This document shows positions 1 through 64,000 of a stretch of 64,000 bases of DNA, in pieces. Position 1 is the first letter of the stretch. The number at the start of each line of letters is the position of its first letter. This DNA is from a virus, in IMG/VR virus record IMGVR_UViG_3300025864_000012, positions 30,143 through 94,142 of that record. The stretch is one strand, 5' to 3'. The position numbers and the translations under genes were made by a program. The notes under the pieces were generated by a model. The model was given only the letters and a program-made list of their open reading frames with translations, ran no database searches and had not been told where the DNA came from.

Positions 1-53
1 ACGATCAAGAAGGCGCTGACGCCCACGGTAATATCCTCGGTTGATCGCTTCAT
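1..53 (-). CDS. 5' end of a hypothetical protein running off the window (MKRSTEDITVGVSAFLI...)
   Basis: ATG overlaps the stop of 50..268 (ATGA coupling). Confidence 0.5.
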   Translation of the reverse strand, partial: MKRSTEDITVGVSAFLI

Positions 54-268
54 ACCCGCTTCACCCCGTCCTGGACCTCGTTCCACGGATTCACGCCTGG
101 GTCAACGACCGTTCCGTTGTTGTGAATGTTGGCCCATGACCAGCCCTCGGCCCCATCCACTTGCAGGTGGAACCGGATCTCGCCCTCAGGAAGCTCGGGG
201 TGTCCGGTCTCGCGCAGGATGGCCTGCACCTTGTCTGCGATCTCACGCTTCTGTCTGACTGAGAACAT
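50..268 (-). CDS. small hypothetical phage protein
   Basis: 72-aa ORF, GAGG RBS, coupled to neighbours. Confidence 0.7.
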   Translation of the reverse strand: MFSVRQKREIADKVQAILRETGHPELPEGEIRFHLQVDGAEGWSWANIHNNGTVVDPGVNPWNEVQDGVKRV

Positions 269-269
269 G

Positions 270-1316
270 TTACCTCGCTTTCGAGTCGTACTCCCTCAAT
301 GGGGAGTCTTCATTGAGATGATTGAGAACCAGGTTGTAGACAACATCTCCCCGCAGTTTGCTCCAGTGCAGCCGCACCGCGATGCCTTGCACTATCTCCG
401 CTCCCACGATAGCGTGGTCGATGTAGTTCTTCTGCATGACCTCGACACCATCCCGCAGAAACGTCTTGTTTTTTTCGCGGGCTACGAAGGGCTTGCCGAC
501 GTCATGGAGCAGGGCTGCCCATCTCAGCTCCGGAGATCCGTGAGTGGCCGCCGCCTCCACCACCGCCATGGTGTGCCCCCACAGCGTCTTGCTGTGATAC
601 GGAGTTTGCTGATCGTACCCAGCCTGAATCGAGACCTCGGGCAGGATGAACTTGAGAATACCGATGGACTGCGCCATCATCAGGCCGATGCTCGGTTGAT
701 CGCACATCAGAATGGCGTCAAGCTCGGGCACCCAGCGGTTGCGACTCACGTTGACGATGCTTGGCGCGCAACGCGCCGCTGCCGCTGTCGTCTCACCGTG
801 GACGTTGAAGTCCAGCTTGGCAGCGAAGCGACAAAGCCGCAACAGCCGCAACGGATCCTCCTTGAACCGCTGGCGCGCATTGCCTACCGCCCGAAGCACC
901 CCGTCCATGAGGTCGTCAATTCCACCCTGGGGGTCATGCACGGCCAGCGTGTCGGCGTCCATCGCCATCGCGTTGATGGTGAAGTCACGACGCGCAAGAT
1001 CGTCCTCGAGGGTCGCTGCAAAGCTCACCTCTGGATGACGTGAACCCGGGGTATACTTCTCGGTCCGAAAGGTGGTGATCTCTACCTGCTGGCCATCAAC
1101 GCGCATACCCAACGTACCATGCTTGTCGCCGACATGATACACCTTTCGGCCAGCGGACTCAATGAGCGCCTCCACCTCAGGGGGGAGCAGTGGCGTACAG
1201 AAGTCATAGTCCTTCGGGGTGACCCCCTGCGTGATGTCGCGCACGGCACCACCGACCAGATAGGACGGGTAGATCACCGACCTGACTTCCTTTACGATTT
1301 CAACCCAGTCAGCCAT
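270..1316 (-). CDS. cca: class II tRNA nucleotidyltransferase (CCA-adding enzyme) with HD domain
   Basis: Motifs LVGGAVRD, DYD, EITTFR, DLARRDFTINAMA, EDPLRLLR; C-terminal LLHDVGK HD motif. Confidence 0.92.
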   Translation of the reverse strand: MADWVEIVKEVRSVIYPSYLVGGAVRDITQGVTPKDYDFCTPLLPPEVEALIESAGRKVYHVGDKHGTLGMRVDGQQVEITTFRTEKYTPGSRHPEVSFAATLEDDLARRDFTINAMAMDADTLAVHDPQGGIDDLMDGVLRAVGNARQRFKEDPLRLLRLCRFAAKLDFNVHGETTAAAARCAPSIVNVSRNRWVPELDAILMCDQPSIGLMMAQSIGILKFILPEVSIQAGYDQQTPYHSKTLWGHTMAVVEAAATHGSPELRWAALLHDVGKPFVAREKNKTFLRDGVEVMQKNYIDHAIVGAEIVQGIAVRLHWSKLRGDVVYNLVLNHLNEDSPLREYDSKAR

Positions 1317-1322
1317 GCCTTC

Positions 1323-1985
1323 TCAGTTCATTCTCCGAATCGCCAACAAAACGCTGTTGATGGTATCGTAGTCCGGTTCGTCCGGCAGAGAAGTCTTACA
1401 ACTATCAATCCTGCGAATATGCCGGTCTACGTAGCTCTCGATGAATTCTAACTCTTCATGGCCCATGTTGTAAATAGCATCTTTCTCACTTTCCGGCACA
1501 ACGGGGTCAAGCACGCCAGTCGTCAAGAGCTGCTCGCACTGAAACAGCAGGCGAACAATGTGCCGGGCGTGCTTCATGTAGCGGTTCTTTACTTTCGACT
1601 CGAAGTAGTCGCCTTCGTGCGATCGAAGCTTGCGAATCTGCTGGTGAACATAGCCGCCGTAAGTCTGGCGCACACGCGTCGAGAGGAAGGCGTCTCGCGC
1701 CTCAAGAATCATGACCCCCTCTAGCGTCAATGTCCCGTACTTTGGAATGAACAGCAACTCCAAGATACTCGGGTTAGCCTGCGCGGCGAGCCGCATGTAT
1801 TTTTCCACCTCGTAGGTGGTACCCTCCTTGTTGCCCTCAGACCAGACGATTTGCTCCTTGGGCTTCTTCAATGAAAGAACCTGAGCGGTGGGGGCCACGT
1901 AAACCCCCTTGTAGTCGAAATCGCTCGCATCCGTGGCGAACCCATATAGCCTACTCCCCACGAGGCCGTTGAGGATCACGCGCAT
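1323..1985 (-). CDS. Pol-beta superfamily nucleotidyltransferase (RlaP/YcgL-like)
   Basis: GSRLYG...SDFDYKG motif, ANPSILELLF, and K...H..RLL helix typical of this family. Confidence 0.8.
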   Translation of the reverse strand: MRVILNGLVGSRLYGFATDASDFDYKGVYVAPTAQVLSLKKPKEQIVWSEGNKEGTTYEVEKYMRLAAQANPSILELLFIPKYGTLTLEGVMILEARDAFLSTRVRQTYGGYVHQQIRKLRSHEGDYFESKVKNRYMKHARHIVRLLFQCEQLLTTGVLDPVVPESEKDAIYNMGHEELEFIESYVDRHIRRIDSCKTSLPDEPDYDTINSVLLAIRRMN

Positions 1986-2401
1986 AGCCGCCTGCCCTCC
2001 CCAATAGCATCTACCTCCGCTGCCAAGTCCCAGTCCCCGCGCCTCAGAGCGCTCTCAAGAACTGCATGCTCTGAAGTTGTCAGGGCAATAAGGTTCTCCG
2101 GGGAGTCATTATGCTTGTTGCCGTCCCTGTGGTGAATGTTGTACTTGCGGCCACTCTCCTCAATCGGAACCTGACCCCAAGCAGCTTCGTAGACCCTGGC
2201 GCAATAGCGTTGGTTGGCGCGCCAGTCCGGGCCGTGCAGTTTTTCCCTCGTCTCCGGACTGAGTTTCCTTCCAAGGCTGGCGGTACTTATCTTCGCCCGC
2301 ATCTCCTGGCTCAGCTCGCGCCCAAGGCAATTCTGATTACCCGTCATAGCGACACGCAGTTTCGCCCGAGACGCATCCGTGTGGTGACTGCCCTTCCTCA
2401 C
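1976..2401 (-). CDS. NUMOD3-repeat HNH endonuclease (copy 1)
   Basis: Three H/S.ETRAK-type NUMOD3 repeats plus IHHRDGNKHNDSPENLIALT...H. Confidence 0.85.
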   Translation of the reverse strand: MRKGSHHTDASRAKLRVAMTGNQNCLGRELSQEMRAKISTASLGRKLSPETREKLHGPDWRANQRYCARVYEAAWGQVPIEESGRKYNIHHRDGNKHNDSPENLIALTTSEHAVLESALRRGDWDLAAEVDAIGEGRRLCA

Positions 2402-2444
2402 AGAGACCTCGAGACCATGAACATCTCATCCACCATGATGGCCC

Positions 2445-2687
2445 TCACCCTGCGGAACCGCACATACAATCGGCCGCCCATACCATTAGTTCGTCGTCAA
2501 GTCCAAGGCGCTGGGCCAAAGCGAACGCTCCTGCCTCGATGAACACGACGCCCTGCATACCCTCTGCAAACCCCAGACCACGCACAGTTACGAATCGAAC
2601 CCGCCCCATGTCAAGCCCGGCGGTTGTCAGCTGCCGCTTCCTGTAATCTGCTCGTTCTCGCGTGAGGCAAACAAAGATGATGTCCAT
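2445..2687 (-). CDS. hypothetical protein
   Basis: Starts immediately after the radical SAM stop. Confidence 0.5.
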   Translation of the reverse strand: MDIIFVCLTRERADYRKRQLTTAGLDMGRVRFVTVRGLGFAEGMQGVVFIEAGAFALAQRLGLDDELMVWAADCMCGSAG

Positions 2688-3533
2688 TTATCTCGCTCCC
2701 ATTGCCCTCGCGGCCCCAAACATCTCCTCCACCGTGCCCTGTATCGGGATGCGTATGGGGCTGGTGCTGGAGGGGCCGAATTGATACTGTACCAGGTCAA
2801 TATACATAGAGTACTGCCCGTCAGCACCCATATACATCTCACCCCAGTTCTCGGCGCTGAAGAAGCGCCGCACATCGAGCTGTTCTAGCGCGAGGTTGTC
2901 GAACGCGATGGTGGTGCGGCTGACGTACTTCCCTATGCACATCTCCCATTCGCGCAGCCGGAACTCGACGTCCTTGCTGTAGTGCGCCAGACCGCGCCCC
3001 TTCTTCTTGTATCCCATCACCAAGAGGCGAGGGAAATCCAGACAACGCTCCATGTCATCAAGGCTATGCACCCCGGCGATCAGATGGACGACACAGTTGT
3101 CGCGCTTCTCCATGAAGCTCCGGATCTCATCGTGCAACTCCGGCACATAGGAGATTCCGATGGCGGTGGGCCGAAGGTAGTCGGGGAAGTCAGGCAGATG
3201 CCGTGCGTTCACAGTCAGATTGCAGATGAGGTGCGGTAGCAATGCGGAAAGGTCGCTCAACTCCCGAGAGACCAGGAGGGGGTTGCCACCGCCGATGGCA
3301 AGCTCCACGCCGGGCGGTAGCTCACGGAACAGTACGATAGCATCCCTAAGGCGAAACGATGCTCCGTCTGGATGCGAATCCTCGTGGCAGAAGGGACAAG
3401 CGGCGTCACAGGCGTTCGTCACCTTGACGTCAATGCTCTCGGGGTACTGCGGAACGAACACATCACCGAAGCGATGCTTGGTGCCATCGTCCTCAATCAG
3501 AACCTCGTATGTGCCATTCTGATAGCACCACAT
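2688..3533 (-). CDS. radical SAM protein (likely start MWCYQNG at 3533)
   Basis: CDAACPFCHE CxxxCxxC motif, GGGNP motif; ATG 1 nt after upstream TGA. Confidence 0.88.
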   Translation of the reverse strand: MWCYQNGTYEVLIEDDGTKHRFGDVFVPQYPESIDVKVTNACDAACPFCHEDSHPDGASFRLRDAIVLFRELPPGVELAIGGGNPLLVSRELSDLSALLPHLICNLTVNARHLPDFPDYLRPTAIGISYVPELHDEIRSFMEKRDNCVVHLIAGVHSLDDMERCLDFPRLLVMGYKKKGRGLAHYSKDVEFRLREWEMCIGKYVSRTTIAFDNLALEQLDVRRFFSAENWGEMYMGADGQYSMYIDLVQYQFGPSSTSPIRIPIQGTVEEMFGAARAMGAR

Positions 3534-3534
3534 T

Positions 3535-3963
3535 TCAGTGGTTGTCGTTGTCGATGATGACGAAGTTCCCGCGTCCGAAGATGAACGCCTTGAGGTTCTC
3601 TTTGCTGTCGAAGACGTCCGCGTCGGTGATGACCCCCACCGACTGATGGTCGATGTACCCCGCCTTGTCCCACCCAGACACCTCGACAACGAACCGCACA
3701 GGCACCTTGGTGTACTCCTCGATGACCTTGCGGAGCATCTCAAGCTGCCAATCTTGCCCGTAGTTGGCGGCGTGCGTGTAGGCATACGACGCCTTCTCGC
3801 CCCACGAGTGCAGCTCTTCGTAGCCCCAGCCGTATTCACCCGGCTCAATGGCGATTTCTGTGCCAGGTTGAACAGCCACCGGCTCGAAGTCGGTCGTTGA
3901 CCCAGTGATAACCGAGTGCGACGACGATGAGTTGGTCTCAAACATGCTCCTTCGAATGGGCAT
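3535..3963 (-). CDS. FETNSSSSHS-motif protein, partner of the radical SAM enzyme
   Basis: AGGAGGA RBS before MPIRRSMFETNSSSSHS; YIDHQS and IIDNDN motifs; coupled to radical SAM gene. Confidence 0.8.
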   Translation of the reverse strand: MPIRRSMFETNSSSSHSVITGSTTDFEPVAVQPGTEIAIEPGEYGWGYEELHSWGEKASYAYTHAANYGQDWQLEMLRKVIEEYTKVPVRFVVEVSGWDKAGYIDHQSVGVITDADVFDSKENLKAFIFGRGNFVIIDNDNH

Positions 3964-3989
3964 CGCGATCCTCCTGTGGTGGTATTTTG

Positions 3990-4463
3990 TCATGAGCTTC
4001 CTCTCGCTGCAAGCGCGCACGGTTGGCGCCTGCTCTCACCGACGGCATCCACCTCAGAAGCCAAGTCCCAGTCTCCGTGCTCCAAAGCGCGCCCAAGTAT
4101 GGCGTGCTCTGAACGGGTCAAGGCGATGAGATTCCCTGGATCATCGTTTTGACGATCCCCGTCGCGGTGATGTATGTCGTACACACGACCGCTGTCCTCG
4201 AGCGGTATCTGACCCCAGGCACCTTCGTATGCCCCAGCGTAGTGGCACCTATGAGTGTGGTAGTCCGGACCCCTATTGGCGGCACTTATTTTCGCCCGCG
4301 CCTCCGAACCGAGCTCGTGCCCGAGGGCATTCTGGTTCCCCATTCGGGCGGCGCGCAGATTCGCCCTTGTCTCCTCCGTTGGGTTAGCAGCGTTCTGATT
4401 GCCCATCCGGGCGATGCTCATCTTCGCCCGCGTCTCGGCCGTATGGTGACTACCCTGCTTCAC
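3990..4463 (-). CDS. NUMOD3-repeat HNH endonuclease (copy 2)
   Basis: NUMOD3 repeats plus IHHRDGDRQNDDPGNLIALT...H; paralogue of 1976..2401. Confidence 0.85.
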   Translation of the reverse strand: MKQGSHHTAETRAKMSIARMGNQNAANPTEETRANLRAARMGNQNALGHELGSEARAKISAANRGPDYHTHRCHYAGAYEGAWGQIPLEDSGRVYDIHHRDGDRQNDDPGNLIALTRSEHAILGRALEHGDWDLASEVDAVGESRRQPCALAARGSS

Positions 4464-4762
4464 TACCGCAGCACCCGCCTGAGCTCGTCGACATAGCGCA
4501 TCATCTTCCGCTCGGGCTCGCCTTCGGGCCAGGGCTCGGTCGTCAACACCAACTTGTCAGGGTCGTCCCCGGCGAAATAGCGCGTCACGAGCTCAGTGGT
4601 GACGCAGTCCATCGCGAAGCCCCACTCCTCCTCCGTCGCTCCCGTGGGGAAGGGATAGCAGATGGTGTGCCGAAAGAACGACTCGGCCAGCGCCCGGTGC
4701 CGCAAGTTCAGCTTGGCAATCTTTTCACGCAATTCACGCACGACCTCGTCCTGGTCTGCCAC
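4463..4762 (-). CDS. hypothetical protein
   Basis: GTG start coupled to upstream TAG. Confidence 0.6.
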   Translation of the reverse strand: MADQDEVVRELREKIAKLNLRHRALAESFFRHTICYPFPTGATEEEWGFAMDCVTTELVTRYFAGDDPDKLVLTTEPWPEGEPERKMMRYVDELRRVLR

Positions 4763-4914
4763 TACTTCGCTCCCTTCTTCTTCCTTCTCTTCTCGCGGCT
4801 GATGACGAGCTTCAAGACCTCGTTGAGTGTTTCCTCCCACGGTTTACGATTGTGAAACGAGAGCCGCTCCGCCAACGCCTTGGCAACCTCTTGCCACTTT
4901 TCGGCCTCAGTCAT
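4762..4914 (-). CDS. small basic hypothetical protein (MTEAEKWQEVAK..., 50 aa)
   Basis: Fills the gap with overlapping start/stop; below ORF-track cutoff. Confidence 0.55.
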   Translation of the reverse strand: MTEAEKWQEVAKALAERLSFHNRKPWEETLNEVLKLVISREKRRKKKGAK

Positions 4915-5323
4915 CGAAACCCCGCCTCCAGAGGTGACCGCAGTGCTTGAGGGCCCTCATTATCGCAATCACTCTCTTAGGCCAGCCCGGCAGGGGTTCC
5001 GCGAGCACGTCCTCGGCGCGGGCGCGGTAGTCGTTGAGTGCGTTGGCCGCGTCTCGAATACCGCGACGGTATGCGTCCCGTTCCCGTTCCCGCTCCCGCC
5101 CCTCCGGCGTAGCCTCGGCCTGCCTAAGTGAAGCCTCCAGCTCCTCGATGCGAGCGAGGAGCTCCTGGACTACGCCCAACCCGAGAAGGAGCCACGACTC
5201 GCGCTTCTTCTCGTACCATGCTTGGTGGTTGCCGCAGGCCATACCGCCCCGCCATGTTATGCGGTTGATAAGGAACGCAGTGCGCTCCAGCCCCATCTCC
5301 TGCAACTCCTCAGGCTTCTTCAC
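4907..5323 (-). CDS. hypothetical coiled-coil protein
   Basis: Coupled ORF. Confidence 0.6.
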   Translation of the reverse strand: MKKPEELQEMGLERTAFLINRITWRGGMACGNHQAWYEKKRESWLLLGLGVVQELLARIEELEASLRQAEATPEGRERERERDAYRRGIRDAANALNDYRARAEDVLAEPLPGWPKRVIAIMRALKHCGHLWRRGFDD

Positions 5324-5606
5324 AAAAAACCTCCACGACCCGACACATAGCGTTGGGAGAATTGGTGTGCTCGTTCACTTCTGGTCCGAGAATCGCGGCC
5401 TTGCGCCACACCGACTTGTATGGATCGCCCCAATCGTCTTCCGTATATTCCCACTCAAAGCGCACGGCATCGGCTGGCGCGAAGTCAACGTGCGCCTCGC
5501 ACCAGACCATGAACTCACTGCGCCGATAGGCGAAGTCGGCTATGTGAAACGGGACACCGTCGCCGCAGCCCGCGATACAACAAGGATGGTTGTAGCAGTC
5601 ACACAT
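5310..5606 (-). CDS. Cys-rich hypothetical protein
   Basis: MCDCYNHPCC N-terminus; coupled ORF. Confidence 0.6.
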   Translation of the reverse strand: MCDCYNHPCCIAGCGDGVPFHIADFAYRRSEFMVWCEAHVDFAPADAVRFEWEYTEDDWGDPYKSVWRKAAILGPEVNEHTNSPNAMCRVVEVFCEEA

Positions 5607-6003
5607 GTTTCATCTCCTTGCCCCCTTCCTCGGTCTCAACCAGTTCGTTGATAATCCGAAGAACGGCCGTGAGGCATTCATATTCGCGCTCGTTGTTGTA
5701 AAGAGCAGCCTCATGTTTGTGGTGGACGACGGATTGGCGGATGCGCTCGATGGTGGCCTCGGCCTGCTCGGCGCGGTGTAGCGCATCTCCCGCCTCCAGC
5801 AGTGGGCCGAGCGCCTTGACCGCCTCAGCTTCCGTCTCAGTCAGTGGTGCGACTACGTGATTTAGCTCCTCAATCCGTGCCGTCAGCTCGGCGATGGCGG
5901 CGTCGGCCTTGTCTTGACATCGCTCCGTTCCTCTTCTGTACGCCGCAGACCTAAACTGTGCGGGAGACTCCGTGAACCGCCGGTACTCCTCAACTGCGCT
6001 CAC
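5599..6003 (-). CDS. hypothetical coiled-coil protein
   Basis: GTGA-coupled start MSAVEEYRR. Confidence 0.6.
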   Translation of the reverse strand: MSAVEEYRRFTESPAQFRSAAYRRGTERCQDKADAAIAELTARIEELNHVVAPLTETEAEAVKALGPLLEAGDALHRAEQAEATIERIRQSVVHHKHEAALYNNEREYECLTAVLRIINELVETEEGGKEMKHV

Positions 6004-6347
6004 GGCGTGCTCCTCTCGGCAACGGGGGCCGTCGTGGTGGTGAGTATGTAGCTTGGTGGCGGGAACGCCGCCGTAACCGCGAAGTACGCACGACAGTTGG
6101 CGCAGTAGTAGGAGTCGGCAATGACCGACTCTTGGGCAATGCCAATTGTCCGGGCTCCGCAAAGTGGACAGCAGACGGCAACGGCCTTCTGACTGACTTG
6201 GTACATCACTTCTCCTCCGTCGTGATATTCTGTGTCAATGTCCACCCCCAGCGCCTCGGCGATCTCCCGCGCCGCCTCGCCCGAGCGAATCATTTCGAGA
6301 CTGGCGCGGCGGCTAGGCTCGGTGGAGTGTGTCACAAAGTGTGTCAC
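6000..6347 (-). CDS. Zn-ribbon hypothetical protein
   Basis: CPLC...CANC. Confidence 0.6.
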   Translation of the reverse strand: MTHFVTHSTEPSRRASLEMIRSGEAAREIAEALGVDIDTEYHDGGEVMYQVSQKAVAVCCPLCGARTIGIAQESVIADSYYCANCRAYFAVTAAFPPPSYILTTTTAPVAERSTP

Positions 6348-6586
6348 GGCTTCTTTCCGTTGTTGTGCTTCTCCCAGAACTCACGCGAAGGCACGCCGTC
6401 GATGTAGCCCGTGTGCTTGCGCTTGTAATCTCCGCACCAGCAGTACATCGCCGTCTGCGGGAACCTGTGCTTGTGCTTGGTGGCGTCCGGGGCATAGCGG
6501 CGGCACTGGCCTTGGTTGGCGTGCCAGAACTGACACGTCTTGCAGTAGCCTCGCAGGGTGACCGCGTTCCTGTGCCCGGCGGTCAC
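6344..6586 (-). CDS. small Cys-rich metal-binding protein
   Basis: CKTC..W...G.CRR.AP...WCG; paralogue of 9738..10109. Confidence 0.6.
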   Translation of the reverse strand: MTAGHRNAVTLRGYCKTCQFWHANQGQCRRYAPDATKHKHRFPQTAMYCWCGDYKRKHTGYIDGVPSREFWEKHNNGKKP

Positions 6587-6984
6587 AACGTCCCCATCCC
6601 GTCCTTGAGGCAGTTGCGGGTTTCGGCCAACCACAATGCGAACTTGCCCTCAACCTCTTCCACGCCCGCCACTCCGATTGATGTGTCCCAAACCCACCTC
6701 AGCATCGCCTGTGTGGTGGCAAGTTCGGCCTCCAGCTTGGCGATGGTTTTCCTCTGCCCCCCCAGCACCAGTTCTGACATTCGCTCATCCGCCTCCAGTT
6801 TGGCGATACGCTCTTTCTGTTCCTCCAGCCCCTCGCTGTATGCGTAGATTTGTTCGCCTAGTTCTACGATGCGGACGGCCTGGAGGTCTTCCACCACCAC
6901 TGTATCTGGGTGACGGAACTGCCAGCAGGTACAGCTATGTCCGGTCCACGCACCGCAACTTGTCAGGTGTTCGCTTAGGCTCAC
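6583..6984 (-). CDS. hypothetical coiled-coil protein
   Basis: GTGA-coupled start. Confidence 0.55.
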   Translation of the reverse strand: MSLSEHLTSCGAWTGHSCTCWQFRHPDTVVVEDLQAVRIVELGEQIYAYSEGLEEQKERIAKLEADERMSELVLGGQRKTIAKLEAELATTQAMLRWVWDTSIGVAGVEEVEGKFALWLAETRNCLKDGMGTL

Positions 6985-7358
6985 GACGTGGTCCTCTCGG
7001 CCCAGCAGGACGGGGTGAAGTGACAGGGAGAATGCATGTGGCACGGCGACAGGTCGAGGCAGCAGTCCTGCTTGTATCCGTTGAAGTTGGCGCAGTTGCA
7101 TCCCCGCTTCAGCCGCTCGTTCTCCGCCCCCAGCTCGGCGATGCGCCTCATCAACTCGTTCTCCGGTCGCTTCTCGCACCCTTTGGCGTGCTCCAACATA
7201 ACGTTGAGGTCCTTGTCCATCGTCGTTCCACAGAAAATGCAGATGGACGTATTTCGTTCGGCCTCCAGCGCGGCGATGCGAGCACAGCAGGCATCTACCA
7301 TCTGCTGCGTTGGATGCGCGTCGAAGCGCATCTCCTGATAGTTAGTCTTGTCGCTCAC
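6981..7358 (-). CDS. Cys-rich hypothetical protein
   Basis: CIFC...H..GC Zn motif; coupled. Confidence 0.55.
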   Translation of the reverse strand: MSDKTNYQEMRFDAHPTQQMVDACCARIAALEAERNTSICIFCGTTMDKDLNVMLEHAKGCEKRPENELMRRIAELGAENERLKRGCNCANFNGYKQDCCLDLSPCHMHSPCHFTPSCWAERTTS

Positions 7359-7362
7359 GCCG

Positions 7363-7602
7363 TCACTTTTCCTTCGTTTCCTCGCAGATGACCTCGCGAA
7401 CGGCTGTCGCGCCCATCGTGTCTGCGTCGACCGTGACCATGCACCCGCAGTCATAGCGCGCAACCTCTATCCGCATCGGGGATACGGTCATCTCAACGAC
7501 CGAGTACCAAATGGGCAACGCGCCGTGCTCCGGGCAACGATCCCGCAGGACGCGCATCCCGCGGACGATCCTTGACCCTCGGCAGGTCCATTGGTTCATC
7601 AT
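7363..7602 (-). CDS. hypothetical protein
   Basis: Coupled ORF, CPEH...CGC. Confidence 0.55.
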   Translation of the reverse strand: MMNQWTCRGSRIVRGMRVLRDRCPEHGALPIWYSVVEMTVSPMRIEVARYDCGCMVTVDADTMGATAVREVICEETKEK

Positions 7603-7877
7603 GCCCCCTTTCGGTGGTCTTCATTATGGCACTGCGGTTCGCGAGGGCAGATGGTGTCATACTCGTACTGGTAACAACGACCGCCCTTGAACACATACTC
7701 GTCACAGTCGACAGTCAGATAGGGGCCAGGAGGAGCCGGTGGCGCCGGCCATGGCTGCTCGGGCTCGATCTTGCCCTTGAACTTCGGCGCTCGCATATCG
7801 GCAACGGGGATGAAGATGACAAACCACACGACGAGGCCGACGATGACGATTGCTGCGAGGGTCAGGAAGGCAGTCAT
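7599..7877 (-). CDS. small membrane protein
   Basis: N-terminal hydrophobic helix, Pro-rich linker. Confidence 0.55.
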   Translation of the reverse strand: MTAFLTLAAIVIVGLVVWFVIFIPVADMRAPKFKGKIEPEQPWPAPPAPPGPYLTVDCDEYVFKGGRCYQYEYDTICPREPQCHNEDHRKGA

Positions 7878-7879
7878 GG

Positions 7880-8626
7880 TCAACGCACTTCGTCCACGAC
7901 TCCGAGGCGGAGACTTTCGTCCGAGTCTAGCCACCAGTCCTTGCGGCGCCACCTGTTCGCGAACTGCCTGACGGTCAAACCGGTCTTGGGCTGGGCCTCC
8001 AGTGACCTCTTACTGAAGATGTTGAGAACGCGATCCTGGATTTTTCTGACGAAGGCTACCTCGTCCTCCACCTCGCCGATCTTGCCGCCCGCACCGAAGC
8101 TAACTTCATGGATCAGGACGTAAGCCTCGCGTCCCATCACGCGCGTGTCGCCGGCTTGCAGCAGTATCCCGGCCATGCTCGCCGCGTAGCCGATAGCGAC
8201 CGTCGTGATCTTGTGGCCCTTGCCACGCAGGAACATCAGGTAATCGAACAGCGCCATGCCCGCGATGACCTCGCCGCCGGGGCTATTTAGGATGATCTCG
8301 ATGTCGCACTTCGGCGCGTCTCTGTTCCAAAACGACAGCTCCCTGACGCATGTCGCAACGGACGACTCGCTGACCCTGCCGAGGAACTGATAGACATGGT
8401 GGTAGCTGTCCTCGGCCAACTCGCGCTTGTGCAACTCCCGTAACCGCTGCACGTGGATGGCTTCACACTGGGCGTCATACTCGGCCTTCAGCGCCTCGGC
8501 TGACATCTTGCGCGCCTCGGCATCGTTCTTCGCCGCCGCAGAAAGTGCCGCAACGGCCTCAGCCTGCGCCTTGGCAACGTTGGCCTCGATTTCTTCGGGG
8601 CTGAGCTCCCTTTCTTTGTCTGCCAT
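7880..8626 (-). CDS. clpP: ClpP-family serine protease with N-terminal helical extension (copy 1)
   Basis: NSPGG, AASMA (Ser), IHE (His), RKDWWL..E.L..G.VDE (Asp). Confidence 0.88.
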   Translation of the reverse strand: MADKERELSPEEIEANVAKAQAEAVAALSAAAKNDAEARKMSAEALKAEYDAQCEAIHVQRLRELHKRELAEDSYHHVYQFLGRVSESSVATCVRELSFWNRDAPKCDIEIILNSPGGEVIAGMALFDYLMFLRGKGHKITTVAIGYAASMAGILLQAGDTRVMGREAYVLIHEVSFGAGGKIGEVEDEVAFVRKIQDRVLNIFSKRSLEAQPKTGLTVRQFANRWRRKDWWLDSDESLRLGVVDEVR

Positions 8627-8629
8627 GTG

Positions 8630-9469
8630 TCATTCCTCCGGTTTGGGTGAAAAGGTCAGCGCAGCCAGGTGCGCGAGTGCCTCGTCGGCCTGCGTGATGC
8701 GCTTTTGCCAGTAGATGTACTGGCCGGCGTCGGACGGCCCATACTTGGTGAGCATGTGCGCCCGGTGCCCTCGCTCCTCTATGACGAACTTGGCCACGAT
8801 GGCGAGGCGTTCGCTGGGCGTCGGTGGGAAGAGGGCATTGTCGGCCATCACAAACCCCCCTCTCCGGCGTCAGCGCCCTGTCGCGCCCACACTGCATGCT
8901 GCAGCTCGTAGAGCAGGTCGTTCGCCTCGTCGGGCGTGAGGACGTGCACGACGCCCTTGTGGGAGCCGGGCAACGCGAGCTCAAAGCAATCGCGCCCGCG
9001 TTGGTAGACGCAGCAAGCCGGAAGCTTCATCAGGAGCCGCCCTTCGGCAGCACGCTCAGCGCGAGGGCGTAGTAGTTCATCGCGGCAACGATGTGGTACC
9101 GGATGTCAGGATCGTCTCCCCTGCCGTAGCGAACGGATGCGGCGTGGCATTCGGCCGCGTCGAGACATACGTCAAATGTCCAGCCGTCCATCGTCTTTGT
9201 GTCGTCGTGCCTCGCAGCCTGTGCCTTCATCTGCGACACAGCTGCGTCGATCTCTGGGTTGATGGTGGTCATGGCGTCACCCCCCGCGCCGATTCACGCG
9301 CTGCATCCGGGCGGCAGTACGGGCACGGCAACTCGCCCTCTTCGTGCCGGATGGTGCCGGCGTCGTGGCAGGCGCGGCAGTGGCAGGCGGCGTCCAATGC
9401 GCGCCACCTCGCGAGGGCGGCGTTGAAGCGAACGCGATTCTCATGGCGCTTGCGGATAACGTCGGTCAT
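8630..9469 (-). CDS. run of four small hypothetical genes (8630-8851, 8848-9030, 9030-9272, 9269-9469)
   Basis: Successive overlapping start/stop codons. Confidence 0.55.
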
Positions 9470-9741
9470 GGGAGCATCGCCAAAAGTTCAAAGAGCGGGT
9501 TCGTCTTCGCATCCAGGAGATTGTCCTCAGGGTTGTCAGAGAACCCGTCGCACGTCAGGAGCCACGTCGGATCGAAGTTGAGCGGCCACCTGAACCAACC
9601 GTTGCGAATCCCGTGCTCGTTGCCTGTGACGTGAGCCGCCTTCATGTTGTTGCAACGCGTGTGACAGTCACCAGGAATCATCCGGCGATGGACACACTTG
9701 TAGCAGTTTGGTTTGGTTACGTCAGTCGTGACGGTCTTCAT
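9466..9741 (-). CDS. Cys-rich hypothetical phage protein
   Basis: CYKC...C...WFRWPLNFDPTW...CDGF; ATGA coupled. Confidence 0.6.
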   Translation of the reverse strand: MKTVTTDVTKPNCYKCVHRRMIPGDCHTRCNNMKAAHVTGNEHGIRNGWFRWPLNFDPTWLLTCDGFSDNPEDNLLDAKTNPLFELLAMLP

Positions 9742-10109
9742 AGCGCGCACTGGTCGGCTGCCGTGGGGAAACCCACGATGGTTACCATCGCGTACTCGGG
9801 TCGCGGCTGGCGGTCGGGATGCTCGCCGCACCAGTCCCCGGAGTAAGTTACAGGCCACCACGAGGATGAGTCCTCTGGCGACGGTATCGGAGCATTCCTC
9901 CGGCATTCGCCCTTGTCGTGCTTCACGTAGAATGTCGCCTGTGCGAGAATCTCCACTGTCTGTACCCACCACGGACACGTCTTGCAGGTTGCGTCGCTCC
10001 TGTTACACGGGTCACGCCACTCCCCTTCGTCGTAAAACGCGCCGCACGAACACATGTTGCTATACCCGTGGTTCCTGAGCGGGTCGCGGCTATGTTTGTG
10101 GTCAGTCAT
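9738..10109 (-). CDS. Cys-rich metal-binding protein
   Basis: CSCG, CKTCPWW...GECRRNAP...WCGEH. Confidence 0.6.
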   Translation of the reverse strand: MTDHKHSRDPLRNHGYSNMCSCGAFYDEGEWRDPCNRSDATCKTCPWWVQTVEILAQATFYVKHDKGECRRNAPIPSPEDSSSWWPVTYSGDWCGEHPDRQPRPEYAMVTIVGFPTAADQCAL

Positions 10110-10138
10110 CGGCCTAGCTCCTCAAAGCAACTCATGCC

Positions 10139-11128
10139 TCACGCCTCCAGCAGAAGCTGCACGGCGCGAGTTTTGATGGCAGCCGGCATGGAGGCCCGCT
10201 CGAAGGCGGCGTTCTCCAGGCTCCGGTTGGGCGTCTTGCGTATTGTGGTGTGGTGGTCGTGGAAGGCGCAGACGGCCTGCAGGGCACCCCAGCGCGTGTT
10301 GCGGATGTTCTCGAGGTTGTCTGTCGTCCTCCAGACATCGGTGAGCTTCTCGCGCCGGTTGTGCGCCATGGTCAGCGCCCGGCCACCCTTGCTCTCGTCC
10401 TCCACCGCGTAGTTCGGCAGCGGGATGAGGCGCTCCAGGAATCGCTCCCAGTAGTGATCGTCAACGCGCATCGTCACGAGCTTGTCTCCGATCTCGGGGA
10501 GCCGCTTGTAGTAGTGAGTGATGAGGTTCACGGACTTGCTGATGTCGGCGATCTTGTCCTGGATACCGGAGGTGTGCCGCACCTTCCAAGCGTAGGTGTA
10601 GTCGGCGACCGGCACGCGCATGCCGTTGACACACACGAACCGCAGAGGCGTCACCTCGACGACAACCGAGAGGCCGCCGTCGTGCCCCTGGCGGAACTGC
10701 ACCAGCGGCCAGATCTCCTCATCCTTGTCGCCGCCGATTTTGATCTCCTTGTCCAGTTCCATCAGGGCATGGACCGACCTGCCGTTGCGCCCAAGGCCAA
10801 GCCCGACCCAGTTCATGTCGCCCGCCTTGATGAGTTGGTTCGCCAGTTCGACGTGCTGCTCGTTCTGCACGGGGGTCCAGCTATTCCCGGTGATGCCGAG
10901 AACTTCCCCTGTATCAGACCGCACGTTGGCCTTGAAGTCCTCTGCCTCGACCGTGCTGCCGTCCGACTGCGGGACAAGAACAGGGCGACGTTCCACCTTC
11001 CAGTTGAGGCCCGCATCCCGCAACGCTTGGTCGATATCGACGCCATCGCCGCCCACCGGAGTGAACGCCGTGCCCCACCGCTTCTGGAGCTCCACGTAGT
11101 TGCGCTTCGTGCTTTCCCTGTTCGCCAT
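10139..11128 (-). CDS. DUF932-family phage/plasmid protein
   Basis: AGLNWKVE, Y/W.PVQN, HDG, TP.R.VC.NG, VRHT, T.WG..QAV motifs; RBS before MANRES. Confidence 0.85.
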   Translation of the reverse strand: MANRESTKRNYVELQKRWGTAFTPVGGDGVDIDQALRDAGLNWKVERRPVLVPQSDGSTVEAEDFKANVRSDTGEVLGITGNSWTPVQNEQHVELANQLIKAGDMNWVGLGLGRNGRSVHALMELDKEIKIGGDKDEEIWPLVQFRQGHDGGLSVVVEVTPLRFVCVNGMRVPVADYTYAWKVRHTSGIQDKIADISKSVNLITHYYKRLPEIGDKLVTMRVDDHYWERFLERLIPLPNYAVEDESKGGRALTMAHNRREKLTDVWRTTDNLENIRNTRWGALQAVCAFHDHHTTIRKTPNRSLENAAFERASMPAAIKTRAVQLLLEA

Positions 11129-11177
11129 TTCTCTCCCCTTGTGCCAAAGTACGTTTCCTAGCAGATTGCGCACGTCA

Positions 11178-11206
11178 ATCTTACGCCCTAATGCCCCAAT
11201 AGTAAA
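11178..11206 (-). promoter_or_regulatory. sigma70-like promoter TTTACT-N17-TAAGAT
   Basis: Exact 17-nt spacer, intergenic; motif recurs at four other sites. Confidence 0.65.
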
Positions 11207-11211
11207 GGTCC

Positions 11212-11691
11212 TCATGTTTGGCGCCTACTCTCCCCAATAGCGTCTATCTCAGACGCCAGGTCCCAGTCCCCGCGCCTCAGTGCGCGCTCAAGCTTGGAAT
11301 GCTCGGAATTGGTCAAAGCGATGAGGTTCTCCGGATCATCGTTCTGGCGGTTACCGTCACGGTGGTGGATGTTGTACCCATGCCCGTTTTCCTCGCGTGG
11401 TATCTGGCCCCAGGCGTTTTCATAGACCTTGGCGCAGTAGCGTTTATTGGCGCGGTAGTTCGGGCCTCTCCTGGCGGTGCGTATTTTCGCGCGCGTCTCC
11501 GGGCTATGCTCGTGTCCAAGGCTGTTCGTATTCCCCATCAGCGCGGCGCTCGTTTTCGCCCGCGCCTCCGAGCTGGGTTTCCTTCCGAGGCTGGCGGCGC
11601 TCATCTTCGCCAGCGTCTCGGGGCTGGGATCCTTTTTAGCGGCGCTTATTTTCGCCTTGGTCTCAGCCGTGTGGTGGCTACCTATTCTCAT
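11212..11691 (-). CDS. NUMOD3-repeat HNH endonuclease (copy 3)
   Basis: Four NUMOD3 repeats plus IHHRDGNRQNDDPENL; ATGA-coupled start MRIGSHH. Confidence 0.85.
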   Translation of the reverse strand: MRIGSHHTAETKAKISAAKKDPSPETLAKMSAASLGRKPSSEARAKTSAALMGNTNSLGHEHSPETRAKIRTARRGPNYRANKRYCAKVYENAWGQIPREENGHGYNIHHRDGNRQNDDPENLIALTNSEHSKLERALRRGDWDLASEIDAIGESRRQT

Positions 11692-12014
11692 GGCTGGCCA
11701 GACGCGGTGTGGACCCTTACCCCCGGTGGGGAATAGCGCCGCAGAAGCTCCACAATGTTCTGCCACCCTACCGGGTTCCTACTGTGGACATAGATGTCTT
11801 TCGGCCAATTCGGCATTGGCGGCGGACCGTCCGGAAGAATACCGACCATCCACTTCGCAATGTCGTACCCACTCTGTCCTTCTCCAAGGTCGTGATCGAG
11901 AGACAGGACATCGACGTCACCTCCATACAACCAAAGAGTGGCCTCGAAGAAACACGTGGCTAGCACCCACGTGTCGTCAGGTTTCGGGCGCATGTCATCG
12001 ACCCACAGCTTCAC
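11688..12014 (-). CDS. cyclic-phosphate-processing receiver-domain protein (cREC-like)
   Basis: KLWVDDMR...LSLDHDLG...GYD...VHSRNPVG signature; GTGA-coupled start. Confidence 0.8.
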   Translation of the reverse strand: MKLWVDDMRPKPDDTWVLATCFFEATLWLYGGDVDVLSLDHDLGEGQSGYDIAKWMVGILPDGPPPMPNWPKDIYVHSRNPVGWQNIVELLRRYSPPGVRVHTASGQP

Positions 12015-12451
12015 CCTGCCTCCAATACTCTCACTATTTCCCTCGCCGCTTCCCCGGATTGTATCACGGACGATGGGTAGCGCAGGACTTTCCATCCAAG
12101 AATTGCGGCCCGATTGTACTTCGCGCAGTCTTCAGAGAATCCCGAAGGCGTCAAATGACGACTCTTGCGCACCTTGCCGTCCCCTCCCCGCTGCCCATGC
12201 CCCTCAGTGCCGCCCTCGCACTCTACGGCCAACATGCGGTCTGGCCACGAGAAGTCAAATCTCCACTGACGGTCCGGCGTGGCGAATCTGTGCTCACGGA
12301 TGGGCATGGGGCACCCCCACCCCGCTAAGTCGCCGGCAAGTTTGTTCTCCAGCTTCTCACGCTTCGCCTTCGCTACGGCTCGCTTGACTTGTTCCGGGGT
12401 CAGGGGCGCTTGCTTACAAGAGCGCAAGCGACCTGTCATCTTACCCGCCAA
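12011..12451 (-). CDS. PD-(D/E)XK (Vsr/DUF559-like) endonuclease
   Basis: REHRF...WRFDF.WP...AVE.EGG...H...D..KYN.A..LGW. Confidence 0.75.
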   Translation of the reverse strand: MAGKMTGRLRSCKQAPLTPEQVKRAVAKAKREKLENKLAGDLAGWGCPMPIREHRFATPDRQWRFDFSWPDRMLAVECEGGTEGHGQRGGDGKVRKSRHLTPSGFSEDCAKYNRAAILGWKVLRYPSSVIQSGEAAREIVRVLEAG

Positions 12452-12814
12452 TCACTTCTTCTTCAGAAGCTTGACGCACCTGGGGCCGATCCGAACCTTA
12501 GCCCCGGGAGTGACCGCCATCTTCTTGTCGGGCTCGAAGGTCACTGTCGTGCCACAGGCATACTCGCCCGTAGCACGCTCGACCCAAACGCCCGTCTTGA
12601 GATCGCGCTCCCGCTCAGAGCCCTCCTTGACCAGCGGCGCGAAACATAGGTGACAACGTGATGCAACCAACTTGTGCTCCATTCCGGGGACCAAATACCC
12701 CCTGAAGTCGACTTCCGGGTATGAACCAACGCCAACGCTCATGTTCACCTCACGCAGAGATACGACCATGTTATCAATACCACCGAACAACAGGCCGTTT
12801 GTGTCAAGGATCAA
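12452..12814 (-). CDS. hypothetical protein
   Basis: Coupled ORF with CHLC and CG motifs. Confidence 0.55.
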   Translation of the reverse strand: MILDTNGLLFGGIDNMVVSLREVNMSVGVGSYPEVDFRGYLVPGMEHKLVASRCHLCFAPLVKEGSERERDLKTGVWVERATGEYACGTTVTFEPDKKMAVTPGAKVRIGPRCVKLLKKK

Positions 12815-13497
12815 GTCTGATCCTGGTCTTTGTCGACAACAGCCCCGACGTCGGTCAAGTTGGTGACGTTCTGATCCGTCCAGTCCGCACCAGTCTGGCG
12901 AGCCGCGACCGTCGACACAGAGACAGCCCCATAGGACTGGCCATACGTAGTGCCTTGCGTGTTGAAGGCTATAGTGCCAAGCTGACTGCCCTGCTGCATG
13001 GCCTCCTCAGCGGCGGCCAGGAAGATGAACTCCCAGCCTTCTAGTTTGCGCTCGGCGATAAGCGACTTGGTGCGAGCGAGATCCCACTCGCGGGAAGAGT
13101 TCTCGAAGCCGTCCGTGACGATGGCGACCACCGTCTTGCCCTTGTAGCTCTGCTTCTTCTGCCGCTCTGAGACGGTCGTGACCGTCTTACCGATCGCGTC
13201 ATAGAGGGCCGTCATGCCACGGGGGACAAGGGTGTAGCTGGGCACCGTCTTGACATCAATGCCATCGTGGATGAGGTCGTACTCGCTGTCGAACTGCGCC
13301 AGTGTGATGGTGCCCGAGGCCTCAACCTTGCGCTGCTCTTTGAGAAAGGTGTTGAGGCCACCCTCGGCATCATCCCTGCAGGAGCCCATCGACCCAGAGC
13401 GGTCTACAATCACCACAATCTCGATTGGCTCGACTGTCTCCTTCTTGGACTTCGCCTTCTTTTTCATCTTCCCCTCCGGATTGCTTTTGATCATCAT
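12811..13497 (-). CDS. VWA-domain protein
   Basis: MIDAS DRSGSM, TALYDAIG, IVTDGFENSS. Confidence 0.85.
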   Translation of the reverse strand: MMIKSNPEGKMKKKAKSKKETVEPIEIVVIVDRSGSMGSCRDDAEGGLNTFLKEQRKVEASGTITLAQFDSEYDLIHDGIDVKTVPSYTLVPRGMTALYDAIGKTVTTVSERQKKQSYKGKTVVAIVTDGFENSSREWDLARTKSLIAERKLEGWEFIFLAAAEEAMQQGSQLGTIAFNTQGTTYGQSYGAVSVSTVAARQTGADWTDQNVTNLTDVGAVVDKDQDQT

Positions 13498-13633
13498 TTC
13501 CCCTCTTCCCTCCCTTTCCAGATTCTTGACCATATAAGGCCAAGAACCCCCGTCAACGGGTAACCGCTCGCGCCGCCGCCCATAGGACCGACAATAGCCA
13601 GCATGGGACGTGACGCAGCCCTTGGGCCCATCG

Positions 13634-13720
13634 TCACCTATCCGCCCACCATATCAGTACTTCGACGAACGTCATCAGGAGCACAGCTACCCCCAGAATG
13701 ACTGGTATAATGAAGTACAC
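13634..13720 (-). CDS. tiny membrane peptide (MYFIIPVILGVAVLL...)
   Basis: GTG after GGAG, single hydrophobic helix. Confidence 0.4.
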   Translation of the reverse strand: MYFIIPVILGVAVLLMTFVEVLIWWADR

Positions 13721-13725
13721 GTCTC

Positions 13726-15435
13726 CTACCTTTCGTCTGTCAGCTCGATCACTTGCATCTGATCGCCTTTGAACAACACTGGAATGATGCGGCCCGAAGG
13801 GCCGTCGGCGTTCTTGGCTATGATGAATGAACCCTCCTTCATTGGATGGGTGGCAATGGTTCGCCCAGTATCGTCCTTCTTGGTCTCCCACTTGCGGTGC
13901 ATCAACACAAGGTTGGTAGCCCGCTCCTCAACAGCGCCCGAGCCCCGCGTGTCAGAGGCAGAGGGAATGAGATGCTCCTTACCCGGTATGGGCCGCCGCA
14001 GTTGTGAGACGAGAATGAGCGGCACGTTGAGGTCGATGACGATATCTTGCACTTCGTTGACGATGCGCGTGATGGCAGCGTACTCGTTCTCGGTCTCATA
14101 CGCCAACCGCTGTAGGTAATCGATGATGATACAGTCCGGCTCCACGATCTCCGCTTCACGGCAGATCTCCTTGACGTTGCGGCTCTCGAAGTCGTACCAG
14201 ACGTCCCAGTGTGACTGCCGCTCCACGTACTTTCCGATAGCCTGCTGGTCAGACGCTTCCACATCGCCCCTACGGAGTCTCGCCATGTCGCCACCCTCAC
14301 GTACAACGTGCCGCCGCCCCAGCCGTTCGGCCGTCAGCTCCCGGGTCACGAAAAGAACACGGTAGCCCTTGTCACCGAGATGTGCCTGCAATTGCTGGGC
14401 GAACAGGGTCTTTCCTACGGATGGGCGAGCCGCAATAATGGTGAATGAACCAGACTCAATCGGGCCAAGGTCATGCGCCAGCTGCCCCCACTCTCTCGGC
14501 CACGGCAAGCCCTTGACCTCACCACGCGCCCGGCGATCGATGTCAGCAAGAACACGCTGCGTCAGTTCGGCCGAGGAAAGACTGTGAGGCTTGGGCTTAT
14601 CAGCATCTAGCAACACCTGCACTTCGTCCGTCAACGCCTTGCAGATAACCTCGGCGGAGGAATTCTTGAACCCTGCGTCAATGACGTCTGAGATATCGCT
14701 CTTCTCGGGCATCCCCCGCAGCTCCAGAATGTAGCACTTGATGTCCGCCGCCTTCAGCGCCTCCTGCGCCTTCTCCATGTGTTTGCGCCCAGGGAGGTCG
14801 TTGTCGGGGATGCAGACAACAACCGCGCCCTTGAGCGCCTCCGTGTACTGCGGCAACCACTTCGCCGCCGCACCGCCAGGGGTGGAGGTAGCGAGGCAGC
14901 CGATCTTATCGAGGGAGTGGACGTCCTTCTCGCCCTCCACCAGGAAGACGAGTTTGCCCGCATTAGCGGCCGGCAGCACCTTGTCCAGCCAGTACAACAC
15001 CCGCTCCGTCTTGCCCAAGCTCCAGTGTTCCGTTACCGGGTTCCAGACGGGGAAGTTCTTATCCTCGGTGCGGCAGACGACGTAGAGCGGCTTGCCCTTG
15101 GCGTCCACATAGGCGTACCGCTCTGTGACAAGGTGACGCTGCCGCTTGTCGCCGTCCACCCAGTAGTCAGGCGTTGGCGCAAGGGGCTTGACCTTCGTCG
15201 GGAGGGGCTCTTCCTTCGACGGGAAGAGATCGTTCACGGTGAGTCCTAGAGCAGCCACAACGTCACTGGTCTCGCAGTTGGCAAGACACTTCAGCAACGC
15301 CCGGTCCCCCTCACCGATTGATACCATCAACGATTGATGCTTGTCGTCGTGAGCAGGGCAACGGGCGATCCACTGATGGTCGCCACCGTTGCGCACGCCC
15401 TCGAGCTTCTCGAGAATCAGGTCTATTGGCTGCAA
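13726..15435 (-). CDS. DNA primase-helicase (Zn finger, TOPRIM, DnaB-like)
   Basis: CPAHDD...C...C, VEGEKD, PDND, Walker A AARPSVGKT, IIDYLQ, SQL.R, RGSG.VE. Confidence 0.92.
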   Translation of the reverse strand: MQPIDLILEKLEGVRNGGDHQWIARCPAHDDKHQSLMVSIGEGDRALLKCLANCETSDVVAALGLTVNDLFPSKEEPLPTKVKPLAPTPDYWVDGDKRQRHLVTERYAYVDAKGKPLYVVCRTEDKNFPVWNPVTEHWSLGKTERVLYWLDKVLPAANAGKLVFLVEGEKDVHSLDKIGCLATSTPGGAAAKWLPQYTEALKGAVVVCIPDNDLPGRKHMEKAQEALKAADIKCYILELRGMPEKSDISDVIDAGFKNSSAEVICKALTDEVQVLLDADKPKPHSLSSAELTQRVLADIDRRARGEVKGLPWPREWGQLAHDLGPIESGSFTIIAARPSVGKTLFAQQLQAHLGDKGYRVLFVTRELTAERLGRRHVVREGGDMARLRRGDVEASDQQAIGKYVERQSHWDVWYDFESRNVKEICREAEIVEPDCIIIDYLQRLAYETENEYAAITRIVNEVQDIVIDLNVPLILVSQLRRPIPGKEHLIPSASDTRGSGAVEERATNLVLMHRKWETKKDDTGRTIATHPMKEGSFIIAKNADGPSGRIIPVLFKGDQMQVIELTDER

Positions 15436-16406
15436 GGATGCCTCCCGGCGATAACGTCAGCACGACTCAAGCGGCCTTCTTCAACAGCGTCCCTCAGACC
15501 CTTGTCCTCTTCTTCGGTCATCCCGCGACACCATTGCGCATGCCAGCCGCCTTCATCAAACCATGCCAGGCAGTAACGTTGCCAGGGCTTCAAGTCCGAC
15601 TCCGCCTTGAGGTCAAGCGCAGACTTGATTGGGGCACTGCCGCGCTTGTACCAATTGCTACCAGCAGGCGGCGGGCCATCGGCCCACTCTTCGTAATAGG
15701 ACTTCTGGCCGCCGATGAAGTTCTCAGCGCGGACCGTGAAGTTCAACACCCCTCCAGAGTCAGCGGTTATGTAGTGTTTTTCTGCCGTTAGGATTCTTTG
15801 CCTCTCCTTGGCTGACGCCGCTAAGAAGCGCTGCCTGGCAAGCTTCTTGGCACCGCTAGTGGGCCACTGGGGCCAAAAGACCTCTTCGAAAACTGCCGCT
15901 GCGGAATGCTTACTAGCGCTAACGTGCACCTTTTCTACATCTGTGCTGGACTCCGGTCCAGCCAAAGCACTTAAAGAAGGTGAAAGAGAAAGAGAAAGAG
16001 AAGCGGCGTTTCGCGGCGTTTCGCGGCGTTTAGCGGCGTTTCGCGGCGTTTCGCGCTGCTCTTGAAAATGAGCGCTATTATCGACGCGCTTAGCCTCCTG
16101 GATGTATGATTGATGGCGGTAGAAGGATTGGCTGTCGAAGTAGACTATCTCTCCATCCCAAGCAATTAGCCCAAGATTATCCATGCCACGAAGTGCATCT
16201 ACAACATCGCCCTCTGTGCGGTGCCTCATGCCTGGGCAGACCATCATGAGCAATTCTTCTGGATCACCCGTCAGAAATGCTGCATCATCTGCGTGGGGAA
16301 TCATCCACGTGTAGAGAAGTGCTGCAAAATCCCCATATTCTCGAGCGAGTTGGTTGATGATCTTGTCCGTCGATATAGTTGTGGAAATGTAACGGCGGCG
16401 ACTCAT
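15423..16406 (-). CDS. replication initiator-like protein
   Basis: Upstream of primase-helicase; R.I....W/LLY.WMIP.ADD N-terminal domain; internal iteron-like repeats. Confidence 0.7.
   Translation of the reverse strand: MSRRRYISTTISTDKIINQLAREYGDFAALLYTWMIPHADDAAFLTGDPEELLMMVCPGMRHRTEGDVVDALRGMDNLGLIAWDGEIVYFDSQSFYRHQSYIQEAKRVDNSAHFQEQRETPRNAAKRRETPRNAASLSLSLSPSLSALAGPESSTDVEKVHVSASKHSAAAVFEEVFWPQWPTSGAKKLARQRFLAASAKERQRILTAEKHYITADSGGVLNFTVRAENFIGGQKSYYEEWADGPPPAGSNWYKRGSAPIKSALDLKAESDLKPWQRYCLAWFDEGGWHAQWCRGMTEEEDKGLRDAVEEGRLSRADVIAGRHPCSQ
15982..16055. repeat. iteron-like repeats (putative replication origin)
   Basis: (GAAAGA)x3 followed by five 10-bp NNGCGGCGTT units at 16001-16050 inside the initiator gene. 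Confidence 0.7.
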
Positions 16407-16533
16407 GAGAGCCGCCTTATCTGCAACAGGCTGGTACAGCAACAAAGCCCCTTAGCCAAAAGTCCACCTACAGCGCAATTCAACGTAGCCCCACACTGAC
16501 CGAACCCGGCGCAGCAACCGCGCCGTTGCGCCA

Positions 16534-16911
16534 TTACGCCTCCTGTTTAGGTGCGGGCGGGTACAACCCTGAGGTGTCTTCCGGCGGCTCGGGGGGGTAC
16601 GGCTCGCAACCATACTTGGCAAGAGCTCCCTCGATGATCTCCATCTTCAATTCGCTCAGATCGCCGCGTTCCTGGCCCCACTTCTTGAGGTACGCACGCT
16701 GGCCTGCTTCCTTCGGGATGCTCTCGTCGAGGATACGGTTGTCACGTCCGATGACGTAGGCGGTCTCGAACGCCATGCAGGGATCATGCTCAGCCAGTGT
16801 CTCCCAGAACTCCACCTCATTGATGCCCAAATCACGGCATGTCTCATGAGGTGGGTAGTCAAGTGCCATCAGGTGGATCACCGCTCCGAGCTGTTGGGGG
16901 GTAAGTGTCAT
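16534..16911 (-). CDS. hypothetical protein
   Basis: AGGAG RBS, ORF after rtcB. Confidence 0.6.
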   Translation of the reverse strand: MTLTPQQLGAVIHLMALDYPPHETCRDLGINEVEFWETLAEHDPCMAFETAYVIGRDNRILDESIPKEAGQRAYLKKWGQERGDLSELKMEIIEGALAKYGCEPYPPEPPEDTSGLYPPAPKQEA

Positions 16912-16924
16912 GCGTTCTCCTTCT

Positions 16925-18076
16925 CTACGCCTTGATTACAGCTAGCGGCCGCAGCCGCTTCTCTATCGCAACGAGGTCCGACTGGTTAGCCATGACCTCA
17001 TCAATGTCCTTGTAGGCCTGCCGGCATTCCTCCGCCACATCCCCTCGCTTCGTCTTGAACAACGAGATGTCAGCAGCCTTCATCTCCGCCACCACCTGCT
17101 CGGCCGGGATGGTGCGCTGCGCCGCCTTTCGTCCCATAGTACGCCCCGCGCCATGGGAGCATGACATGAACGACTCGCGATTGCCTAGCCCCACGCCGAT
17201 GTAGCTGGCGCTGCCCATACTGCCGGGGATGATGACCGTCTCGCCCTCACGCGCCCTGACGGCTCCCTTTCTGTGCACCATCACGTTCTTGCCGAAGTGG
17301 TTTTCCATGACGGCATAATTGTGGTGGATGTCGATCTCGTCGCCCCAGCCGATGCCCTCTCTGTGCAGGATACTCTGGATGGCGTGCATCATGTGCTCGC
17401 GGTTGAGGTAGGCGAAGTGCAGGCATGCGCTCATCTCGGCGAGATAGGTTTGCCCCTCGTCCGATTCAAGCGGCAGGAACGCCAACTCGTGCTCTTTCGG
17501 TACCGACGAATGCCAGCGATCATTCATCGCAATGGCGAGCGCGTTGTAGTGCTTGGCCACCTGAAAGCCGACGTTTCGGCTGCCGGAATGGAGCATGAAC
17601 CACGCCATGCCGTCTTCGTCGGCCTGCGCCTCGATGAAGTGGTTGCCGCCGCCGAGAGTGCCGATCTGGGTAAGGGACTTCTGGTATTCGCGGTCCAGGA
17701 CCGGAGTATCGTTCGAGGGGTCGAACCAGTCCGGCTGCTTCTCTTTGTGGTGATTGAACCCGGTCGGAATCACTCGCTGGATATCGTGCATGATGGCTTC
17801 GCGCTTCGCCATGAACTCGTCGCGGGTACATTCAAGCGGCCAGGCACGCATTCCGCAGCCAATGTCAAAGCCCACGGCGTGAGGGATGACGACGCCTTGC
17901 GTGGCTAGCACACCCCCGATGGGCATGCCGTAGCCCTGGTGGCAATCGGGCATGATGGCAACGTGCCGGAACGCGAACGGCAAGATGGCAAGGTTGGCGG
18001 CCTGCGCTAACGCGCCGTCCTCTGCGGTGTCTGTCCAGATCTTGAGCGGTACACGCCCCTCACTGATGACCTTCAT
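16925..18076 (-). CDS. rtcB: RNA 2',3'-cyclic phosphate/5'-OH ligase RtcB
   Basis: MPDCHQG, DIGCGM, GTLGGGNHFIE, HSGSR, HHNY, HRKGA, PGSMG, SHGAGR, YKDID. Confidence 0.96.
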   Translation of the reverse strand: MKVISEGRVPLKIWTDTAEDGALAQAANLAILPFAFRHVAIMPDCHQGYGMPIGGVLATQGVVIPHAVGFDIGCGMRAWPLECTRDEFMAKREAIMHDIQRVIPTGFNHHKEKQPDWFDPSNDTPVLDREYQKSLTQIGTLGGGNHFIEAQADEDGMAWFMLHSGSRNVGFQVAKHYNALAIAMNDRWHSSVPKEHELAFLPLESDEGQTYLAEMSACLHFAYLNREHMMHAIQSILHREGIGWGDEIDIHHNYAVMENHFGKNVMVHRKGAVRAREGETVIIPGSMGSASYIGVGLGNRESFMSCSHGAGRTMGRKAAQRTIPAEQVVAEMKAADISLFKTKRGDVAEECRQAYKDIDEVMANQSDLVAIEKRLRPLAVIKA

Positions 18077-19829
18077 GTATCCCTATCCTCTATCTCTTCC
18101 GTTGGGGGAGCCAAACGAGCATGGTGTTCGCTGATGCCCCACTCGTACATGGAGTAGCCATAACTGCTGGCGATTTCACGCGCCATCTCGATGAACTCCG
18201 CGCTACCGCTCACGCTGAACCCTTGCCCCGCCGCGCACTTCTCCGCAATACTCTCGCACCAGGAGGGGTCGAACAGCCAGGGGTGGTCTTTCTTCATAGC
18301 GATGTTGTACTCCTCCTCGACATCACAGAGAATCTCGAGCACGTCCTCACGCGTAAAGACTTCTATGGGACTGTGGTGTTCCGCAGTGGCCTTGCAGCTG
18401 CATGCGGTATGCATACGTAGCGGCTTGCGGCAACTCAGTGCGGCCAGCCGATCGCTGATCGTATCAAAAACGTTCATTCCTCTACCCCCAGTAGCGTTTG
18501 ACGCGGTTGCCAAGCGCGCTCATGGCGCCACCTCATCCGGCGTCGGCATCATGTAGCCCTCAGCGTGGCAGCGGGTGACGGCGAAAGCGCCCGGTTCGTC
18601 GCGCTTGGCGATGCGCCAGCAGTCCCGCTCCGGGGCGTCGACGAAGTAGACCCACTGGACCTCCGCGGCGGTGATGGTGTAGGCTTCCGGGTAGCACATC
18701 ATGCGGGTAACCCTAGTCGCGTTGAAGGCGAACCACTCCTTGTCCAAGTGTCCGAGGCCGAAGTACACCTCGCCGTCCTCATCGCACATGAACTCGTTGT
18801 CGGCGTTCCAATCGTAACCGTTGTGTTCGTTGCCGTGGCGGTCGGTCCACGGGTGTCTCTGAAAGCCGACGATCCTCACGATACCACCTCTGAGGACATG
18901 CCGGAACAACCGAAGAACTGGTTGTGCTTTTCTTGCGCCTCGACGGGGAATGTGTAGGAGTGCACGACACAGACGACGTCGCGGCCGCACTTCTCACAGA
19001 CGATGGGGAACGTGAACTCCCAGAGGTCTTGCTCACGGAGCTTGCCCACCTGGAGCTGGTCGATATCCTCGACAAAGTCCCCGTCGTCCTCGCACTCGTC
19101 CGGCTCGGCGACGTGCTGCCGTGCTGCCTCTTCTGGCAACCACTTCCGATAGCAGGGGCCGCACAGGTAGCCGTCGTCCGTGGACCAGAGATGCACCTTC
19201 TCTTGCCGCTCGCGAATCTCGCGGTCGATGCGTTCCATGATGTCGCTCACAGCTCCTCCTCGTGGTAGTGGGCCTGCGGGTGCCAGCGCGGCTGCACGAA
19301 TATCTCAAACGTCATGTAAGCTTTGCGTGGATACTGGCTGTTCATCGGCTCGGTCTCGGGCTTGGGCATGTTCAGGCCGTTCTCCATGAACCAGAGCTGG
19401 CCATTATGGAAGCCCAGCATGATAGCCCTGCCATAGGCATCCGCATGCCAACCGTCCGGACGGTACTTGCCGCTCGAAGCCTTGCAGCGGCAATAGCGCC
19501 TGCGGCCTGGGTGAATGGCCAGCATGTCTTTGCACTCGGGACAATAGATGAGTTTCATGGCCGCCTTACATATCATCTTCGTTAGCGGCACGCACTATGA
19601 ACGCTATGATGCGGTCAAACCGTTCTTGAGACTCGCGGATAATGACCGCGAGGGTCTCGAGTTGGCGCGACAACTCCTTTACCTGCCCCGCGAGCTTAGC
19701 CATGGCCACGGCGTAGTTATCTTCCGGCGGCGGCTCTATTGACTCCGCGCTATCTGCGAAAATGCAGGTTCCCCGCTCTGGACACTCGTCGCACTCCATG
19801 TCGTAGCACCTTGCGTATGGTTTCTTCAT
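18073..19829 (-). CDS. run of five small hypothetical genes (18073-18477, 18520-18879, 18876-19250, 19247-19558, 19566-19829)
   Basis: Coupled ORFs, several with CxxC motifs. Confidence 0.55.
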
Positions 19830-20467
19830 AACCTCATACCCTCCAAAAGCCGGGCCAACGGAGCGTTAGGCACCCGACCCTCTCGAGCTAGTAGACCGTA
19901 CAGCACAACAATCTTTCGGAACGAGCGTCCAAAGATGTGCTTACGCCGCTTCCGCACGCCCCAGAGCCAGTTCGGATCTTTGTGCCCCAGTGTGTTCGCA
20001 ATCTGCCTCCACGTCATGCCGGCATCGTCATGCATGGCATCCAACAGCGGCAAGACGTGCCCTACCGCTACGTAGGGAGCCGTCATCACTGTGGCGTCGA
20101 CTCCCAGGATGGCCTCGAGAGTCTCGGGCTTGATGCGCTTTCTCTGCCCGTCGGCAACCTTGCGCACCGTGCCAGCGTTGACACCACTGCGCCGAGCGAT
20201 CTCCGGACACGTGAGGCCCACTCTCTTCGTGACGTATTTGATGGATAGCCGCGCTTCACGCGCATTCACGGTGTTGCAAGACCCATCTCGGCGTTTGGTG
20301 CGCATCCATTCGCGGTTATAGCGACGTCTCCCTTCCACGCAACGTTCACAACGGCATCCCTTGCTATAGCCAGAAGGGCCAAGGGCATAGCCGTATGGAT
20401 GCTCCTGAGCGGCCACTGGGGATACGACAGCGTCCGCCGGGGGTGCTTCTGGTGTAACCGCCCTCAC
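19826..20467 (-). CDS. HTH DNA-binding protein with GCRC..C Zn motif
   Basis: Y..GCRCERC and two HTH-like segments (IARRSGV, IANTLGH). Confidence 0.7.
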   Translation of the reverse strand: MRAVTPEAPPADAVVSPVAAQEHPYGYALGPSGYSKGCRCERCVEGRRRYNREWMRTKRRDGSCNTVNAREARLSIKYVTKRVGLTCPEIARRSGVNAGTVRKVADGQRKRIKPETLEAILGVDATVMTAPYVAVGHVLPLLDAMHDDAGMTWRQIANTLGHKDPNWLWGVRKRRKHIFGRSFRKIVVLYGLLAREGRVPNAPLARLLEGMRL

Positions 20468-20997
20468 TCGCCTTCGGTTCTCGTCAGCGGTTCCGCATCT
20501 TCTGGGGCCTCGCTGACCGGATCGTGCTCCGGCGGGGCGGCAGCGATAGCTTCCTGGACACGGTTCTCGGAGGGTTGCGTCTTCTTGATGATGCGCGTCT
20601 TGTTCTGCGGCTGGTTCACCTTGGTGTCTTTAGCCAAATCGGGTGAACCGATGAACAGGATCTTCTTGCCGCTGCGAGACTTGCCGCTTGGGTCGGGCAC
20701 GGGGGCAATTGTGATCTGATGGCTAACCCATCCGCCGGACTTCTTGCCCCACAACTCTCTCAACACCATGGCGTTAGTCTTGTTCAACACATACTCACGT
20801 TTCGTCTTCTCGAAGGAGAGGATGCCGCACCGATCGTTGGAACCATCCGGCAAGCGCAGCACCTCCTCATAGGCGGCGGAAATCGTGAGTGTCACGTTCA
20901 TCCCCGCCAGATCCTCGGCGTGAAGCCACCGCTCCGGGAAGAGATCGTCGTAGTTGAACTCAGGCTTCTCGTCAGGCTCACGCTTTTCGTCAGGCAT
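20464..20997 (-). CDS. putative ssDNA-binding/annealing protein
   Basis: F...WL.AEDL.G...TI...LNKTN...WG...W pattern; acidic tail; near RecE-like nuclease. Confidence 0.5.
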   Translation of the reverse strand: MPDEKREPDEKPEFNYDDLFPERWLHAEDLAGMNVTLTISAAYEEVLRLPDGSNDRCGILSFEKTKREYVLNKTNAMVLRELWGKKSGGWVSHQITIAPVPDPSGKSRSGKKILFIGSPDLAKDTKVNQPQNKTRIIKKTQPSENRVQEAIAAAPPEHDPVSEAPEDAEPLTRTEGE

Positions 20998-21380
20998 CAG
21001 CCCTCCGGTCGCAGGATGGTCTCGGGGCATGTCCACTCGTACACCGGCTCCTCGACCTCGATGGTCGGTACCTGCTTGAGCGCCTCAGGGTCGGGCTTCT
21101 CCACGGTCTTAGTGCCGGTCTGCACGCGCTCGCAGAATGTGTTGCGCGAGATGCTGAGATCTACTTGGTGCGGCCCGAAGCGACGGCTCATGGTGTACCA
21201 GCCATCCGACGCGACCTTCTTGGATGTGCCCAACAGGCGCGTCTTCTCGGCCATCTCTTCGGAGGTATAGGCGAAGATGTTGAAGGTCTCGCCACAGTGC
21301 TTGTCGAACAATTCCGGATGTTGCCCTGCAAAGTCGGCCAGTTCGTGTAGGCCCTTCGCATATTCCTGTCCGTCCCTCAT
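20997..21380 (-). CDS. hypothetical protein
   Basis: Coupled ORF. Confidence 0.6.
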   Translation of the reverse strand: MRDGQEYAKGLHELADFAGQHPELFDKHCGETFNIFAYTSEEMAEKTRLLGTSKKVASDGWYTMSRRFGPHQVDLSISRNTFCERVQTGTKTVEKPDPEALKQVPTIEVEEPVYEWTCPETILRPEG

Positions 21381-21973
21381 TGTCCCTCCACCTTGAGCTT
21401 GATGGTCGGCTGCGTGCCTTCGACGCGTTCCCAGCGGATCGTACCGTCGGGCATCTTCACTTCACGCACCGGGAACGGGAACGCCGTCACGCGCAATTCT
21501 GAGTAGATGGGCGACAACGTACCGTCAGGGTTGGCCGCCATGATAATAGTAGCATTCGTGGTCTTGCTCGTGAACAGGCCGTTCGGTTCAGGCTGATCCA
21601 CCGTTCCAGCCGCGCCATTGCTGCCCCACGATACCTGCGACGGATTGGTGAGCTCCGTATCCATCGGGATCGGGTAGCCCTGACTCGGGGTTGAAAAGCG
21701 GATGACACCGAAGTCGTCGGTGATGTAGGACCACGTAGACACGGCCGAATTCTGCGCCTTGTAGAACTGCGTCCACAGGTCTCGGGCAAGCGAGTAGTTG
21801 AAGAACGGGGCAGGTTGGTTCTTGTTGTACACGCTCTGCTGCTGGTCCACGACTTTCTGCTCGTTACGCACGGACTGGGTGTTATCGCCGCACCCAGAAG
21901 ACCCCATGCTGATCTGCGCCGCGCCGATCAGAATGATGAGAAGGACGACTGCACTCAGTATACGCTTCTTCAT
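21377..21973 (-). CDS. putative lipoprotein / secreted protein
   Basis: MKKR plus hydrophobic signal and SSGCG lipobox-like Cys; GYPIP, LTNP, QPEPNGLF motifs. Confidence 0.7.
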   Translation of the reverse strand: MKKRILSAVVLLIILIGAAQISMGSSGCGDNTQSVRNEQKVVDQQQSVYNKNQPAPFFNYSLARDLWTQFYKAQNSAVSTWSYITDDFGVIRFSTPSQGYPIPMDTELTNPSQVSWGSNGAAGTVDQPEPNGLFTSKTTNATIIMAANPDGTLSPIYSELRVTAFPFPVREVKMPDGTIRWERVEGTQPTIKLKVEGQ

Positions 21974-21985
21974 GAAACCCCCCCT

Positions 21986-22333
21986 TTACTGTTGCCCCGC
22001 GATGAGCGCGGAGACTTCTGGTGGCACATACTGCGCGTCGATGGTGCGGGCGATGGTAGCCATCTGCCGCACGAGGACGGCCTTCTGCGCCTTGTACCCC
22101 TCTGTGATAGCGGGGTCATCTGTGGCCATGGCCTTGGTGTCAAGATCCAGCCATGCTTGGTACTTCTCGGACAGCTTGTCTTGCATCGTGATGACGTACT
22201 GGTTCGAGTTGTGAATCGCCCGGGTCTGCAGGTTCTGCCACGGAAGCTGAAGCCACCCGACCCAAAACACAAGACCTGTGACGATGACGAGCGCGGCAAT
22301 GCCTGCCACGATCCATAGAAGGACTATCTTCAC
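21986..22333 (-). CDS. membrane-anchored protein
   Basis: N-terminal TM helix followed by a helical domain. Confidence 0.65.
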   Translation of the reverse strand: MKIVLLWIVAGIAALVIVTGLVFWVGWLQLPWQNLQTRAIHNSNQYVITMQDKLSEKYQAWLDLDTKAMATDDPAITEGYKAQKAVLVRQMATIARTIDAQYVPPEVSALIAGQQ

Positions 22334-22336
22334 TCG

Positions 22337-23140
22337 CTACTCCTCAAATGCTATGTCGAGCTCTGTCAGATCGCTCTCTGACGGCAGCGCCCAGCTAGGT
22401 AGCCAGAGCTCCTCTTCCTCCGGGAAACGACCCGGCCATTCGTTCTTGTCGCGGCACTCTACAAGCTGCCGAAGTAGACGACGCACTTGGTCCTCGCCCA
22501 CGGTGAGCATGTCCTCCGTGATGTCGAACACGCCGACGTCATAGGGCAGGGTCTTCTCGACGGCAAGCAGTTTCACGGGCCGGGCGTAATCCAGGGCTAT
22601 CAGCCCCATGTTGTAAAACGCCAGCTGGCAGTGGTACTGGTAGCGTGCCACTGCGTTCCGGAAGTTGCGATAATCGAGGTCCGCTGTCGACTTGAGGTCC
22701 TGCAGGATCTCCGGTGTGAGCCAGTCCAGTCGGGCCTTGCAGCTCAATCCCGTCTCGGTATCTACCCACATGATGACCTGCTCGGCCTTGCCCTCGCTGA
22801 GATACTGCTTCGCCACGGGGTGGCGGTGCACGGCGTCGCGCATGGCCAATGCCTGCTCGTACTCAGGCGTCTTCAGAATGGTCTTGTCCGCATTTGCCTG
22901 CTTGAACGCCTTGAACGAGTTGGTGTTGCGGTTTTCGTCGTTGAGCACGTAGTCGACCATGAAGCGATCCGGCTCGAAGATGGCCGTATGGATAGCACGC
23001 CCCATCGCGAACACCGCGCTGTCGGTGCGCTCCGCCGTCAGTCTGTAGAGGTAGTGCGCTGGGGAGCGGCCCATTTCCTTGAGGGTGCTCCAGTTGACTG
23101 CCGGAATCTCACAGTAGTCGGCGAAAGGTACAGTTGTCAC
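22337..23140 (-). CDS. PD-(D/E)XK exonuclease, RecE/ExoVIII-like
   Basis: S.LK...SPAHY, G.AIH...EP, CKARLD, DLKST, Y..QLAFY, AVEK..PY. Confidence 0.85.
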   Translation of the reverse strand: MTTVPFADYCEIPAVNWSTLKEMGRSPAHYLYRLTAERTDSAVFAMGRAIHTAIFEPDRFMVDYVLNDENRNTNSFKAFKQANADKTILKTPEYEQALAMRDAVHRHPVAKQYLSEGKAEQVIMWVDTETGLSCKARLDWLTPEILQDLKSTADLDYRNFRNAVARYQYHCQLAFYNMGLIALDYARPVKLLAVEKTLPYDVGVFDITEDMLTVGEDQVRRLLRQLVECRDKNEWPGRFPEEEELWLPSWALPSESDLTELDIAFEE

Positions 23141-23625
23141 CCTTCGTCGTCCTCGTCCTTCAGTGAAGCCCAGCAGACGCCGCATAGCGGCACGCCCTCG
23201 TTGTCGTAGTGAATCGTGTCGGTGGTCCACTCTCCGCAGCCGCCCTCACAGGTCTCGGTGTCGAGGACGGCAATGTGCTCGCACAGTTCGTCGACGCGGC
23301 CCCCGAAGGCGTGCTCCAGAAGGGCGTCGAACGCCGCGAACGCATCGCCCTTGCACATCTTCAGCAGCGTGCGTGTGGCGAACTCTTCTTTGTTGAGGCG
23401 GTTGCTCTCTCCGCGCGCCGCTGACAACAGGTACTCCAGATGCTCAGCACGACGCTCCAGGCCCTTGATAGCGGTCCTGCGGTGCGTGGCCTTGAGATGG
23501 GCGTGCGCGGAGTCTACCCTGAGAGCCTCGACCCTCTCCTCCAACTCAAAGATGTATGTCTTGTCGGCGTTGAGAACCTGCCTGACTTGCGGGTCGTCCA
23601 GTACAGAAGTCATGATGGATGCCAT
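23137..23625 (-). CDS. hypothetical protein
   Basis: Coiled coil plus C-terminal CxxxC...CxxC. Confidence 0.55.
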   Translation of the reverse strand: MASIMTSVLDDPQVRQVLNADKTYIFELEERVEALRVDSAHAHLKATHRRTAIKGLERRAEHLEYLLSAARGESNRLNKEEFATRTLLKMCKGDAFAAFDALLEHAFGGRVDELCEHIAVLDTETCEGGCGEWTTDTIHYDNEGVPLCGVCWASLKDEDDEG

Positions 23626-23631
23626 TTCTAT

Positions 23632-23823
23632 CTACCTCCTGATGCCGCAATCCTTAGTAATGAACTCGCACTTCTTGCGCCGCTGGAGCATGAGGCGCAT
23701 ATGCTCTGGTGCCTGTTCGATGGCCGCTTCTATGGCCCCCTTCCGATCATAGGCTTGGACTTGTTGGTTGAGAAGTCCCTTGACGATGACCTCCCATTCA
23801 TGTATGGCGCGACGACGTGACAT
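23632..23823 (-). CDS. small hypothetical protein
   Basis: GAGG RBS, 63 aa. Confidence 0.55.
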   Translation of the reverse strand: MSRRRAIHEWEVIVKGLLNQQVQAYDRKGAIEAAIEQAPEHMRLMLQRRKKCEFITKDCGIRR

Positions 23824-23837
23824 GCCAGGGCCCTCCT

Positions 23838-24593
23838 CTACCTGATCTCGTCCACGAGACCGTACTTCAGCGCCGTCTCGGAGTCAATCCACCAATCCTT
23901 GCGTTTCCAGTTCTTGATGAAGGAGGCCCTGGTGATCTTGCCTCTAGAGCGGTTGACAAAGATATCGGTGATGTGCTTCTGGATTTGCTCCACCCAAGCC
24001 ACGGTATCTTTGACGTCGCCCATCTTACCCTCTGTTTCGAAGCTTGCTTCATGAATCAAAAGCGAGGCCTGCCGCCCCATGACCCGCGTGGAGCCCGCCT
24101 GCAAAAGAATGGCCGCCATCGAGGCAGCCCAGCCGCGTGCTACGGTCGTGACCTCATGCCCGTTGTCAACGAGCGAGCTGACGTAGTCGTACAGAGCCAT
24201 GCCGGCCACAATGTGGCCACCACCGCTCATGATCTCCAGTTCTATGTCGCATCCCGGGTCAGAACGCGACCACAATGTCAACATGGCAACACATTGCTCC
24301 ACGGATTCGTCAGTGACATTACCCATGAAGCGGTAGACTTTGAAGTGGTGGTCTGAGAAGGTGAATGCCTTGTGACACTCCTCGTACTCGGCTAGCCCCA
24401 TCTCAGCCTGACGGGCGGTGCAGCGGGCCGTCCGGGCATTCGCTTTTGCCTCTGCGCCCTCAGCAGCCAGCTTGCGAGCCAACACCCTCTCCCTTAGGGC
24501 CTCAGCGCGACTCTTCTCCGCTTTGGCCATCTTCGTCTGGAATTCGGCTTCGATCAAGCGCGGGTCGGTCGGGGTGACTGGAACATCAGACAA
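23838..24593 (-). CDS. clpP: ClpP-family serine protease with N-terminal helical extension (copy 2)
   Basis: SGGG, AASMA, IHE, RKDWWI..E.ALKYGLVDE; clear paralogue of 7880..8626. Confidence 0.88.
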   Translation of the reverse strand: MSDVPVTPTDPRLIEAEFQTKMAKAEKSRAEALRERVLARKLAAEGAEAKANARTARCTARQAEMGLAEYEECHKAFTFSDHHFKVYRFMGNVTDESVEQCVAMLTLWSRSDPGCDIELEIMSGGGHIVAGMALYDYVSSLVDNGHEVTTVARGWAASMAAILLQAGSTRVMGRQASLLIHEASFETEGKMGDVKDTVAWVEQIQKHITDIFVNRSRGKITRASFIKNWKRKDWWIDSETALKYGLVDEIR

Positions 24594-24710
24594 TATGGCC
24601 CTCCTTGAGTTGTGGTCATGCTAACGCCAAGCGCAAAGCCGAACAACTGATGGATCCCCGTGAACCACAGGGCAACCGTGGCCCCCACTGGGCCGCCGGT
24701 CACATCCATA

Positions 24711-24739
24711 ATGTTACTCCCACCGACGGTCTGTGTAAA
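24711..24739 (-). promoter_or_regulatory. promoter TTTACA-N17-TAACAT
   Basis: Exact spacing, upstream of clpP copy 2. Confidence 0.65.
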
Positions 24740-24806
24740 GGGGCAATTCTCACCATCCTCTGTGAAACCTCCTAGTTCCCGTTCTAGAAGCGCGGTGCTG
24801 TGGTTC

Positions 24807-24835
24807 ATCTTACACCATTGTCGTCCCAATGTAAA
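24807..24835 (-). promoter_or_regulatory. promoter TTTACA-N17-TAAGAT
   Basis: Exact spacing, just downstream of a terminator. Confidence 0.65.
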
Positions 24836-24848
24836 TGGCCCGGACACG

Positions 24849-24891
24849 AAAAACGGGCCGGACCAACCAAAAGGTCAGTCCGGCCCGTTTC
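24849..24891 (-). terminator. intrinsic terminator
   Basis: AAACGGGCCGGAC/GTCCGGCCCGTTT stem with U-tract on the minus strand after the holin-like gene. Confidence 0.8.
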
Positions 24892-24909
24892 AATGATCAG
24901 GCAGTTATG

Positions 24910-25110
24910 TTAGAACTTGGTGTCTGGCCAGATGGCCTTCTTGATACCATAGAGCACGCCGCCGCCGATCAAGGCGATGGTCGCGTTCTCCACGCCGACG
25001 CTCTCGAGATTGCCGGGGTTCGCCAACCAAGCTACGCCTGCCCCGATGAGGGGAAAGACGATCGTCCAAAAGGCGCGGATGAGTGCAGCCTGAAGGAGTT
25101 TCCAGTTCAT
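24910..25110 (-). CDS. holin-like small membrane protein
   Basis: 66 aa, two TM helices, ALIRAFWT motif reminiscent of actinophage holins, basic C-terminus. Confidence 0.55.
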   Translation of the reverse strand: MNWKLLQAALIRAFWTIVFPLIGAGVAWLANPGNLESVGVENATIALIGGGVLYGIKKAIWPDTKF

Positions 25111-25112
25111 TG

Positions 25113-25238
25113 TCACCTCCTTCTACGGTTACGAATAAACAGGACGCCGTAGAACACAAGGCCCACGCCGATGACGAATGGAGCGACTATGAGGGCGTTC
25201 TGTGTCTCTTGCCACCAGAGGTTGAAGTCGAAGCTCAT
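25113..25238 (-). CDS. small membrane peptide (41 aa)
   Basis: ATGA-coupled; TM helix followed by RNRRRR. Confidence 0.5.
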   Translation of the reverse strand: MSFDFNLWWQETQNALIVAPFVIGVGLVFYGVLFIRNRRRR

Positions 25239-26140
25239 TGTGCCCCTGATTCGAACGCTTGCTCCGCGAGCTTCTCCTTGTACCATTCCGGCAGGCCAAA
25301 CGTCGCACGGCGCATCAGCTCAGGGCTGAACTCTTGCCAGAGGAACTTGAGGATCGCGTCACGCTCTTCCTCAGCGATGTCACGCTTGGCCTCGGCTATG
25401 AGCTTACCAATGTCCCTTGGTGAATTCTCGAGCTCCCCGTTGTCCCTGAGGTGCTGGACCGCCTTCTCGAAGCGGGCATCAGTGCGGAATCCATCTTTGA
25501 AAGCGTCCCACTTCCCCTTGGAAGTGTTCTCCTTGCTCCAGCCGCTGATGTGCTTTTCCTTGAACGCCTCACTGACAAACTTGCCGCACATGAGGGGGAT
25601 AGGCTGGCCACCTAGGAGGAAGGGGCGAGCATAGTTCTTGACGACTACGCCCTCTACCTTCGTCCCACCAAGGTAGCTGTCAGTCTCGAGCATGGCCTTC
25701 AGCTCATCGGCTGACTTTATCAGCCCCTGATAAATCAGAGGTACAGCCTCAAGGTCGATACTGCCGGCCAGTTCCGCAAGCTCCTCGTACTCCGAAACGA
25801 AGGTGTCACCGGGCGTGGAGGCACCGAAGATGACGATGTGGTTCCGGGGGATGCGCTGGTAGCAGAGCGTGTTGTGCTTGGGCTTCCTCAGGTACTCGCC
25901 GTAGAACAAGATGTCGTTAGGCAGGTCGACGCTGTGGACATAGTCCCAGGCATCCATGAACATTTTATCAACAGCACCCTCGTACTGCTCCTTGCCCTTG
26001 GAGCGACACTTCGCTTCGCCGTTCACGCGGCCAAACACGAATTGGCTTCCGTCAATTTTCTCGGTGATTTCTACTTCGTCCAGAAACAAATCGGCGATAT
26101 AGTCTTGGCCCACTGCAAATATTTTAGGAAAGGCGTGCAT
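25235..26140 (-). CDS. ATP-dependent RNA ligase, Rnl2-like
   Basis: FPKI N-terminus, motif I TEKIDGSQF, YGE, IFG, VP.IY.G, EGVVVK, K.VSEAFKE. Confidence 0.82.
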   Translation of the reverse strand: MHAFPKIFAVGQDYIADLFLDEVEITEKIDGSQFVFGRVNGEAKCRSKGKEQYEGAVDKMFMDAWDYVHSVDLPNDILFYGEYLRKPKHNTLCYQRIPRNHIVIFGASTPGDTFVSEYEELAELAGSIDLEAVPLIYQGLIKSADELKAMLETDSYLGGTKVEGVVVKNYARPFLLGGQPIPLMCGKFVSEAFKEKHISGWSKENTSKGKWDAFKDGFRTDARFEKAVQHLRDNGELENSPRDIGKLIAEAKRDIAEEERDAILKFLWQEFSPELMRRATFGLPEWYKEKLAEQAFESGAQ

Positions 26141-26143
26141 GAT

Positions 26144-26761
26144 TCAGTCCCAGAGGCTGCCGTAGTTGTTGATGAAGAGCAGGAAGCCGTCATGGTGCAT
26201 ACGCTCAAGCTCGCGTTCTGCTTCACTCTCCCCGTGCCAGCCATACTCGTTGAGCAGCGCCCACGCCGCAAACCCATCGGCCATGCGATTCAGCGCGTCA
26301 CGCCACGCCACCATACCGTCTCCGCCCTCCTCTGTCTCTTCGGAAGTCTCAGGGTCGTAGTCCATCGAGTAAATGGCCCTGCCATCGGGTCCGAGAATCT
26401 GAGCGGGATGGCCATGCTCCTTCTCGGCAAGGTGACGCAACGCGTCTGGAAGCCACCCGGCAAGATAATGATCCAGGCCCCACCAATCCTGCTGACCCCA
26501 ACCATGGAGGCCACGAAGGTAGAAGTTCTTCAGCGCACCCCACCAATAGAGATGAACGACCTGATCGCGCACAAATCGATAGACAGTCCAATACCTGTCG
26601 TGAAGCCAATCATACCAATGCTTCTCATCGTTGTCGGCAAAGATTCGGTCAAGGCCATCCGACCTTCCCGCCGCAATGCGCGCACGAGACTCATCGCGCC
26701 ACTTGAGATGGCGCTCGTCCCATTCCTTCATTAGCTGTTCGGATGCTTCTTGAAGATTCAC
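26144..26761 (-). CDS. conserved phage hypothetical protein
   Basis: W.LD.YLA...P.AL...GHP...W...L..M..GF...GF.LF...Y..LWD pattern. Confidence 0.7.
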   Translation of the reverse strand: MNLQEASEQLMKEWDERHLKWRDESRARIAAGRSDGLDRIFADNDEKHWYDWLHDRYWTVYRFVRDQVVHLYWWGALKNFYLRGLHGWGQQDWWGLDHYLAGWLPDALRHLAEKEHGHPAQILGPDGRAIYSMDYDPETSEETEEGGDGMVAWRDALNRMADGFAAWALLNEYGWHGESEAERELERMHHDGFLLFINNYGSLWD

Positions 26762-26823
26762 GAATTCCCCCCACTAGCTAAAGAAGTGACCACGACAACA
26801 AGGTTACCCAGAGTCACACTCGA

Positions 26824-26852
26824 AGTATACGCTAAATGTTGGTAGATGTAAA
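26824..26852 (-). promoter_or_regulatory. promoter TTTACA-N17-TATACT
   Basis: Exact spacing; would drive the 26144 gene and RNA ligase. Confidence 0.7.
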
Positions 26853-26859
26853 GACTTCC

Positions 26860-27044
26860 GGCAGGACTCTCAGTCCCTGCATCACTTTCGTACGCGGTGC
26901 TCCGACAGATGACCAACTGTCCCGGTTTGGTTGTCCCTACTGAGGGCTGGTGGCGGTCGTTGCCGCCACAGTCGTTTTGTTCTGAGCACATGCGGTACGT
27001 GGTCGAAGAGAGCTTCTCCACCTCGGATGCCTATCTTCACGGCT
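26860..27044 (-). ncRNA. candidate structured ncRNA 3' of tRNA-Asn
   Basis: Nested helices GCATC/GATGC, CGTAC/GTACG, GTGCTC/GAGCAC, GTGGCGG/CCGCCAC, and a GCAGGGAC/GTCCTGC hairpin. Confidence 0.4.
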
Positions 27045-27120
27045 TGGCTGGCGCGGCAGGCATCGAACCTGCGACCGCTCCGGTAACAGCGGAGTGCTCT
27101 ACCTGCTGAGCTACGCGCCA
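27045..27120 (-). tRNA. tRNA-Asn(GTT)
   Basis: 76-nt cloverleaf, anticodon loop CT-GTT-AC, G73, encoded CCA. Confidence 0.95.
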
Positions 27121-27122
27121 AT

Positions 27123-27212
27123 TGGCGGATGAGGTAGGATTCGAACCCACGGAGCTGTTACGCTCGGCTGTTTTCAAGACAGCTGCCTTCAACCAGACTC
27201 GGCCACTCATCC
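27123..27212 (-). tRNA. tRNA-Ser(TGA)
   Basis: Long variable arm, loop CT-TGA-AA, G73, CCA. Confidence 0.95.
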
Positions 27213-27213
27213 T

Positions 27214-27299
27214 TGGCGGATGGAGCAGGATTCGAACCTGCGACGGTGTGACCCGTTGCGGCTTAGCAAGCCGGTGCCTTACCTCTCGGCCATCCATCC
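27214..27299 (-). tRNA. tRNA-Ser(GCT)
   Basis: Long variable arm, loop TT-GCT-AA, G73, CCA; C27-C43 mismatch. Confidence 0.92.
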
Positions 27300-27303
27300 T
27301 TAG

Positions 27304-27392
27304 TGGTGAGCAGGGTAGGATTCGAACCTACAGGAGACCCAGTCTCAACGAGGTTACAGCCCGCCGCGACGCACCGTCTTCGCCGCCCGCTC
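27304..27392 (-). tRNA. tRNA-Tyr(GTA)
   Basis: Long variable arm, loop CT-GTA-AC, A73, CCA; C at position 8. Confidence 0.9.
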
Positions 27393-27395
27393 AAT

Positions 27396-27476
27396 TGGTG
27401 GAGGCGGCCGGAATCGAACCGGCGTCCTCGGGTTGCCCATCAGGCCCTAGCCCAAGTCGATACCATTATCGCCCCC
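27396..27476 (-). ncRNA. tmRNA-like RNA consisting only of the tRNA-like domain (81 nt)
   Basis: GGGGGCG/CGCCTCC acceptor with G3-U70, A73, CCA; stemless D-loop ATAATGGTATCGAC; GAC-GCCGG-TTCGATT-CCGGC T arm; only about 30 nt between D and T regions. Confidence 0.8.
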
Positions 27477-27479
27477 ATT

Positions 27480-27665
27480 TGGCAGCGGCCCCCGATTCTT
27501 CCTGCCGCTACCGTGCGAACCCCTGAATCGTCTCGACCCTGCTGGGGGTCAGGTCCGCGCCCGTCCCGAGACTTCAAGCCAAGCCAAAGGCCGCAGCCGA
27601 CGACTTGGCGCCCGGGGGCCGACTCACGTTGCGACGGTACCAGCTACGCCGTCGTGGTCGGCAGG
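27480..27665 (-). ncRNA. candidate structured RNA, possibly a detached tmRNA mRNA-like domain
   Basis: Closing helix CCTGCCG/CGGCAGG, two pseudoknot-compatible pairings, frame AKSSAAAFGLA* (27609-27574), ends in CCA 3 nt before the tRNA-like domain. Confidence 0.4.
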
Positions 27666-27666
27666 T

Positions 27667-28002
27667 TCAAGGCATCATGGCATCCTTACTGCACTTGGGG
27701 CAGAGGAGATGCCCGAGCCATTCACAGATAATGTCACTCGACAGTTCGTCGCCGCCATACATGGCCCCGAGAACGTTTAGGCATTCCTCTTCGTCATCCT
27801 CGGCGAACAGAACCCCGCAGTTAGGGCACATCACGGTGTAGTCAACGAATCCCGGATGATCGTCCGCGAACACCCGCAGCGCCGCCACGAAGTTTCCGCC
27901 AAGGTGCCGGAGCGGCCCCATGTCGTTGCACATCTCCAGCATCCGCAGTTCCAGCGGCTTCAGCACGTGGTCGTCGGGTACGGCGCGGATGTCAGTCACC
28001 AT
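27667..28002 (-). CDS. Zn-binding hypothetical protein
   Basis: CPNC...CPKC; coupled start. Confidence 0.55.
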   Translation of the reverse strand: MVTDIRAVPDDHVLKPLELRMLEMCNDMGPLRHLGGNFVAALRVFADDHPGFVDYTVMCPNCGVLFAEDDEEECLNVLGAMYGGDELSSDIICEWLGHLLCPKCSKDAMMP

Positions 28003-28127
28003 GCGACGAAACCGGCCCACGCCGCCGCGCATGCCCATCCCGCAGCCGCATCGAGGTTGTGCCGCCACAGACTCAAGGCGGCGTTCAGTGCGAAGACGAC
28101 TACGGCGATGGTGGCGATGGTAGTCAT
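27996..28127 (-). CDS. small membrane protein (43 aa)
   Basis: ATGA-coupled, two hydrophobic segments. Confidence 0.5.
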   Translation of the reverse strand: MTTIATIAVVVFALNAALSLWRHNLDAAAGWACAAAWAGFVAW

Positions 28128-28585
28128 TCGAGACTCCCGGAGGTCGGGTACACGACGGCACTGGCCAGCCCCTGCAACGTCTCCTCAAACCGACGCTCCG
28201 GCGACCACGAGTACATCTCTGAGCCGTGGTCGACGTACCCCCTGTGGAACCTGGCCCGCGCCGTCTTCAGAATTATGCCGTAGTGGTCGTCGATGAGGTT
28301 GTGCAGGTTGTCCAGTGCCTGTTCGGCCAGCGACTCGAATAGGAACTCCTGCACCGGGAACGGGACGCTAAAGCTTTGGAGTGCGTCCAAAGTCGGGTCC
28401 AAAGTGTCCAGTGTTTTGTCCACCTCGCCGTAGTCAATGTCCGTGACCGCGCCGCACTCGGGGCACTGATCACGGTCGTCCGGGCTGTCATTCTGTTCGC
28501 GCAACACGTCAGAATCAGATAGGTTGTGCGAATGAATTGACGTGGGCGCTTCGCACTCAGACAGCCAATGCAGGAATCCCACCAC
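28124..28585 (-). CDS. hypothetical protein with CPEC motif
   Basis: ORF fills the gap; acidic. Confidence 0.5.
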   Translation of the reverse strand: MVGFLHWLSECEAPTSIHSHNLSDSDVLREQNDSPDDRDQCPECGAVTDIDYGEVDKTLDTLDPTLDALQSFSVPFPVQEFLFESLAEQALDNLHNLIDDHYGIILKTARARFHRGYVDHGSEMYSWSPERRFEETLQGLASAVVYPTSGSLE

Positions 28586-28618
28586 ACCCCCAGTGGATAG
28601 CGTTTGGGGCAGACACCA

Positions 28619-29296
28619 TCAGTACGCCGTTTGTGCCCACGGTCCCCAGCCCTCTTTGAGCCAGAGCTTGCAGGCTTCCCGTAGGTTGTACTCGGCGGTG
28701 TAGAGCAGGCCCCAGAAGCGAAAGGCAACATGCTCGCGCCACATCTGCATCAGGCCTCTGAAGAAGCCGCCGTTCTCCTCTCCAGCACGCTCACGTCCAC
28801 TCGACTCGCGCATAATGACCTGGCTCAGCTTCGACCACGACGATGCCGGCCACCCAACCCAGCGGGCCAGCGGCAGCCACCGGATACCGTTCGAGGTGCC
28901 ACCCGGGTGCAGCATCTTATCTCGGCCAGCATGGGACTTCTTCTGCCAATCCTTCGCCTGGGAGCGCCACGTCCTTAGCGCCTTTTCCCAAGTCGCTTTG
29001 AGATGAGCACCACGAGGGACCGCCCGCACTTGTGTTGGCATGAGGGCGCGGAAGCACGCCCGGACGCGGCAGAGGCTGCGCCTCGCGCGGTGCGCAGCCC
29101 CCTTCGCCTTGAGGGCCCTGACCATCAGCTCAGAGCTGGCGAGCTCAGGGTTCGGCGTCACGGTGGGACTCGCGCTTGGCGACCCAGATGGCAACGGCTC
29201 CGAGGAACCCGCCGCGTTGGGGCCTATCACGATAATCACCATGACGAGGAACAACAGGACGAGAACGAGGACAACGCCAATTAGTCGAACCTTCAC
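28619..29296 (-). CDS. membrane-anchored/secreted lytic transglycosylase (SLT/Rpf-like)
   Basis: N-terminal TM; RESSG catalytic Glu, GLMQ, N...A..L....GWGPW. Confidence 0.8.
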   Translation of the reverse strand: MKVRLIGVVLVLVLLFLVMVIIVIGPNAAGSSEPLPSGSPSASPTVTPNPELASSELMVRALKAKGAAHRARRSLCRVRACFRALMPTQVRAVPRGAHLKATWEKALRTWRSQAKDWQKKSHAGRDKMLHPGGTSNGIRWLPLARWVGWPASSWSKLSQVIMRESSGRERAGEENGGFFRGLMQMWREHVAFRFWGLLYTAEYNLREACKLWLKEGWGPWAQTAY

Positions 29297-29337
29297 CTTG
29301 GACCTCCCTGGTCTTTTGCTGAATGCTCTATGTTACC

Positions 29338-29859
29338 TTATTTTGCGCCTCTTGTATAGGCCCCGCACCTTTCTTCTATCTGCTCAATAGACACGGGGTA
29401 GTATTTGCGTCCGTCCCACTCGGTGTCCACCCCTACATCAAACCGCATGCGCAGGCGTGAATCGAGGTGTTCTGGCAGCGGCTTACCGTGCGAGTGGCCA
29501 TGCAGCATCACGGTGTTCGGCCGCCAGGAAAGCCACGGATAGTGACAAACATAGTAGTGGCACTTATTGTGCCGAAAGTCTAGCGCCAGCGGATCGTGCC
29601 TCACCTTCGGATCGTGATTCCCCTTCACCCAGTGCACCGTACATGCGCTTTCCAGCGCAGCGGCGTATGCCCTGAACGTCTCTGGACGGAAGGCGAAGTC
29701 TCCTAGAACATACAGCTCGTCCGAAGGCCGAACCGTCTCTAGGGCATTCGCCAGAAGCGTACTGTTCATCTCGCCGACAGAATGGAACTCGTGGCGCTGC
29801 TTCTGCAGCCATTCGGCCCAGTGGTCGAGGTGGAAGTCTGCGATAAGCAGGATGGTCAC
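29338..29859 (-). CDS. calcineurin-like metallophosphoesterase
   Basis: ADFH, LGDF, GNHD, CHYP, HGHSH, DVGVD. Confidence 0.9.
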   Translation of the reverse strand: MTILLIADFHLDHWAEWLQKQRHEFHSVGEMNSTLLANALETVRPSDELYVLGDFAFRPETFRAYAAALESACTVHWVKGNHDPKVRHDPLALDFRHNKCHYYVCHYPWLSWRPNTVMLHGHSHGKPLPEHLDSRLRMRFDVGVDTEWDGRKYYPVSIEQIEERCGAYTRGAK

Positions 29860-29950
29860 TTCTTGCTCCTCGGCACACCACCCATACCGTACAACATTAC
29901 CGCAAGCTGAACTCTCCAACTCTCAGGGCGATCACTCTGCGCTAGCTCCT

Positions 29951-30496
29951 TCACTCGCAGCCTGCCGTCGGCGATCTCTGCAAGAATCCTGATGTGCATC
30001 TCCGTGACCATGTTTCTCCCTTACTGTCCGTACACATTGTGAGACATATGTCACACCAACGCTCACCGCTGTCGGTGGTGTGCAAGAGCCCCTCGCGTCC
30101 ACAACTCTCGCAACATCCAGGGCGGCATAACCACAAGTCGTAGGCCCGCTGCACCTCTTTGCGTGTGCGGCAGATACGAACGTTGCCTTCTTCAGCCACG
30201 GTGAGCTCGTAGGCTACACCACTCGAGAGATGACCTTGGCTGTTCTGCTCCCCCAGGATGCGGATGGCCCAGCAGGCCCGGATGTAGGCGGCATCAACCT
30301 CCAGGATCTCCCCCTGCGTCCATTTACGCGTAGATCGGTAGAACAACAGAAAGTCGTTCCCTGGGATGATCGGCGCCCAACCCTGCTCGAAGAGATACTC
30401 CGCTTCCACGTTCATGTCTGCTACGCGCTGAATGTAGTCGCCAGGAAACGGCTCCGTGAGAGGGCCTGCAACGTAGATCAGTGGCCGGTCCTTCAT
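29951..30496 (-). CDS. nucleoside 2-deoxyribosyltransferase-like (DUF4406-type) protein
   Basis: IYVAGP, G..P..P, D...I..C.A, S.G...E...A. Confidence 0.65.
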   Translation of the reverse strand: MKDRPLIYVAGPLTEPFPGDYIQRVADMNVEAEYLFEQGWAPIIPGNDFLLFYRSTRKWTQGEILEVDAAYIRACWAIRILGEQNSQGHLSSGVAYELTVAEEGNVRICRTRKEVQRAYDLWLCRPGCCESCGREGLLHTTDSGERWCDICLTMCTDSKGETWSRRCTSGFLQRSPTAGCE

Positions 30497-30939
30497 GGGG
30501 CACACTCCTGGTAGACGCCCATCCATCCTATGATGTCGACCATCGAGTCGTGATGTCCTGGCTGGCCGGCAAGACGGCTGACCTTCACCAGCTCAAGTAG
30601 CATGGGCACGTCGAACGGCTGAAGGAACTGATCTTCCGGCAGCAGGCCGCGCTTGTGCAGGTAGCCGTTCATCATCTCGGCGGTGGCCGCCATATCGAAG
30701 CGTGGGTCGCCGTAGTCCTTGTTGCGCACCCCGCAGACGGCGTTGACCGCCTCTTCTGCCAAGGCTTCAACGCGGGACCTCAGTGTGGTATTGGACCACT
30801 CGTCGGGGTACTGCACCTCGTCACAGATCTCATTCGCCGTCAGCCTTGACGCTGTATCGGCATTCGGCGACGGAAGCACGTAGTTCCCGCTCTCGTCGTA
30901 GTAGCTCACTAGCTGCTTGTCAACGAGAGCTGTTCGCAC
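30493..30939 (-). CDS. DUF6378-like protein (putative dNTP pyrophosphatase fold)
   Basis: R.KDYGDP...A....YL...DV...L.LVKVSR...H.DS.VDIIGW. Confidence 0.7.
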   Translation of the reverse strand: MRTALVDKQLVSYYDESGNYVLPSPNADTASRLTANEICDEVQYPDEWSNTTLRSRVEALAEEAVNAVCGVRNKDYGDPRFDMAATAEMMNGYLHKRGLLPEDQFLQPFDVPMLLELVKVSRLAGQPGHHDSMVDIIGWMGVYQECAP

Positions 30940-30990
30940 TCCTCTTGGTTCTCCTCCCACTGTTTCCTCCCTGTAGAGATTGTCCTTTGT

Positions 30991-31109
30991 GCTTTCTTAC
31001 GACCCCGAGCGCGGACGCCCCCGGGGGGTGGTGGAAAGTCCGTTCCCCAGCGTTTGTTCCAGCGACCCCAGTCATAAAGGGGCATCCACACATGGTCGGG
31101 GTATGAAGC
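30991..31109 (-). ncRNA. long irregular intergenic hairpin
   Basis: ACCCCGA/TCGGGGT, GTGGATGCCCC/GGGGCGTCCGC, GGGGT/ACCCC, TGGAA/TTCCA nested pairings. Confidence 0.35.
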
Positions 31110-31141
31110 TGCGGGCACTTAGCTCTTCTCCGAGGCTTCCA

Positions 31142-31477
31142 TTACCCCGCCACGACCCTAATCGTTCCGAGCGCACGCAGCAGCGGGGTTTCCATGCCGC
31201 CCGCTGTCTTCGTGAGGCGCGTGAGGATGCGGTACTTGCCGATCGCCACCGGGTCAACCAGATCAGCGAGCCTCGCCTTGCCGTAGTTCTGGCCGTCGAC
31301 GGCGGTCAGCGCAGCGGTGACGAAGGACTCCGACTCGTCGACTAACACCGTGCCGAGCGCTACCATCGCGGCCTGTGCCGTCCATTCGGAGGGCACGTAG
31401 GTGAAGCCCGGCGTTTCGCATTCGATTTGCCAGATGACGTACTCGTCGGTGCCCAAGATGTAGGTCGCGTCACTCAT
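31142..31477 (-). CDS. small virion accessory protein
   Basis: ATGA-coupled to the repeat protein; beta-rich, G.Y....R...ETP. Confidence 0.6.
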   Translation of the reverse strand: MSDATYILGTDEYVIWQIECETPGFTYVPSEWTAQAAMVALGTVLVDESESFVTAALTAVDGQNYGKARLADLVDPVAIGKYRILTRLTKTAGGMETPLLRALGTIRVVAG

Positions 31478-34299
31478 GATTCGGTTCTCCTGACTGCGGC
31501 CTGCCAGCCGCTCGGGTTCATGTCTGCTTGCCAGCCGCTCACGCGCAGCCGCGCGTGCCAGCCGCTGGGCATGAGGGTGATGACAAAGGCAAGGTCCTGG
31601 CCGATGAGGGCCATCTTGGTGCCGGTGACGCTAACGGCGGAGATGCCATCGGTTGTGAGCGAACCCTCCCAAACGGCTTGCGTGACGAACGCGACAGCCG
31701 CTACGGCGCTAATCGCCTCGCAGGCGAACGAGCCTTCCCAGACGGCTTCCGTCTTCGATGCTGCGATAGTGACCGCCGAGACGCCTGCGCATGAGAGGGC
31801 GGCCTCCCATGTGGCCTGCGTGGCGGTCCCCACGACGGCAACGGCCGAGCCCCCCGCGCAGGTGAAAGCGCCTTCCCAGGTGGCCTGTGTGGAGGCACCG
31901 ACGACGGCAACGGCGGAGCTTCCCCCGCAGGTGAACGCGCCTTCCCATACCGCTTGCGTCGACGTTGCGACAACCGTGATCGCACTCACGCCCAGGCAGG
32001 TGAACGCCCCCTCATAGGTGACAGGTGCGCCGGTCTTCCTGCCGACAGCGGCAACGGCACTGATACCTCCGCACGAGAAGCTTGCTTCCCAGATGGCCTG
32101 CGTAGCGCCTGCCGCAACGGCGGCGGCGCTGATCGCCCCACACGTGAAGCTTGCTTCCCAGATTGCCTCTGTCTTCGCGCCGACAACGGCGACCGAACTG
32201 ACGGCCCCGCAAGCGAAACTCGCCTCCCACACGGCCTGCGCTGGAGTGGCAGCGACAGCGACAGCGCTGATAGCCGCCACCGTGAATGAGGCTTCCCACG
32301 TGGCCTGTGTGGCGATACCGACAACAACGGTTGTCGATACGCCCTCGACCGCAAACGCGCCATCCCACACAGCGTGTGTGACGGTAGCGGCAGCAGCTAC
32401 GGCGCTGACTGCCTCGCAAGAGAATGAACCGTCCCACGTGTTGACGCCGATCTTGCCGCCGACAATGGCTACTGCCGTAATCCCCAAACAGGTGAAGGCA
32501 CCCTCCCACGTTGCCTGCGTGGGCGTGGGTACAATCGTGACCGCTGAAACAGCTTCGCACGAGAGCGAACCCTCCCAGATGGCATGCGTGAGCCCACCAA
32601 CGACGCTGACGGCAGAGACGCCTTCCGTTGTGAGAGACCCTTCCCAAACGGCCGATGTCACCGCTCCTGTGGCGGCAACGGACGACACGCCCCCACAAGC
32701 GAACGAACCCTCCCACGTTACAACGCCGATCTTGCCGCCAATGACCGCTGCTGCGGTGATGCATTCAACCGCGAACGATCCCTCCCACACGGCCTGCGCG
32801 GGCGTAGCCACGACAGCAACGGCACTCACGCCTGCGCAAGTGAACGCGCCTTCCCAAACGGCCTGGGATGGAGTAGCAGAGACCGCGACGGCGGAAATAG
32901 CCCCTACCGTGAGGGATGCCTCCCAAGCGGCATGCGTGACGATGGCGGTAGCAGCGACGGCGCTGACACCGGCAACCGTGAACACACCTTCCCACACGGC
33001 TTGCAGTGGTGTAGCGACAGCGGCTACTGCACTTATCGCCCCACATGCCAGGGAGCCTTCCCAAACTGCCTGCGTGGGCGTCGGCGCAACCGCGACAGTA
33101 GTCACGCCCTCGCAAGTGAACGAGCCCTCCCTGATGCCTATGTCTGCGGCGTGAGAGAAGAGTAGGGAGAGTGCGCCCTTGAATGCGGATACGGCTGTCT
33201 TAGTTCCGACAACGACGGCGGCACTGCTGGCCTCGCATGAGAAGGAGCCCTCCCAGACGGCATGGAGGGGGCTCGCGGTAGCGGCCACAGCACTGACGCC
33301 GTCGCAGGCGAAGCTACCTTCCCAGATGGCGTGGGCCAGACCAGCCGTGACAGCGGTGGAAGTCGTACCCTCAACGCTGAAGCTCGCTTCCCAGACTGCT
33401 TGGGCAGCAGTTCCTACGGCAGCGACGGCAGAGATTCCCGCGCAGGTGAATGAACCCTCCCACGTCGTAGCTCCCGCCGCCGATGTGAAGTCGACCTCGT
33501 CGCCGTATGTCGTCCCGTCGGAGGTGGTCGCGTATGACCTGACGTGGTAGTCGGTGCCCGCGCTAAGGCCCGTCAGGTCGCTGGGGTAAGTGACGGTAGG
33601 CAGGACCGCCGCCGCGCTGACGCCGTCGCAGGAGAAGGAGCCTTCCCACGTCATAATCTCGGTGATCGCGAGAACGACGTGCGCCAGGTCGTCGTTGCCG
33701 GACGTGCAGCCTCTGGCGCGGGAGCCGGTGGTCGGCGTCGTCTCGTAAGCCGTTCCGAAGGCGTAGGCATAGCTGCCAGAGAGTGTCTGCGCCAGCGTCA
33801 TGCCAGTGCTGGCCGCCGGGGCCGTGCTGGAGCCGGTATAGAGTCCCGCGAGGACGATGGCGGTGGCCGCGCCGGGGTTGATGGTCTGCGCGGCCCCGGC
33901 GGCGTTCTCTTGCTGCAGGACCGGAGTTACCGCGTTCCGCAGGTCGTAGTCGCCGCCGAGCAGGAAGCCGACCGCGTACATCGGGTTCGCGTTGTTCGTG
34001 CGCGTGACGACGACGCTCTGCGCGCCAGAGGGGACCGACGCGCCGAGAAGCCACGCCGTGACGCGGCCCGGCTCGGTCACGGTATCGGCAGCGGAGCCAC
34101 CCGTGATCTTCGTCAGCGTCTGGCCGCCGTAGGTGACGGCCGTAGCCTGCTCCGTCGCCGACACGCTCTGCATCGTGAACACGACAACGCCCTTGGGGGC
34201 GTCGCCCGCGATGCCGAGGGCGAACGTGAACGACGCCTGGCTGACGCTGCCGGTCGTGCCGGTGTGCGACTCAGCCGAGCGAATGAGGCTAACGGTCAT
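31474..34299 (-). CDS. 941-aa virion fibre-like protein with 23-aa repeats and an FN3-like C-half
   Basis: About 25 WE(G/A)(S/A)F.C.(G/A).SAV repeats with a 69-bp period; LTGL..GT.YHVRSYAT..G..YG...FT segment. Confidence 0.75.
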   Translation of the reverse strand: MTVSLIRSAESHTGTTGSVSQASFTFALGIAGDAPKGVVVFTMQSVSATEQATAVTYGGQTLTKITGGSAADTVTEPGRVTAWLLGASVPSGAQSVVVTRTNNANPMYAVGFLLGGDYDLRNAVTPVLQQENAAGAAQTINPGAATAIVLAGLYTGSSTAPAASTGMTLAQTLSGSYAYAFGTAYETTPTTGSRARGCTSGNDDLAHVVLAITEIMTWEGSFSCDGVSAAAVLPTVTYPSDLTGLSAGTDYHVRSYATTSDGTTYGDEVDFTSAAGATTWEGSFTCAGISAVAAVGTAAQAVWEASFSVEGTTSTAVTAGLAHAIWEGSFACDGVSAVAATASPLHAVWEGSFSCEASSAAVVVGTKTAVSAFKGALSLLFSHAADIGIREGSFTCEGVTTVAVAPTPTQAVWEGSLACGAISAVAAVATPLQAVWEGVFTVAGVSAVAATAIVTHAAWEASLTVGAISAVAVSATPSQAVWEGAFTCAGVSAVAVVATPAQAVWEGSFAVECITAAAVIGGKIGVVTWEGSFACGGVSSVAATGAVTSAVWEGSLTTEGVSAVSVVGGLTHAIWEGSLSCEAVSAVTIVPTPTQATWEGAFTCLGITAVAIVGGKIGVNTWDGSFSCEAVSAVAAAATVTHAVWDGAFAVEGVSTTVVVGIATQATWEASFTVAAISAVAVAATPAQAVWEASFACGAVSSVAVVGAKTEAIWEASFTCGAISAAAVAAGATQAIWEASFSCGGISAVAAVGRKTGAPVTYEGAFTCLGVSAITVVATSTQAVWEGAFTCGGSSAVAVVGASTQATWEGAFTCAGGSAVAVVGTATQATWEAALSCAGVSAVTIAASKTEAVWEGSFACEAISAVAAVAFVTQAVWEGSLTTDGISAVSVTGTKMALIGQDLAFVITLMPSGWHARLRVSGWQADMNPSGWQAAVRRTES

Positions 34300-34302
34300 A
34301 GC

Positions 34303-35067
34303 TTAGTCGTTCGTGTGTGAGTCGGCGATGGTCGGCGCGCCGCCGGTGTTCCAGCAGACGCCGCGGTCAATGATGTCCAGGCCGCTGGCGTTCTCGAGGG
34401 TGCCGCCGCTCGAAGCCGTGGTGGTAGTGATGGCGGTGATGGCCGTGGTGGCGAGGGTGGGGCCAGATGACGGCGGCGCGATAGCGACAACGGCGAACGC
34501 CTGCTCCGTCGTAGCCTTCGTCGACGTGATAGCCCCGGTCGCGCCTGTCGCATAGGTGGCATGTGCCGACTGGTAGTACCAATAGGAGTTAGCCGACTGG
34601 TCTCCGATCCACGTCGGGTTACCGTTCGTGGCTGAGAAAGTGACCGGGCCTGACCCGGCCTCGGTGCAGACCAGTAGGAGGTCGCCCGTCACTGCCGGGG
34701 TGAATCCCGCCACGGAGACGTAGTTGCTGGTGGTGGGAACATAGGCCGACGCGACGTACTCGACGGCCCCCGGAGTACTGACCGCGTAGAGCACTCCGGC
34801 GAGATTCAGCGCCGCCGAGTTTCCTACCGTGAAGGCGGAGGCTGCAACGTCGGCTGCGTCGGCTGTCTTCGTGTAGGTCTTGATGCGCTTGGCCGTGGTC
34901 CCCGAAGAGTCAATCAGCGTGAAGCCGCTAGGCGTCCCGCTCGGATCAGACGCCTCGGACATGACGAAGAACACCATCAAATCGCCAACGGCCAGACCGG
35001 ACGGTTTCGCGAGGCTCAGCGGATTGGCGGTCCCGAAGTTGTAGGTGAAGGAACGGTAGGCGCTCAT
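34303..35067 (-). CDS. virion accessory protein ending in an FN3-like N-half
   Basis: KPSGLAVGDLM domain; C-terminal TTAITAITTTTASSGG...RGVCW...PTIADSHTND. Confidence 0.7.
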   Translation of the reverse strand: MSAYRSFTYNFGTANPLSLAKPSGLAVGDLMVFFVMSEASDPSGTPSGFTLIDSSGTTAKRIKTYTKTADAADVAASAFTVGNSAALNLAGVLYAVSTPGAVEYVASAYVPTTSNYVSVAGFTPAVTGDLLLVCTEAGSGPVTFSATNGNPTWIGDQSANSYWYYQSAHATYATGATGAITSTKATTEQAFAVVAIAPPSSGPTLATTAITAITTTTASSGGTLENASGLDIIDRGVCWNTGGAPTIADSHTND

Positions 35068-36575
35068 GGACTGTAGGGGGAACCGTTGATGGTGATGCCG
35101 CTGAACGTATGCGGCCCGCTCAAGTTGGAGGGATTGACGAGGACGCTGTTCGCGGTCCCGGTCGGGTCGGTGATCGTGTAGCCATCCACGGTGAAACCCT
35201 CGACCGTGTTAGCGCTCCAGAAGTCGAGCGCCGAGTGCGTGTTCTGGGTGCCCGCGCCAGACTCTACCGTGAAGGTACAGTTCAGCACATCGTAGCTGCC
35301 CAGCGGGTTGCCGCCGAGCAACTCCTCAAGGACGATGCCGAAGCCGTCATGATTGCCCGATGCATTCAGAATGGTGGTCAGGTTCTCAAACTTGCAGTAG
35401 CCGCCGCCGCCGCCCAGTGGCAGGGCGAAGTTGGTGATGTAGCCAGCCGCGTCATAGGGGTTGTAGATGGTGCAGTCCTTTACGAGGCCGTTGGCGGGCT
35501 GGTCGACTTCAATGCCAACGTCCCATGAGTTGTAACCGACGCAGTTGGTGACCTCGCATGCCCCGAGGTGCCCTGCCTGCCCGAGGTGGTAGTTCTCCTG
35601 CACGTCGAAGGTAGTCGGGGCGGCGTTCAGGGTGTCGTGGTAGCAGCCACGGACGTACACACGGTCGATGTTTACGTTAGACCCGGTTGGTGCCCAGATG
35701 GCAAAGCCGGAGACGCCGCCGTAAGCACGACAGTTCTCAATCAGCACATCGCTGATGTGCGCGGTGCCGGAAGCCGCAACGCTGAAGTCGAAGACGTGCG
35801 CCTGCGTGTAGACCGGAACGTTGCTGAGGATGCAGTCCTTGATCGTCAGGTTCTCAATACTGCAACCGGAGTTTGGATCGGAAAGGAAGCACGAGAAATT
35901 AGTGCTGCCGAGATTCTGGGCATCCACCGCGAAGCCCTGCACTGTCGTCATCCGGTAAGTGACGCCGGAGCCTGATGCCCACGTCAGGAAGCGCGGCGTG
36001 GAGTTAGTCAGCTTGATGTTCGCGCCAGAACCTAGGAGGGTGAGCGGGCTCAGGTTGCCGGATGGCAGGGCGATGGGGCTGGCCATGGCATATGTGGCGG
36101 CGGGGAAGTAGACGGTGCCGCCGCCAGTGGCGGTGACGGCATCTACGGCCGCTTGTATGTGGGAGGAGTCATCGGTTGTACCGTCTGCGTGCGCCCCAAA
36201 CTCCATCACGCTCCTGCCCAGCGACCCCTTGCCGCCAACGACAGAAAATCGGTTTAGTGCGCGGCCTATGTCAATCACCGTGCCCACCTCCGTATGTGTG
36301 TAGGCGGAGGCAGCACTGACGGCCGCCTGAATCGCAGGACTGTCGTTGGTCACGCCGTCGCCCTTCGCCCCGTAGTCCTTGACGTTGAAAACCGAAGCGG
36401 GTAACGTCGGGGTAGGGGTAGGCGTTGGTGTTGGCGCAGGAGTGGGCGTTGCCGTAGGCTGCGGGTTCGGATGCGGCTGCTTGGGTTTGCGTCCGGCCAT
36501 AGAGGTAGCGGAAAACACGACCAAGAGAGTCGCAACCACCAGCCATATGATTGTGAAGAGACATCGTTTGTTCAC
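35064..36575 (-). CDS. right-handed beta-helix (pectate lyase-like) protein with signal peptide and PT linker
   Basis: Signal peptide, PTPTPT, duplicated NVKDYGA.GDG.T.D..AIQAA, GGTVYFP. Confidence 0.8.
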   Translation of the reverse strand: MNKRCLFTIIWLVVATLLVVFSATSMAGRKPKQPHPNPQPTATPTPAPTPTPTPTPTLPASVFNVKDYGAKGDGVTNDSPAIQAAVSAASAYTHTEVGTVIDIGRALNRFSVVGGKGSLGRSVMEFGAHADGTTDDSSHIQAAVDAVTATGGGTVYFPAATYAMASPIALPSGNLSPLTLLGSGANIKLTNSTPRFLTWASGSGVTYRMTTVQGFAVDAQNLGSTNFSCFLSDPNSGCSIENLTIKDCILSNVPVYTQAHVFDFSVAASGTAHISDVLIENCRAYGGVSGFAIWAPTGSNVNIDRVYVRGCYHDTLNAAPTTFDVQENYHLGQAGHLGACEVTNCVGYNSWDVGIEVDQPANGLVKDCTIYNPYDAAGYITNFALPLGGGGGYCKFENLTTILNASGNHDGFGIVLEELLGGNPLGSYDVLNCTFTVESGAGTQNTHSALDFWSANTVEGFTVDGYTITDPTGTANSVLVNPSNLSGPHTFSGITINGSPYSP

Positions 36576-36578
36576 GAG

Positions 36579-36986
36579 TCAATCTGACATCGAGGTGAAG
36601 CGAACGACGGCCCCCGCTGTAGCACTCTGGACGTGCGCCTTGTCGTCGGCAGTCGTGCCGGTGACGGTCACGGGGAACGTGGTAGGAGTCCCCGCCCCGA
36701 CGTAGACGCCTACGGTAGACGAGGTTGCCTCGCCCATGGACACAATGCAGGCCGATGAACAGTAGACCACGAGATACTTGGTCCCCGAGGCCATGGCGCT
36801 CGCCATCGGATAGTCGGTGTTGGCGGCCGTGCAGGTGACCTGTTCCGCGACCGTCTTCGTCTTGAGCAACCGGCAGGCGCTGACGCCCCCCAACTTCATC
36901 ACCTGCCGGTGTATGTTGGTAGTTACCTCTTCGGTCTCGCTGTACTTGCCCGAGTTGCCCTCATCGAGCTGGACGTTTGCAGCCAT
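36579..36986 (-). CDS. small virion protein
   Basis: TGATG-coupled, beta-rich. Confidence 0.6.
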   Translation of the reverse strand: MAANVQLDEGNSGKYSETEEVTTNIHRQVMKLGGVSACRLLKTKTVAEQVTCTAANTDYPMASAMASGTKYLVVYCSSACIVSMGEATSSTVGVYVGAGTPTTFPVTVTGTTADDKAHVQSATAGAVVRFTSMSD

Positions 36987-37834
36987 CAGGCCACGCTTAC
37001 GTCAAAGTCACCAGCCGCGATCTTGTAGGTGTCGCCGTTGCCGATGGCGACGCCGGTATGAGTGTTTCCCGCGAAGTAATCGAAGGCTCCCGAGGCGGTC
37101 GAGACCAAGCCAGCGGCCACGATGGTGCCCCAGCTCGACGAGGCCGCCGAGAAGGCGATCTCCGCCGTGTTGTCGACGTTGCCAGCCGCGTCGGCAGTGT
37201 CCCATGCGGCGTTCATCGTAATGGCCTTGCGGGCGTAGTCGCCAGCCGCGCACTCCGTACCACCGACACCCGACTGGTGGTTGGGGGCAGTCGTGAAGGC
37301 TGCCATGTAGGCGGTCGCCGGAGCCGCGTAGGAGCGGTCGGTGCAACAGAAGTGGTCGAGTATTTTGGCCTTCCAGAAGTCGGAGATGCCAGCATCCGCC
37401 GCCTGGTCGAGAGCCAGCTTGAGGGCCGCCGCACTGAATCGGAAGGTATCGCCGTTGCCCACAGTTCTGGAGTTGTCGAGCGCCTTGCCCCACATTATTG
37501 CGTCGCTGGCGTTCTGGAGAGACGCCCCGACAATGGGAGCCGACCAGTCGTTAGCGGTAGCCGTCCACGTGGGCACGTAGATGTTGCTCACCATCTTGCC
37601 GTAGGGCGAGCCGTCTACGGCAGCGTTCCACGAGGCCAGGGCCATCGTGATAGACGCACCGCCAGCGGTGTAGCCGGTGCCAGTGAGCTGCGTGCCGCCG
37701 GTGCCAGCGTCGTAGTCTGGACTGGTAGTCCAGAGCTTGACTTTCCACGGGCCGGTGAGCGTGTAAGCGCCCGCCGAGCCGCGCATCAGGTGGTTGACCA
37801 TGGCCGCAGCCATGAGATTGCTTGGTCCAGCCAT
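36986..37834 (-). CDS. tail fibre-type protein with internal duplication
   Basis: Two copies of the S....ILDH...L.T..P...G.E....YAR...F..A...WG...GN.DT..F module. Confidence 0.7.
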   Translation of the reverse strand: MAGPSNLMAAAMVNHLMRGSAGAYTLTGPWKVKLWTTSPDYDAGTGGTQLTGTGYTAGGASITMALASWNAAVDGSPYGKMVSNIYVPTWTATANDWSAPIVGASLQNASDAIMWGKALDNSRTVGNGDTFRFSAAALKLALDQAADAGISDFWKAKILDHFCCTDRSYAAPATAYMAAFTTAPNHQSGVGGTECAAGDYARKAITMNAAWDTADAAGNVDNTAEIAFSAASSSWGTIVAAGLVSTASGAFDYFAGNTHTGVAIGNGDTYKIAAGDFDVSVA

Positions 37835-37866
37835 TTCAGTCTCCTATCTTTTGAGTTGATGCCCTC

Positions 37867-37941
37867 CTAGAGCAGTTTGGTGGCGACGTAGACCAACACG
37901 ATCGCGAGAATCACAATGACGATAAGACGTTCGATGGACAT
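37867..37941 (-). CDS. 24-aa membrane peptide
   Basis: GGGAG RBS, MSIERLIVIVILAIVLVYVATKLL. Confidence 0.45.
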   Translation of the reverse strand: MSIERLIVIVILAIVLVYVATKLL

Positions 37942-39215
37942 GGTACTCCCTTCTTCTCTTTCGTTTGTGAATCCACGACTGTCTCCGCGGGCCTGCTGAG
38001 GTCGATGTAACTCACTTCGTCGACACCACGCTCGCGGCTGACGAAGTACAAGCACTGCTCAGGGCTGGATGCCGGGTTCTTGAGGTTCGGTGTGAGGTTG
38101 TTCGCGCCGACCACGTCCCCGTTGCAGAACGCCGCTCCATCGCCGTAGGTGAGGCGCGTCGTCTGGTGCCAGTGGTGGAACAGCCAGTAGCGGAACTCGT
38201 TGCCGCGCCCCAGCTCCGACGTGTGCTTGGCCCACATGCGGTAGACGCCGTACCACGGAATCCCCATCGCTCCCATGATTTCGTTCCCGTGCGTCGAGAT
38301 GAACGGCTGCCCGGCGACCTCGAAGCGGATGCGACCGTGCGTGGCGATCTCGCTGTCTTTGATCGGGAGGTTCTGCCCGTAGGCGAGTAGGTAGTGCCAG
38401 AAGAGCCACTCCCAGTTGAACGTCGACTCCTGAGCCCCCGACGACTTGCCGCCGACCTTGCCGTGGTTGCCCAGCACCTTGCGCCGTCGCCACACCTTGA
38501 TTTCCGGCAGAGCCTCGATAATGGCCCGCTCTATGCCAATGAACATCTGAGCGCCAAACACAGTCTGCTCGGCGGCGTTGAGGCAGAGTTGCACGTCCTG
38601 ACCGGCGAAGATTCCCCAGCCCTCTCCCTCGTCCCCCCCGTAGTTGAACCATCCGACAGTGATTCGGTATGAGCGCATGAGGTTGCGGATGGATGCCACC
38701 ACGGCACGCACGTATTCCCTTGCGCACCACTGCTCGGCAATCTCGCGGTTATAGATGTTCCCGCCGGTGTCCTTGGCCTGCACCTTCTGTCCGTACTGCC
38801 AGTCCGACAGGTCGAAGATGACCTCGCGCTCGGGCAGATGCTTGTTCTGACGCTCGGGGGCGCGATAGTCTGGTGCGGGGAATGGCAAGGCCGCAGCGGC
38901 CACCGTCTCCGCCAGCATGTCCTCCAGCCCGGAGGATTTGGCGCGAGCCGCCTTGTAGAGGGCATCAAGCGCCTTGGCCTTCGCCTCGAGCTTCATTTCC
39001 TTCGTCTCGCGCTCTAGGCGTCCATCGGTTGTCTCGGGCGGAGCCACATCCGGCGTGTGCTTGCGCCCCCAGTGCTCCGCCGGGTACTGCAGGTTGTGTT
39101 CAGAACAGAGCCTTTCTACAGCATCGATGTGGTTGTTGCAGATCTTCACGCCTCGGTGTCGTAACTGCTTGCAGAGATCCCTGGCCGATTTGGCAGCGTT
39201 GTACGCCTCGACCAT
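37911..39215 (-). CDS. metallophosphoesterase-fold nuclease (Mre11/PolD small subunit-like)
   Basis: SDWQYG, GGD..EG, GNHG, THG, HHWH. Confidence 0.75.
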   Translation of the reverse strand: MVEAYNAAKSARDLCKQLRHRGVKICNNHIDAVERLCSEHNLQYPAEHWGRKHTPDVAPPETTDGRLERETKEMKLEAKAKALDALYKAARAKSSGLEDMLAETVAAAALPFPAPDYRAPERQNKHLPEREVIFDLSDWQYGQKVQAKDTGGNIYNREIAEQWCAREYVRAVVASIRNLMRSYRITVGWFNYGGDEGEGWGIFAGQDVQLCLNAAEQTVFGAQMFIGIERAIIEALPEIKVWRRRKVLGNHGKVGGKSSGAQESTFNWEWLFWHYLLAYGQNLPIKDSEIATHGRIRFEVAGQPFISTHGNEIMGAMGIPWYGVYRMWAKHTSELGRGNEFRYWLFHHWHQTTRLTYGDGAAFCNGDVVGANNLTPNLKNPASSPEQCLYFVSRERGVDEVSYIDLSRPAETVVDSQTKEKKGVPCPSNVLSSL

Positions 39216-39377
39216 TGTCCCACGCTCAGTGGTTATCCGTCTGTACAGAATCTACCTCCCTGTATCATGCCCTATTCGACGTTGTGGGTTTGCTGAGAAG
39301 CCCGAAGAAATCGCAGGAGAAGAGAATCAGAGAAATGCTGGGGGAAGGGGATAGACCCCGAATTACACACACGCCTC

Positions 39378-39406
39378 AGTATAGGTGATGTCTACGAAAA
39401 AGTAAA
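39378..39406 (-). promoter_or_regulatory. promoter TTTACT-N17-TATACT
   Basis: Exact spacing, intergenic after the amidase. Confidence 0.7.
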
Positions 39407-39448
39407 GAGTTCCGTCACACTCATTCCCCGTTCCTCCTTACGGGGCGG

Positions 39449-40177
39449 TCACGCGTAGCGCCTTGCCGCCTCCAGAAGCTCCTTGTAAGGGAACCCGGTG
39501 CCGGGATCGGTGTGCCCTCCGGCGATGTGGAAGACGCGGCTGCACTGCCGGTGCGTGGTGATGCCCCTCTCGTTGGCGTGGAGTTGCTCGTCGGTTAGGG
39601 CGCGGATCGGGATCCCGAGCTTCTTTGACTTCCGCGCAATCACCCAGGCCGTCCGGTCGAGCGTGCCAGCAGCCAACCTCTTCCACTCAGCCTCGGTCCA
39701 GTTTGCCTTGCCCATCTGCTCGATGTGCTCGCCGGACGTGTTCACGTAGGGTGCTCCCCACGGAACCTCATCGTCGTCGAGGTAGCTTTGGATCGAGTTG
39801 TTGTCGACACCGAGGTTCGTGCTCCCGCCGGACTGCTGCATCTCGAAGTAGCGGCCCACGTCCTCGGCGGCGGTGAGGAAGGCAGCCACCTCCATGTCGT
39901 GCAGGACGATCTGGTGAACCACCGAGAGCTGGCGAGTCCCACTGTGATGTATGGCATCGTAGTCGTGCCGAATGGCGTACTTGGGCGCGGGGTTGAACAT
40001 CGCCCAGAGGGCGTTCTTCTCGGTAGTGCCGTGCCCGGTCTTGTGCTTAGAGACGCGGTAGGCGAGGGTCTTGGCGTTGCCGCCCCAGGTCGCATTCCTC
40101 CAGGTGACCGGCGGGATGTCGAGCTTTTCCCTGACAGCGTAGACGCGCATGTCGGCTTTCAGAACGATGATATTCAT
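39449..40177 (-). CDS. endolysin, N-acetylmuramoyl-L-alanine amidase (Amidase_2)
   Basis: IVLHDME, N....HIE, TTH, HTDPG..FP. Confidence 0.88.
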   Translation of the reverse strand: MNIIVLKADMRVYAVREKLDIPPVTWRNATWGGNAKTLAYRVSKHKTGHGTTEKNALWAMFNPAPKYAIRHDYDAIHHSGTRQLSVVHQIVLHDMEVAAFLTAAEDVGRYFEMQQSGGSTNLGVDNNSIQSYLDDDEVPWGAPYVNTSGEHIEQMGKANWTEAEWKRLAAGTLDRTAWVIARKSKKLGIPIRALTDEQLHANERGITTHRQCSRVFHIAGGHTDPGTGFPYKELLEAARRYA

Positions 40178-40185
40178 AGTGCCTC

Positions 40186-40962
40186 CTACAGACTTGAGAT
40201 GAGCTTTTCCAGGGCTGTCACGGCCGTTCTGAGCGTCGCGAGGATGGCCCGCAGTGCAGCCTTGAGCCCGGTCGGGGCGGGCGTCGGTGTGGGGGTCGGT
40301 GTCGGAGTGGGCACCGGAACAGGCGCAGCCTGCACCACCGCCCACGCCTCGAAGTCGCCGTTCTGGATACGGGCGAAGCTGGCGTCGGTCATGTAGAAGT
40401 GGCCCTTGTCTCCATACTCAACAGTCCACGAGTTGACCCAATCAATGCCGCCCACATCGCCGTTGCCATAGACGCAGTGGCCTCCGCGGACGGTGCCGTC
40501 GATGAGAACGAAACCCCCAGAATCCGGGTTGTCCATGCTGGAGTACCAGTCCATCCCCGCGACGATGGGACCGTGATGCTCGATCCAGTCCTTGATCTGT
40601 GCTGAGCTCGTAAGTCGCGAATACGCCGTGATGTAACCGGCCTTCTGCGCCGCCTTCAGCCCCTCGCGGACTTCAGCGCCGCCGTTGGGCAGGTCGCCGT
40701 GACCGGCAATCTTCAGGAAGAACGGTACGATGTCGGCGTTGGTGAAACCGGGATCGGTGTGCGTCTCGTCGTCGCAGTCGAGCGCACCCAGCGTGCCAGC
40801 CGCGACGCAGGTGCCGTTGTCGCCTTGGTCTAGGATGCGCGGCACCGACCACTTGAGCGGTACGGCCACGCCTTCGGTGATGAGTTGCTCGAGGCGGAAC
40901 ATCGGCCAATCGCGCTTGTCTTTGACGAACGGCTTGCGGCCAAGGCTATGGGCGTTGGACAT
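40186..40962 (-). CDS. papain-like (C1) cysteine peptidase with PT linker
   Basis: LDQG..GTCV, GGHCV, NSW...YG..G. Confidence 0.85.
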   Translation of the reverse strand: MSNAHSLGRKPFVKDKRDWPMFRLEQLITEGVAVPLKWSVPRILDQGDNGTCVAAGTLGALDCDDETHTDPGFTNADIVPFFLKIAGHGDLPNGGAEVREGLKAAQKAGYITAYSRLTSSAQIKDWIEHHGPIVAGMDWYSSMDNPDSGGFVLIDGTVRGGHCVYGNGDVGGIDWVNSWTVEYGDKGHFYMTDASFARIQNGDFEAWAVVQAAPVPVPTPTPTPTPTPAPTGLKAALRAILATLRTAVTALEKLISSL

Positions 40963-40970
40963 GGTACCTC

Positions 40971-41495
40971 CTACTTGCCGAGCTGAATGATGATCGAGGC
41001 GACGGCGACGATAGTCATGACGATCGAGATGACCCACGGCTGTATCTTGTCTGTGGCCTTCTCCTTCTCCGACCCCGCCGCCGTGTGCGTGGCCAAGCTC
41101 TGCTCTGTCGAAGCCTCACGTTCCTTGAGGTCGCTGAGAGACCGAAGGAGGCCCTCGATGACCGTATCGAACTTCTCGCCCAACTGCCGCAACTGGTCGT
41201 TCGTGGCGTTTTCTGACTTATCGATCCGCTTCTCGAACGACGTTGTGTTCGCTCCGACGGCCTCCTTGGCCGCAGAGAGAGCCGCCGCGAGGCTGTCCAA
41301 CGAATCCTGTTTCTGCTCGACTCGACTGTTCTCGACGAGGTGCATCTCGCGCTTTATGGCGGTGATCTTCTCATCCACCAGTTCCTTGAGGTGCCCGATC
41401 TCACGTGCCAGCGCCACGTTGGTAAGTGCGGTCGGATCTGGCACAGGCTTGCTGTCGCCCAGCGGGCCAACTGTCATACGTCCGTCGTCAGACAT
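40971..41495 (-). CDS. coiled-coil protein with C-terminal TM helix (lysis block)
   Basis: Heptad region followed by WVISIVMTIVAVASIII. Confidence 0.65.
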   Translation of the reverse strand: MSDDGRMTVGPLGDSKPVPDPTALTNVALAREIGHLKELVDEKITAIKREMHLVENSRVEQKQDSLDSLAAALSAAKEAVGANTTSFEKRIDKSENATNDQLRQLGEKFDTVIEGLLRSLSDLKEREASTEQSLATHTAAGSEKEKATDKIQPWVISIVMTIVAVASIIIQLGK

Positions 41496-41506
41496 TCCTC
41501 ATCTCC

Positions 41507-43375
41507 TCATAGCCAATTCCTCCACGGGTCCGGGTTGCTTGGGTTTAGGTTCGGATCCACGAACGGTGCCGGGGCGACGCCCGACAGCGGCGTCCCGCCG
41601 GTGATCGCCCACGGGTAGCCGACCGTCGCCGTGCCCGTCAGGGTCGTCCAGTTCCAACTCACTTCGGTCACGTACAGGTCATTGGCGCCGTCGAGGCTGG
41701 GCACGCTCAGCCGGTCGCCCGGCAGCACCTGCCAACCGCCACGCTCGCGGCCGTTCGTGTCTGTCATGGTGGAGGGAACGGGCAGGCTGCCGCTCCACTC
41801 GCTGGCGACGATGCGCGCATGCACGCGCTGCGCGACGCTGGCGGCATGGGCATCGGTGAACATCTGGCCGGCAAACTCGGTGATGACCCCCACGGACGCG
41901 CTGTAGTCGGTCGGCGGCGTGGCCGGGTACCAGACGTCACGCGGCGTCCCATTGGGGATCAAGGCATTGCCGTCCGACAGGTAGGTCATGCGAATCCAGT
42001 CGGGGCACGCCTCGGGGTCGTGGTCGAGGCCCGCCACCGACTCGCCGGCTGCGTCGCCGTAGCTCCAGCAGGAGTTGCGCGCCGGGTCTGCCGCCAGCGG
42101 CTTCTTGTAGTAGTTGAAGCGGTCGTCGCCATCCTCGTCGAGGTCGAACCAGTACTCGAGTTCGCCAGAGTACAGACCCGCGAGGTCGGTCATGCCGCTG
42201 CGAATGCCGGTCATCGATCGCACGACCAGCTGATTGTTGCCGTCGCCGAGAGAGATGACCTCGCCAGCGGTCACGGTGGCGAGGCCCGGCTTCGTCGCCA
42301 TTTCGCAGAGTACGTCGGAGAGGTACACCGTGCGGTCGACGGTCACGCCGTCCACGCGGCAGCGCACAATGACGGACCCCACCCAGACCCAGGGGTCGCT
42401 GACCACCTCGTTGATAGGGCCAGCCACAGCGTTGTGCCAGAGACGCATGCTGATGGTGGTATAGGTGTAGGGTCCGGGCGGAATGTTGCCGGGCGGAATG
42501 TCGAAAAACGCATTGTGCCAGGACGTTTGGGTGGTCGTCTCTCCGGGTGAGTTCAGATGGAAAGCAAGACTCTCCCATGGTGACTCCAGAGCGAAGAACT
42601 CCAAGACCCACGGGCCGGGCGCGCCGTTTGCCGTCAGCACGGGCAGATTGCACATGTACGTGACATCGAGCCCGACGATCTTGCATCCCGTATTGAGGCC
42701 GCCGAGCAGCCAGTAATTGAGGTTGAAGCTCGATCCTGATGCAAAGGCCTCGTTGTTGTTGGCGAGGATGAAGAGGCGGCCCTCCGTGTCGGACGTGTAC
42801 TTGGCCGCTTCTGCGTCCGACGCGATAAGCTCGGCAGAACCCTCTTCGTACACCTGCGCAGTAGTACTCCACTGTGCCGTGTCGGAGTCGTTCCACACCC
42901 AAGCGAAGGCCCCGTACCGGTCACTCCACGCCCAGAGACCCGAGCACTCGACGGTAATCGCGTCTTTGACCGGAGAGAGCACGCCGCCGAAGGGGTCGCT
43001 GCAGATGCGCCCGCCGAAGTCGGGAGCGCCGTTCGCCGTGAGCTTCACGCGCGCCTTGTGCTGGAGCTGGTTACGAGCCTTCGCCGCCACGTCGGGTGGC
43101 ACCGTGAACGAGAGGCTGCCGTCACCGCCGGGCATCCCCTTGGTGCGCTCGCCGATGACGGCGCTGCCCGCGAGGTCTGCCCAGCCGAGGGCGTCGGAGC
43201 CGACCAGGAGGGAAAGGGTGGGCACGTTATCAGTCATGGTGCGTCCCTCCGTTGTGAAGTCCCGCTCGGCCCCGTAAACGGTCCCTACGTCGGTGGTCGT
43301 GTAGGCGCGGACGTGATAGACGGTGTCAGAGCGCAGGTCGGTCAGGGTCGACGTGAACCTTCTCAAGTCGGTCAT
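41507..43375 (-). CDS. tail tip/hub-like protein starting with an FN3-like C-half
   Basis: ATGA-coupled start MTDLRRFTSTLTDL; PGG.G.LSF and PGD.L motifs of tail tip proteins. Confidence 0.7.
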   Translation of the reverse strand: MTDLRRFTSTLTDLRSDTVYHVRAYTTTDVGTVYGAERDFTTEGRTMTDNVPTLSLLVGSDALGWADLAGSAVIGERTKGMPGGDGSLSFTVPPDVAAKARNQLQHKARVKLTANGAPDFGGRICSDPFGGVLSPVKDAITVECSGLWAWSDRYGAFAWVWNDSDTAQWSTTAQVYEEGSAELIASDAEAAKYTSDTEGRLFILANNNEAFASGSSFNLNYWLLGGLNTGCKIVGLDVTYMCNLPVLTANGAPGPWVLEFFALESPWESLAFHLNSPGETTTQTSWHNAFFDIPPGNIPPGPYTYTTISMRLWHNAVAGPINEVVSDPWVWVGSVIVRCRVDGVTVDRTVYLSDVLCEMATKPGLATVTAGEVISLGDGNNQLVVRSMTGIRSGMTDLAGLYSGELEYWFDLDEDGDDRFNYYKKPLAADPARNSCWSYGDAAGESVAGLDHDPEACPDWIRMTYLSDGNALIPNGTPRDVWYPATPPTDYSASVGVITEFAGQMFTDAHAASVAQRVHARIVASEWSGSLPVPSTMTDTNGRERGGWQVLPGDRLSVPSLDGANDLYVTEVSWNWTTLTGTATVGYPWAITGGTPLSGVAPAPFVDPNLNPSNPDPWRNWL

Positions 43376-45288
43376 GATGGCGTATACGTCCCCGTGATGC
43401 AGTAGGCAAAGGTACGTTGGTTCATAACTCCCCAAGTTGCACTTGGTCCATCGGCGTAGACATCGTCGTTCCAGTTGCCTTCACCTGAGCCTGTGGGGCC
43501 ACGATATGCGTGGAGCGTCTCTAGCCCGGGGGTAGCGACGTCACAGATGAAACCCAACCAGTAGAACCCTTGGGCGAGATGCACTGGCTCCGCGAAGGGC
43601 AAGTCGAACCACGCCCCCACTGCTTGCCCACCTGGGATGGCAACCTCGATACCTGTGGCCAGCAGATCAACGGGCTCGGCCCAGTGGTCGGAGTAGATCA
43701 CAGCCTTGACATTGCTCCCGAGCACGTTAGTACTGAGGAAGGCGCTGAGCTTGGTAACGTCCCCCCCATAGTGCTCACGGACCGGGAACCTGCCGCACAT
43801 CTTCCCGTCCGTCCACGTGCCATAGAGGATTCGTTCTTCACCAAAGTAGCCAAATGGCCCATCCCACGGCGAGAGAAAAGGAACGCCATTGATGGTTACG
43901 TTGGTCATGTTCACGATGGAGTCCTGCGTTTCATTTAGAACTATGATCACGCCTACAGACTCGTAGGTATGGTCAATGATCTCATAGTTGAGGATATTGA
44001 TGGTGCCAGCGGTTACGGTAGAAGGGATGTTGACTGCATGACGGTATAATCCCTCGACGTTTTCAATAGTGTATTTCATGTCCTCAAAGTTGACAGTTGT
44101 AAGTTGTGGCCCACCCTGATCGCCTACGACCTCAAACATCGACTGACCACCATTGCTGATCTGAGCGATATTCGATATACTTGAGCTTCTGCGAAAAGTC
44201 ATATAGGGGTTTGCCGGGCGCAGAGGTGCAACGAAATTCGTATAGAAGTAGGCGTTCCAATTCGGGTTGTTCATGATACAATTGTCGACGAGACCTTCAG
44301 AACACTGGTCCATCTCAATGCCCACGTCACCGGAGCGGTTGCCGTAGCAGTTGGTGATCTCGGCTCTACCGACACGCGCGTACTGGCCAATTTGGTAGTT
44401 GGAGCTCGACCCCACGTTGGTCATGGTGACCATAGTGTCGTGCCAGCATTCACGGATGTAGACACGGTCCATGGTTATCGACGAGTTGGCATTACCACTA
44501 CCCCAAATCCTTATGCCGGCAGTTCCGCCCTCACAACGGCAGTTCTGCACGAGTACGTCCTCGATGTGGTTCCACACGCTATCGACTTCAAGGCGACCGG
44601 CCTCGTGCCCGACGTAGACATTGATAGGACTCTGATTCCATGCCCGCTCCGGGTCTGTGAGCATGTTGATCACGCGGACATCCCTGATTGTAAGATTCTC
44701 GATGTTGATGTAGTGCGTCCATTTGTGTAGGCCCGCAGCATACATATCGAACCCGAAGACGGACTCCAGACCACTTTCCGAGTGATTGTTTTGGGCATCG
44801 ACGGTGAAACCCTTGAAGAAAAAGTTCTTGAAGGTGAGTGGGTTCGTATAAATGTCCCAGGCCATGGGCTTGTTCCAACTGAAGAAGCGCGGTCGCGTGT
44901 TCGAGAGCTTTATAATCGTGTTGTAGCCAGAGAAGGTCATCGTACGAACGTTTTCTGCCGGCAACTTTATGGATTCGTCGATCAAGTAGGTGCCCGACTC
45001 TGGAAAATACACGGTTCCGCCCCCTGCGGCAAAACATGCGTCGACGGCACCTTGAACCGCCGCCGAGGACTCGATGACGCCGATAGGGTCAGCGCCATAG
45101 TCGACAACGTTGAAAACGTATGTATCAACAGTGTGGCTGTCGGCAATCGTCGGTGACGACGAGGTTGACCAGCAAACGCCGCACGCGATGATTTCCCTGT
45201 CAGGAGCGTCGGGGGCTATGAGACCTCCGCTGCGCGCCGAGTGTGCCTGGATTTTGGTGATGGCCGTGGTCGTGACAGAGGATGTCAT
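43372..45288 (-). CDS. beta-helix tail spike/depolymerase-like protein starting with an FN3-like N-half
   Basis: FNVVDYGAD, GGTVYFP, beta-helix; paralogous to 35064..36575. Confidence 0.8.
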   Translation of the reverse strand: MTSSVTTTAITKIQAHSARSGGLIAPDAPDREIIACGVCWSTSSSPTIADSHTVDTYVFNVVDYGADPIGVIESSAAVQGAVDACFAAGGGTVYFPESGTYLIDESIKLPAENVRTMTFSGYNTIIKLSNTRPRFFSWNKPMAWDIYTNPLTFKNFFFKGFTVDAQNNHSESGLESVFGFDMYAAGLHKWTHYINIENLTIRDVRVINMLTDPERAWNQSPINVYVGHEAGRLEVDSVWNHIEDVLVQNCRCEGGTAGIRIWGSGNANSSITMDRVYIRECWHDTMVTMTNVGSSSNYQIGQYARVGRAEITNCYGNRSGDVGIEMDQCSEGLVDNCIMNNPNWNAYFYTNFVAPLRPANPYMTFRRSSSISNIAQISNGGQSMFEVVGDQGGPQLTTVNFEDMKYTIENVEGLYRHAVNIPSTVTAGTINILNYEIIDHTYESVGVIIVLNETQDSIVNMTNVTINGVPFLSPWDGPFGYFGEERILYGTWTDGKMCGRFPVREHYGGDVTKLSAFLSTNVLGSNVKAVIYSDHWAEPVDLLATGIEVAIPGGQAVGAWFDLPFAEPVHLAQGFYWLGFICDVATPGLETLHAYRGPTGSGEGNWNDDVYADGPSATWGVMNQRTFAYCITGTYTPS

Positions 45289-45295
45289 GGCTACC

Positions 45296-46534
45296 TCACT
45301 CGCTCGGGAACTGTTCCCAGCGCGGCGTGGCGCTGTCGGTTACACGCAGGTACGTGGTTGGCTCCGAAGTCGCCTGTTCGGCAAGCACGACAAGTTTGCC
45401 CCTGAGAACGCGCAGCGGCGCAGTACCGCCATAGGCTTCGTTCAGCTTCGCCACGTCCTCGACGTACATCGCGCCGTCTGCCCAAAGCACCCTATGCGCG
45501 TGACCGCTCGTCACCTGCCAGCCGATCAGTCCGTGCGAGACGGGCAGGAAGGCGACGTAGTTGACGGCCGCGTACTGGCCCACGCCGCCGCCCGTGATGG
45601 TGACGCGCAGCAGGTCGGCCCCGGCCCCGCGCACAACCCGATTCGGCAGGGAAATGACGCCGAGTGGCAGCAGATGCAGGGCCGTGGTCGGAATCAAGAC
45701 GGGGCCGCTGAAAGGGGTCTGAATGGTGTCGACGTTGGCGGTCGTACCCGCACAGTTGGCGAGCACGAGGTATTCTCCGGGGGCGAGATCAGTCACATCA
45801 ACGTTGGTGTACGCGGCGGCGGTGTGGGACCAGATGGTGTTGCCCGCGCCCGCTGGATAGCCCTCCGCGGAGGCGAACGCCGCGCCCGCAGACCACGTCG
45901 CGGCCACGAGCGGCTTCACGAAGTCGCCGATGACAGCCATCTCGTCGTCGGTATGACCGACGTAGCAGGCGGACAGTCCAAGCGCGCCCGCGTCCAGCAG
46001 CAGGTCCAGCGGCGTGGCGAACTGGCCAGTCTGGGAGGTGAGGGGGATCAAGCCTGGAGCGTAGAGGCCAGCAGCGGAGTGCAGCGTCTCGACGGCACCG
46101 TAGACATAGGGGTCGCAGACGAAGGTGAAGGTAACGAGTGTAGCAAAGCGGAGCTGCTCCATGGTCGTGAATGGCTTGCTCACAATGCCCTCTACGCGAT
46201 AAGCGATGAACATACCAGGTCTACTGGAGCCGTTGGGGCAGACCGTCACGGTAGACGTATTAGAATCATTAGGAAACACATCAATAAGGGCGGAAACGTA
46301 AGCAGCAAGCGCATCAGCACTGGAGGCTCGTACGAGTACCGTAAGAGGCCCCATAGAGCGCGGGGCTGACGACGATGGTCCAAACTGCGGCAAGTCGAGG
46401 ACTGGAGAAGTAGTAGTACTCCACGTCGACCCGCTACCACCAAGACTAAGTTCTTCGTCCTCCTTCAAACTATACGGTGCAGTCAGCAGGTCAACAGTCA
46501 ACATCCCCTTGGTGATTGAAAAGACAGTACTCAT
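45296..46534 (-). CDS. distal tail protein-like
   Basis: Directly after the tape measure gene; F.CDPY.YG motif. Confidence 0.7.
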   Translation of the reverse strand: MSTVFSITKGMLTVDLLTAPYSLKEDEELSLGGSGSTWSTTTSPVLDLPQFGPSSSAPRSMGPLTVLVRASSADALAAYVSALIDVFPNDSNTSTVTVCPNGSSRPGMFIAYRVEGIVSKPFTTMEQLRFATLVTFTFVCDPYVYGAVETLHSAAGLYAPGLIPLTSQTGQFATPLDLLLDAGALGLSACYVGHTDDEMAVIGDFVKPLVAATWSAGAAFASAEGYPAGAGNTIWSHTAAAYTNVDVTDLAPGEYLVLANCAGTTANVDTIQTPFSGPVLIPTTALHLLPLGVISLPNRVVRGAGADLLRVTITGGGVGQYAAVNYVAFLPVSHGLIGWQVTSGHAHRVLWADGAMYVEDVAKLNEAYGGTAPLRVLRGKLVVLAEQATSEPTTYLRVTDSATPRWEQFPSE

Positions 46535-49500
46535 CGGGTCTTGCCCCCCCTGGTGCGATGATCGACACGATTTTGGTGCTGTTTCTGTATCTCTATTTGC
46601 GCAGCGATCTCAGTACTGTTGAGGTAGACCTTGACATAGGTATCGCCTGCTGCCGTCTCGCTGCCTCGTCCGTCACCGATGGCGACACTCCCTGCACTAG
46701 CTGTAGATTGGCTTACGCCCGCTATGGAGAGGTCGTTGCCGATACCAAGCGCACTAGCGGCGTTGACCATCCCGTTGGCAGCGCCTATTATGTTCGTCCA
46801 GCCCGCAGTTCCGAAGTTCCCAGCGTCGACTTCAGAGACACCTCGCATAACGTCAAGGACAGATAGGAGTGCGTCGGCGAGAAGCTTCAACCGGTCGATC
46901 GCAGTCATGACGGAGTCTGGAATAACGATACCACTAAGATCCGCAACAAACGTAGCAGCCATAGTCTTTATGATCGCCCCAAGCCTCGCAAAAGCTCCTG
47001 CCGGTGGCTCGAACAGACGAGGATCAACTTCAGTCATCGACTTCAGTAGATCAAGGGCGCTCCCGGCAACACCAAGCACCTCACCCAGCGGCCCAGCAGT
47101 TGCCGCAGTTGACGCAAGGCCCGTCTTTGATGCCTCGCTACTAAAGACCTTGTTGACTTCCTCTTGGACGATCTGTGCTATTTGTACGGCTGCTTGTGCA
47201 AGCGTTCGAGCCTTCTGAGCAACAGCAGCCGTCATCGCCGGGACCGCCGTGGTCGTGAGCATGGTCAGCGTATCGGAGATGCCGGTGATGAGCCCGAGCA
47301 TATCGGCGACCGGACCGGCCAGCGGCCCCGCATCTTCGAGTGCGGCAAGAGATTCGCCGCCAGCGGTTACCAAGGCCCACTTCGGCTTCTTCTTCGTACC
47401 CGTATTGACCTTCGTACTCGTAGCTTTAGGGAACGCCTTGATGAGCTCTTCGGAGACAGCCTTCGCAACATCAGCCGCCGCCTTGGCCATATCTCGCGCC
47501 TTGGTGAGCAGCTCGGGAGTCATAGCCACAGTTTGGGCCGTAATCGCGGTGAGCAGCTCGCTCATGTTCGTGACGACACCAAGAACATCCCCGATGGGAC
47601 CAGCCAATGCGCCAGCGCCCTCGAGATTGGCGGCCGCTTCGCCGCGCGCGGTAATCTTCTTCCACTTCGGCTTCCTCTTAGTGCCCTTGTTGACCCGCGT
47701 CGTTGTTGTCGCCGGGAAGACCTTGATGAGCTCTGCGGCTACGGCCTTCGCCATCTCTGCCGCCGCCTTCGCCAACGCCCGCGCTTTCGCCAGGGCGTCC
47801 GCAGACGCAGCTGGGATAACGGCCGTTGAGATCGTGGTGAGCAGTTCCGAGATGCCGCTCACGAAGTCGAGCAAGTCTCCGATGGGGCCACCCGCCTCGC
47901 CCGCCTGTGAGAGCTTGGTCCCCTTCTTGCCCATCTTCGGGTCGACCGCCTCTTGCTTCTTCGTCTTCGGACGGCCCTTTGTCCACGGGAACGCCTTGTT
48001 GATTTCCTGGGCGATGACGATGGCGACCTTGGCGGCCTGGCGCACGATTGCCTTGATCTTGGCTTTCCATTGACTGGAAAGCGCGGGCACCGTGACCTTG
48101 TCCAAATTGTTCAGCGCCTCGCCGATGCTGCTGATGAAGTCGATGAGCGTCTGGATGGAGCCGCTGGCATCAGCCGCATTCGAGAGCCTAGCGAGCTTCT
48201 TCTTTCCGAGGCCGCCGGTGGCCTTGCCAATAGCTCCCGCCACAGAATTGGCGGCTTTGGTAGCGACAGCAACGGTCTTGCCAACAGGATTGGCGTTGGT
48301 CGTCCTACCAGTGGCATCATCAGCGGAGAGTCCTGCCTGCCGCATGATCTGGGCGGCGCGGACAGGATGGTCCAGCGGGATGACGGCCTCGGGACCTTCT
48401 TCGGCGATCTGGGCGACGTGAGGCGTCCTGAAGACGCCGCCCAAGGCGTGCTTCGCCCGGACTATGGTCTCCCGTGTCGTAAGCGTGATCGTCTTGCTCT
48501 GGACACCCCGAAGCGAGGCGATGACCTGATTGATGGCCGCCTGTGCCTGACTCGTGTTGGCGGTGATCTTGGGGTTGGCTTTCTCACCGTTCAACTTCAC
48601 CAGGAGCGCATGTGCCTTCTTGATCGCCGCCTCAAGGAGTTGCTTCTGCGCCTCGATCTTCGGCGAGGTCTTTTTGTTGTTGAGCTTGGTCAGGTCCCCC
48701 CTAAGCGTTTTGAGATTGCTCTGCGCGGCCTGGATCTTTGCCTCAAGGAGAATCTTCCAGTTCTTGCCCGTCAAGGTCTTGAGGGCCGCCTTCATATCGG
48801 CGATCTTCTTCTCGAGTCCCAGCTCTTGATGGATGATCACCGACGTCTGGTGCGGCTTCTTCGTGAGTGCGTCGAGTTGCGTCTGCGCCTTCTTCACACC
48901 AGTCTGCAGGTCGGATATCTGCGCCTTGACCATGATGACGTGATCGTGATGCACGAGCTTGTCGAGCGAGCCGCTCAGCTTGTCGATGACACCCGCCGCC
49001 TGGTCCGCCGCAGCGCGGGCTGCCTCGGCAGTGTCGGCGGCGGCGTTGGCGATCGCCGGTGTCTTGTTGGCGGCCATGCGCGCGTTCTGCTCGGCGAACT
49101 TGGCCTTGTTGTCCAACTCGTCGAAACGGATCTTGGCGGCCGCGATCAGGTCCTCCTGCGCCTCCTCCGCCTTCGCGGCGCGCAGCTTCGCCGCCGCAGC
49201 GTGGACGGCCGCGACAATCGTCTCGGAACTGACGTCAACGTTCTTCGGCTGCCAGACGAGCGTTCCGGCCTTCACTACGTAATGACCGCCGAGCGCCTTG
49301 TCCATCTGTGCCTGGAACGCGGAGGCGTCCGGACTCTTGAGACGCGCGGTCACACCCTTGTAGTCAGCGGCGCTGGACTTGGCGCCGCTGAAGGCTTTGC
49401 TCAGGCGATACAGACTGTAGATCGCCAGTCCTATGCCAGCGATAGCCGCAATGGTGATGCCAATTGGCCCTAGGATGCCGAGTATGGCCGATCCAACGGC

Positions 49501-51051
49501 GGCAAAGCCGGCACGTGCCCCGCCCGCTGCGCGGCTGACCCTGTTCAGCGCTCCCTCTGTCTTTGAGAGACCAGCTATGGCAGCTGTCTCACCGGCTACC
49601 TCGGTGGCTCCCATTGTCGGTATGAGTGCCCTTGTCGGAAGACCCGAGGCAGCCGTAGCAGCGGCCACCGAAGCCAGACTTTGCGGTGCAAAGGCGGCTC
49701 CACCTATGAACGCTGCTTTGATAGCGCCGGAAGCGACGGCAAAGGTCTTCATCGCCAGACCGGCCTTGCTAAGTGCTATGGCCAATGTGCCAATCGAGCT
49801 CACCAGAGTTCCAAGCACCCAAATGGCTGGACCAACAATAGCCGCTATGAGGCCCATTTTGACAAGAAAGCTCTTCTGCGGGCCGGAAAGACTGGAGAAG
49901 GCTTTCCCGATGCCTGCCAGCTTCTGCATAATCGCCGTAACACCTGGCAGAAGTATGGTACCCAAATCCTTCAGACCGACAAGAAATGCGGCCCAAGCCA
50001 TCTGTAGCTTACCAACATCAGTCGCGGCCCAGATCTTGAAGGTGCCCGCAGCTTCACCTGAGGAGTTTTTTACCTCGTCAAAGGTCTTCTTCAGCCGTGC
50101 GCCGGTACCACCCAATAGCCCCCAAACGGCACGCAGGGACCGGATGTTCGGAATGATTGTCTTCAGTATCTCATCGGCCTTCTTGGGGCCAGCTTTGTCT
50201 GAAAGACGGACGATCTCCTTGAGGGCGGGTACGATACCCTGGCTCGCGAGAATCTTACGCAGATCGTAGTAGGAGCTACCCATAGACGCCAGATAGTCGG
50301 CTCCCGCCTTCGTGCCCTTCGTCAGACCGAGCATGAGGTTGTTGATGGACGTCACCGCTTCCGGCGTCTTGATGCCCTTGGCGGTCATGACGGCGATGGA
50401 GGCAGCGACATCAGCGAACTCGACGCCCAGATGGGCGGCGTTGGCGGCAACGTCACCAATGCGCGCAGCGAACTCGGCAGGCTCTGCCTTACCAGTGCGG
50501 ATGGCTGCCGTCAGGATGTCCATAGCGCGGGCGGCAGTAAGCCCCGTGCCCTCGTAGGCTGCCAGGGCTGTGGTCAGGCTGTCGGCAACGACCTGCGTCT
50601 CGCCCATGCCCATGGCCGCGCCCTTAGCAGACGCCTGGAGGATCTTCATGGCGCCCGCGCCCTTGAAGCCCGTCGACGTCACGAAGTAGAGAGCGTCCGC
50701 AAGCTCTGCGGGTCCCCGACCTGTAGTTTGCGCCAGGGAGTCCATCCCCTTACGGTAGATGGCCATATCCTTGGTGCTCTGCCGGTTGATACCGGCGACC
50801 TTCATCATGCTACTCTCGTACTTGTAGGCATAGATGACGGACGCCGCCCCTGCTGCGATGAGAGGAAGGCTGACCCAGCGCGTCAGCGAACCACCGATAC
50901 TCTGCATGGTACGGCCCGCGCGTTGCCAAGAGCGACCCTGCGAGTCAAGGGCCTTTGACAATCGGCTGGCATTGCCGGCGGCGCTGTTCAGCGCCGCGCT
51001 GAGGGACTTATCACGTCCGACAAGTATGACATCTACAGTGTTCTGTGCCAA
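46531..51051 (-). CDS. tape measure protein
   Basis: 1506 aa, Ala-rich, TP901-type core, A.GG...P....I.E.GPEAVIPL motif. Confidence 0.93.
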   Translation of the reverse strand: MAQNTVDVILVGRDKSLSAALNSAAGNASRLSKALDSQGRSWQRAGRTMQSIGGSLTRWVSLPLIAAGAASVIYAYKYESSMMKVAGINRQSTKDMAIYRKGMDSLAQTTGRGPAELADALYFVTSTGFKGAGAMKILQASAKGAAMGMGETQVVADSLTTALAAYEGTGLTAARAMDILTAAIRTGKAEPAEFAARIGDVAANAAHLGVEFADVAASIAVMTAKGIKTPEAVTSINNLMLGLTKGTKAGADYLASMGSSYYDLRKILASQGIVPALKEIVRLSDKAGPKKADEILKTIIPNIRSLRAVWGLLGGTGARLKKTFDEVKNSSGEAAGTFKIWAATDVGKLQMAWAAFLVGLKDLGTILLPGVTAIMQKLAGIGKAFSSLSGPQKSFLVKMGLIAAIVGPAIWVLGTLVSSIGTLAIALSKAGLAMKTFAVASGAIKAAFIGGAAFAPQSLASVAAATAASGLPTRALIPTMGATEVAGETAAIAGLSKTEGALNRVSRAAGGARAGFAAVGSAILGILGPIGITIAAIAGIGLAIYSLYRLSKAFSGAKSSAADYKGVTARLKSPDASAFQAQMDKALGGHYVVKAGTLVWQPKNVDVSSETIVAAVHAAAAKLRAAKAEEAQEDLIAAAKIRFDELDNKAKFAEQNARMAANKTPAIANAAADTAEAARAAADQAAGVIDKLSGSLDKLVHHDHVIMVKAQISDLQTGVKKAQTQLDALTKKPHQTSVIIHQELGLEKKIADMKAALKTLTGKNWKILLEAKIQAAQSNLKTLRGDLTKLNNKKTSPKIEAQKQLLEAAIKKAHALLVKLNGEKANPKITANTSQAQAAINQVIASLRGVQSKTITLTTRETIVRAKHALGGVFRTPHVAQIAEEGPEAVIPLDHPVRAAQIMRQAGLSADDATGRTTNANPVGKTVAVATKAANSVAGAIGKATGGLGKKKLARLSNAADASGSIQTLIDFISSIGEALNNLDKVTVPALSSQWKAKIKAIVRQAAKVAIVIAQEINKAFPWTKGRPKTKKQEAVDPKMGKKGTKLSQAGEAGGPIGDLLDFVSGISELLTTISTAVIPAASADALAKARALAKAAAEMAKAVAAELIKVFPATTTTRVNKGTKRKPKWKKITARGEAAANLEGAGALAGPIGDVLGVVTNMSELLTAITAQTVAMTPELLTKARDMAKAAADVAKAVSEELIKAFPKATSTKVNTGTKKKPKWALVTAGGESLAALEDAGPLAGPVADMLGLITGISDTLTMLTTTAVPAMTAAVAQKARTLAQAAVQIAQIVQEEVNKVFSSEASKTGLASTAATAGPLGEVLGVAGSALDLLKSMTEVDPRLFEPPAGAFARLGAIIKTMAATFVADLSGIVIPDSVMTAIDRLKLLADALLSVLDVMRGVSEVDAGNFGTAGWTNIIGAANGMVNAASALGIGNDLSIAGVSQSTASAGSVAIGDGRGSETAAGDTYVKVYLNSTEIAAQIEIQKQHQNRVDHRTRGGKTR

Positions 51052-51068
51052 GGCAGACCGTTACTCCC

Positions 51069-51631
51069 TTACTTTGTCTGTTTAGCTCGTTTGTCCATGT
51101 ACCTGACGATACCCAGCCAATCGTTCGGACTCAGATCAAGTATGTCGGGAAGCCTCCATCCGAAGGATTCGCAGACTGCGAGTCGATCGTCGAAGGGAGG
51201 GAGGATGGGGTCGTCGGGTCCGCACTCTTTGATTCCGGCGTGCTTTCGTCTACCTCTCCTAAAGGGTGCTTCTCCGCTTCAGCCGCCTCCTCTTCTGCAG
51301 CCGCCTTCTCAAGCGCCTCCACCAACACCTTCTCCACAGCCACAACAAGATTGTCGTAGGTGTCGGGTTCGGTGCACTCCTCCAGGAGGGTGACGAACTT
51401 GAGGCCCGGGCGGCGCTTGCGTTCTGCCATCCACACAAACCCTAGAATCCACCGAGGGTCGATGTTGAGCAGACCAGTCGGAATGTCATCGGGGCCGTCA
51501 ACAGCCTCCGAGATGGTCTTTAGGATCTCCGTGAGGGCGTACTGGGGATTGACCTTGACCGCGTCGCGGAACGCAAGTTGCCATGCGAACGGCCAATCGC
51601 CAATCTGGATGTCCATTCTGATTTCAGTCAT
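51069..51631 (-). CDS. tail assembly chaperone G (51131-51631) and -1 frameshift product GT (ending 51069)
   Basis: Slippery C-CCT-TTA at 51266-51260; -1 frame open to TAA at 51069 and encodes FGW.L..I..L...DW. Confidence 0.8.
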
Positions 51632-51669
51632 GTGATGTCCTCCCTGTGCTTGGTAGATTAGATCGTATG

Positions 51670-52368
51670 CTAACGGTAGCCACCCGTAAGGATCTTCTTG
51701 GTACGGTGGATCTTCCTGCCGCCACCGAAGCCGCCGCCGCCGCGCTTAGCAACGGCGCGACCACCAACGAACGGTGGCGCGGACTCGATGCCCAACTCTG
51801 TGCTGGTGACGTTGACAAGAATTCCGTGCTTCTCACACACATCGGCAATGCCTCGCGTCAGGGTGTCGCCGATGTAGCCACGAATATGGTATGCCACGTT
51901 CCAAATGAAGTAGCCGCGTGGCAGGCGGGGCTTGTAGTAGATTCTGTGCCCACGGAAGAGGGCACGGCCTGCCAGAAGGTATGGTGCCATGACCTGTACC
52001 TTCTTGTGGCCCGGGTTCAGGAAGCGCCCCATACCAGCACCGAGGCGGTGCCAGTAGGAGAGACCACCAAACTCCTGAATGTAGATGTGCGGGGTCATAG
52101 CGCCGCCTGCACCCACCCGGGCCGAGTTGTAGGTGGCCTTGTGCTTCACCGAAGCCTTGATGGCGCCGGGCGGTGGCTGCCCGGCGCCATCCTTCGAAGA
52201 TTGGTAAGGTCCCGGAGCGTGGGCGACCACATTGGTGTGCGCATAGGCGGCGATGTTCTCGTAGACTGCTCGCATGTCTTTGACACCCCCCGCACTTGCG
52301 CGGAGGGCTACTGCGAGCTGGTCAAGCGCCTCGCCATTGATACCAACGAAGTGGCCACCTACTGCCAT
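51670..52368 (-). CDS. tail completion protein (HK97 gp10-like)
   Basis: Position; G.I..S......EFG motif. Confidence 0.6.
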   Translation of the reverse strand: MAVGGHFVGINGEALDQLAVALRASAGGVKDMRAVYENIAAYAHTNVVAHAPGPYQSSKDGAGQPPPGAIKASVKHKATYNSARVGAGGAMTPHIYIQEFGGLSYWHRLGAGMGRFLNPGHKKVQVMAPYLLAGRALFRGHRIYYKPRLPRGYFIWNVAYHIRGYIGDTLTRGIADVCEKHGILVNVTSTELGIESAPPFVGGRAVAKRGGGGFGGGRKIHRTKKILTGGYR

Positions 52369-52764
52369 TTACGCAGTCAGGTCGTAAGTAATGGTGCCGC
52401 TCGCCGTGAACTCGACGGACAGCTTGTTTTCGCCGTCGTTCGAGAGGCCCAACTCGAGGGTGCTCACGACGAAGTTGCCAGTGACACTGAGGCCAGTGGC
52501 GAACGTGATCGTTAGGGTCGAGCTGGTGCCCAGCGAGCACTTCGCGGCCGGGCCAGAGGCACCACCGTCGTGCATAAACTCGATGGTGACGTTATCATGC
52601 GTGCGCATGCCCGTATCGATGGGCGCAGGCCAGATGGATCCAGCCGCATGGAAATCCTGCATCTTGACGTTCTCTTTGACGCCAGAGACGCTCAGAACAA
52701 ACGCCTTGAGATCAGTACCGTTGAAGGTGATATCGACGATATCCTTCCAAGAGTAAAGAGCCAT
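52369..52764 (-). CDS. tail tube protein-like
   Basis: 131 aa, beta-rich, position. Confidence 0.65.
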   Translation of the reverse strand: MALYSWKDIVDITFNGTDLKAFVLSVSGVKENVKMQDFHAAGSIWPAPIDTGMRTHDNVTIEFMHDGGASGPAAKCSLGTSSTLTITFATGLSVTGNFVVSTLELGLSNDGENKLSVEFTASGTITYDLTA

Positions 52765-52878
52765 GTAAACATCCTTTCAGTGATTTTGTTTGTAACCGTC
52801 GAGTGCTGTTGACAAAAGGGCACCGCAGCAAGATGCCAGAAGCCGTCAGGCGCGGCCGGGAAACACGACGCGCCAGCC

Positions 52879-53637
52879 TCAGGAGAGCGGGGTGATAGTC
52901 GTCAGGTACGAGATGCTCGTGCCAGCGCCGCCGTTGTAGATCCAGGAGGTCGAGATGTAGCGGTTGACCAGCCCGGAGAGCGTGATGCACCGCCCGCTGA
53001 TTGCGGTCGTGTTGGCGAAGCTACCGCTCGCGTGCGCGACGAAGGTGATGTGGTCAGAGCTATGCCGCACTACGACAGTAGCCGAGGTGGCGCCACCAAG
53101 CACGATGGCACCAACCTGAAGGTAAGCACGCGCACCATCCGCTGAGGAAGCCCCAATATCGGCATAGGCCGCATCAGTGTTGCCAGCAGTCGTACGCGTA
53201 GCATACGGAGTAGTGATGTAGCCGGGATCCACAGCACCGCGTGACGTGATGCCGGGAGTCAGCTTGTGTACATCGTCGCTCGAGATACCGACTTCGATCT
53301 CTGAGACATTGGCAGCCTGGAACGACCAGCAGCGGTTGCTGACCACGTTGCCTTCCAGGAAGACAGTCACAACCTTGTCGGTAGTTGATAGGGCGTTGAC
53401 CCTGCTAAGGGCGATGTCGGCAAGAACGGGCGTGGTGGTCAGTGAATCCATCCAACCGCCCAAGGTCAACTCGCCCTTATACGAGCCGAGCCAGAAGTTG
53501 TAATCCCAGACCTGCCCACAGGCATGATGGACAGCCACATCAGCGGAGACCTTCATGCCGAGGGTGTCGATACCATCGGCGATGTTGACCCCATCGAACA
53601 TCACATGAGTTACGTCTTTCAGTGAAGAGAGGCCCAT
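52879..53637 (-). CDS. second tail tube-like protein with C-terminal extra domain
   Basis: N-terminus resembles 52369..52764 (S.KD...I.F.G..L). Confidence 0.55.
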   Translation of the reverse strand: MGLSSLKDVTHVMFDGVNIADGIDTLGMKVSADVAVHHACGQVWDYNFWLGSYKGELTLGGWMDSLTTTPVLADIALSRVNALSTTDKVVTVFLEGNVVSNRCWSFQAANVSEIEVGISSDDVHKLTPGITSRGAVDPGYITTPYATRTTAGNTDAAYADIGASSADGARAYLQVGAIVLGGATSATVVVRHSSDHITFVAHASGSFANTTAISGRCITLSGLVNRYISTSWIYNGGAGTSISYLTTITPLS

Positions 53638-53910
53638 TTACTTTTCACCTCCTCGACTTACCTGGTCGTTACTTTTGCGAGGGGTCTTGACGGGCTCCGG
53701 AACAGGCGTGACCTCGTCCTCACCAATCTCCTCAATCCCGTTGGCAAGCCAGCTGGGGACAATATCGGGGTATGGAGGCGAAATCACCAGCTCCTCATCG
53801 CTGGGCTTGATCCAGTCGACCTCGTCCAGCTTCCCGGCCTTGGCATTGCGATAGCCCACGACGGTGGCCGGGTACACCGTGCCGGGGGGGATTCTGTACT
53901 GCTTAGCCAT
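53638..53910 (-). CDS. hypothetical protein
   Basis: GAGG RBS, structural operon. Confidence 0.55.
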   Translation of the reverse strand: MAKQYRIPPGTVYPATVVGYRNAKAGKLDEVDWIKPSDEELVISPPYPDIVPSWLANGIEEIGEDEVTPVPEPVKTPRKSNDQVSRGGEK

Positions 53911-53919
53911 ACGCACCTC

Positions 53920-54420
53920 TTAGTTGGCCGGGATGAAAGTCGCCTTGACGCGAATTGTGAAGCGGAGCTCACAGATGCGCGCGAAGGGTTCGTCGTTGAT
54001 GGTCTGGGTCATCTTCAGGCGGATGATGCGAGCATCTCCTACGCCTAGCTCCCCCTCTGTCACGAGCGTGGTGGTGTTAGACTCGCGCAGCTGGTCGTAG
54101 ATCTCCTCGAGAATGGCAAGCGTGCGGTCACGGACGATCTTGATGACTTCGGGCTCGGTTTTCGTGGGAGGGATTGCACCCGCAGAGATACAGTAGCAAT
54201 CAACTTGGTACAGCTCGTCGATGCGCTGTTGCGGTGTGCCCGTGAGGTATTGATACTCGTCGTCGATGGGCTCGACTCCGAGCACGATGTGCTCCGGGCC
54301 CAGCAGAGCAGCGTCAGCAATCGGTGCGGTGAAAACCGCGACACCCTGCAAACCTTGACGCTCCTGTAGCAGCTCCGAGAAGTTGTCCAGGAACGCGCCT
54401 ATTGTGCTGACACTACCCAT
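53920..54420 (-). CDS. tail terminator-like protein
   Basis: Position and size. Confidence 0.55.
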   Translation of the reverse strand: MGSVSTIGAFLDNFSELLQERQGLQGVAVFTAPIADAALLGPEHIVLGVEPIDDEYQYLTGTPQQRIDELYQVDCYCISAGAIPPTKTEPEVIKIVRDRTLAILEEIYDQLRESNTTTLVTEGELGVGDARIIRLKMTQTINDEPFARICELRFTIRVKATFIPAN

Positions 54421-55340
54421 CAGGCAACTCCCATGCGGCGCTTGCCGTACATACGGATGATCTTCCGCACGTCAGGGATACGGTGCCAAGAGCCGCGGAA
54501 GCCGTCGCCGGCAGCGAACGAGAGAGTCACGTCGCCCATCTCTGTGCGTTCAGCGGTGTAGGGGCTCACCTGCTTGGGCAACTCTGTCACAAGGATCTCG
54601 AGCACTGCCTTGCGCACAAGCGCGGGCGTAACTCTGTAGCCATGCCAATAGCTGACCAGACAGTTCTTGACGCCCATACCCCAAACACCATTTCGTCGCT
54701 CCAGCAAACCGCTGTCAGACGGAGCCATGCCATTGGTGTAGTCAGTGGGACTGAGATCCGGGGCCGTGAGGGTCGTGTAGTCAATGCTGGCGGCCGTAAC
54801 CAGTAGCGGCAGGGGGTGCCGCAGTAGCAAGCTGTAGGTGTTGTCACCGTTATGCGCTTCGTTCTTTGCAAGGCGAGGGAAGAACGCCACGTTGCAGACC
54901 ATCGGGCTCTCTAGCCACTCGCGGATCTCAAACTCCGCGTCCAGGATATCTGAGCTCGGATATTCAGGTGCGCTTGCCATGAGTCCAGTGTTGTGGAAGG
55001 CCCGTGCGGTCGGAACGTCGAAGAGCCTGTCCACAAGCCCAATCTTGACCGTGTCCCCGGCAGTCGTCTGCGCCGGCAGGTCGATCTGCGTCACCGTGGC
55101 GAACGGCTGCCAGTAGTCGAAGATGGTCTCGTTCCCATCCAGCGCAATCGTAGCCGAACAGGCATCACCGTTATCATCGGTACCCGTCAGGACCACGTTC
55201 CCCGTGAGCGTCGCCCCAGCCTTGGTGCCAGTGACGGACAGGCAACGCGGGACAGCGGGGTTTGTGGTCGCCGTGGTGATGACCTGCGGCGCGGCCAGCA
55301 GGGTGATGGCAGCGTGTACGGAAGCGGACAGGTCATTCAT
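54420..55340 (-). CDS. head-tail adaptor with N-terminal extra domain
   Basis: C-half V.Y.HGY...P..V..A.L...L..Y pattern of gp6/gp15-like adaptors. Confidence 0.65.
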   Translation of the reverse strand: MNDLSASVHAAITLLAAPQVITTATTNPAVPRCLSVTGTKAGATLTGNVVLTGTDDNGDACSATIALDGNETIFDYWQPFATVTQIDLPAQTTAGDTVKIGLVDRLFDVPTARAFHNTGLMASAPEYPSSDILDAEFEIREWLESPMVCNVAFFPRLAKNEAHNGDNTYSLLLRHPLPLLVTAASIDYTTLTAPDLSPTDYTNGMAPSDSGLLERRNGVWGMGVKNCLVSYWHGYRVTPALVRKAVLEILVTELPKQVSPYTAERTEMGDVTLSFAAGDGFRGSWHRIPDVRKIIRMYGKRRMGVA

Positions 55341-55342
55341 GA

Positions 55343-55672
55343 TTACGCCTCAACCGACCCTTCACACACGATGTTGGCGTGGTCAGCGGCGGTAGTGGTC
55401 GCAACCAGAGCCGTGTTGGCCGTCAGGCTTATGGGGCCGAGGGGTTTGTAGGTGAAGGTCTGGTTGGCACCGAGGTAGATGGGTCCAAGAATGGTACTTC
55501 CACCGGCCCCGTCTTTCAGGGTGAAGGAGTTGGCCGCCCCCTCGTTCGAGAAGATGACCTGTCGTATCATCAGCCGCTTGCCGGCACCCGGGGATGCTAG
55601 AACTGATTGGTCGGTGAGTGCAGCTGCTACACTTGCGGCGCTGCCACGGAACTTCGTCCATACGTCGCTCAT
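55343..55672 (-). CDS. small virion protein
   Basis: Structural operon, beta-rich. Confidence 0.6.
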   Translation of the reverse strand: MSDVWTKFRGSAASVAAALTDQSVLASPGAGKRLMIRQVIFSNEGAANSFTLKDGAGGSTILGPIYLGANQTFTYKPLGPISLTANTALVATTTAADHANIVCEGSVEA

Positions 55673-55701
55673 TTAGCCCTCCTAGGGCGTGGCGGGTTTA
55701 C

Positions 55702-55995
55702 TTACTGATACTTGCGGGGCCGTCCGGGACCACGACGCGGCTCGAGCTTTTCTACGTGCTCGGCTGCGTTCTGGGGCGGGGCCGCTTCAGCGGTCTGGAC
55801 GCCGCTGCGGTCGATCTCAACCTCTTCGACCTTCTCCTCGACTACTTCTTCGACCTTCTCTTCTTCCACGGCCTCGGCGTAACCGTTCTTGATGTAGTCT
55901 CTTGCCGACGCATCGCCGACGTCGACGATTGCGTTGAAGCGTGTTTGCTGCCCGTCGCAGGTACCAGTGACAGTGCGGAGCATGCGGATCTTCAT
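55702..55995 (-). CDS. hypothetical head-associated protein
   Basis: MKIRML...A...I..G.AE pattern typical after capsid genes. Confidence 0.6.
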   Translation of the reverse strand: MKIRMLRTVTGTCDGQQTRFNAIVDVGDASARDYIKNGYAEAVEEEKVEEVVEEKVEEVEIDRSGVQTAEAAPPQNAAEHVEKLEPRRGPGRPRKYQ

Positions 55996-56071
55996 TGAAT
56001 GGCCTCCCCTTCTTGGGATAAGAGAGCGGAGGTGGGCCAGAGTGACCCACCTCCGCCAAGTCGACGAAATA

Positions 56072-56317
56072 TCAGAGCTTCTCGTCAGTCCAGACGTCGT
56101 TCATCTTGATGTACAGCTTGCCAGCGCCGTCGACGCAACTGACATACAGTGAGCCGTCGGCCCACAGCGTGTCTGCTCCAATGGCGGTCACGATCTCACC
56201 GTCGTTGGTTGCAGAACCAGCGGCGAGAATGCACGGAAGACCGTTGGCGTCCTCGCCGATGATGAGGTAGTTACCACCTTGGGCGCGCGCGATCTTGGAT
56301 TGATAACCTTTGGCCAT
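56072..56317 (-). CDS. small virion protein
   Basis: GSLY....G..KLYIK motif; GGAGG RBS. Confidence 0.6.
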   Translation of the reverse strand: MAKGYQSKIARAQGGNYLIIGEDANGLPCILAAGSATNDGEIVTAIGADTLWADGSLYVSCVDGAGKLYIKMNDVWTDEKL

Positions 56318-56351
56318 AAGACTGCTAGCCTCCTTTCAGGGCTTGCAGGTT

Positions 56352-56396
56352 GAAACACAAGGGGGTCTGGGCCGGGAGGGGGAAACCCAGACCCCC
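56352..56396 (-). terminator. intrinsic terminator after the capsid gene
   Basis: GGGGGTCTGGG/CCCAGACCCCC stem followed by TTGTGTTT. Confidence 0.7.
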
Positions 56397-56448
56397 AGCT
56401 TGGCATGGCAACGCTAAAAGCGCCCCTCCACGCCAGGATCACGCAGTA

Positions 56449-57627
56449 TTAGGCGTGAAGCGTGATAGCCTTCACCTTCGCCGTGTCGAACAGATCAGCG
56501 TCGATGAACTGCGCGAAACGCACGGTCGTCTCGAACGAGGTGAAAGCGACAGAGTCGTCCCTCTCGATTCGGACGCCGCCAATGCGACGCACATAGTAAG
56601 AGCTGACGTCACCGAAGGTGACCGGCTTCAGGCCAGCGGTGCAGGCCGGATAAGCCGCGTCCTCGTACATCGCCTTACCGAGGATCGTGTCGGGGACACC
56701 AGCCGCTACGGCCGGGTTGAACAGGTAGTGACCCTCGCCGTCCTTCATCATGAAGACCTTAGCGAAGGCGGTGGAACCCAGGACCCACTTGCCGCGCATG
56801 CGGGCACCGGGCATCACCGACAGGTACAGGCCGATCAGCTCGTCAGCCGTGAAGTCGGTGGCAGAAGCAGCCGTGAGACCCGACGCTGCCCTGACGGGCA
56901 GGCCGTCCGGCATGGTCGTGCCGGTGCCGGCTGCGAGCTGAGTCGCGACCTTAGTGGCCAGAGCACGCGACGCGACCTCAGCGACGGCCATCCAGACGTT
57001 GATCTCGGAGTCGCGGATGAGCTCCTCGGTCAGCACCATGTAACCGTCCTGGCGGTACGAATCCAGCTGCGGCTGACTGAACACCGGGTTGGTGATCGTA
57101 GCCGGTGAACGCTCGGCCGTCTGAGTAGCGGACGCGTCAGTGACCAGCATCGGCCAGAGCAGCGTACGACCGTGGTTGGTGTCGATGTAGCTCGGACCCG
57201 CCGCGAGCACGCCAGACTCGGCATTCTCATGGAAGATCAGGTTGGTCATGAGCTGGCTGGTGTAGGTGTACCCAGCCTTGACCGTTGAGCCCGTGTCCTT
57301 GAACCACTCTTCGTTCGCGCGGACGAGCGGGATCTCGATGGAACGAGACTTCGGACCGTCCTGGGTGGGTGGCGCGGCCCACGCACGCATAGCTTCGAGC
57401 ATGGGGTTGTGCGGCTGAACGGCATGCATGATCTCGATGCCAGAACGGGCCTCTTCGACCTCGCGGTCGCGCTGGGCCTCGATGAGCGCACTATCGAGCT
57501 GCTCGCGCAGCGCGACTACGTCAGCGAGGGCATTGTCACGAGTCTCTTCAGGCTGAGACTCGTCGCGGGCCACATTGCCCGCCGCACGGTAAAGCTCGTG
57601 CAGTTTGGTGAGCTCGGAAGCAGTCAT
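56449..57627 (-). CDS. major capsid protein, HK97 fold
   Basis: AGGAGG RBS; TEELIRDS, G.GT..P.G, MKD.EG.YL, ILGK, FGD.S.Y. Confidence 0.93.
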   Translation of the reverse strand: MTASELTKLHELYRAAGNVARDESQPEETRDNALADVVALREQLDSALIEAQRDREVEEARSGIEIMHAVQPHNPMLEAMRAWAAPPTQDGPKSRSIEIPLVRANEEWFKDTGSTVKAGYTYTSQLMTNLIFHENAESGVLAAGPSYIDTNHGRTLLWPMLVTDASATQTAERSPATITNPVFSQPQLDSYRQDGYMVLTEELIRDSEINVWMAVAEVASRALATKVATQLAAGTGTTMPDGLPVRAASGLTAASATDFTADELIGLYLSVMPGARMRGKWVLGSTAFAKVFMMKDGEGHYLFNPAVAAGVPDTILGKAMYEDAAYPACTAGLKPVTFGDVSSYYVRRIGGVRIERDDSVAFTSFETTVRFAQFIDADLFDTAKVKAITLHA

Positions 57628-57664
57628 TGCTGCATCCTCCTTGTAGAATGTACTAGAATTGATC

Positions 57665-59008
57665 TCAGAACGTGGAAAGGGTCTTCCGAACCCGCGTCCG
57701 GCTGGCGAGTGGCTCCGCGTCATCGGCGGTCGGCTCGTCAGTGGTATCATCCGATTCGTTGAGTGTATCCGCACGCTCTTCAGCGGCGGGCGGCTCGTGG
57801 GTATCAGCAGCGTCGAGTGTCGGTTCATCGGCCAACGGCTCGGCGGGCTCATCGTGTGTAAGCTCAGGGAGCTGCTTGCGCAGCTGTTCCATGAGGGCAG
57901 TTGTAAGCGCCTCTGAGTCACAAAGAACCTCGGGCGTAACGCGTAGCACGAACTCTTGCAGTGTATTCACAATCGGATCCGCCTCGGAGCGTTCTTGCGA
58001 ATCCTCTGGATGCGCTTCAGAAAGTTCCGTGCAGGGGGTGGTGGTTCTCCCCTCGTCACCTTCGACGGCGACGTAGAAGGACTGTATCTCTACCTCGAAC
58101 GGAGTTCCAAGCGTGATGGAATCGTCATCCGCACGTTGGTAGGACAGTTGATAGAGGCGGTAATTCTCATCGTATGCCTCATAGACAGCCCAATCCAGTC
58201 CGCAATCCATGACCCAGTTCGAAAGACCGAGGTCGTTCTTGATGGCCTCAGAGACGGCATCACGCAGATCGTTGAACGAGGCCTGAGTTACAGCTGCTCC
58301 CGAGGGGTCAGCGGCGGGTGCGGCCCGTTCCGACCCGGTATCAACAGGAATACCGCCAGGCACCCAAAGCTGTCGCAACTTTGCGTCGCGTTCTGAATCA
58401 TCAGCGATCTGCTCGAGATACTTGTGCACCTCTGACACCGACCTTTGGCACCATTCCGCGAAGCGCGCGATCGCCACAGCATAGCCAATCGGGTCATCAG
58501 CGGAATTGACAGATACATCGGTGCTTTCGTAGGCAGGGTAGGTCACGGGAGATACGTCGAAGAGGCGTGCCTCCTTGATGTCGAAGAGCGGCAGCATCTC
58601 GCCAGCATCCTCATCCGGCTCGGTACGCGCCTCCTTGACGATCTTGAACGCGAAGGACGACTGGGTGACATCACCGCGCTCGATGGAGGTGTAGAGGTCC
58701 TTGGCAACCTGTGTATCTGGCAAGTCGATCTCGTAGGCAAGACCAGTCTCGTCCTCCGAGAGCCTCAGCGTGCCAGCCTTGTTGCGGCCCAGCACGAAGT
58801 TGGGTTCGTGGTTGAAGAGGGCTCGAACGTCAGATTCCTTGATGGTCTTCTTGAATGTTCCAGAGCTGATCTTTTCGCGGAACATTCCCATGATGATGGT
58901 CTCGACGTCGAAGACCGCAGCGTGACCGATCAGTGTCGCACCGCTCCCGGCGTCACCGCGCATTTCGAAACCAGTAGGCAGGGTGCGGCGTTGTACGTCT
59001 AGTCTCAC
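57665..59008 (-). CDS. HK97-family prohead protease with long acidic C-terminal extension
   Basis: GHAAVF, LFNH, LGR, SSFAF, DVSPVTYPAY. Confidence 0.92.
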   Translation of the reverse strand: MRLDVQRRTLPTGFEMRGDAGSGATLIGHAAVFDVETIIMGMFREKISSGTFKKTIKESDVRALFNHEPNFVLGRNKAGTLRLSEDETGLAYEIDLPDTQVAKDLYTSIERGDVTQSSFAFKIVKEARTEPDEDAGEMLPLFDIKEARLFDVSPVTYPAYESTDVSVNSADDPIGYAVAIARFAEWCQRSVSEVHKYLEQIADDSERDAKLRQLWVPGGIPVDTGSERAAPAADPSGAAVTQASFNDLRDAVSEAIKNDLGLSNWVMDCGLDWAVYEAYDENYRLYQLSYQRADDDSITLGTPFEVEIQSFYVAVEGDEGRTTTPCTELSEAHPEDSQERSEADPIVNTLQEFVLRVTPEVLCDSEALTTALMEQLRKQLPELTHDEPAEPLADEPTLDAADTHEPPAAEERADTLNESDDTTDEPTADDAEPLASRTRVRKTLSTF

Positions 59009-59043
59009 AGGGTCTCCTTTTCCTTTGTGATTCAGGGCCGGGC

Positions 59044-60309
59044 TTACGGCTGAGGTGTTTCTGGAGGAGCCTTCGGCGGTTCCGGAGGAACCTTCTCGGG
59101 CACCAGCAGCGAGCCGTCTGGCCCAATGGGGGCGTATGTGCTATTCATGTAGTGCTCGTTACCGCCGTCATACGGGTTGAGGTCCTCTCGTGCGCGGATC
59201 TCATTCGGGGAGAGCGCACCGTTGTTGAGTAGGGCTGTGTAGAGAGCAGAGCGGGCCGCGGAGTCGCCACGCTTCAGACCCTCGAGGCTGAACTTGACGC
59301 GCCAATCGAAGTTCGCGTCCCGAGCGTTCGACAGCGCCCACTCACGCACGAGCGGTCGTAATGCTGATTCGAGGCGGTTGACCCAAGGACTTAGGGTGAT
59401 GGTGGCAAACTGCATGTACTGTTGTTCGATGTTGCTGTAGGTGGCTTTGGAGAGATCGCCCAGAAGGTGCGGCGGAATGCGGAACCAGCGGGCAACCTCA
59501 GCAACGTTGAACTCTTTGGTCTGGAGGAACTGCGCGTCCTCATTACTCATGGTCAGTGTGGTCACGGTCTTCGCGCCGCCCAACACGGCGGTCTTGTGGG
59601 AATTCTGTCCGGAGTGCAGCTTGTCCATGCGGCTGGCAATGCTCTCGGCAACCGTGTCGTCAATGGGCTCGTCGGACGTCACAAGCACTCTGGGGGTAGC
59701 GGCGTTGGCCCACAGCAGATGGCCGTGCCTCTCCACAGCCAAAGCGCCGCCCAACATCTGGCGCGCATAGCTGACAACGGACATCCCTCTCATCTCACCG
59801 GGCAGGGTAAGGCCCTTGACCATCAGGAAGTCGTCGTTCGGGTATGTCTCGCTGCCCTTCGTGAACCAGCGCCTGCTTTTGGAATCCCGATCCACTTCTA
59901 CAGCGCGGGGATCCTGCAGCCACAGCTCTTGCGTGGTGCCCGCCTTATCACGAACCCGGTAGGCGAAGAGGTTACCTTCTAGAAGCAGACCCACCATGCC
60001 ACTACTGATGAAGGTCATCCAGTCATCCTCGGAGTTGACATCCTCGGTCCACTTCGGATTCGGGCGGGGGTAACGAGCGTTGGGGTAGCGGGCAATGGTG
60101 TAAACTGGCAGTGTGCCGAGCACCTCTGAAATAGTATTCACGGCGGCGAATACCGCCGAGACACCCAGAGCCGTCTCGTCACCGACAGCGACGCCCGCGT
60201 CTGTCATAGCGCCGCCACCCGACCAAAACATGCCGGGATCCTGCGCCGGATGCGAGTCCGCCGTCTTGAACCAGTTCAGCGTGGGCCATGCCCGCTTGAA
60301 CAGTGTCAA
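59044..60309 (-). CDS. portal protein, HK97 family
   Basis: AVFAAV..I, GN.F, G.S, DAQFL, VARWF.IPP.L.G, SNIEQ, PNEIR..E.L. Confidence 0.95.
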   Translation of the reverse strand: MTLFKRAWPTLNWFKTADSHPAQDPGMFWSGGGAMTDAGVAVGDETALGVSAVFAAVNTISEVLGTLPVYTIARYPNARYPRPNPKWTEDVNSEDDWMTFISSGMVGLLLEGNLFAYRVRDKAGTTQELWLQDPRAVEVDRDSKSRRWFTKGSETYPNDDFLMVKGLTLPGEMRGMSVVSYARQMLGGALAVERHGHLLWANAATPRVLVTSDEPIDDTVAESIASRMDKLHSGQNSHKTAVLGGAKTVTTLTMSNEDAQFLQTKEFNVAEVARWFRIPPHLLGDLSKATYSNIEQQYMQFATITLSPWVNRLESALRPLVREWALSNARDANFDWRVKFSLEGLKRGDSAARSALYTALLNNGALSPNEIRAREDLNPYDGGNEHYMNSTYAPIGPDGSLLVPEKVPPEPPKAPPETPQP

Positions 60310-60461
60310 CGCTTAGCCTCGATAAGCTGAGCGACGACCATAGCGGCCAGGCCGCCACCGATGTACGCAGCTGGTAGGCCAAGCAGGTACATGCCGTAGC
60401 AGAGAGCCGCAATTCCCGCGACCTCCACTACGTATGCCACAATGTTACGAAGCCTCTGCAT
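60306..60461 (-). CDS. small 2-TM protein between terminase and portal (51 aa)
   Basis: MQRLRNIVAYVVEVAGIAALCYG...; typical position. Confidence 0.6.
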   Translation of the reverse strand: MQRLRNIVAYVVEVAGIAALCYGMYLLGLPAAYIGGGLAAMVVAQLIEAKR

Positions 60462-62067
60462 TCGCATCCTCGCCTGGTATGTAAAGGGTCATGCCACCCT
60501 TCTTTGGCACATCTTCTGTGAACGTGGCCCGTTCCAGCGCCACAACAGCTGCCACGATGCCGTCCATCTTGTCCTCGGCCTTGGACTTATCCGGTCGGAT
60601 ATTCCCCGAGGCGTCCGTCCGCACGATAGCGTTGTCCGCCATCCACGCTAACACCGGATGGCCGCCGTGGTTGATCTTGGATTCGGCAAGCAACCGCTCG
60701 AAAAGCTTGGAGGGCTCGCTCATGGTCTGCGGGCTCTGGCGGCAGACACTCACCATGACCCCCTCATCCTCTAGCTGGCCGGACATCTGCTTCATGCGCC
60801 AGGGGTCGTAACCGAGATCCTTCATATCGAAGTACTCGTTGTCATCCAGGATGTCCTGTTTGATCTTTTCGTGGCTGGTGATGTCGCCCGGGTGCACCTC
60901 GATGAAGTCCTGATCTGCCCAGCGCCGGAACTGCGCCTCGGACTTCGGCCGCTTCCCCAGTGCCGCTTCCGGCAGGTAGAGCTTGACGACGAGGTCGTAA
61001 CCATTGCCACGCGGGTCATCCGGGAGCCACGGGAACAGCTTGGCATAGGCGGCGAAGTCGTCTGACTCGCCGAGGTCCACGCCCGCGTAGCACTCACGGC
61101 CCGCGAACTCCTTGCGCAGGGCCTCCTCCGTGAGCGGCAACATGCCACCGCACTGCTTCCAGTGCAGCATGTTGATCCACTTCCGCTCCCCGGCAACCCA
61201 TTGATTGAGTCGCAGGCGGCGGAAGTTCAGCTCGGCGCTGGGGATACCCTTGGCCTTGGCCGCACTGGACCGGAACTTCTCGATGTCGATGACGCCGGTA
61301 CGGAGGGCGGGGTTAGCGTCAATCCAAACTTGCTCGTCCCAGATGTTGGCTTCATCGGCAGCAGCATAGATGGTGGCGTGGAAGCTCGCAATGGCGTCCG
61401 TGCCATCGATGATACGCCGCGCCTGCTCATGCCACTCCCAGCAGACCCCCATACGAGAGCCGCCCGCCGTGGTGATGATGCACAGCAAGGGTTGGTCGCG
61501 GGTCGCCATACCTTCGTCAATGACCGCCAGCAAATCACCATTCCGATGACGGTGAAGCTCGTCGACAACGGCGGCCGAGGGGTTGATGCCATCGTTGTAG
61601 TTGGCGTCAGCAGAGAGGGCTTGGAAGAAGGACTCGGTGCTGGGCACGTAGATACGCCTGTCGCGGTCGTACAGATATTCCTTGCCGCGCTTATCCGTCA
61701 CCATCTTCAGCAGACGCGGCGACTTACGAATCATGCTGGAGAGAATGCGGTAGGTCATGGCGGCCTGCTCGCGTGTAGCGGCTGCAGAGTAGACCTCCGC
61801 GCCATACTCGCCCTCGTCGAAGAGCATCTTGGCGAGTACACCAGCAATCATTGTCGTCTTACCGTTCTTCTTGGGCACCTCGAGATAGGTCGTGTTGTAC
61901 CGCCGCTTGCCGTCAGGACGCAACGTGCCGAAGACCTCTCGCAGCCATTTCTCCTGCCAGGGGTCGGGAACGAAGACTGCGTTGGCGTACACGCCGGCGA
62001 CATGATGCAGTCGGAGCCGGAAGAAGTTGACCGCTCGCTGCCCCGGGTCCACCTTACTCTGAGGCAT
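60445..62067 (-). CDS. terL: terminase large subunit
   Basis: PWQ, VPKKNGKT, AATREQA, VVDELH, ITTAG, GVDL...D, YDPW, KMDG.VA. Confidence 0.96.
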   Translation of the reverse strand: MPQSKVDPGQRAVNFFRLRLHHVAGVYANAVFVPDPWQEKWLREVFGTLRPDGKRRYNTTYLEVPKKNGKTTMIAGVLAKMLFDEGEYGAEVYSAAATREQAAMTYRILSSMIRKSPRLLKMVTDKRGKEYLYDRDRRIYVPSTESFFQALSADANYNDGINPSAAVVDELHRHRNGDLLAVIDEGMATRDQPLLCIITTAGGSRMGVCWEWHEQARRIIDGTDAIASFHATIYAAADEANIWDEQVWIDANPALRTGVIDIEKFRSSAAKAKGIPSAELNFRRLRLNQWVAGERKWINMLHWKQCGGMLPLTEEALRKEFAGRECYAGVDLGESDDFAAYAKLFPWLPDDPRGNGYDLVVKLYLPEAALGKRPKSEAQFRRWADQDFIEVHPGDITSHEKIKQDILDDNEYFDMKDLGYDPWRMKQMSGQLEDEGVMVSVCRQSPQTMSEPSKLFERLLAESKINHGGHPVLAWMADNAIVRTDASGNIRPDKSKAEDKMDGIVAAVVALERATFTEDVPKKGGMTLYIPGEDANAEAS

Positions 62068-62539
62068 CAAGGTCGGAGTCATCGTCTGGCGCTTCGGGCT
62101 CTAGGAACCCGATACGCTTGCGCGTGCCGGGAGAGAGGCCGAACTCCATGCGATACCGCTGCATCTGAGCGCGGTATTGGTTGAGGGTGGCCGTCACCGG
62201 GTGTCTGACTTCCTGATCCTGTGCGCCCTTGATGGTGTATCCATCCCGGGAGATGATGCGCTCGCACTCGCGTAGGCGGGCGTGGCACATGCACATGTCG
62301 ATGGCTGCTGTGACGTCGCAACGCGAGAGCTCACCGCGATCGATGAGGTCCTCTACAGTCAGGAGCCACTCCTGGGCAGCGTCGAGTTGTATCTGATGAT
62401 CACCGCCTAGCAGCGCGCGCCAATCCGGTTCTTTTGGCCGGCACGGCGGCTGCTTCTGTTCCTTTGGAGCTTTCGTATCCACGTTATCACCGCGTACCAC
62501 GCTCAGTTTCGCGTTCGGAAGGGGACCTCTGGCTCCCAT
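62054..62539 (-). CDS. terS: terminase small subunit, P27 family
   Basis: MGARGP.P, HP, EFGLSP..R. Confidence 0.92.
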   Translation of the reverse strand: MGARGPLPNAKLSVVRGDNVDTKAPKEQKQPPCRPKEPDWRALLGGDHQIQLDAAQEWLLTVEDLIDRGELSRCDVTAAIDMCMCHARLRECERIISRDGYTIKGAQDQEVRHPVTATLNQYRAQMQRYRMEFGLSPGTRKRIGFLEPEAPDDDSDLDASE

Positions 62540-62860
62540 AGCGTGTCCTTTCCACTCGTGACGTTCACAGTTTCGTACAGGTTTCTGGACGCCATTGGTA
62601 CTTCAGAATGTATCCGTTTGGAGGCACTTTCCGTAACCATAGCCTCGGGACGGTCCATTTCCGGAAACTTTGCGAACCGCAAATCACGGCCCCTGGCGCG
62701 GGCGCCAGCCCCCGGCTTTGTTGTGATTTAGTGCCCCCCCACACTCCAAACCCCTGTTTTGAGTGTTTGGAGCGGCGCAACACACCAAACCCCGCGCCGA
62801 GTTTGCACTCTTGCGAGCGTGCAAAGCCACAATACCCGGGGTTTGCACGCAAATTGTTGA

Positions 62861-63008
62861 TTTGCTTTCATTCCCTGTTTTGCTTTCATTCCCTGTTTTG
62901 CTTACAAACCCGGGGGCAGGGGCAGGCACAAGGCAGGGGCACGAGGCAGGCACAAGGCAGGGGCAGGGGGCAGGGGGCAGGGGCAGGAGCAGGAGCAGGA
63001 GCAGGAGC
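62861..63008. repeat. 18-bp tandem repeat plus G-rich GGGGCA/GGAGCA repeats
   Basis: TTTGCTTTCATTCCCTGT x2.4 (62861-62903); four G-tracts at 62960-62983. Confidence 0.8.
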
Positions 63009-64000
63009 AAACCCCGGGAACATGCCCGCAAACGTATCGAATCGGGCGGCCCGGGCGGCCGCAAGTTCGAGCCTACAAACACAAAACACCTGCAAATATA
63101 CCCCTATTTGAAAACAGCCCGAAAAGTGGTCTATTTGCAGGGACAAAACACAAAGTACCTGCAAACAATACCTATAGGGGTATCCGGGCGGCCCGGTAGT
63201 CTCCAATCGGGCAGCCCACGCCTAGCAGCGCAAACAAGGGTTTACACACTCTAATGCTGATAAAGCGTATGCAGGACGCTAGCGGGGTAAAACGGCGCGC
63301 GTACCCCTCCAAGGTGTACCCCTATTCGACTCCGCTAGAATGGCCGCCCTGCCCCGTTTGTGTAGCTCCCACGGTGTGCGCAGGGGTATACAGTCTGCCG
63401 GGCTTCGTCGCGCCGAGCGAGGTCAGACCACAAAGCCTTGCGTGGTCAATCTGTCGACGCTATGCGATCAAAGCCCGGGCTGCCCAATTCGAGACTATGG
63501 CGCCGCTTTGTAAACGGGAGTTGACATAGCTTCCAAGGTGTGCGCTTAATGCTTTCAGCCGCCCCGTGGGGGCAGCCCGACTTGCAGGAGCGCGGAGTTT
63601 ACAGGATGACCAAAGCCCGTGGCGCGAAGGATTCGCGCCGCGCGGGAGTTTGCTTAGGCCCGCGCGTGAACCTACTCGAATCGGCAGTTCGAGACATAGA
63701 GTCTGTCACGCCGATAGCTCCGCTCGACTAAGCAAACCCCGAGCACACAAACGGCAAAGCCCGACGTTGTTACGTTCAGACACTCGGGGGCCGGGAGTAC
63801 AGAAGGGATTCAAGAAAAGTCGTGCGCCGTCGTGCCCGGGGTTCACTTGTGCCCGTGCACGTCGCAACGCACGACATAGCGCGCGCCTACCGTCACGGGC
63901 CGCGCGGCGGCCACTTGAAAACCCTTCCAAGTTGGCTACCGCGCAAACCCCGAACGGGGCCGCGCGCGACACTCGGGCTTCGGCAGTCCATACCCGCGAA

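Follow-up and report, generated by a model that had tools for sequence, protein, structure and literature searches.

RNA-repair genes in a complete peat phage genome

The analysed stretch of DNA (the window) comprises 64,000 nt and corresponds to positions 30,143-94,142 of IMGVR_UViG_3300025864_000012, an uncultured peat phage whose 94,142-bp genome is rated complete. An initial annotation, made on the window, described a mid-sized siphovirus; the gene order is indeed siphovirus-like, but the genome is 94 kb rather than window-sized. Six RNA-repair ORFs named in that annotation were all found at their reported coordinates in Pfam and PHROG scans. Each scored above the Pfam gathering score and the catalytic motifs were intact in all six proteins; every one of the family calls holds. 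The genes are scattered over ~36 kb with homing endonucleases interspersed among them (Table 1), and therefore need not be co-regulated.

Table 1. Positions of the features in the window, with strand and supporting matches
Feature	Position	Strand	Evidence
Class II CCA-adding-type tRNA nucleotidyltransferase with C-terminal HD domain, 348 aa	270..1316	-	Pfam, NCBIfam, motifs
RlaP, RNA-ligase-associated Pol-beta nucleotidyltransferase	1323..1985	-	Pfam PF10127 1.3e-28
HNH-NUMOD3 homing-type endonuclease, directly upstream of RlaP	1976..2401	-	Pfam HNH_3, NUMOD3
HNH-NUMOD3, further copy	3990-4463		Pfam HNH_3, NUMOD3
HNH-NUMOD3, further copy, directly downstream of cREC	11212-11766		Pfam HNH_3, NUMOD3
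cREC, cyclic-phosphate-processing receiver-like domain protein	11688..12014	-	Pfam PF20274 (cREC_REC) 6.5e-22; phrog_1479
RtcB 3'-phosphate/2',3'-cyclic-phosphate RNA ligase, 383 aa	16925..18076	-	Pfam 5e-112
ATP-dependent RNA ligase, PF09414 superfamily	25235..26140	-	Pfam RNA_ligase 6.1e-11; phrog_548 'RNA ligase' 2.5e-19
Four tRNAs, transcription order Tyr(GUA), Ser(GCU), Ser(UGA), Asn(GUU)	27045..27392	-	ARAGORN; Rfam 42-64 bits
tmRNA tRNA-like domain ('mini-tmRNA'), 81 nt	27396..27476	-	Rfam RF00023 69.9 bits
Small metallophosphoesterase (MPE), Aq_1665 type, 173 aa from GTG at 29859	29338..29859	-	Pfam Metallophos 1.3e-06; phrog_547 8.5e-30

The CCA enzyme matched the Pfam families PolyA_pol (2.3e-32), PolyA_pol_RNAbd (3.5e-10) and HD (9.2e-10), and kept the motifs GGAVRD, DYD, RRD, EDPLR and H...HD. 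Among NCBIfam models the CCA enzyme of actinobacterial type matched best, with 242.7 bits, which falls short of the equivalog cut-off of 438.8; PcnB scored 147 bits. The RlaP gene lies 6 nt beyond the boundary of the CCA-enzyme gene, an adjacency also present in phage records G002 and G039, and its product kept the motifs GSRLYG and DFD. A recent study, in which the RlaP of T4 is noted as well, reported that RlaP extends RNA 3'-OH ends by 1-2 nucleotides and that the product suits 5'-phosphate ligases, not RtcB (bioRxiv 10.64898/2025.12.29.696909).

As first annotated, both ligation chemistries are encoded: RtcB and an ATP-type lysine-adenylate ligase. RtcB aligned with P. horikoshii RtcB at 3.3e-51, and in this alignment D71/C74, N145/H146, H163, H251-252 and the nucleophile H308 fall on known metal and GMP-histidine sites. 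The ATP-type ligase consists of an Rnl2/Rnl5-like nucleotidyltransferase domain and an all-helical C-terminal domain, and K28 (in EKIDGSQ), E82 and EGVVVK163-168 were unchanged across 21 homologues. With its AF2 model (pLDDT 79), Foldseek placed T4 Rnl2 on top at 1.2e-8 and DNA ligases at ~3e-4; VIA Z values were 16.2 for NgrRnl, 16.0 for T4 Rnl2 and at most 11.9 for DNA ligases. A DNA ligase had been considered as the alternative identity of this protein, and the predicted fold came out RNA-ligase-like instead, favouring RNA ligases of every family. In the model the catalytic domain ties between T4 Rnl2 (14-16% identity in structural alignment) and Naegleria Rnl5; the earlier label 'Rnl2-type' is approximate. 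The protein falls in a distinct clade with over 5,000 members from metagenomes.

The cREC ORF is open to 12095, with a likely start at the GTG at 12014 that overlaps the stop of the upstream gene; this start, already chosen in the initial annotation, is plausible given that the PF20274 domain begins at residue 29 of the 11688-12095 ORF. The acidic pair DD33-34 and D67/D69 were kept. For the MPE, whose ORF is open over 29338-29919(-), the annotated start fits homologue lengths of 165-175 aa, and the motifs DxH, GD, GNHD and HGH were kept. Its nearest solved relative is Aq_1665 (1xm7), a protein with no assigned function, found by profile search of the PDB at 4.2e-25 and as the top Foldseek match of the AF2 model (pLDDT 94). 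A DNA nuclease (PdeM/MPE, 8.5e-5) is a distant relative, and a lambda-phosphatase-like chain was absent among the matches listed by Foldseek and by the profile search. The literature associates cREC with RNA ligases (PMC7824862), and it is their gene neighbourhood that makes RNA end healing a candidate role for both proteins, with the MPE a candidate 3'-end healing enzyme.

In the mini-tmRNA, 16 nt replace 310 positions of the RF00023 model and a G3:U70 pair is present; the Rfam alignment showed no mRNA-like domain and no tag frame inside. The relative G001 has an 80-nt counterpart (65.1 bits), with compensatory changes between the two in the acceptor and T stems. The description 'ribosome-rescue RNA' therefore goes too far, since only the tRNA-like domain of tmRNA is left and tagging-type rescue cannot be assumed. 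Codon usage gave no rare-codon reason for the four phage tRNAs.

Enzymes missing from the genome and a neighbouring Ro60 module

The observation that the window encodes no 5' polynucleotide kinase extends to the whole phage. We found no AAA_33 match in the complete 94,142-bp genome, and a six-frame Walker-A scan of it returned a DnaB-type helicase alone and no P-loop polynucleotide kinase. 2H esterase, RtcA, archease and SmpB were not found anywhere in the complete genome, and neither was an ATP- or NAD-dependent DNA ligase. With no 5' kinase, the ATP ligase alone cannot seal the 5'-OH breaks of classic anticodon nucleases, and with 2H esterase, RtcA and archease also missing, the ATP-ligase arm is incomplete on paper.

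Just upstream of the window, and not part of the initial annotation, lie a Ro60/TROVE protein, a Y-RNA-like (YrlA-like) RNA and a YhaM-like exoribonuclease.

Clusters of these parts in other phages

Searching 50,697 phage records by tblastn, we found RtcB in 703, cREC in 158, TROVE in 110 and the ligase clade in 55. Because these four are so few, their chance co-occurrence in one genome is implausible. The initial annotation had proposed co-occurrence across relatives as a check, and in other phages the parts are indeed adjacent or a few kb apart. In the true relative G001, whose structural genes are 33-57% identical and whose ClpP is 87% identical, 395 bp separate RtcB (82% identical) from the ligase (68%). 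CCA enzyme, RlaP and ligase lie inside 3.6 kb in G002. In G016, ~10 kb hold RlaP, RtcB with a cREC homologue between them, the ligase, an Aq_1665-type MPE (49% identical) and, coupled to RtcB, another MPE. Ligase, AAA_33 kinase and MPE stand in tandem in L009, and kinase and MPE lie ~2 kb upstream of the ligase in L064.

The AAA_33 kinase was above cut-off in 16 of 50 ligase-bearing phage records, often as a ~290-aa, Pnk-sized ORF adjoining the ligase, an association that identifies the clade as a partner in healing and sealing. Co-occurrence of the remaining parts among the 50 was modest (RtcB 6, RlaP 6, CCA enzyme 2, cREC 1). That the same parts lie close together in other phages supports a functional link.

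A probable RNA salvage arsenal and its alternatives

We consider it probable that these genes form a phage arsenal for the salvage of RNA, mainly tRNA, made up of small, separately exchangeable cassettes. Its substrates, the order of its steps and its purpose of counter-defence, including that against particular toxins, are what we infer as follows. In one arm, RtcB would join 2',3'-cyclic-phosphate or 3'-phosphate ends to 5'-OH ends with no need for a kinase, these being the ends that metal-independent anticodon nucleases and similar toxins produce. In the other arm, the Rnl2/Rnl5-like ATP ligase would close 3'-OH/5'-phosphate breaks, and RlaP could beforehand make good a loss of one or two nucleotides there; the 3'-OH product of RlaP would suit only this ligase. 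Cyclic or 3' phosphates may be removed by the MPE, cREC or the HD domain of the CCA enzyme. Since the complete genome has no polynucleotide kinase, the second arm would be limited to breaks that are already 5'-phosphorylated, to the help of a host kinase, or to an unrecognised kinase. Trimmed acceptor ends would be rebuilt by the CCA enzyme, tRNA species beyond salvage would be replaced by the four phage tRNAs, and Ro60, the Y RNA and the YhaM-like exoribonuclease probably clear away damaged RNA or trim it.

A rather improbable alternative is that unrelated accessory genes were acquired one by one, in part through homing endonucleases, and make up a mosaic in which cREC and the MPE destroy cyclic-nucleotide/ADP-ribose immune signals and the PF09414 ligase seals DNA or RNA-primed DNA nicks. 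This would agree with the missing DNA ligase, with the HNH-NUMOD3 genes flanking RlaP and cREC and the DUF559/Vsr-like gene preceding cREC, and with the independent swapping of repair parts among related phages; the substrate of cREC could instead be a nucleotide signal, for example cyclic ADP-ribose, on which this protein has been proposed to act besides RNA ends (PMC7824862). However, the ligase has no OB domain and its modelled fold ranks all RNA ligase families above DNA ligases, while its clade repeatedly adjoins Pnk-type kinases, RlaP, CCA enzyme and RtcB. Moreover, two phages carry the MPE in a tandem array with the ligase and a P-loop protein resembling polynucleotide kinase, and cREC sits between RlaP and RtcB in G016.

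Less probable still is that the enzymes process the phage's own RNA rather than host-inflicted damage, with RtcB re-joining or circularising hammerhead-cut transcripts and the CCA enzyme and RlaP maturing tRNAs, mini-tmRNA and Y RNAs: hammerhead cleavage leaves exactly the substrate ends of RtcB, the early region has a type II hammerhead (genome 6670-6735; 40.9 bits, Rfam threshold 37), and a second, weak match lies at genome 979-1048 (25 bits, E 0.95), but the RtcB-bearing G001 and G016 have no hammerhead at the Rfam threshold, all five tRNA-like genes already encode CCA (as first annotated), G002 keeps its CCA-RlaP-Rnl cluster with no detectable tRNA gene, which backs the earlier proposal of a repair role for the CCA enzyme, and the literature links RlaP and cREC to ligases in many genomes.

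The salvage reading has parallels in known systems. T4 counters the PrrC anticodon nuclease by tRNA repair with Pnk and Rnl1, alongside Rnl2 and NrdC.11, a homologue of RlaP. The present phage shares with T4 an ATP-dependent RNA ligase, an RlaP-family enzyme and the healing-and-sealing logic for broken tRNA, whereas it has no Pnk (kinase-phosphatase) and gains a kinase-independent route through RtcB, which T4 lacks. Clostridium thermocellum Pnkp unites kinase, metallophosphoesterase and ligase within one protein. The tandem ligase clade, P-loop kinase and MPE family of other phages mirror these three modules; here, in contrast, the modules are separate genes, the kinase is missing and the MPE represents the small Aq_1665 type. 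The Salmonella rsr-yrlBA-rtcBA and Pseudomonas rtcB-rlaP-rtcA operons, both bacterial RtcB systems, likewise bring RtcB together with Ro60 (Rsr), tRNA-like Y RNAs and RlaP; unlike them, the present phage has no RtcA cyclase or RtcR regulator, its genes are scattered, and its Ro60 is paired with a YhaM-like exoribonuclease.

Jumbo phages carry such RNA-repair gene sets, which have been read as a counter to host attack on the translation apparatus (Iyer, Anantharaman, Krishnan, Burroughs, Aravind 2021, Viruses 13:63, PMC7824862). The parts in common are RtcB and/or ATP-type RNA ligases, RlaP, CCA-adding enzyme, cREC, calcineurin-like/HD phosphoesterases, Ro/TROVE with a tRNA-like RNA, and tRNAs. 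Our phage differs in being siphovirus-like and not jumbo, in lacking the polynucleotide kinase that is congruent with ATP-type ligases in that survey, in having a ligase outside Rnl1 and classic Rnl2, and in adding a tRNA-like-domain-only tmRNA (the word 'tmRNA' is absent from the survey). Altogether, the gene set is a real and unusually full RNA-mending collection: it comprises RNA ligases of two kinds, two enzymes that rebuild ends, two candidates for cleaning ends, and spare tRNAs. Each part is of a kind previously described in phages, and the phage offers a rich instance of such sets, not a system of a new type.

Identity of the repair proteins

The window forms the right-hand 64 kb (30143-94142) of a single virus record of 94,142 bp (60% G+C, 100% complete according to CheckV), and nearly all genes from window position ~31,000 leftwards, on to genome position ~11,600, are on the minus strand. 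Since a megablast search of a phage collection (50,697 records) with 24.5 kb of window sequence returned zero matches, this phage has no cultured close relative; a scan of IMG/VR with a single protein, the terminase, yielded nothing beyond one 6.8-kb fragment. Phage DNA was present in sequencing runs of peat and soil metagenomes, and RNA data sets were not among the runs listed for it. Relatives of its ATP-type RNA ligase occurred in genome bins of many phyla, probably as binned phage contigs, and indicated no single host.

The six proteins previously named as an RNA repair toolkit proved to be real: each scored above its curated Pfam threshold, the PHROG annotations concurred, and the catalytic motifs were kept in all six.

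Features of the RNA repair repertoire (window coordinates unless stated otherwise)
Feature	Coordinates	Strand	Evidence or remark
CCA-adding-type nucleotidyltransferase with HD domain	270-1316	-	Pfam, PHROG
RlaP	1323-1985	-	Pfam PF10127, PHROG
HNH-NUMOD3 endonuclease genes (three)	1976-2401, 3990-4463, 11212-11766	-	
cREC	11688-12014 (ORF open to 12095)	-	Pfam PF20274, PHROG
DUF559/Vsr-like gene, 146 aa	12011-12451	-	coupled to cREC
RtcB	16925-18076	-	Pfam PF01139, PHROG
ATP-type RNA ligase	25235-26140	-	Pfam PF09414, PHROG
tRNAs Tyr(GUA), Ser(GCU), Ser(UGA), Asn(GUU) and 81-nt tmRNA-like RNA	27045-27476	-	CCA encoded in 5/5
Mini-tmRNA (the tmRNA-like RNA)	27396-27476	-	Rfam
Mini-tmRNA of relative G001, 80 nt	3775-3854 of its locus L081	-	Rfam
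Small metallophosphoesterase (MPE)	29338-29859	-	Pfam, PHROG
TROVE/Ro60-like gene, 511 aa	genome 23465-25000	-	TROVE 4.6e-20, above cut-off
YhaM-like HD 3'-5' exoribonuclease gene	within genome 23465-26439 (8465-11439 of upstream segment L002)	-	1.3e-26

RtcB matched its Pfam family over the full length (375.7 bits, cut-off 27) and the solved archaeal RtcB of P. horikoshii at 3.3e-51. In a residue-by-residue alignment to the latter, DIGC71-74, GGGNHF, HSGSR163, HHNY and SHGAGR (H308) correspond to D95/C98, N202/H203, H234, H329 and H404, and all metal ligands were kept together with the GMP-accepting histidine nucleophile. The activity predicted from this sequence is the GTP/Mn-dependent joining of 3'-phosphate or 2',3'-cyclic phosphate ends to 5'-OH ends. 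RlaP (100.9 bits, cut-off 23) has the Pol-beta motifs GSRLYG10-15 and DFD22-24, and cREC (78.5 bits, cut-off 27) keeps the receiver-type aspartates DD33-34 and D67/D69; hydrolysis of 2',3'-cyclic phosphate RNA ends by cREC is a prediction only, as it also is in PMC7824862. The CCA enzyme carries the class II motifs GGAVRD22, DYD36, RRD109 and EDPLR153 (the EDxxR nucleotide template) plus an H...HD pair, and its best NCBIfam match was to CCA enzyme at 242.7 bits, under the equivalog cut-off of 438.8, with PcnB at 147.3 bits.

The ATP-type ligase scored 43.2 bits against a cut-off of 27 for Pfam PF09414, the superfamily that takes in Rnl2, Rnl3, Rnl5 and REL, and belongs to a clade of >5,000 metagenome proteins. 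Its nucleotidyltransferase motifs I, III, IV and V are present; the KxDG lysine of motif I is K28 in EKIDGSQ, which is invariant, as are E82 and EGVVVK163-168, and K187 is invariant across 21 homologues. The initial annotation had called this protein Rnl2-type, a label that sequence comparison did not bear out at the family level: zero NCBIfam families matched at E<=0.01, the single sequence found zero solved Rnl structures at E<0.5, and a profile of 21 members reached NgrRnl (Naegleria Rnl5) only, at E 0.78. In the AlphaFold model (pLDDT 79) the helices of residues 191-300 make up an all-helical C-terminal domain, and an OB domain is absent. Foldseek placed T4 Rnl2 first (1.2e-8) and as the sole full-length alignment (242-315 columns), but with an rmsd of ~12 A, and VIA-align of the catalytic (NTase) domain resulted in a tie between NgrRnl (Z 16.2) and T4 Rnl2 (Z 16.0), with REL1, Rnl3 and Rnl1 ranking after them. 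Given the all-helical C-terminal domain and the lack of an OB domain, "Rnl2-type" therefore seems a fair summary of how the protein is built but does not amount to demonstrated membership of the family. The possibility that the protein is instead an ATP-dependent DNA ligase, which would have undermined the proposed toolkit, was rejected, because the model has no OB domain and DNA ligases ranked below all RNA ligase families (Foldseek E ~3e-4; Z <=11.9).

The MPE displays the motifs DxH, GD, GNHD and HGH. A profile of its homologues matched Aquifex Aq_1665 (1xm7, a protein of no assigned function) at 4.2e-25 in the PDB, as compared with only 8.5e-5 for the bacterial DNA-repair nuclease MPE/PdeM, and 1xm7 was again the first Foldseek match of the model (pLDDT 94). 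Since both profile and fold lead to 1xm7, function is not given by sequence or fold, and it would be gene context that indicates it. In gene neighbourhoods of ligase relatives, taken from IMG/VR loci, one phage locus (L009) has ligase, AAA_33 P-loop kinase and MPE in tandem order, and another (L064) has kinase and MPE ~2 kb upstream of the ligase, an arrangement that reproduces the three-module make-up of C. thermocellum Pnkp with separate genes. The MPE family was found <=5 kb from the ligase in 5 of the 10 genomes having both. L064 also contains a GluQ-RS-like class I tRNA-synthetase catalytic-domain gene (12223-13140, plus strand, 1.1e-58) 1.3 kb downstream of the ligase.

Division of labour in a genome without a kinase

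No 5' polynucleotide kinase had been seen in the window, and a whole-genome search extended this observation: AAA_33, the P-loop 5' polynucleotide kinase family, had no match in the complete genome, where the sole credible Walker A site is that of the helicase. A 2H esterase, archease and RtcA were not found in the genome either. The gene that abuts the start of the ligase gene (205 aa) was discarded both as a concealed kinase and as a conserved partner, as it had no Pfam or PHROG match, its atlas neighbours were only "hypothetical", and a homologue was near the ligase in 0 of 76 loci. A HAD protein (genome 19931-20425) that matched PNK3P weakly was likewise discarded as a Pnk phosphatase on account of its location in a GmhA/GHMP-kinase/GmhB heptose pathway. 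This heptose-nucleotide region (genome 15115-22768; 15115-19906 of upstream segment L001 and 4931-7768 of L002) encodes a GmhA-like SIS protein, a GHMP kinase and a GmhB-like HAD protein, accompanied by a TET-associated glycosyltransferase-like protein, an FkbM methyltransferase, a radical SAM/SPASM protein and a peptide deformylase, and it looks like a DNA hypermodification module. Among phage records with the ligase clade, 16 of 50 contained an AAA_33 kinase above the Pfam cut-off, often as a Pnk-sized ORF beside the ligase. The kinase was present in 1 of 7 RtcB-positive versus 15 of 44 RtcB-negative ligase-bearing records, a trend too weak for a claim.

Because the complete genome has no kinase, the ATP-ligase arm is incomplete for 5'-OH breaks. 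On the simplest reading these breaks would be taken by RtcB, and the ATP ligase would serve 5'-phosphate breaks, including ends rebuilt by RlaP. The 3'-OH product of RlaP suits 5'-phosphate ligases and not RtcB (bioRxiv 10.64898/2025.12.29.696909). A full two-arm, kinase-free scheme, in which breaks are sorted by chemistry such that RtcB takes all 5'-OH breaks and RlaP, ligase, MPE and cREC together take 5'-phosphate or nucleotide-loss breaks, is a speculative proposal that we consider unlikely. If true, it would provide a first function, RNA 3'-end healing, for the uncharacterised Aq_1665 metallophosphoesterase family; the alternative implication is that a non-P-loop 5' RNA kinase is concealed among the unassigned genes. 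Both ligases could also act outside such repair. The ATP ligase may, less probably, serve in nick sealing, since no DNA ligase genes were found in the genome. RtcB, in turn, could join the products of hammerhead ribozyme cleavage, which are RtcB substrates, and a type II hammerhead above the Rfam threshold is present in the genome (L001 6670-6735, plus strand, 40.9 bits), as is a weak hammerhead-like match in the early plus-strand region (L001 979-1048, plus strand, 25 bits, E 0.95). However, the relative G001 and phage record G016 carry RtcB, and a hammerhead was detectable in neither.

Repair cassettes in other phages

Co-occurrence in other phages had been put forward as a check on the toolkit, and repair parts, which are scattered across ~36 kb in the studied phage, were found to cluster in records G001, G002, G016 and G039. 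G001 is a 61.5-kb temperate relative with structural genes 33-57% identical and a ClpP-like gene 87% identical to the one at window 7880-8626; its RtcB (82%) and ligase (68%) genes are 395 bp apart. G002 has CCA enzyme, RlaP and ligase inside 3.6 kb, with 1 kb between RlaP and ligase, and because no tRNA gene was detectable in this record, repair is favoured over maturation as the role of the CCA enzyme, in line with the initial annotation. The RlaP/CCA pair is again present in G039. In G016, ~10 kb hold RlaP, cREC, an MPE coupled to RtcB, RtcB, ligase and an Aq_1665-type MPE, and RlaP lies within 4-7 kb of RtcB and ligase, as compared with 15-23 kb from either ligase in the studied phage. Partners were infrequent among the 50 ligase-bearing records (RtcB in 6, RlaP in 6, cREC in 1, CCA enzyme in 2), and the parts are therefore exchangeable cassettes, not one fixed operon. 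In the studied phage, RlaP, cREC and a radical-SAM-like gene are flanked by the HNH-NUMOD3 genes and by the DUF559/Vsr-like gene, probably a mobile nuclease, an arrangement suggesting that repair cassettes are moved by homing elements or travel with them.

Gordonia phage Bachita (NC_030936.1, a 93.8-kb actinophage; 6376-8514 of its locus L115) carries RtcB, an RlaP-like gene and cREC, and its tRNA genes have the same order as in the studied phage (Tyr, Ser, Ser, Asn), with two unusual tRNA-like genes ahead of them. Bachita was rejected as a relative despite these common features, and the "undetermined" tRNA of 81 nt in its genome scored as a tRNA instead of a tmRNA. The tRNA set common to both phages could reflect convergence or an old cassette.

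tRNAs, a tmRNA-like RNA and a putative Ro60-type module

Codon usage did not support a rare-codon rationale for the four phage tRNAs. Work on colicin E5 and PtuAB has established tRNAs for Tyr and Asn as targets of nucleases. The "ribosome-rescue RNA" of the initial annotation was confirmed in part: Rfam identified the tRNA-like domain of tmRNA (69.9 bits, cut-off 47), with G3:U70 pair, T arm and CCA, but the mRNA-like domain, which would carry the resume codon and tag frame, is absent, 16 nt replacing 310 model positions. A longer "permuted" tmRNA called by ARAGORN overlaps tRNA genes and is not credible, and SmpB was not found in the genome. The copies in G001 and the studied phage differ by compensatory base-pair exchanges, G:C to C:G in the acceptor stem and C:G to A:U in the T stem, and the mini-tmRNA is therefore under selection. 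The G001 copy is located ~100 nt from the ClpP-like gene. The studied phage has two such protease genes on the minus strand of its non-structural region, the second at window 23838-24593; their products (~250 aa each, with ~80 extra N-terminal residues) come on top of any head protease.

Immediately upstream of the window, the TROVE gene, a 360-nt gap and the YhaM-like gene follow in order. The gap contains a YrlA-like tRNA-mimic match (L002 10251-10311; 41.2 bits, E 1.4e-6), which falls short of the gathering score (69) and spans no more of the model than positions 24-84. A second T-arm-like hairpin and a repeated CGTGTTGAG motif were also observed there. The TROVE gene, the YrlA-like match and the YhaM-like gene extend the repair set beyond the region covered by the initial annotation.

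A matching parts list and counter-defence reading have been published for jumbo phages (PMC7824862). The parts list is common to both, and the studied phage is a rich, kinase-less example that is not a jumbo phage. The RNA-repair repertoire known from the jumbo phage catalogue thus fits in full into a 94-kb peat phage, where it is built of cassettes of two or three genes; the same cassettes recur in unrelated phages as tight clusters. Altogether, the current picture of phage counter-defence is unchanged, and the value of this genome is that of a well-characterised example and an enzyme source. It offers material for the questions of how work is split between RtcB-type and ATP-type ligation when a kinase is absent, whether RNA ends are healed by cREC and the Aq_1665-type phosphoesterase, and what role a tag-less tmRNA fragment has.

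What the first reader, a model, noticed from the sequence alone, without database searches (positions are those of the whole stretch)
27396..27476. Phage mini-tmRNA: a tRNA-like domain with no mRNA-like domain inside the tRNA cluster
Seen: the minus strand reads GGGGGCG-ATAATGGTATCGAC-TTGGG-CTAGGGCCTGATGGGCAA-CCCGAG-GAC-GCCGG-TTCGATT-CCGGC-CGCCTCC-ACCA. It has a G3-U70 pair and A73 (AlaRS identity), a stemless D-loop ending GG..TCGAC, and the GAC linker before the T arm. Established: these are the hallmarks of the SmpB-binding tRNA-like domain of tmRNA, not of tRNA-Ala, which has a D stem and a UGC/GGC anticodon. Helix 2 normally opens into roughly 270 nt of pseudoknots and tag frame, but here it is capped after about 30 nt. 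It is spaced 3 nt from its neighbours and CCA-ended like the four real tRNAs, so it looks like a maintained gene. Inference: it could be an SmpB/EF-Tu decoy that disables trans-translation, an Ala-donating ribosome-rescue RNA that does not tag proteins for destruction, or one half of a split tmRNA. The capping loop can also be drawn as CU-GAU-GG, an anticodon-like loop.
Basis: partly seen in the sequence, partly recalled or inferred. Interest (0 to 1): 0.92.

Follow-up and report, generated by a model that had tools for sequence, protein, structure and literature searches.

The report
Phage tag-less mini-tmRNA gene
This 94-kb uncultured phage carries a real 81-base gene for only the alanine-accepting, tRNA-like end of the bacterial ribosome-rescue RNA (tmRNA); the type is already known from mycobacteriophage DS6A, is common but mostly unannotated in phages, and probably diverts the host's rescue-and-tagging system.

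Summary
Window 27396-27476 (-) scores 69.9 bits against Rfam tmRNA (cut-off 47). Both ends of the model align, and 16 nt stand in for about 310 model positions. It is not a tRNA and has no tag frame or pseudoknots.

It is not unique. A motif scan found at least 119 viral contigs, giving 82 distinct RNAs of 61-92 nt. All three helices covary strongly. In a second scan that did not fix the acceptor stem, G3:U70 and A73 were kept in 76 of 79 well-paired hits. True copies are rare in 185,579 bacterial genomes. Unannotated copies sit in the tRNA clusters of cultured Streptomyces phages (BRock, LuckySocke and others).

The kind is already published: the "TLD only" tmRNA of mycobacteriophage DS6A, reported to inhibit E. 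coli tmRNA. This scan has also reported it before on other DNA (235 notes in at least 182 genomes). It is therefore a new member of a known kind.

Most likely mechanism: an alanine-charged competitor that depends on host SmpB and keeps stalled ribosomes away from SsrA tagging. No mini-bearing phage that I searched encodes SmpB or a full tmRNA. The "split tmRNA" and "anticodon-like loop" ideas found no support. This phage also encodes a stand-alone GGQ release-factor-like protein, but that protein does not co-occur with minis elsewhere.

The parts
27396..27476 (-). TLD-only (tag-less) mini-tmRNA gene, 81 nt including the encoded CCA
   Evidence: RF00023 at 69.9 bits with model 1-374. The motif matches once against 0 expected. 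It belongs to a covarying family of 82 other distinct sequences.
27470..27476 (-). Acceptor stem, 5' strand (GGGGGCG). G3 pairs with U70.
   Evidence: Acceptor positions 5:68 and 6:67 covary across the family.
27457..27469 (-). D-loop analogue without a D stem (AUAAUGGUAUCGA), holding the conserved GG and UCGA(C)
   Evidence: Rfam alignment. The G of the GG is at least 90% conserved in alignment A1 although the search pattern did not impose it.
27451..27456 (-). Helix 2a, 5' strand (CUUGGG)
   Evidence: Fold. Four of the five counted pairs show changes on both sides, and all six standard pair types occur.
27433..27450 (-). Cap of helix 2: a 5' internal loop, a short 3-4-bp hairpin and AA. This replaces about 310 nt of pseudoknots and tag frame.
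   Evidence: The same two-tier 'class L' layout is seen in most of the 73-86-nt family members.
27427..27432 (-). Helix 2a, 3' strand (CCCGAG)
27424..27426 (-). GAC linker before the T arm
   Evidence: The A is invariant in 82 of 82 sequences although the pattern did not impose it.
27407..27423 (-). T arm (GCCGG-UUCGAUU-CCGGC)
   Evidence: Three of the five T-stem pairs covary.
27396..27406 (-). Acceptor stem 3' strand (CGCCUCC), discriminator A73 and encoded CCA
   Evidence: In the scan that left the acceptor free, 76 of 79 well-paired hits have G3:U70 with A73.
27045..27392 (-). Four co-oriented tRNA genes directly 3' of the mini: Tyr-GTA 27304-27392, Ser-GCT 27214-27299, Ser-TGA 27123-27212, Asn-GTT 27045-27120. 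They are probably co-transcribed and processed with it.
   Evidence: ARAGORN and Rfam
27477..27666 (-). 190-nt non-coding gap 5' of the mini. It holds a tag-like frame AKSSAAAFGLA* at 27574-27609, which I judge compatible with chance.
   Evidence: There is no Rfam tmRNA part here and the fold z-score is -1.45. Tag-like frames occur upstream in 11 of 75 loci, against 10 of 75 antisense.

Best explanation
The element is a phage gene for a tag-less mini-tmRNA, that is, the tRNA-like domain (TLD) alone. I infer the following steps. It is transcribed with the adjacent tRNAs and trimmed by host RNase P and 3' processing. Host AlaRS charges it with alanine through G3:U70 and A73. Host SmpB binds it and EF-Tu delivers it. 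It then competes with host tmRNA for SmpB and for the empty A site of ribosomes stalled on broken or non-stop mRNAs. Because it has no resume codon or tag frame, the nascent chain receives at most one alanine and no SsrA degradation tag. The net effect is that host trans-translation and tagging are inhibited or bypassed during infection. Shown here: the identity of the gene, the family it belongs to, the structural constraint on it, the conserved alanine identity, and the absence of a phage SmpB. Inferred: expression, charging, SmpB binding and the effect on tagging.
For: Identity: RF00023 scores 69.9 bits across the whole model with the middle deleted.

Family: at least 119 IMG/VR contigs give 82 other distinct sequences. 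In the alignment, 97.5% of cells are paired. The covariation score is 0.602 against 0.134 in shuffles (0 of 500 reach it) and at most 0.17 with slid partners.

Alanine identity is under selection. In the scan that left the acceptor stem free, 76 of 79 hits with at least 6 of 7 acceptor pairs keep G3:U70 and A73, while positions 4-7 vary freely. CCA is encoded in 40 of 83 sequences, including this one.

Dependence on host factors: SmpB is absent from this complete phage and from 45 other mini-bearing records. None of those carries a full-length tmRNA.

Phage specificity: only about 8 true minis turn up in 185,579 bacterial genomes. Neighbouring genes are portal, terminase, DnaB, ERF and the like.

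Literature: the DS6A-type TLD-only RNA inhibits endogenous tmRNA in E. coli, perhaps by titrating SmpB (PMC4131195, PMC11915505). A TLD-only RNA accepts peptidyl transfer in vitro (Shimizu and Ueda 2006, as cited in PMC3895274).
Against: The published inhibition was said to work 'whether or not chargeable', so charging may not be needed for that effect. What happens to a ribosome holding peptidyl-Ala-TLD with no message is unknown. No benefit to a phage has been demonstrated. No partner gene is shared across the family that would point to a pathway.
Confidence: 0.5

Rival explanations
1. Pure SmpB sponge. The RNA works only by sequestering host SmpB, and so destabilises or disables host tmRNA. 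It never needs to be charged or to enter the ribosome.
For: [quoted passage not shown] No phage SmpB is present. The elbow and helix-2a features are all retained.
Against: G3:U70 and A73 are nearly universal across very divergent acceptor stems (76 of 79). CCA is often encoded. A sponge would not need a G.U wobble that a single mutation to G-C would stabilise.
Confidence: 0.2
2. Productive tag-free ribosome rescue for the phage. Ala-mini with SmpB rescues ribosomes stalled on cut phage or host mRNAs. The peptidyl-Ala-RNA is then hydrolysed by a stop-independent GGQ factor: host ArfB or Pth, or in this phage its own 115-aa GGQ protein. Ribosomes are recycled and phage proteins escape degradation.
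For: The conserved alanine identity implies action on the ribosome. TLD-only RNA accepts the peptide in vitro. This genome encodes a stand-alone GGQ protein (PF00472, 49 bits against a cut-off of 35; best solved match is the GGQ domain of PrfH). The genome is rich in RNA-repair genes. Earlier first-stage notes on the same genome, which I did not check, report RtcB, a CCA-adding enzyme and hammerhead ribozymes.
Against: The GGQ family is absent from 45 other mini-bearing phage records. None of 28 phage records that carry the GGQ protein has a mini; one has a full tmRNA. No Pth is present. The GGQ gene lies about 30 kb from the mini. RtcB occurs in only 2 of 45 and RNA ligase in only 5 of 45 mini-bearing records.
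Confidence: 0.15
3. Split tmRNA. The 190-nt region 5' of the mini is a detached mRNA-like domain carrying the tag AKSSAAAFGLA*, and it works together with the TLD.
For: A GCC-initiated 11-codon frame ending in LA-stop lies at 27574-27609.
Against: Helix 2 of the mini is closed by its own hairpin, so no strand is free to tether a second piece. No Rfam tmRNA family, standard or permuted, matches upstream; RF04321 reaches 31.5 bits on the T arm only. The fold is no better than shuffles (z = -1.45). Tag-like frames upstream occur in 11 of 75 loci, against 10 of 75 antisense and 7-9 of 75 downstream. The sequence before the frame is G+C-rich, whereas in my recollection the stretch before a resume codon is usually A-rich. 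No relatives were found for a covariation test.
Confidence: 0.04
4. Not a functional gene of this kind. It could be a decayed tRNA-Ala, a remnant of a recently deleted full tmRNA, or an attP-type fragment left by integration into host ssrA.
For: Phages that integrate into ssrA do carry tmRNA fragments. Several hits of my relaxed scan are 3' ends of full-length tmRNAs.
Against: Both halves of the acceptor stem and the D-loop analogue are present. There is no D stem and no anticodon arm. All helices covary across 82 distinct relatives. All homologues are minis and none is full-length. This genome has no tyrosine integrase. The same element occurs in Streptomyces phages of a cluster described as lacking an integrase.
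Confidence: 0.02

Closest known systems
'TLD only' (CDS-less) tmRNA of Mycobacterium phage DS6A (tmRNA Website tmID 11587; Mao et al. 2009; Hudson, Lau and Williams 2014, PMC4131195; PMC11915505)
   Same: Both are phage-borne. Both have a complete alanine-type tRNA-like domain, with helix 2 closed by a purine-rich internal loop and a short hairpin, and are about 80 nt long. Both match my TLD-only motif. Neither phage encodes SmpB.
   Different: No detectable primary-sequence similarity outside the conserved core: blastn of this element did not find DS6A. DS6A does not encode CCA and scores 43.2 bits on Rfam, below the cut-off, against 69.9 bits here. DS6A's copy stands alone between protein genes in a temperate phage. 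This one heads a tRNA cluster in a phage with no tyrosine integrase.
Unannotated minis in the tRNA clusters of cultured Streptomyces phages BRock, LuckySocke, GiJojo, Alone3 and pSt2308
   Same: They have the same class-L layout and score 57-64.5 bits on Rfam. They sit among Val, Ser, Ile, His and Tyr tRNAs upstream of an RNA ligase gene. That neighbourhood resembles the one here: mini, Tyr, Ser, Ser, Asn, then an Rnl2-type ligase.
   Different: The cap hairpin is of the DS6A type (CCGCACGCGG). LuckySocke's copy does not encode CCA. The ligases are not close relatives: tblastn with this window's ligase finds only Bacillus and Brevibacillus phage ligases at under 30% identity.
Engineered TLD fragments of bacterial tmRNA used for SmpB co-crystals and in vitro trans-translation assays (Shimizu and Ueda 2006, via PMC3895274; the structural work is from my own knowledge)
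   Same: The design is the same: acceptor stem, D-loop analogue, helix 2a capped by a loop, and T arm. Such RNAs are reported to accept peptidyl transfer with SmpB and EF-Tu.
   Different: Those are laboratory truncations of host tmRNA. This is a natural gene under evolutionary constraint.
CDS-less organellar tmRNAs (a mitochondrial form and the ~65-bp Mallomonadaceae plastid forms; PMC11915505)
   Same: They consist of the tRNA-like domain only, have no tag frame, and are presumed to act with an SmpB encoded elsewhere.
   Different: They belong to organelles and are the cell's own reduced rescue RNA. They are not a viral gene introduced into a cell that already has a full tmRNA.
Full-length phage tmRNAs (cluster C mycobacteriophages such as Bxz1, Bacillus phage G, the two-piece ssrA of Methylophilales phage Melnitz)
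   Same: They are phage-encoded and have a TLD with alanine identity.
   Different: They keep the pseudoknots and a tag reading frame. This element has neither.

Membership tests
tmRNA (Rfam RF00023), tRNA-like domain | Score above the curated Rfam gathering threshold, with both ends of the model aligned | tested here: met
   69.9 bits against 47, model positions 1-374. A real tRNA-Ala scores 34 bits.
tmRNA (Rfam RF00023), tRNA-like domain | 7-bp acceptor stem with G3:U70, discriminator A73 and a CCA end (the AlaRS identity set) | tested here: met
   Read directly from the sequence. Conserved in 76 of 79 family hits in the scan that did not impose it.
tmRNA (Rfam RF00023), tRNA-like domain | No D stem; D-loop analogue with GG...UCGAC; GAC linker; helix 2a in place of an anticodon arm | tested here: met
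   Rfam structural alignment. Helix 2a covaries.
Canonical (full) tmRNA | mRNA-like domain: resume codon, tag reading frame with a stop, and pseudoknots PK1-PK4 inside the helix-2 loop | tested here: not met
   Only 16 nt lie between the helix-2a strands where the model has about 310 positions. It is therefore not a canonical tmRNA.
TLD-only / CDS-less tmRNA (DS6A type) | Complete TLD with helix 2 capped by a short hairpin, under about 100 nt in total, and no tag frame | tested here: met
TLD-only / CDS-less tmRNA (DS6A type) | Inhibits endogenous tmRNA function when expressed (the property reported for the DS6A-type molecule) | not testable with these tools
   Known only from the literature for the DS6A-type RNA.
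TLD-only / CDS-less tmRNA (DS6A type) | Binds SmpB and is alanylated | not testable with these tools
   No tool here models RNA-protein binding. Indirect support comes from the conserved identity elements and from the absence of a phage SmpB.
Canonical tRNA-Ala | D stem and a 7-nt anticodon loop carrying an NGC anticodon | tested here: not met
   ARAGORN makes no tRNA call. The tRNA model is outscored by tmRNA within the clan. The cap loop varies in length and sequence across the family.
Two-piece (permuted) tmRNA | Separate acceptor and coding pieces held together by helix 2, and a match to the permuted tmRNA models | tested here: not met
   RF04321 reaches 31.5 bits against 47, on the T arm only. 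Helix 2 is closed within the molecule. ARAGORN's permuted call overlaps real tRNA genes.

The most novel reading that the evidence does not exclude
In this phage the mini-tmRNA and the phage's own stand-alone 115-aa GGQ protein together form a self-contained, tag-free ribosome-rescue pathway: alanine is added, then the chain is hydrolysed without a stop codon. This would shield phage proteins made from deliberately or defensively cut mRNAs from SsrA-directed proteolysis. The RNA would then be a viral re-wiring of ribosome quality control rather than a simple decoy.
Probability: 0.1. Interest if true: 0.8.

Novelty: new member of a known kind. Interest (0 to 1): 0.42.

Why it matters
Trans-translation is the main ribosome-rescue and protein-tagging system of bacteria, and it is a drug target. 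A natural 80-nt viral RNA that keeps exactly the parts needed to be charged, bind SmpB and enter the ribosome is a compact natural probe or inhibitor of that system. The family appears to be common in phages yet escapes annotation. ARAGORN misses it or mis-sizes it. Rfam labels it plain 'tmRNA'. GenBank records of cultured Streptomyces phages leave it blank. So phage 'tmRNA' counts and annotation pipelines need correcting. Tractable phages (DS6A, BRock, LuckySocke) are available to test what phages gain from blocking or bypassing SsrA tagging. For this window alone the finding is confirmatory rather than new.

Tried and rejected
- My first scan pattern had a mis-typed acceptor strand and found nothing, not even the window itself. 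I corrected it.
- blastn of the element against 50,697 phage records gave only partial T-arm hits.
- Synteny route to close relatives: the upstream ORF has no relatives in IMG/VR. Five relatives of the ligase (39-52% identity) have no mini nearby. A covariation test of the 190-nt upstream gap was therefore not possible.
- Detached mRNA-like domain idea: rejected as unsupported.
- Partner-gene hunt in 45 mini-bearing records: SmpB 0, RF-1/GGQ 0, RtcB 2, RNA ligase 5. In this genome Pth is absent. All-against-all clustering of neighbouring ORFs gave only ordinary phage modules.
- Reverse test: none of 28 GGQ-bearing phage records has a mini.
- Bacterial genome scan: 48 hits, but about 40 are 3' ends of normal full-length tmRNAs whose 'acceptor' does not pair.
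The actinobacterial guess rests only on a tRNA/ligase/Ro-type toolkit like that of Streptomyces BE-cluster phages.
- Mao et al. 2009 (PubMed id 19617710) is not held in the library. Its result is cited only through PMC4131195 and PMC11915505.

Full report
**1. The observation**

The minus strand of 27396-27476 reads, from 5' to 3':
- a 7-bp acceptor strand, GGGGGCG;
- a 13-nt stemless D-loop analogue ending in UCGA;
- a 6-bp helix (CUUGGG pairing with CCCGAG) closed by an 18-nt cap;
- a GAC linker;
- a T arm, GCCGG-UUCGAUU-CCGGC;
- the acceptor 3' strand CGCCUCC, which gives G3:U70;
- A73 and an encoded CCA.

Rfam's tmRNA model RF00023 matches exactly these coordinates at 69.9 bits (gathering score 47). 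It aligns model positions 1-374, with 16 nt where the model has about 310 positions of pseudoknots and tag frame. A genuine phage tRNA-Ala met later scores only 34 bits on the same model.

ARAGORN calls the four neighbouring tRNAs: Tyr-GTA, Ser-GCT, Ser-TGA and Asn-GTT. All are on the minus strand, all encode CCA, and the first lies 3 nt after the element. ARAGORN does not call the element itself. It reports a 423-nt permuted "tmRNA" whose supposed tag lies inside the tRNA-Ser genes, which is an artefact. The minimum-free-energy fold reproduces the cloverleaf-minus-two-arms structure.

**2. Where it sits**

The window is part of a 94,142-bp IMG/VR virus record that CheckV rates 100% complete. 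The genes around the element all run on the minus strand. Downstream of the tRNA cluster lies an RNA ligase (PF09414, 25235-26140). Upstream lies a calcineurin-like phosphoesterase (29338-29919). The genome has no SmpB, no peptidyl-tRNA hydrolase and no tyrosine integrase.

**3. It belongs to a large phage family**

I wrote a motif that requires both acceptor strands, UCGAC and the T arm, with only 15-45 nt between UCGAC and the T arm. It matches the window once (0.00 expected) and also matches mycobacteriophage DS6A. These give 82 distinct sequences of 61-92 nt besides the window's own.

On their alignment (A1) the three helices behave as follows:
- 97.5% of cells are paired.
- The covariation score is 0.602, against 0.134 in shuffles (0 of 500 reach it) and at most 0.17 when partners are slid by 1-3 columns.
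- Helix 2a has changes on both sides in 4 of 5 pairs and shows all six standard pair types.
- The T stem covaries in 3 of 5 pairs.
- Acceptor positions 5:68 and 6:67 covary.

Several bases that the pattern did not impose are invariant or nearly so: the A of the GAC linker, the G before it, and a G in the D-loop analogue.

Two layouts exist. Class S (61-68 nt) has helix 2a as a plain hairpin. Class L (73-86 nt) has helix 2a, a purine-rich 5' internal loop and a 3-4-bp hairpin.

**4. The family is viral, and the alanine identity is under selection**

The same motif run over one genome from each of 185,579 prokaryote species gave 48 hits. About 40 of them are the 3' ends of ordinary full-length tmRNAs in which the "acceptor" does not pair. 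Only about 8 are true minis, mostly on MAG contigs.

Neighbouring genes in the viral loci are portal, large terminase, ClpP-type prohead protease, DnaB, ERF, endonuclease VII and PD-(D/E)XK nuclease.

A second scan fixed nothing in the acceptor stem. Among its hits with at least 6 of 7 acceptor pairs, 76 of 79 have G3:U70 and A73. One of the three exceptions is a real tRNA. Fourteen fully paired minis that the strict motif had missed all have both features, while positions 4-7 vary freely. A G.U wobble kept across such divergence argues that alanylation matters.

**5. Dependence on the host**

I searched the whole records of 45 mini-bearing phages. Thirteen are at least 90% complete and four are cultured phages.
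- None encodes SmpB.
- None has a full-length tmRNA.
- All RF00023 hits that cover the whole model and score above 40 bits are 64-95 nt long. Weaker hits of 30 bits or less appear to be tRNAs, as a real tRNA-Ala scores 34 bits.
- 41 of 45 records score above the Rfam threshold.

Only 12 of 120 loci have a tRNA within 300 nt of the mini, so the tRNA-cluster position seen here is the minority arrangement.

That arrangement recurs in cultured Streptomyces phages. BRock, LuckySocke, GiJojo, Alone3 and pSt2308 each carry an 81-nt mini (57-64.5 bits) between tRNA-Val and the tRNA-Ser genes, upstream of an RNA ligase. It is unannotated in every record, and in GiJojo a "hypothetical protein" CDS lies over it.

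**6. What is already known**

Hudson, Lau and Williams (2014) list "Mycobacterium phage DS6A (TLD only)". They state that a similar molecule, chargeable or not, strongly inhibits tmRNA, perhaps by titrating SmpB, and cite Mao et al. 2009 (PMC4131195). The 2025 tmRNA database paper repeats this, and adds CDS-less plastid forms alongside the already known CDS-less mitochondrial tmRNA (PMC11915505).

DS6A's element (JN698994, 28478-28560) scores 43.2 bits and does not encode CCA. Peptidyl transfer to a TLD-only RNA in vitro is reported by Shimizu and Ueda 2006, as cited in PMC3895274.

My full-text searches found no paper that describes the family beyond DS6A. Announcements for cluster BE phages simply count "one tmRNA".

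Within this scan the kind has been reported many times on other DNA: 235 notes in at least 182 genomes, with follow-ups that reached the same reading. My results were obtained before I read those notes, and they agree.

**7. Mechanism**

The best-supported reading is an alanine-charged, tag-less competitor of host tmRNA that depends on host SmpB and EF-Tu. [quoted passage not shown]

Shown here: the gene's identity, the structural constraint, the conserved alanine identity, and the absence of a phage SmpB or full tmRNA. Taken from the literature: inhibition in E. coli and peptidyl transfer in vitro. Inferred: expression, charging and the benefit to the phage.

A pure SmpB sponge remains possible, but it fits poorly with the conserved G3:U70.

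A productive tag-free rescue pathway is attractive for this particular phage. Its genome encodes a 115-aa stand-alone GGQ protein at about G000 26,856-27,203, which lies outside the window. It scores 49 bits on PF00472, and its best solved match is the GGQ domain of PrfH. It belongs to a conserved phage family with an invariant GxGxGGQKxNKT motif; the search returned 35 loci and I aligned 15 sequences.

However, that family is absent from the 45 other mini-bearing records. None of 28 GGQ-bearing records has a mini. RtcB (2 of 45) and RNA ligase (5 of 45) are also only occasional companions. The mini is therefore an independent module that relies on host factors.

**8. The split-tmRNA idea**

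An earlier first-stage note proposed a detached mRNA-like domain with the tag AKSSAAAFGLA* at 27574-27609. I found nothing to support it:
- No Rfam tmRNA part lies upstream.
- The fold is no better than shuffled sequence (z = -1.45).
- Helix 2 of the mini is closed on itself, so it offers no strand for pairing with a second piece.
- Across 75 distinct loci, tag-like frames upstream on the sense strand (11) are no commoner than antisense (10) or downstream (7-9).

No close relatives of this phage were available for a covariation test, so this is unsupported rather than excluded.

**9. Verdict**

This is a real, well-formed tag-less mini-tmRNA gene. It is a new member of a known kind (the DS6A type), and that kind is much commoner in phages than the literature I could search suggests. 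The function remains to be tested, and cultured carrier phages exist for that purpose.

Noticed in passing
Same genome, outside the window: L228:1351-1698 (-), about G000:C1:26856-27203: A stand-alone 115-aa GGQ (RF-1 domain) protein with no codon-recognition domains. It scores 49 bits on PF00472, and its best solved match is the GGQ domain of PrfH. It belongs to a conserved family of ~110-aa phage proteins with an invariant GxGxGGQKxNKT motif; the search returned 35 IMG/VR loci, of which I aligned 15 sequences. It is a candidate stop-independent peptidyl-tRNA hydrolase. It does not co-occur with minis elsewhere.
   Followed up: partly
window 25235-26140 (-), 29338-29919 (-), 22337-23230 (-): An RNA ligase (PF09414) lies just downstream of the tRNA cluster. 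A calcineurin-like phosphoesterase and a DUF3799 PD-(D/E)XK protein are nearby. Together they look like an RNA/tRNA repair neighbourhood. The ligase's nearest cultured relatives are Bacillus and Brevibacillus phage ligases at under 30% identity.
   Followed up: partly
L177:2491-2571 (BRock KX925554), L178:2501-2581 (LuckySocke OR725497), L179:2501-2581 (pSt2308 PV588686); also GiJojo PP725410 17025-17104 and Alone3 OR725492 18155-18234: Cultured Streptomyces phages carry an 81-nt mini-tmRNA inside their tRNA clusters. None of the GenBank records annotates it, and in GiJojo a 'hypothetical protein' CDS is drawn over it.
   Followed up: yes
L178:2367-2493 (+), Streptomyces phage LuckySocke: A 127-nt stretch between tRNA-Val and the mini matches the tRNA model end to end (36.9 bits) with a roughly 55-nt insertion. 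It may be an unannotated intron-containing or otherwise interrupted tRNA.
   Followed up: no
L118:10163-10254 (-) inside ORF L118:10152-11705 (-); the same form in L011, L013, L014, L059, L084, L088: The 92-nt mini variants lie within the last ~100 nt of a lambda-type portal ORF, just before a ClpP-type prohead protease gene. Either the RNA gene overlaps the end of the portal coding sequence, or the portal ORF call runs too far.
   Followed up: no
L006:2976-3318, L021, L110, L029:10221-10616, L105: In a few loci ARAGORN extends the mini's 3' end to a distant upstream 5' strand and reports 340-670-nt 'tmRNAs' with implausible tags. Where I checked with Rfam (the records behind L006, L021 and L029), the hit is only the 83-85-nt mini. 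Such calls could inflate counts of 'full' phage tmRNAs.
   Followed up: partly
L177:4153-4234 and L177:2674-2754 (BRock KX925554): The record annotates tRNA-Tyr and tRNA-Cys on the strand opposite to their neighbours. Rfam places the tRNA-Tyr on the same strand as the rest of the cluster, so the annotation probably has the wrong strand.
   Followed up: no
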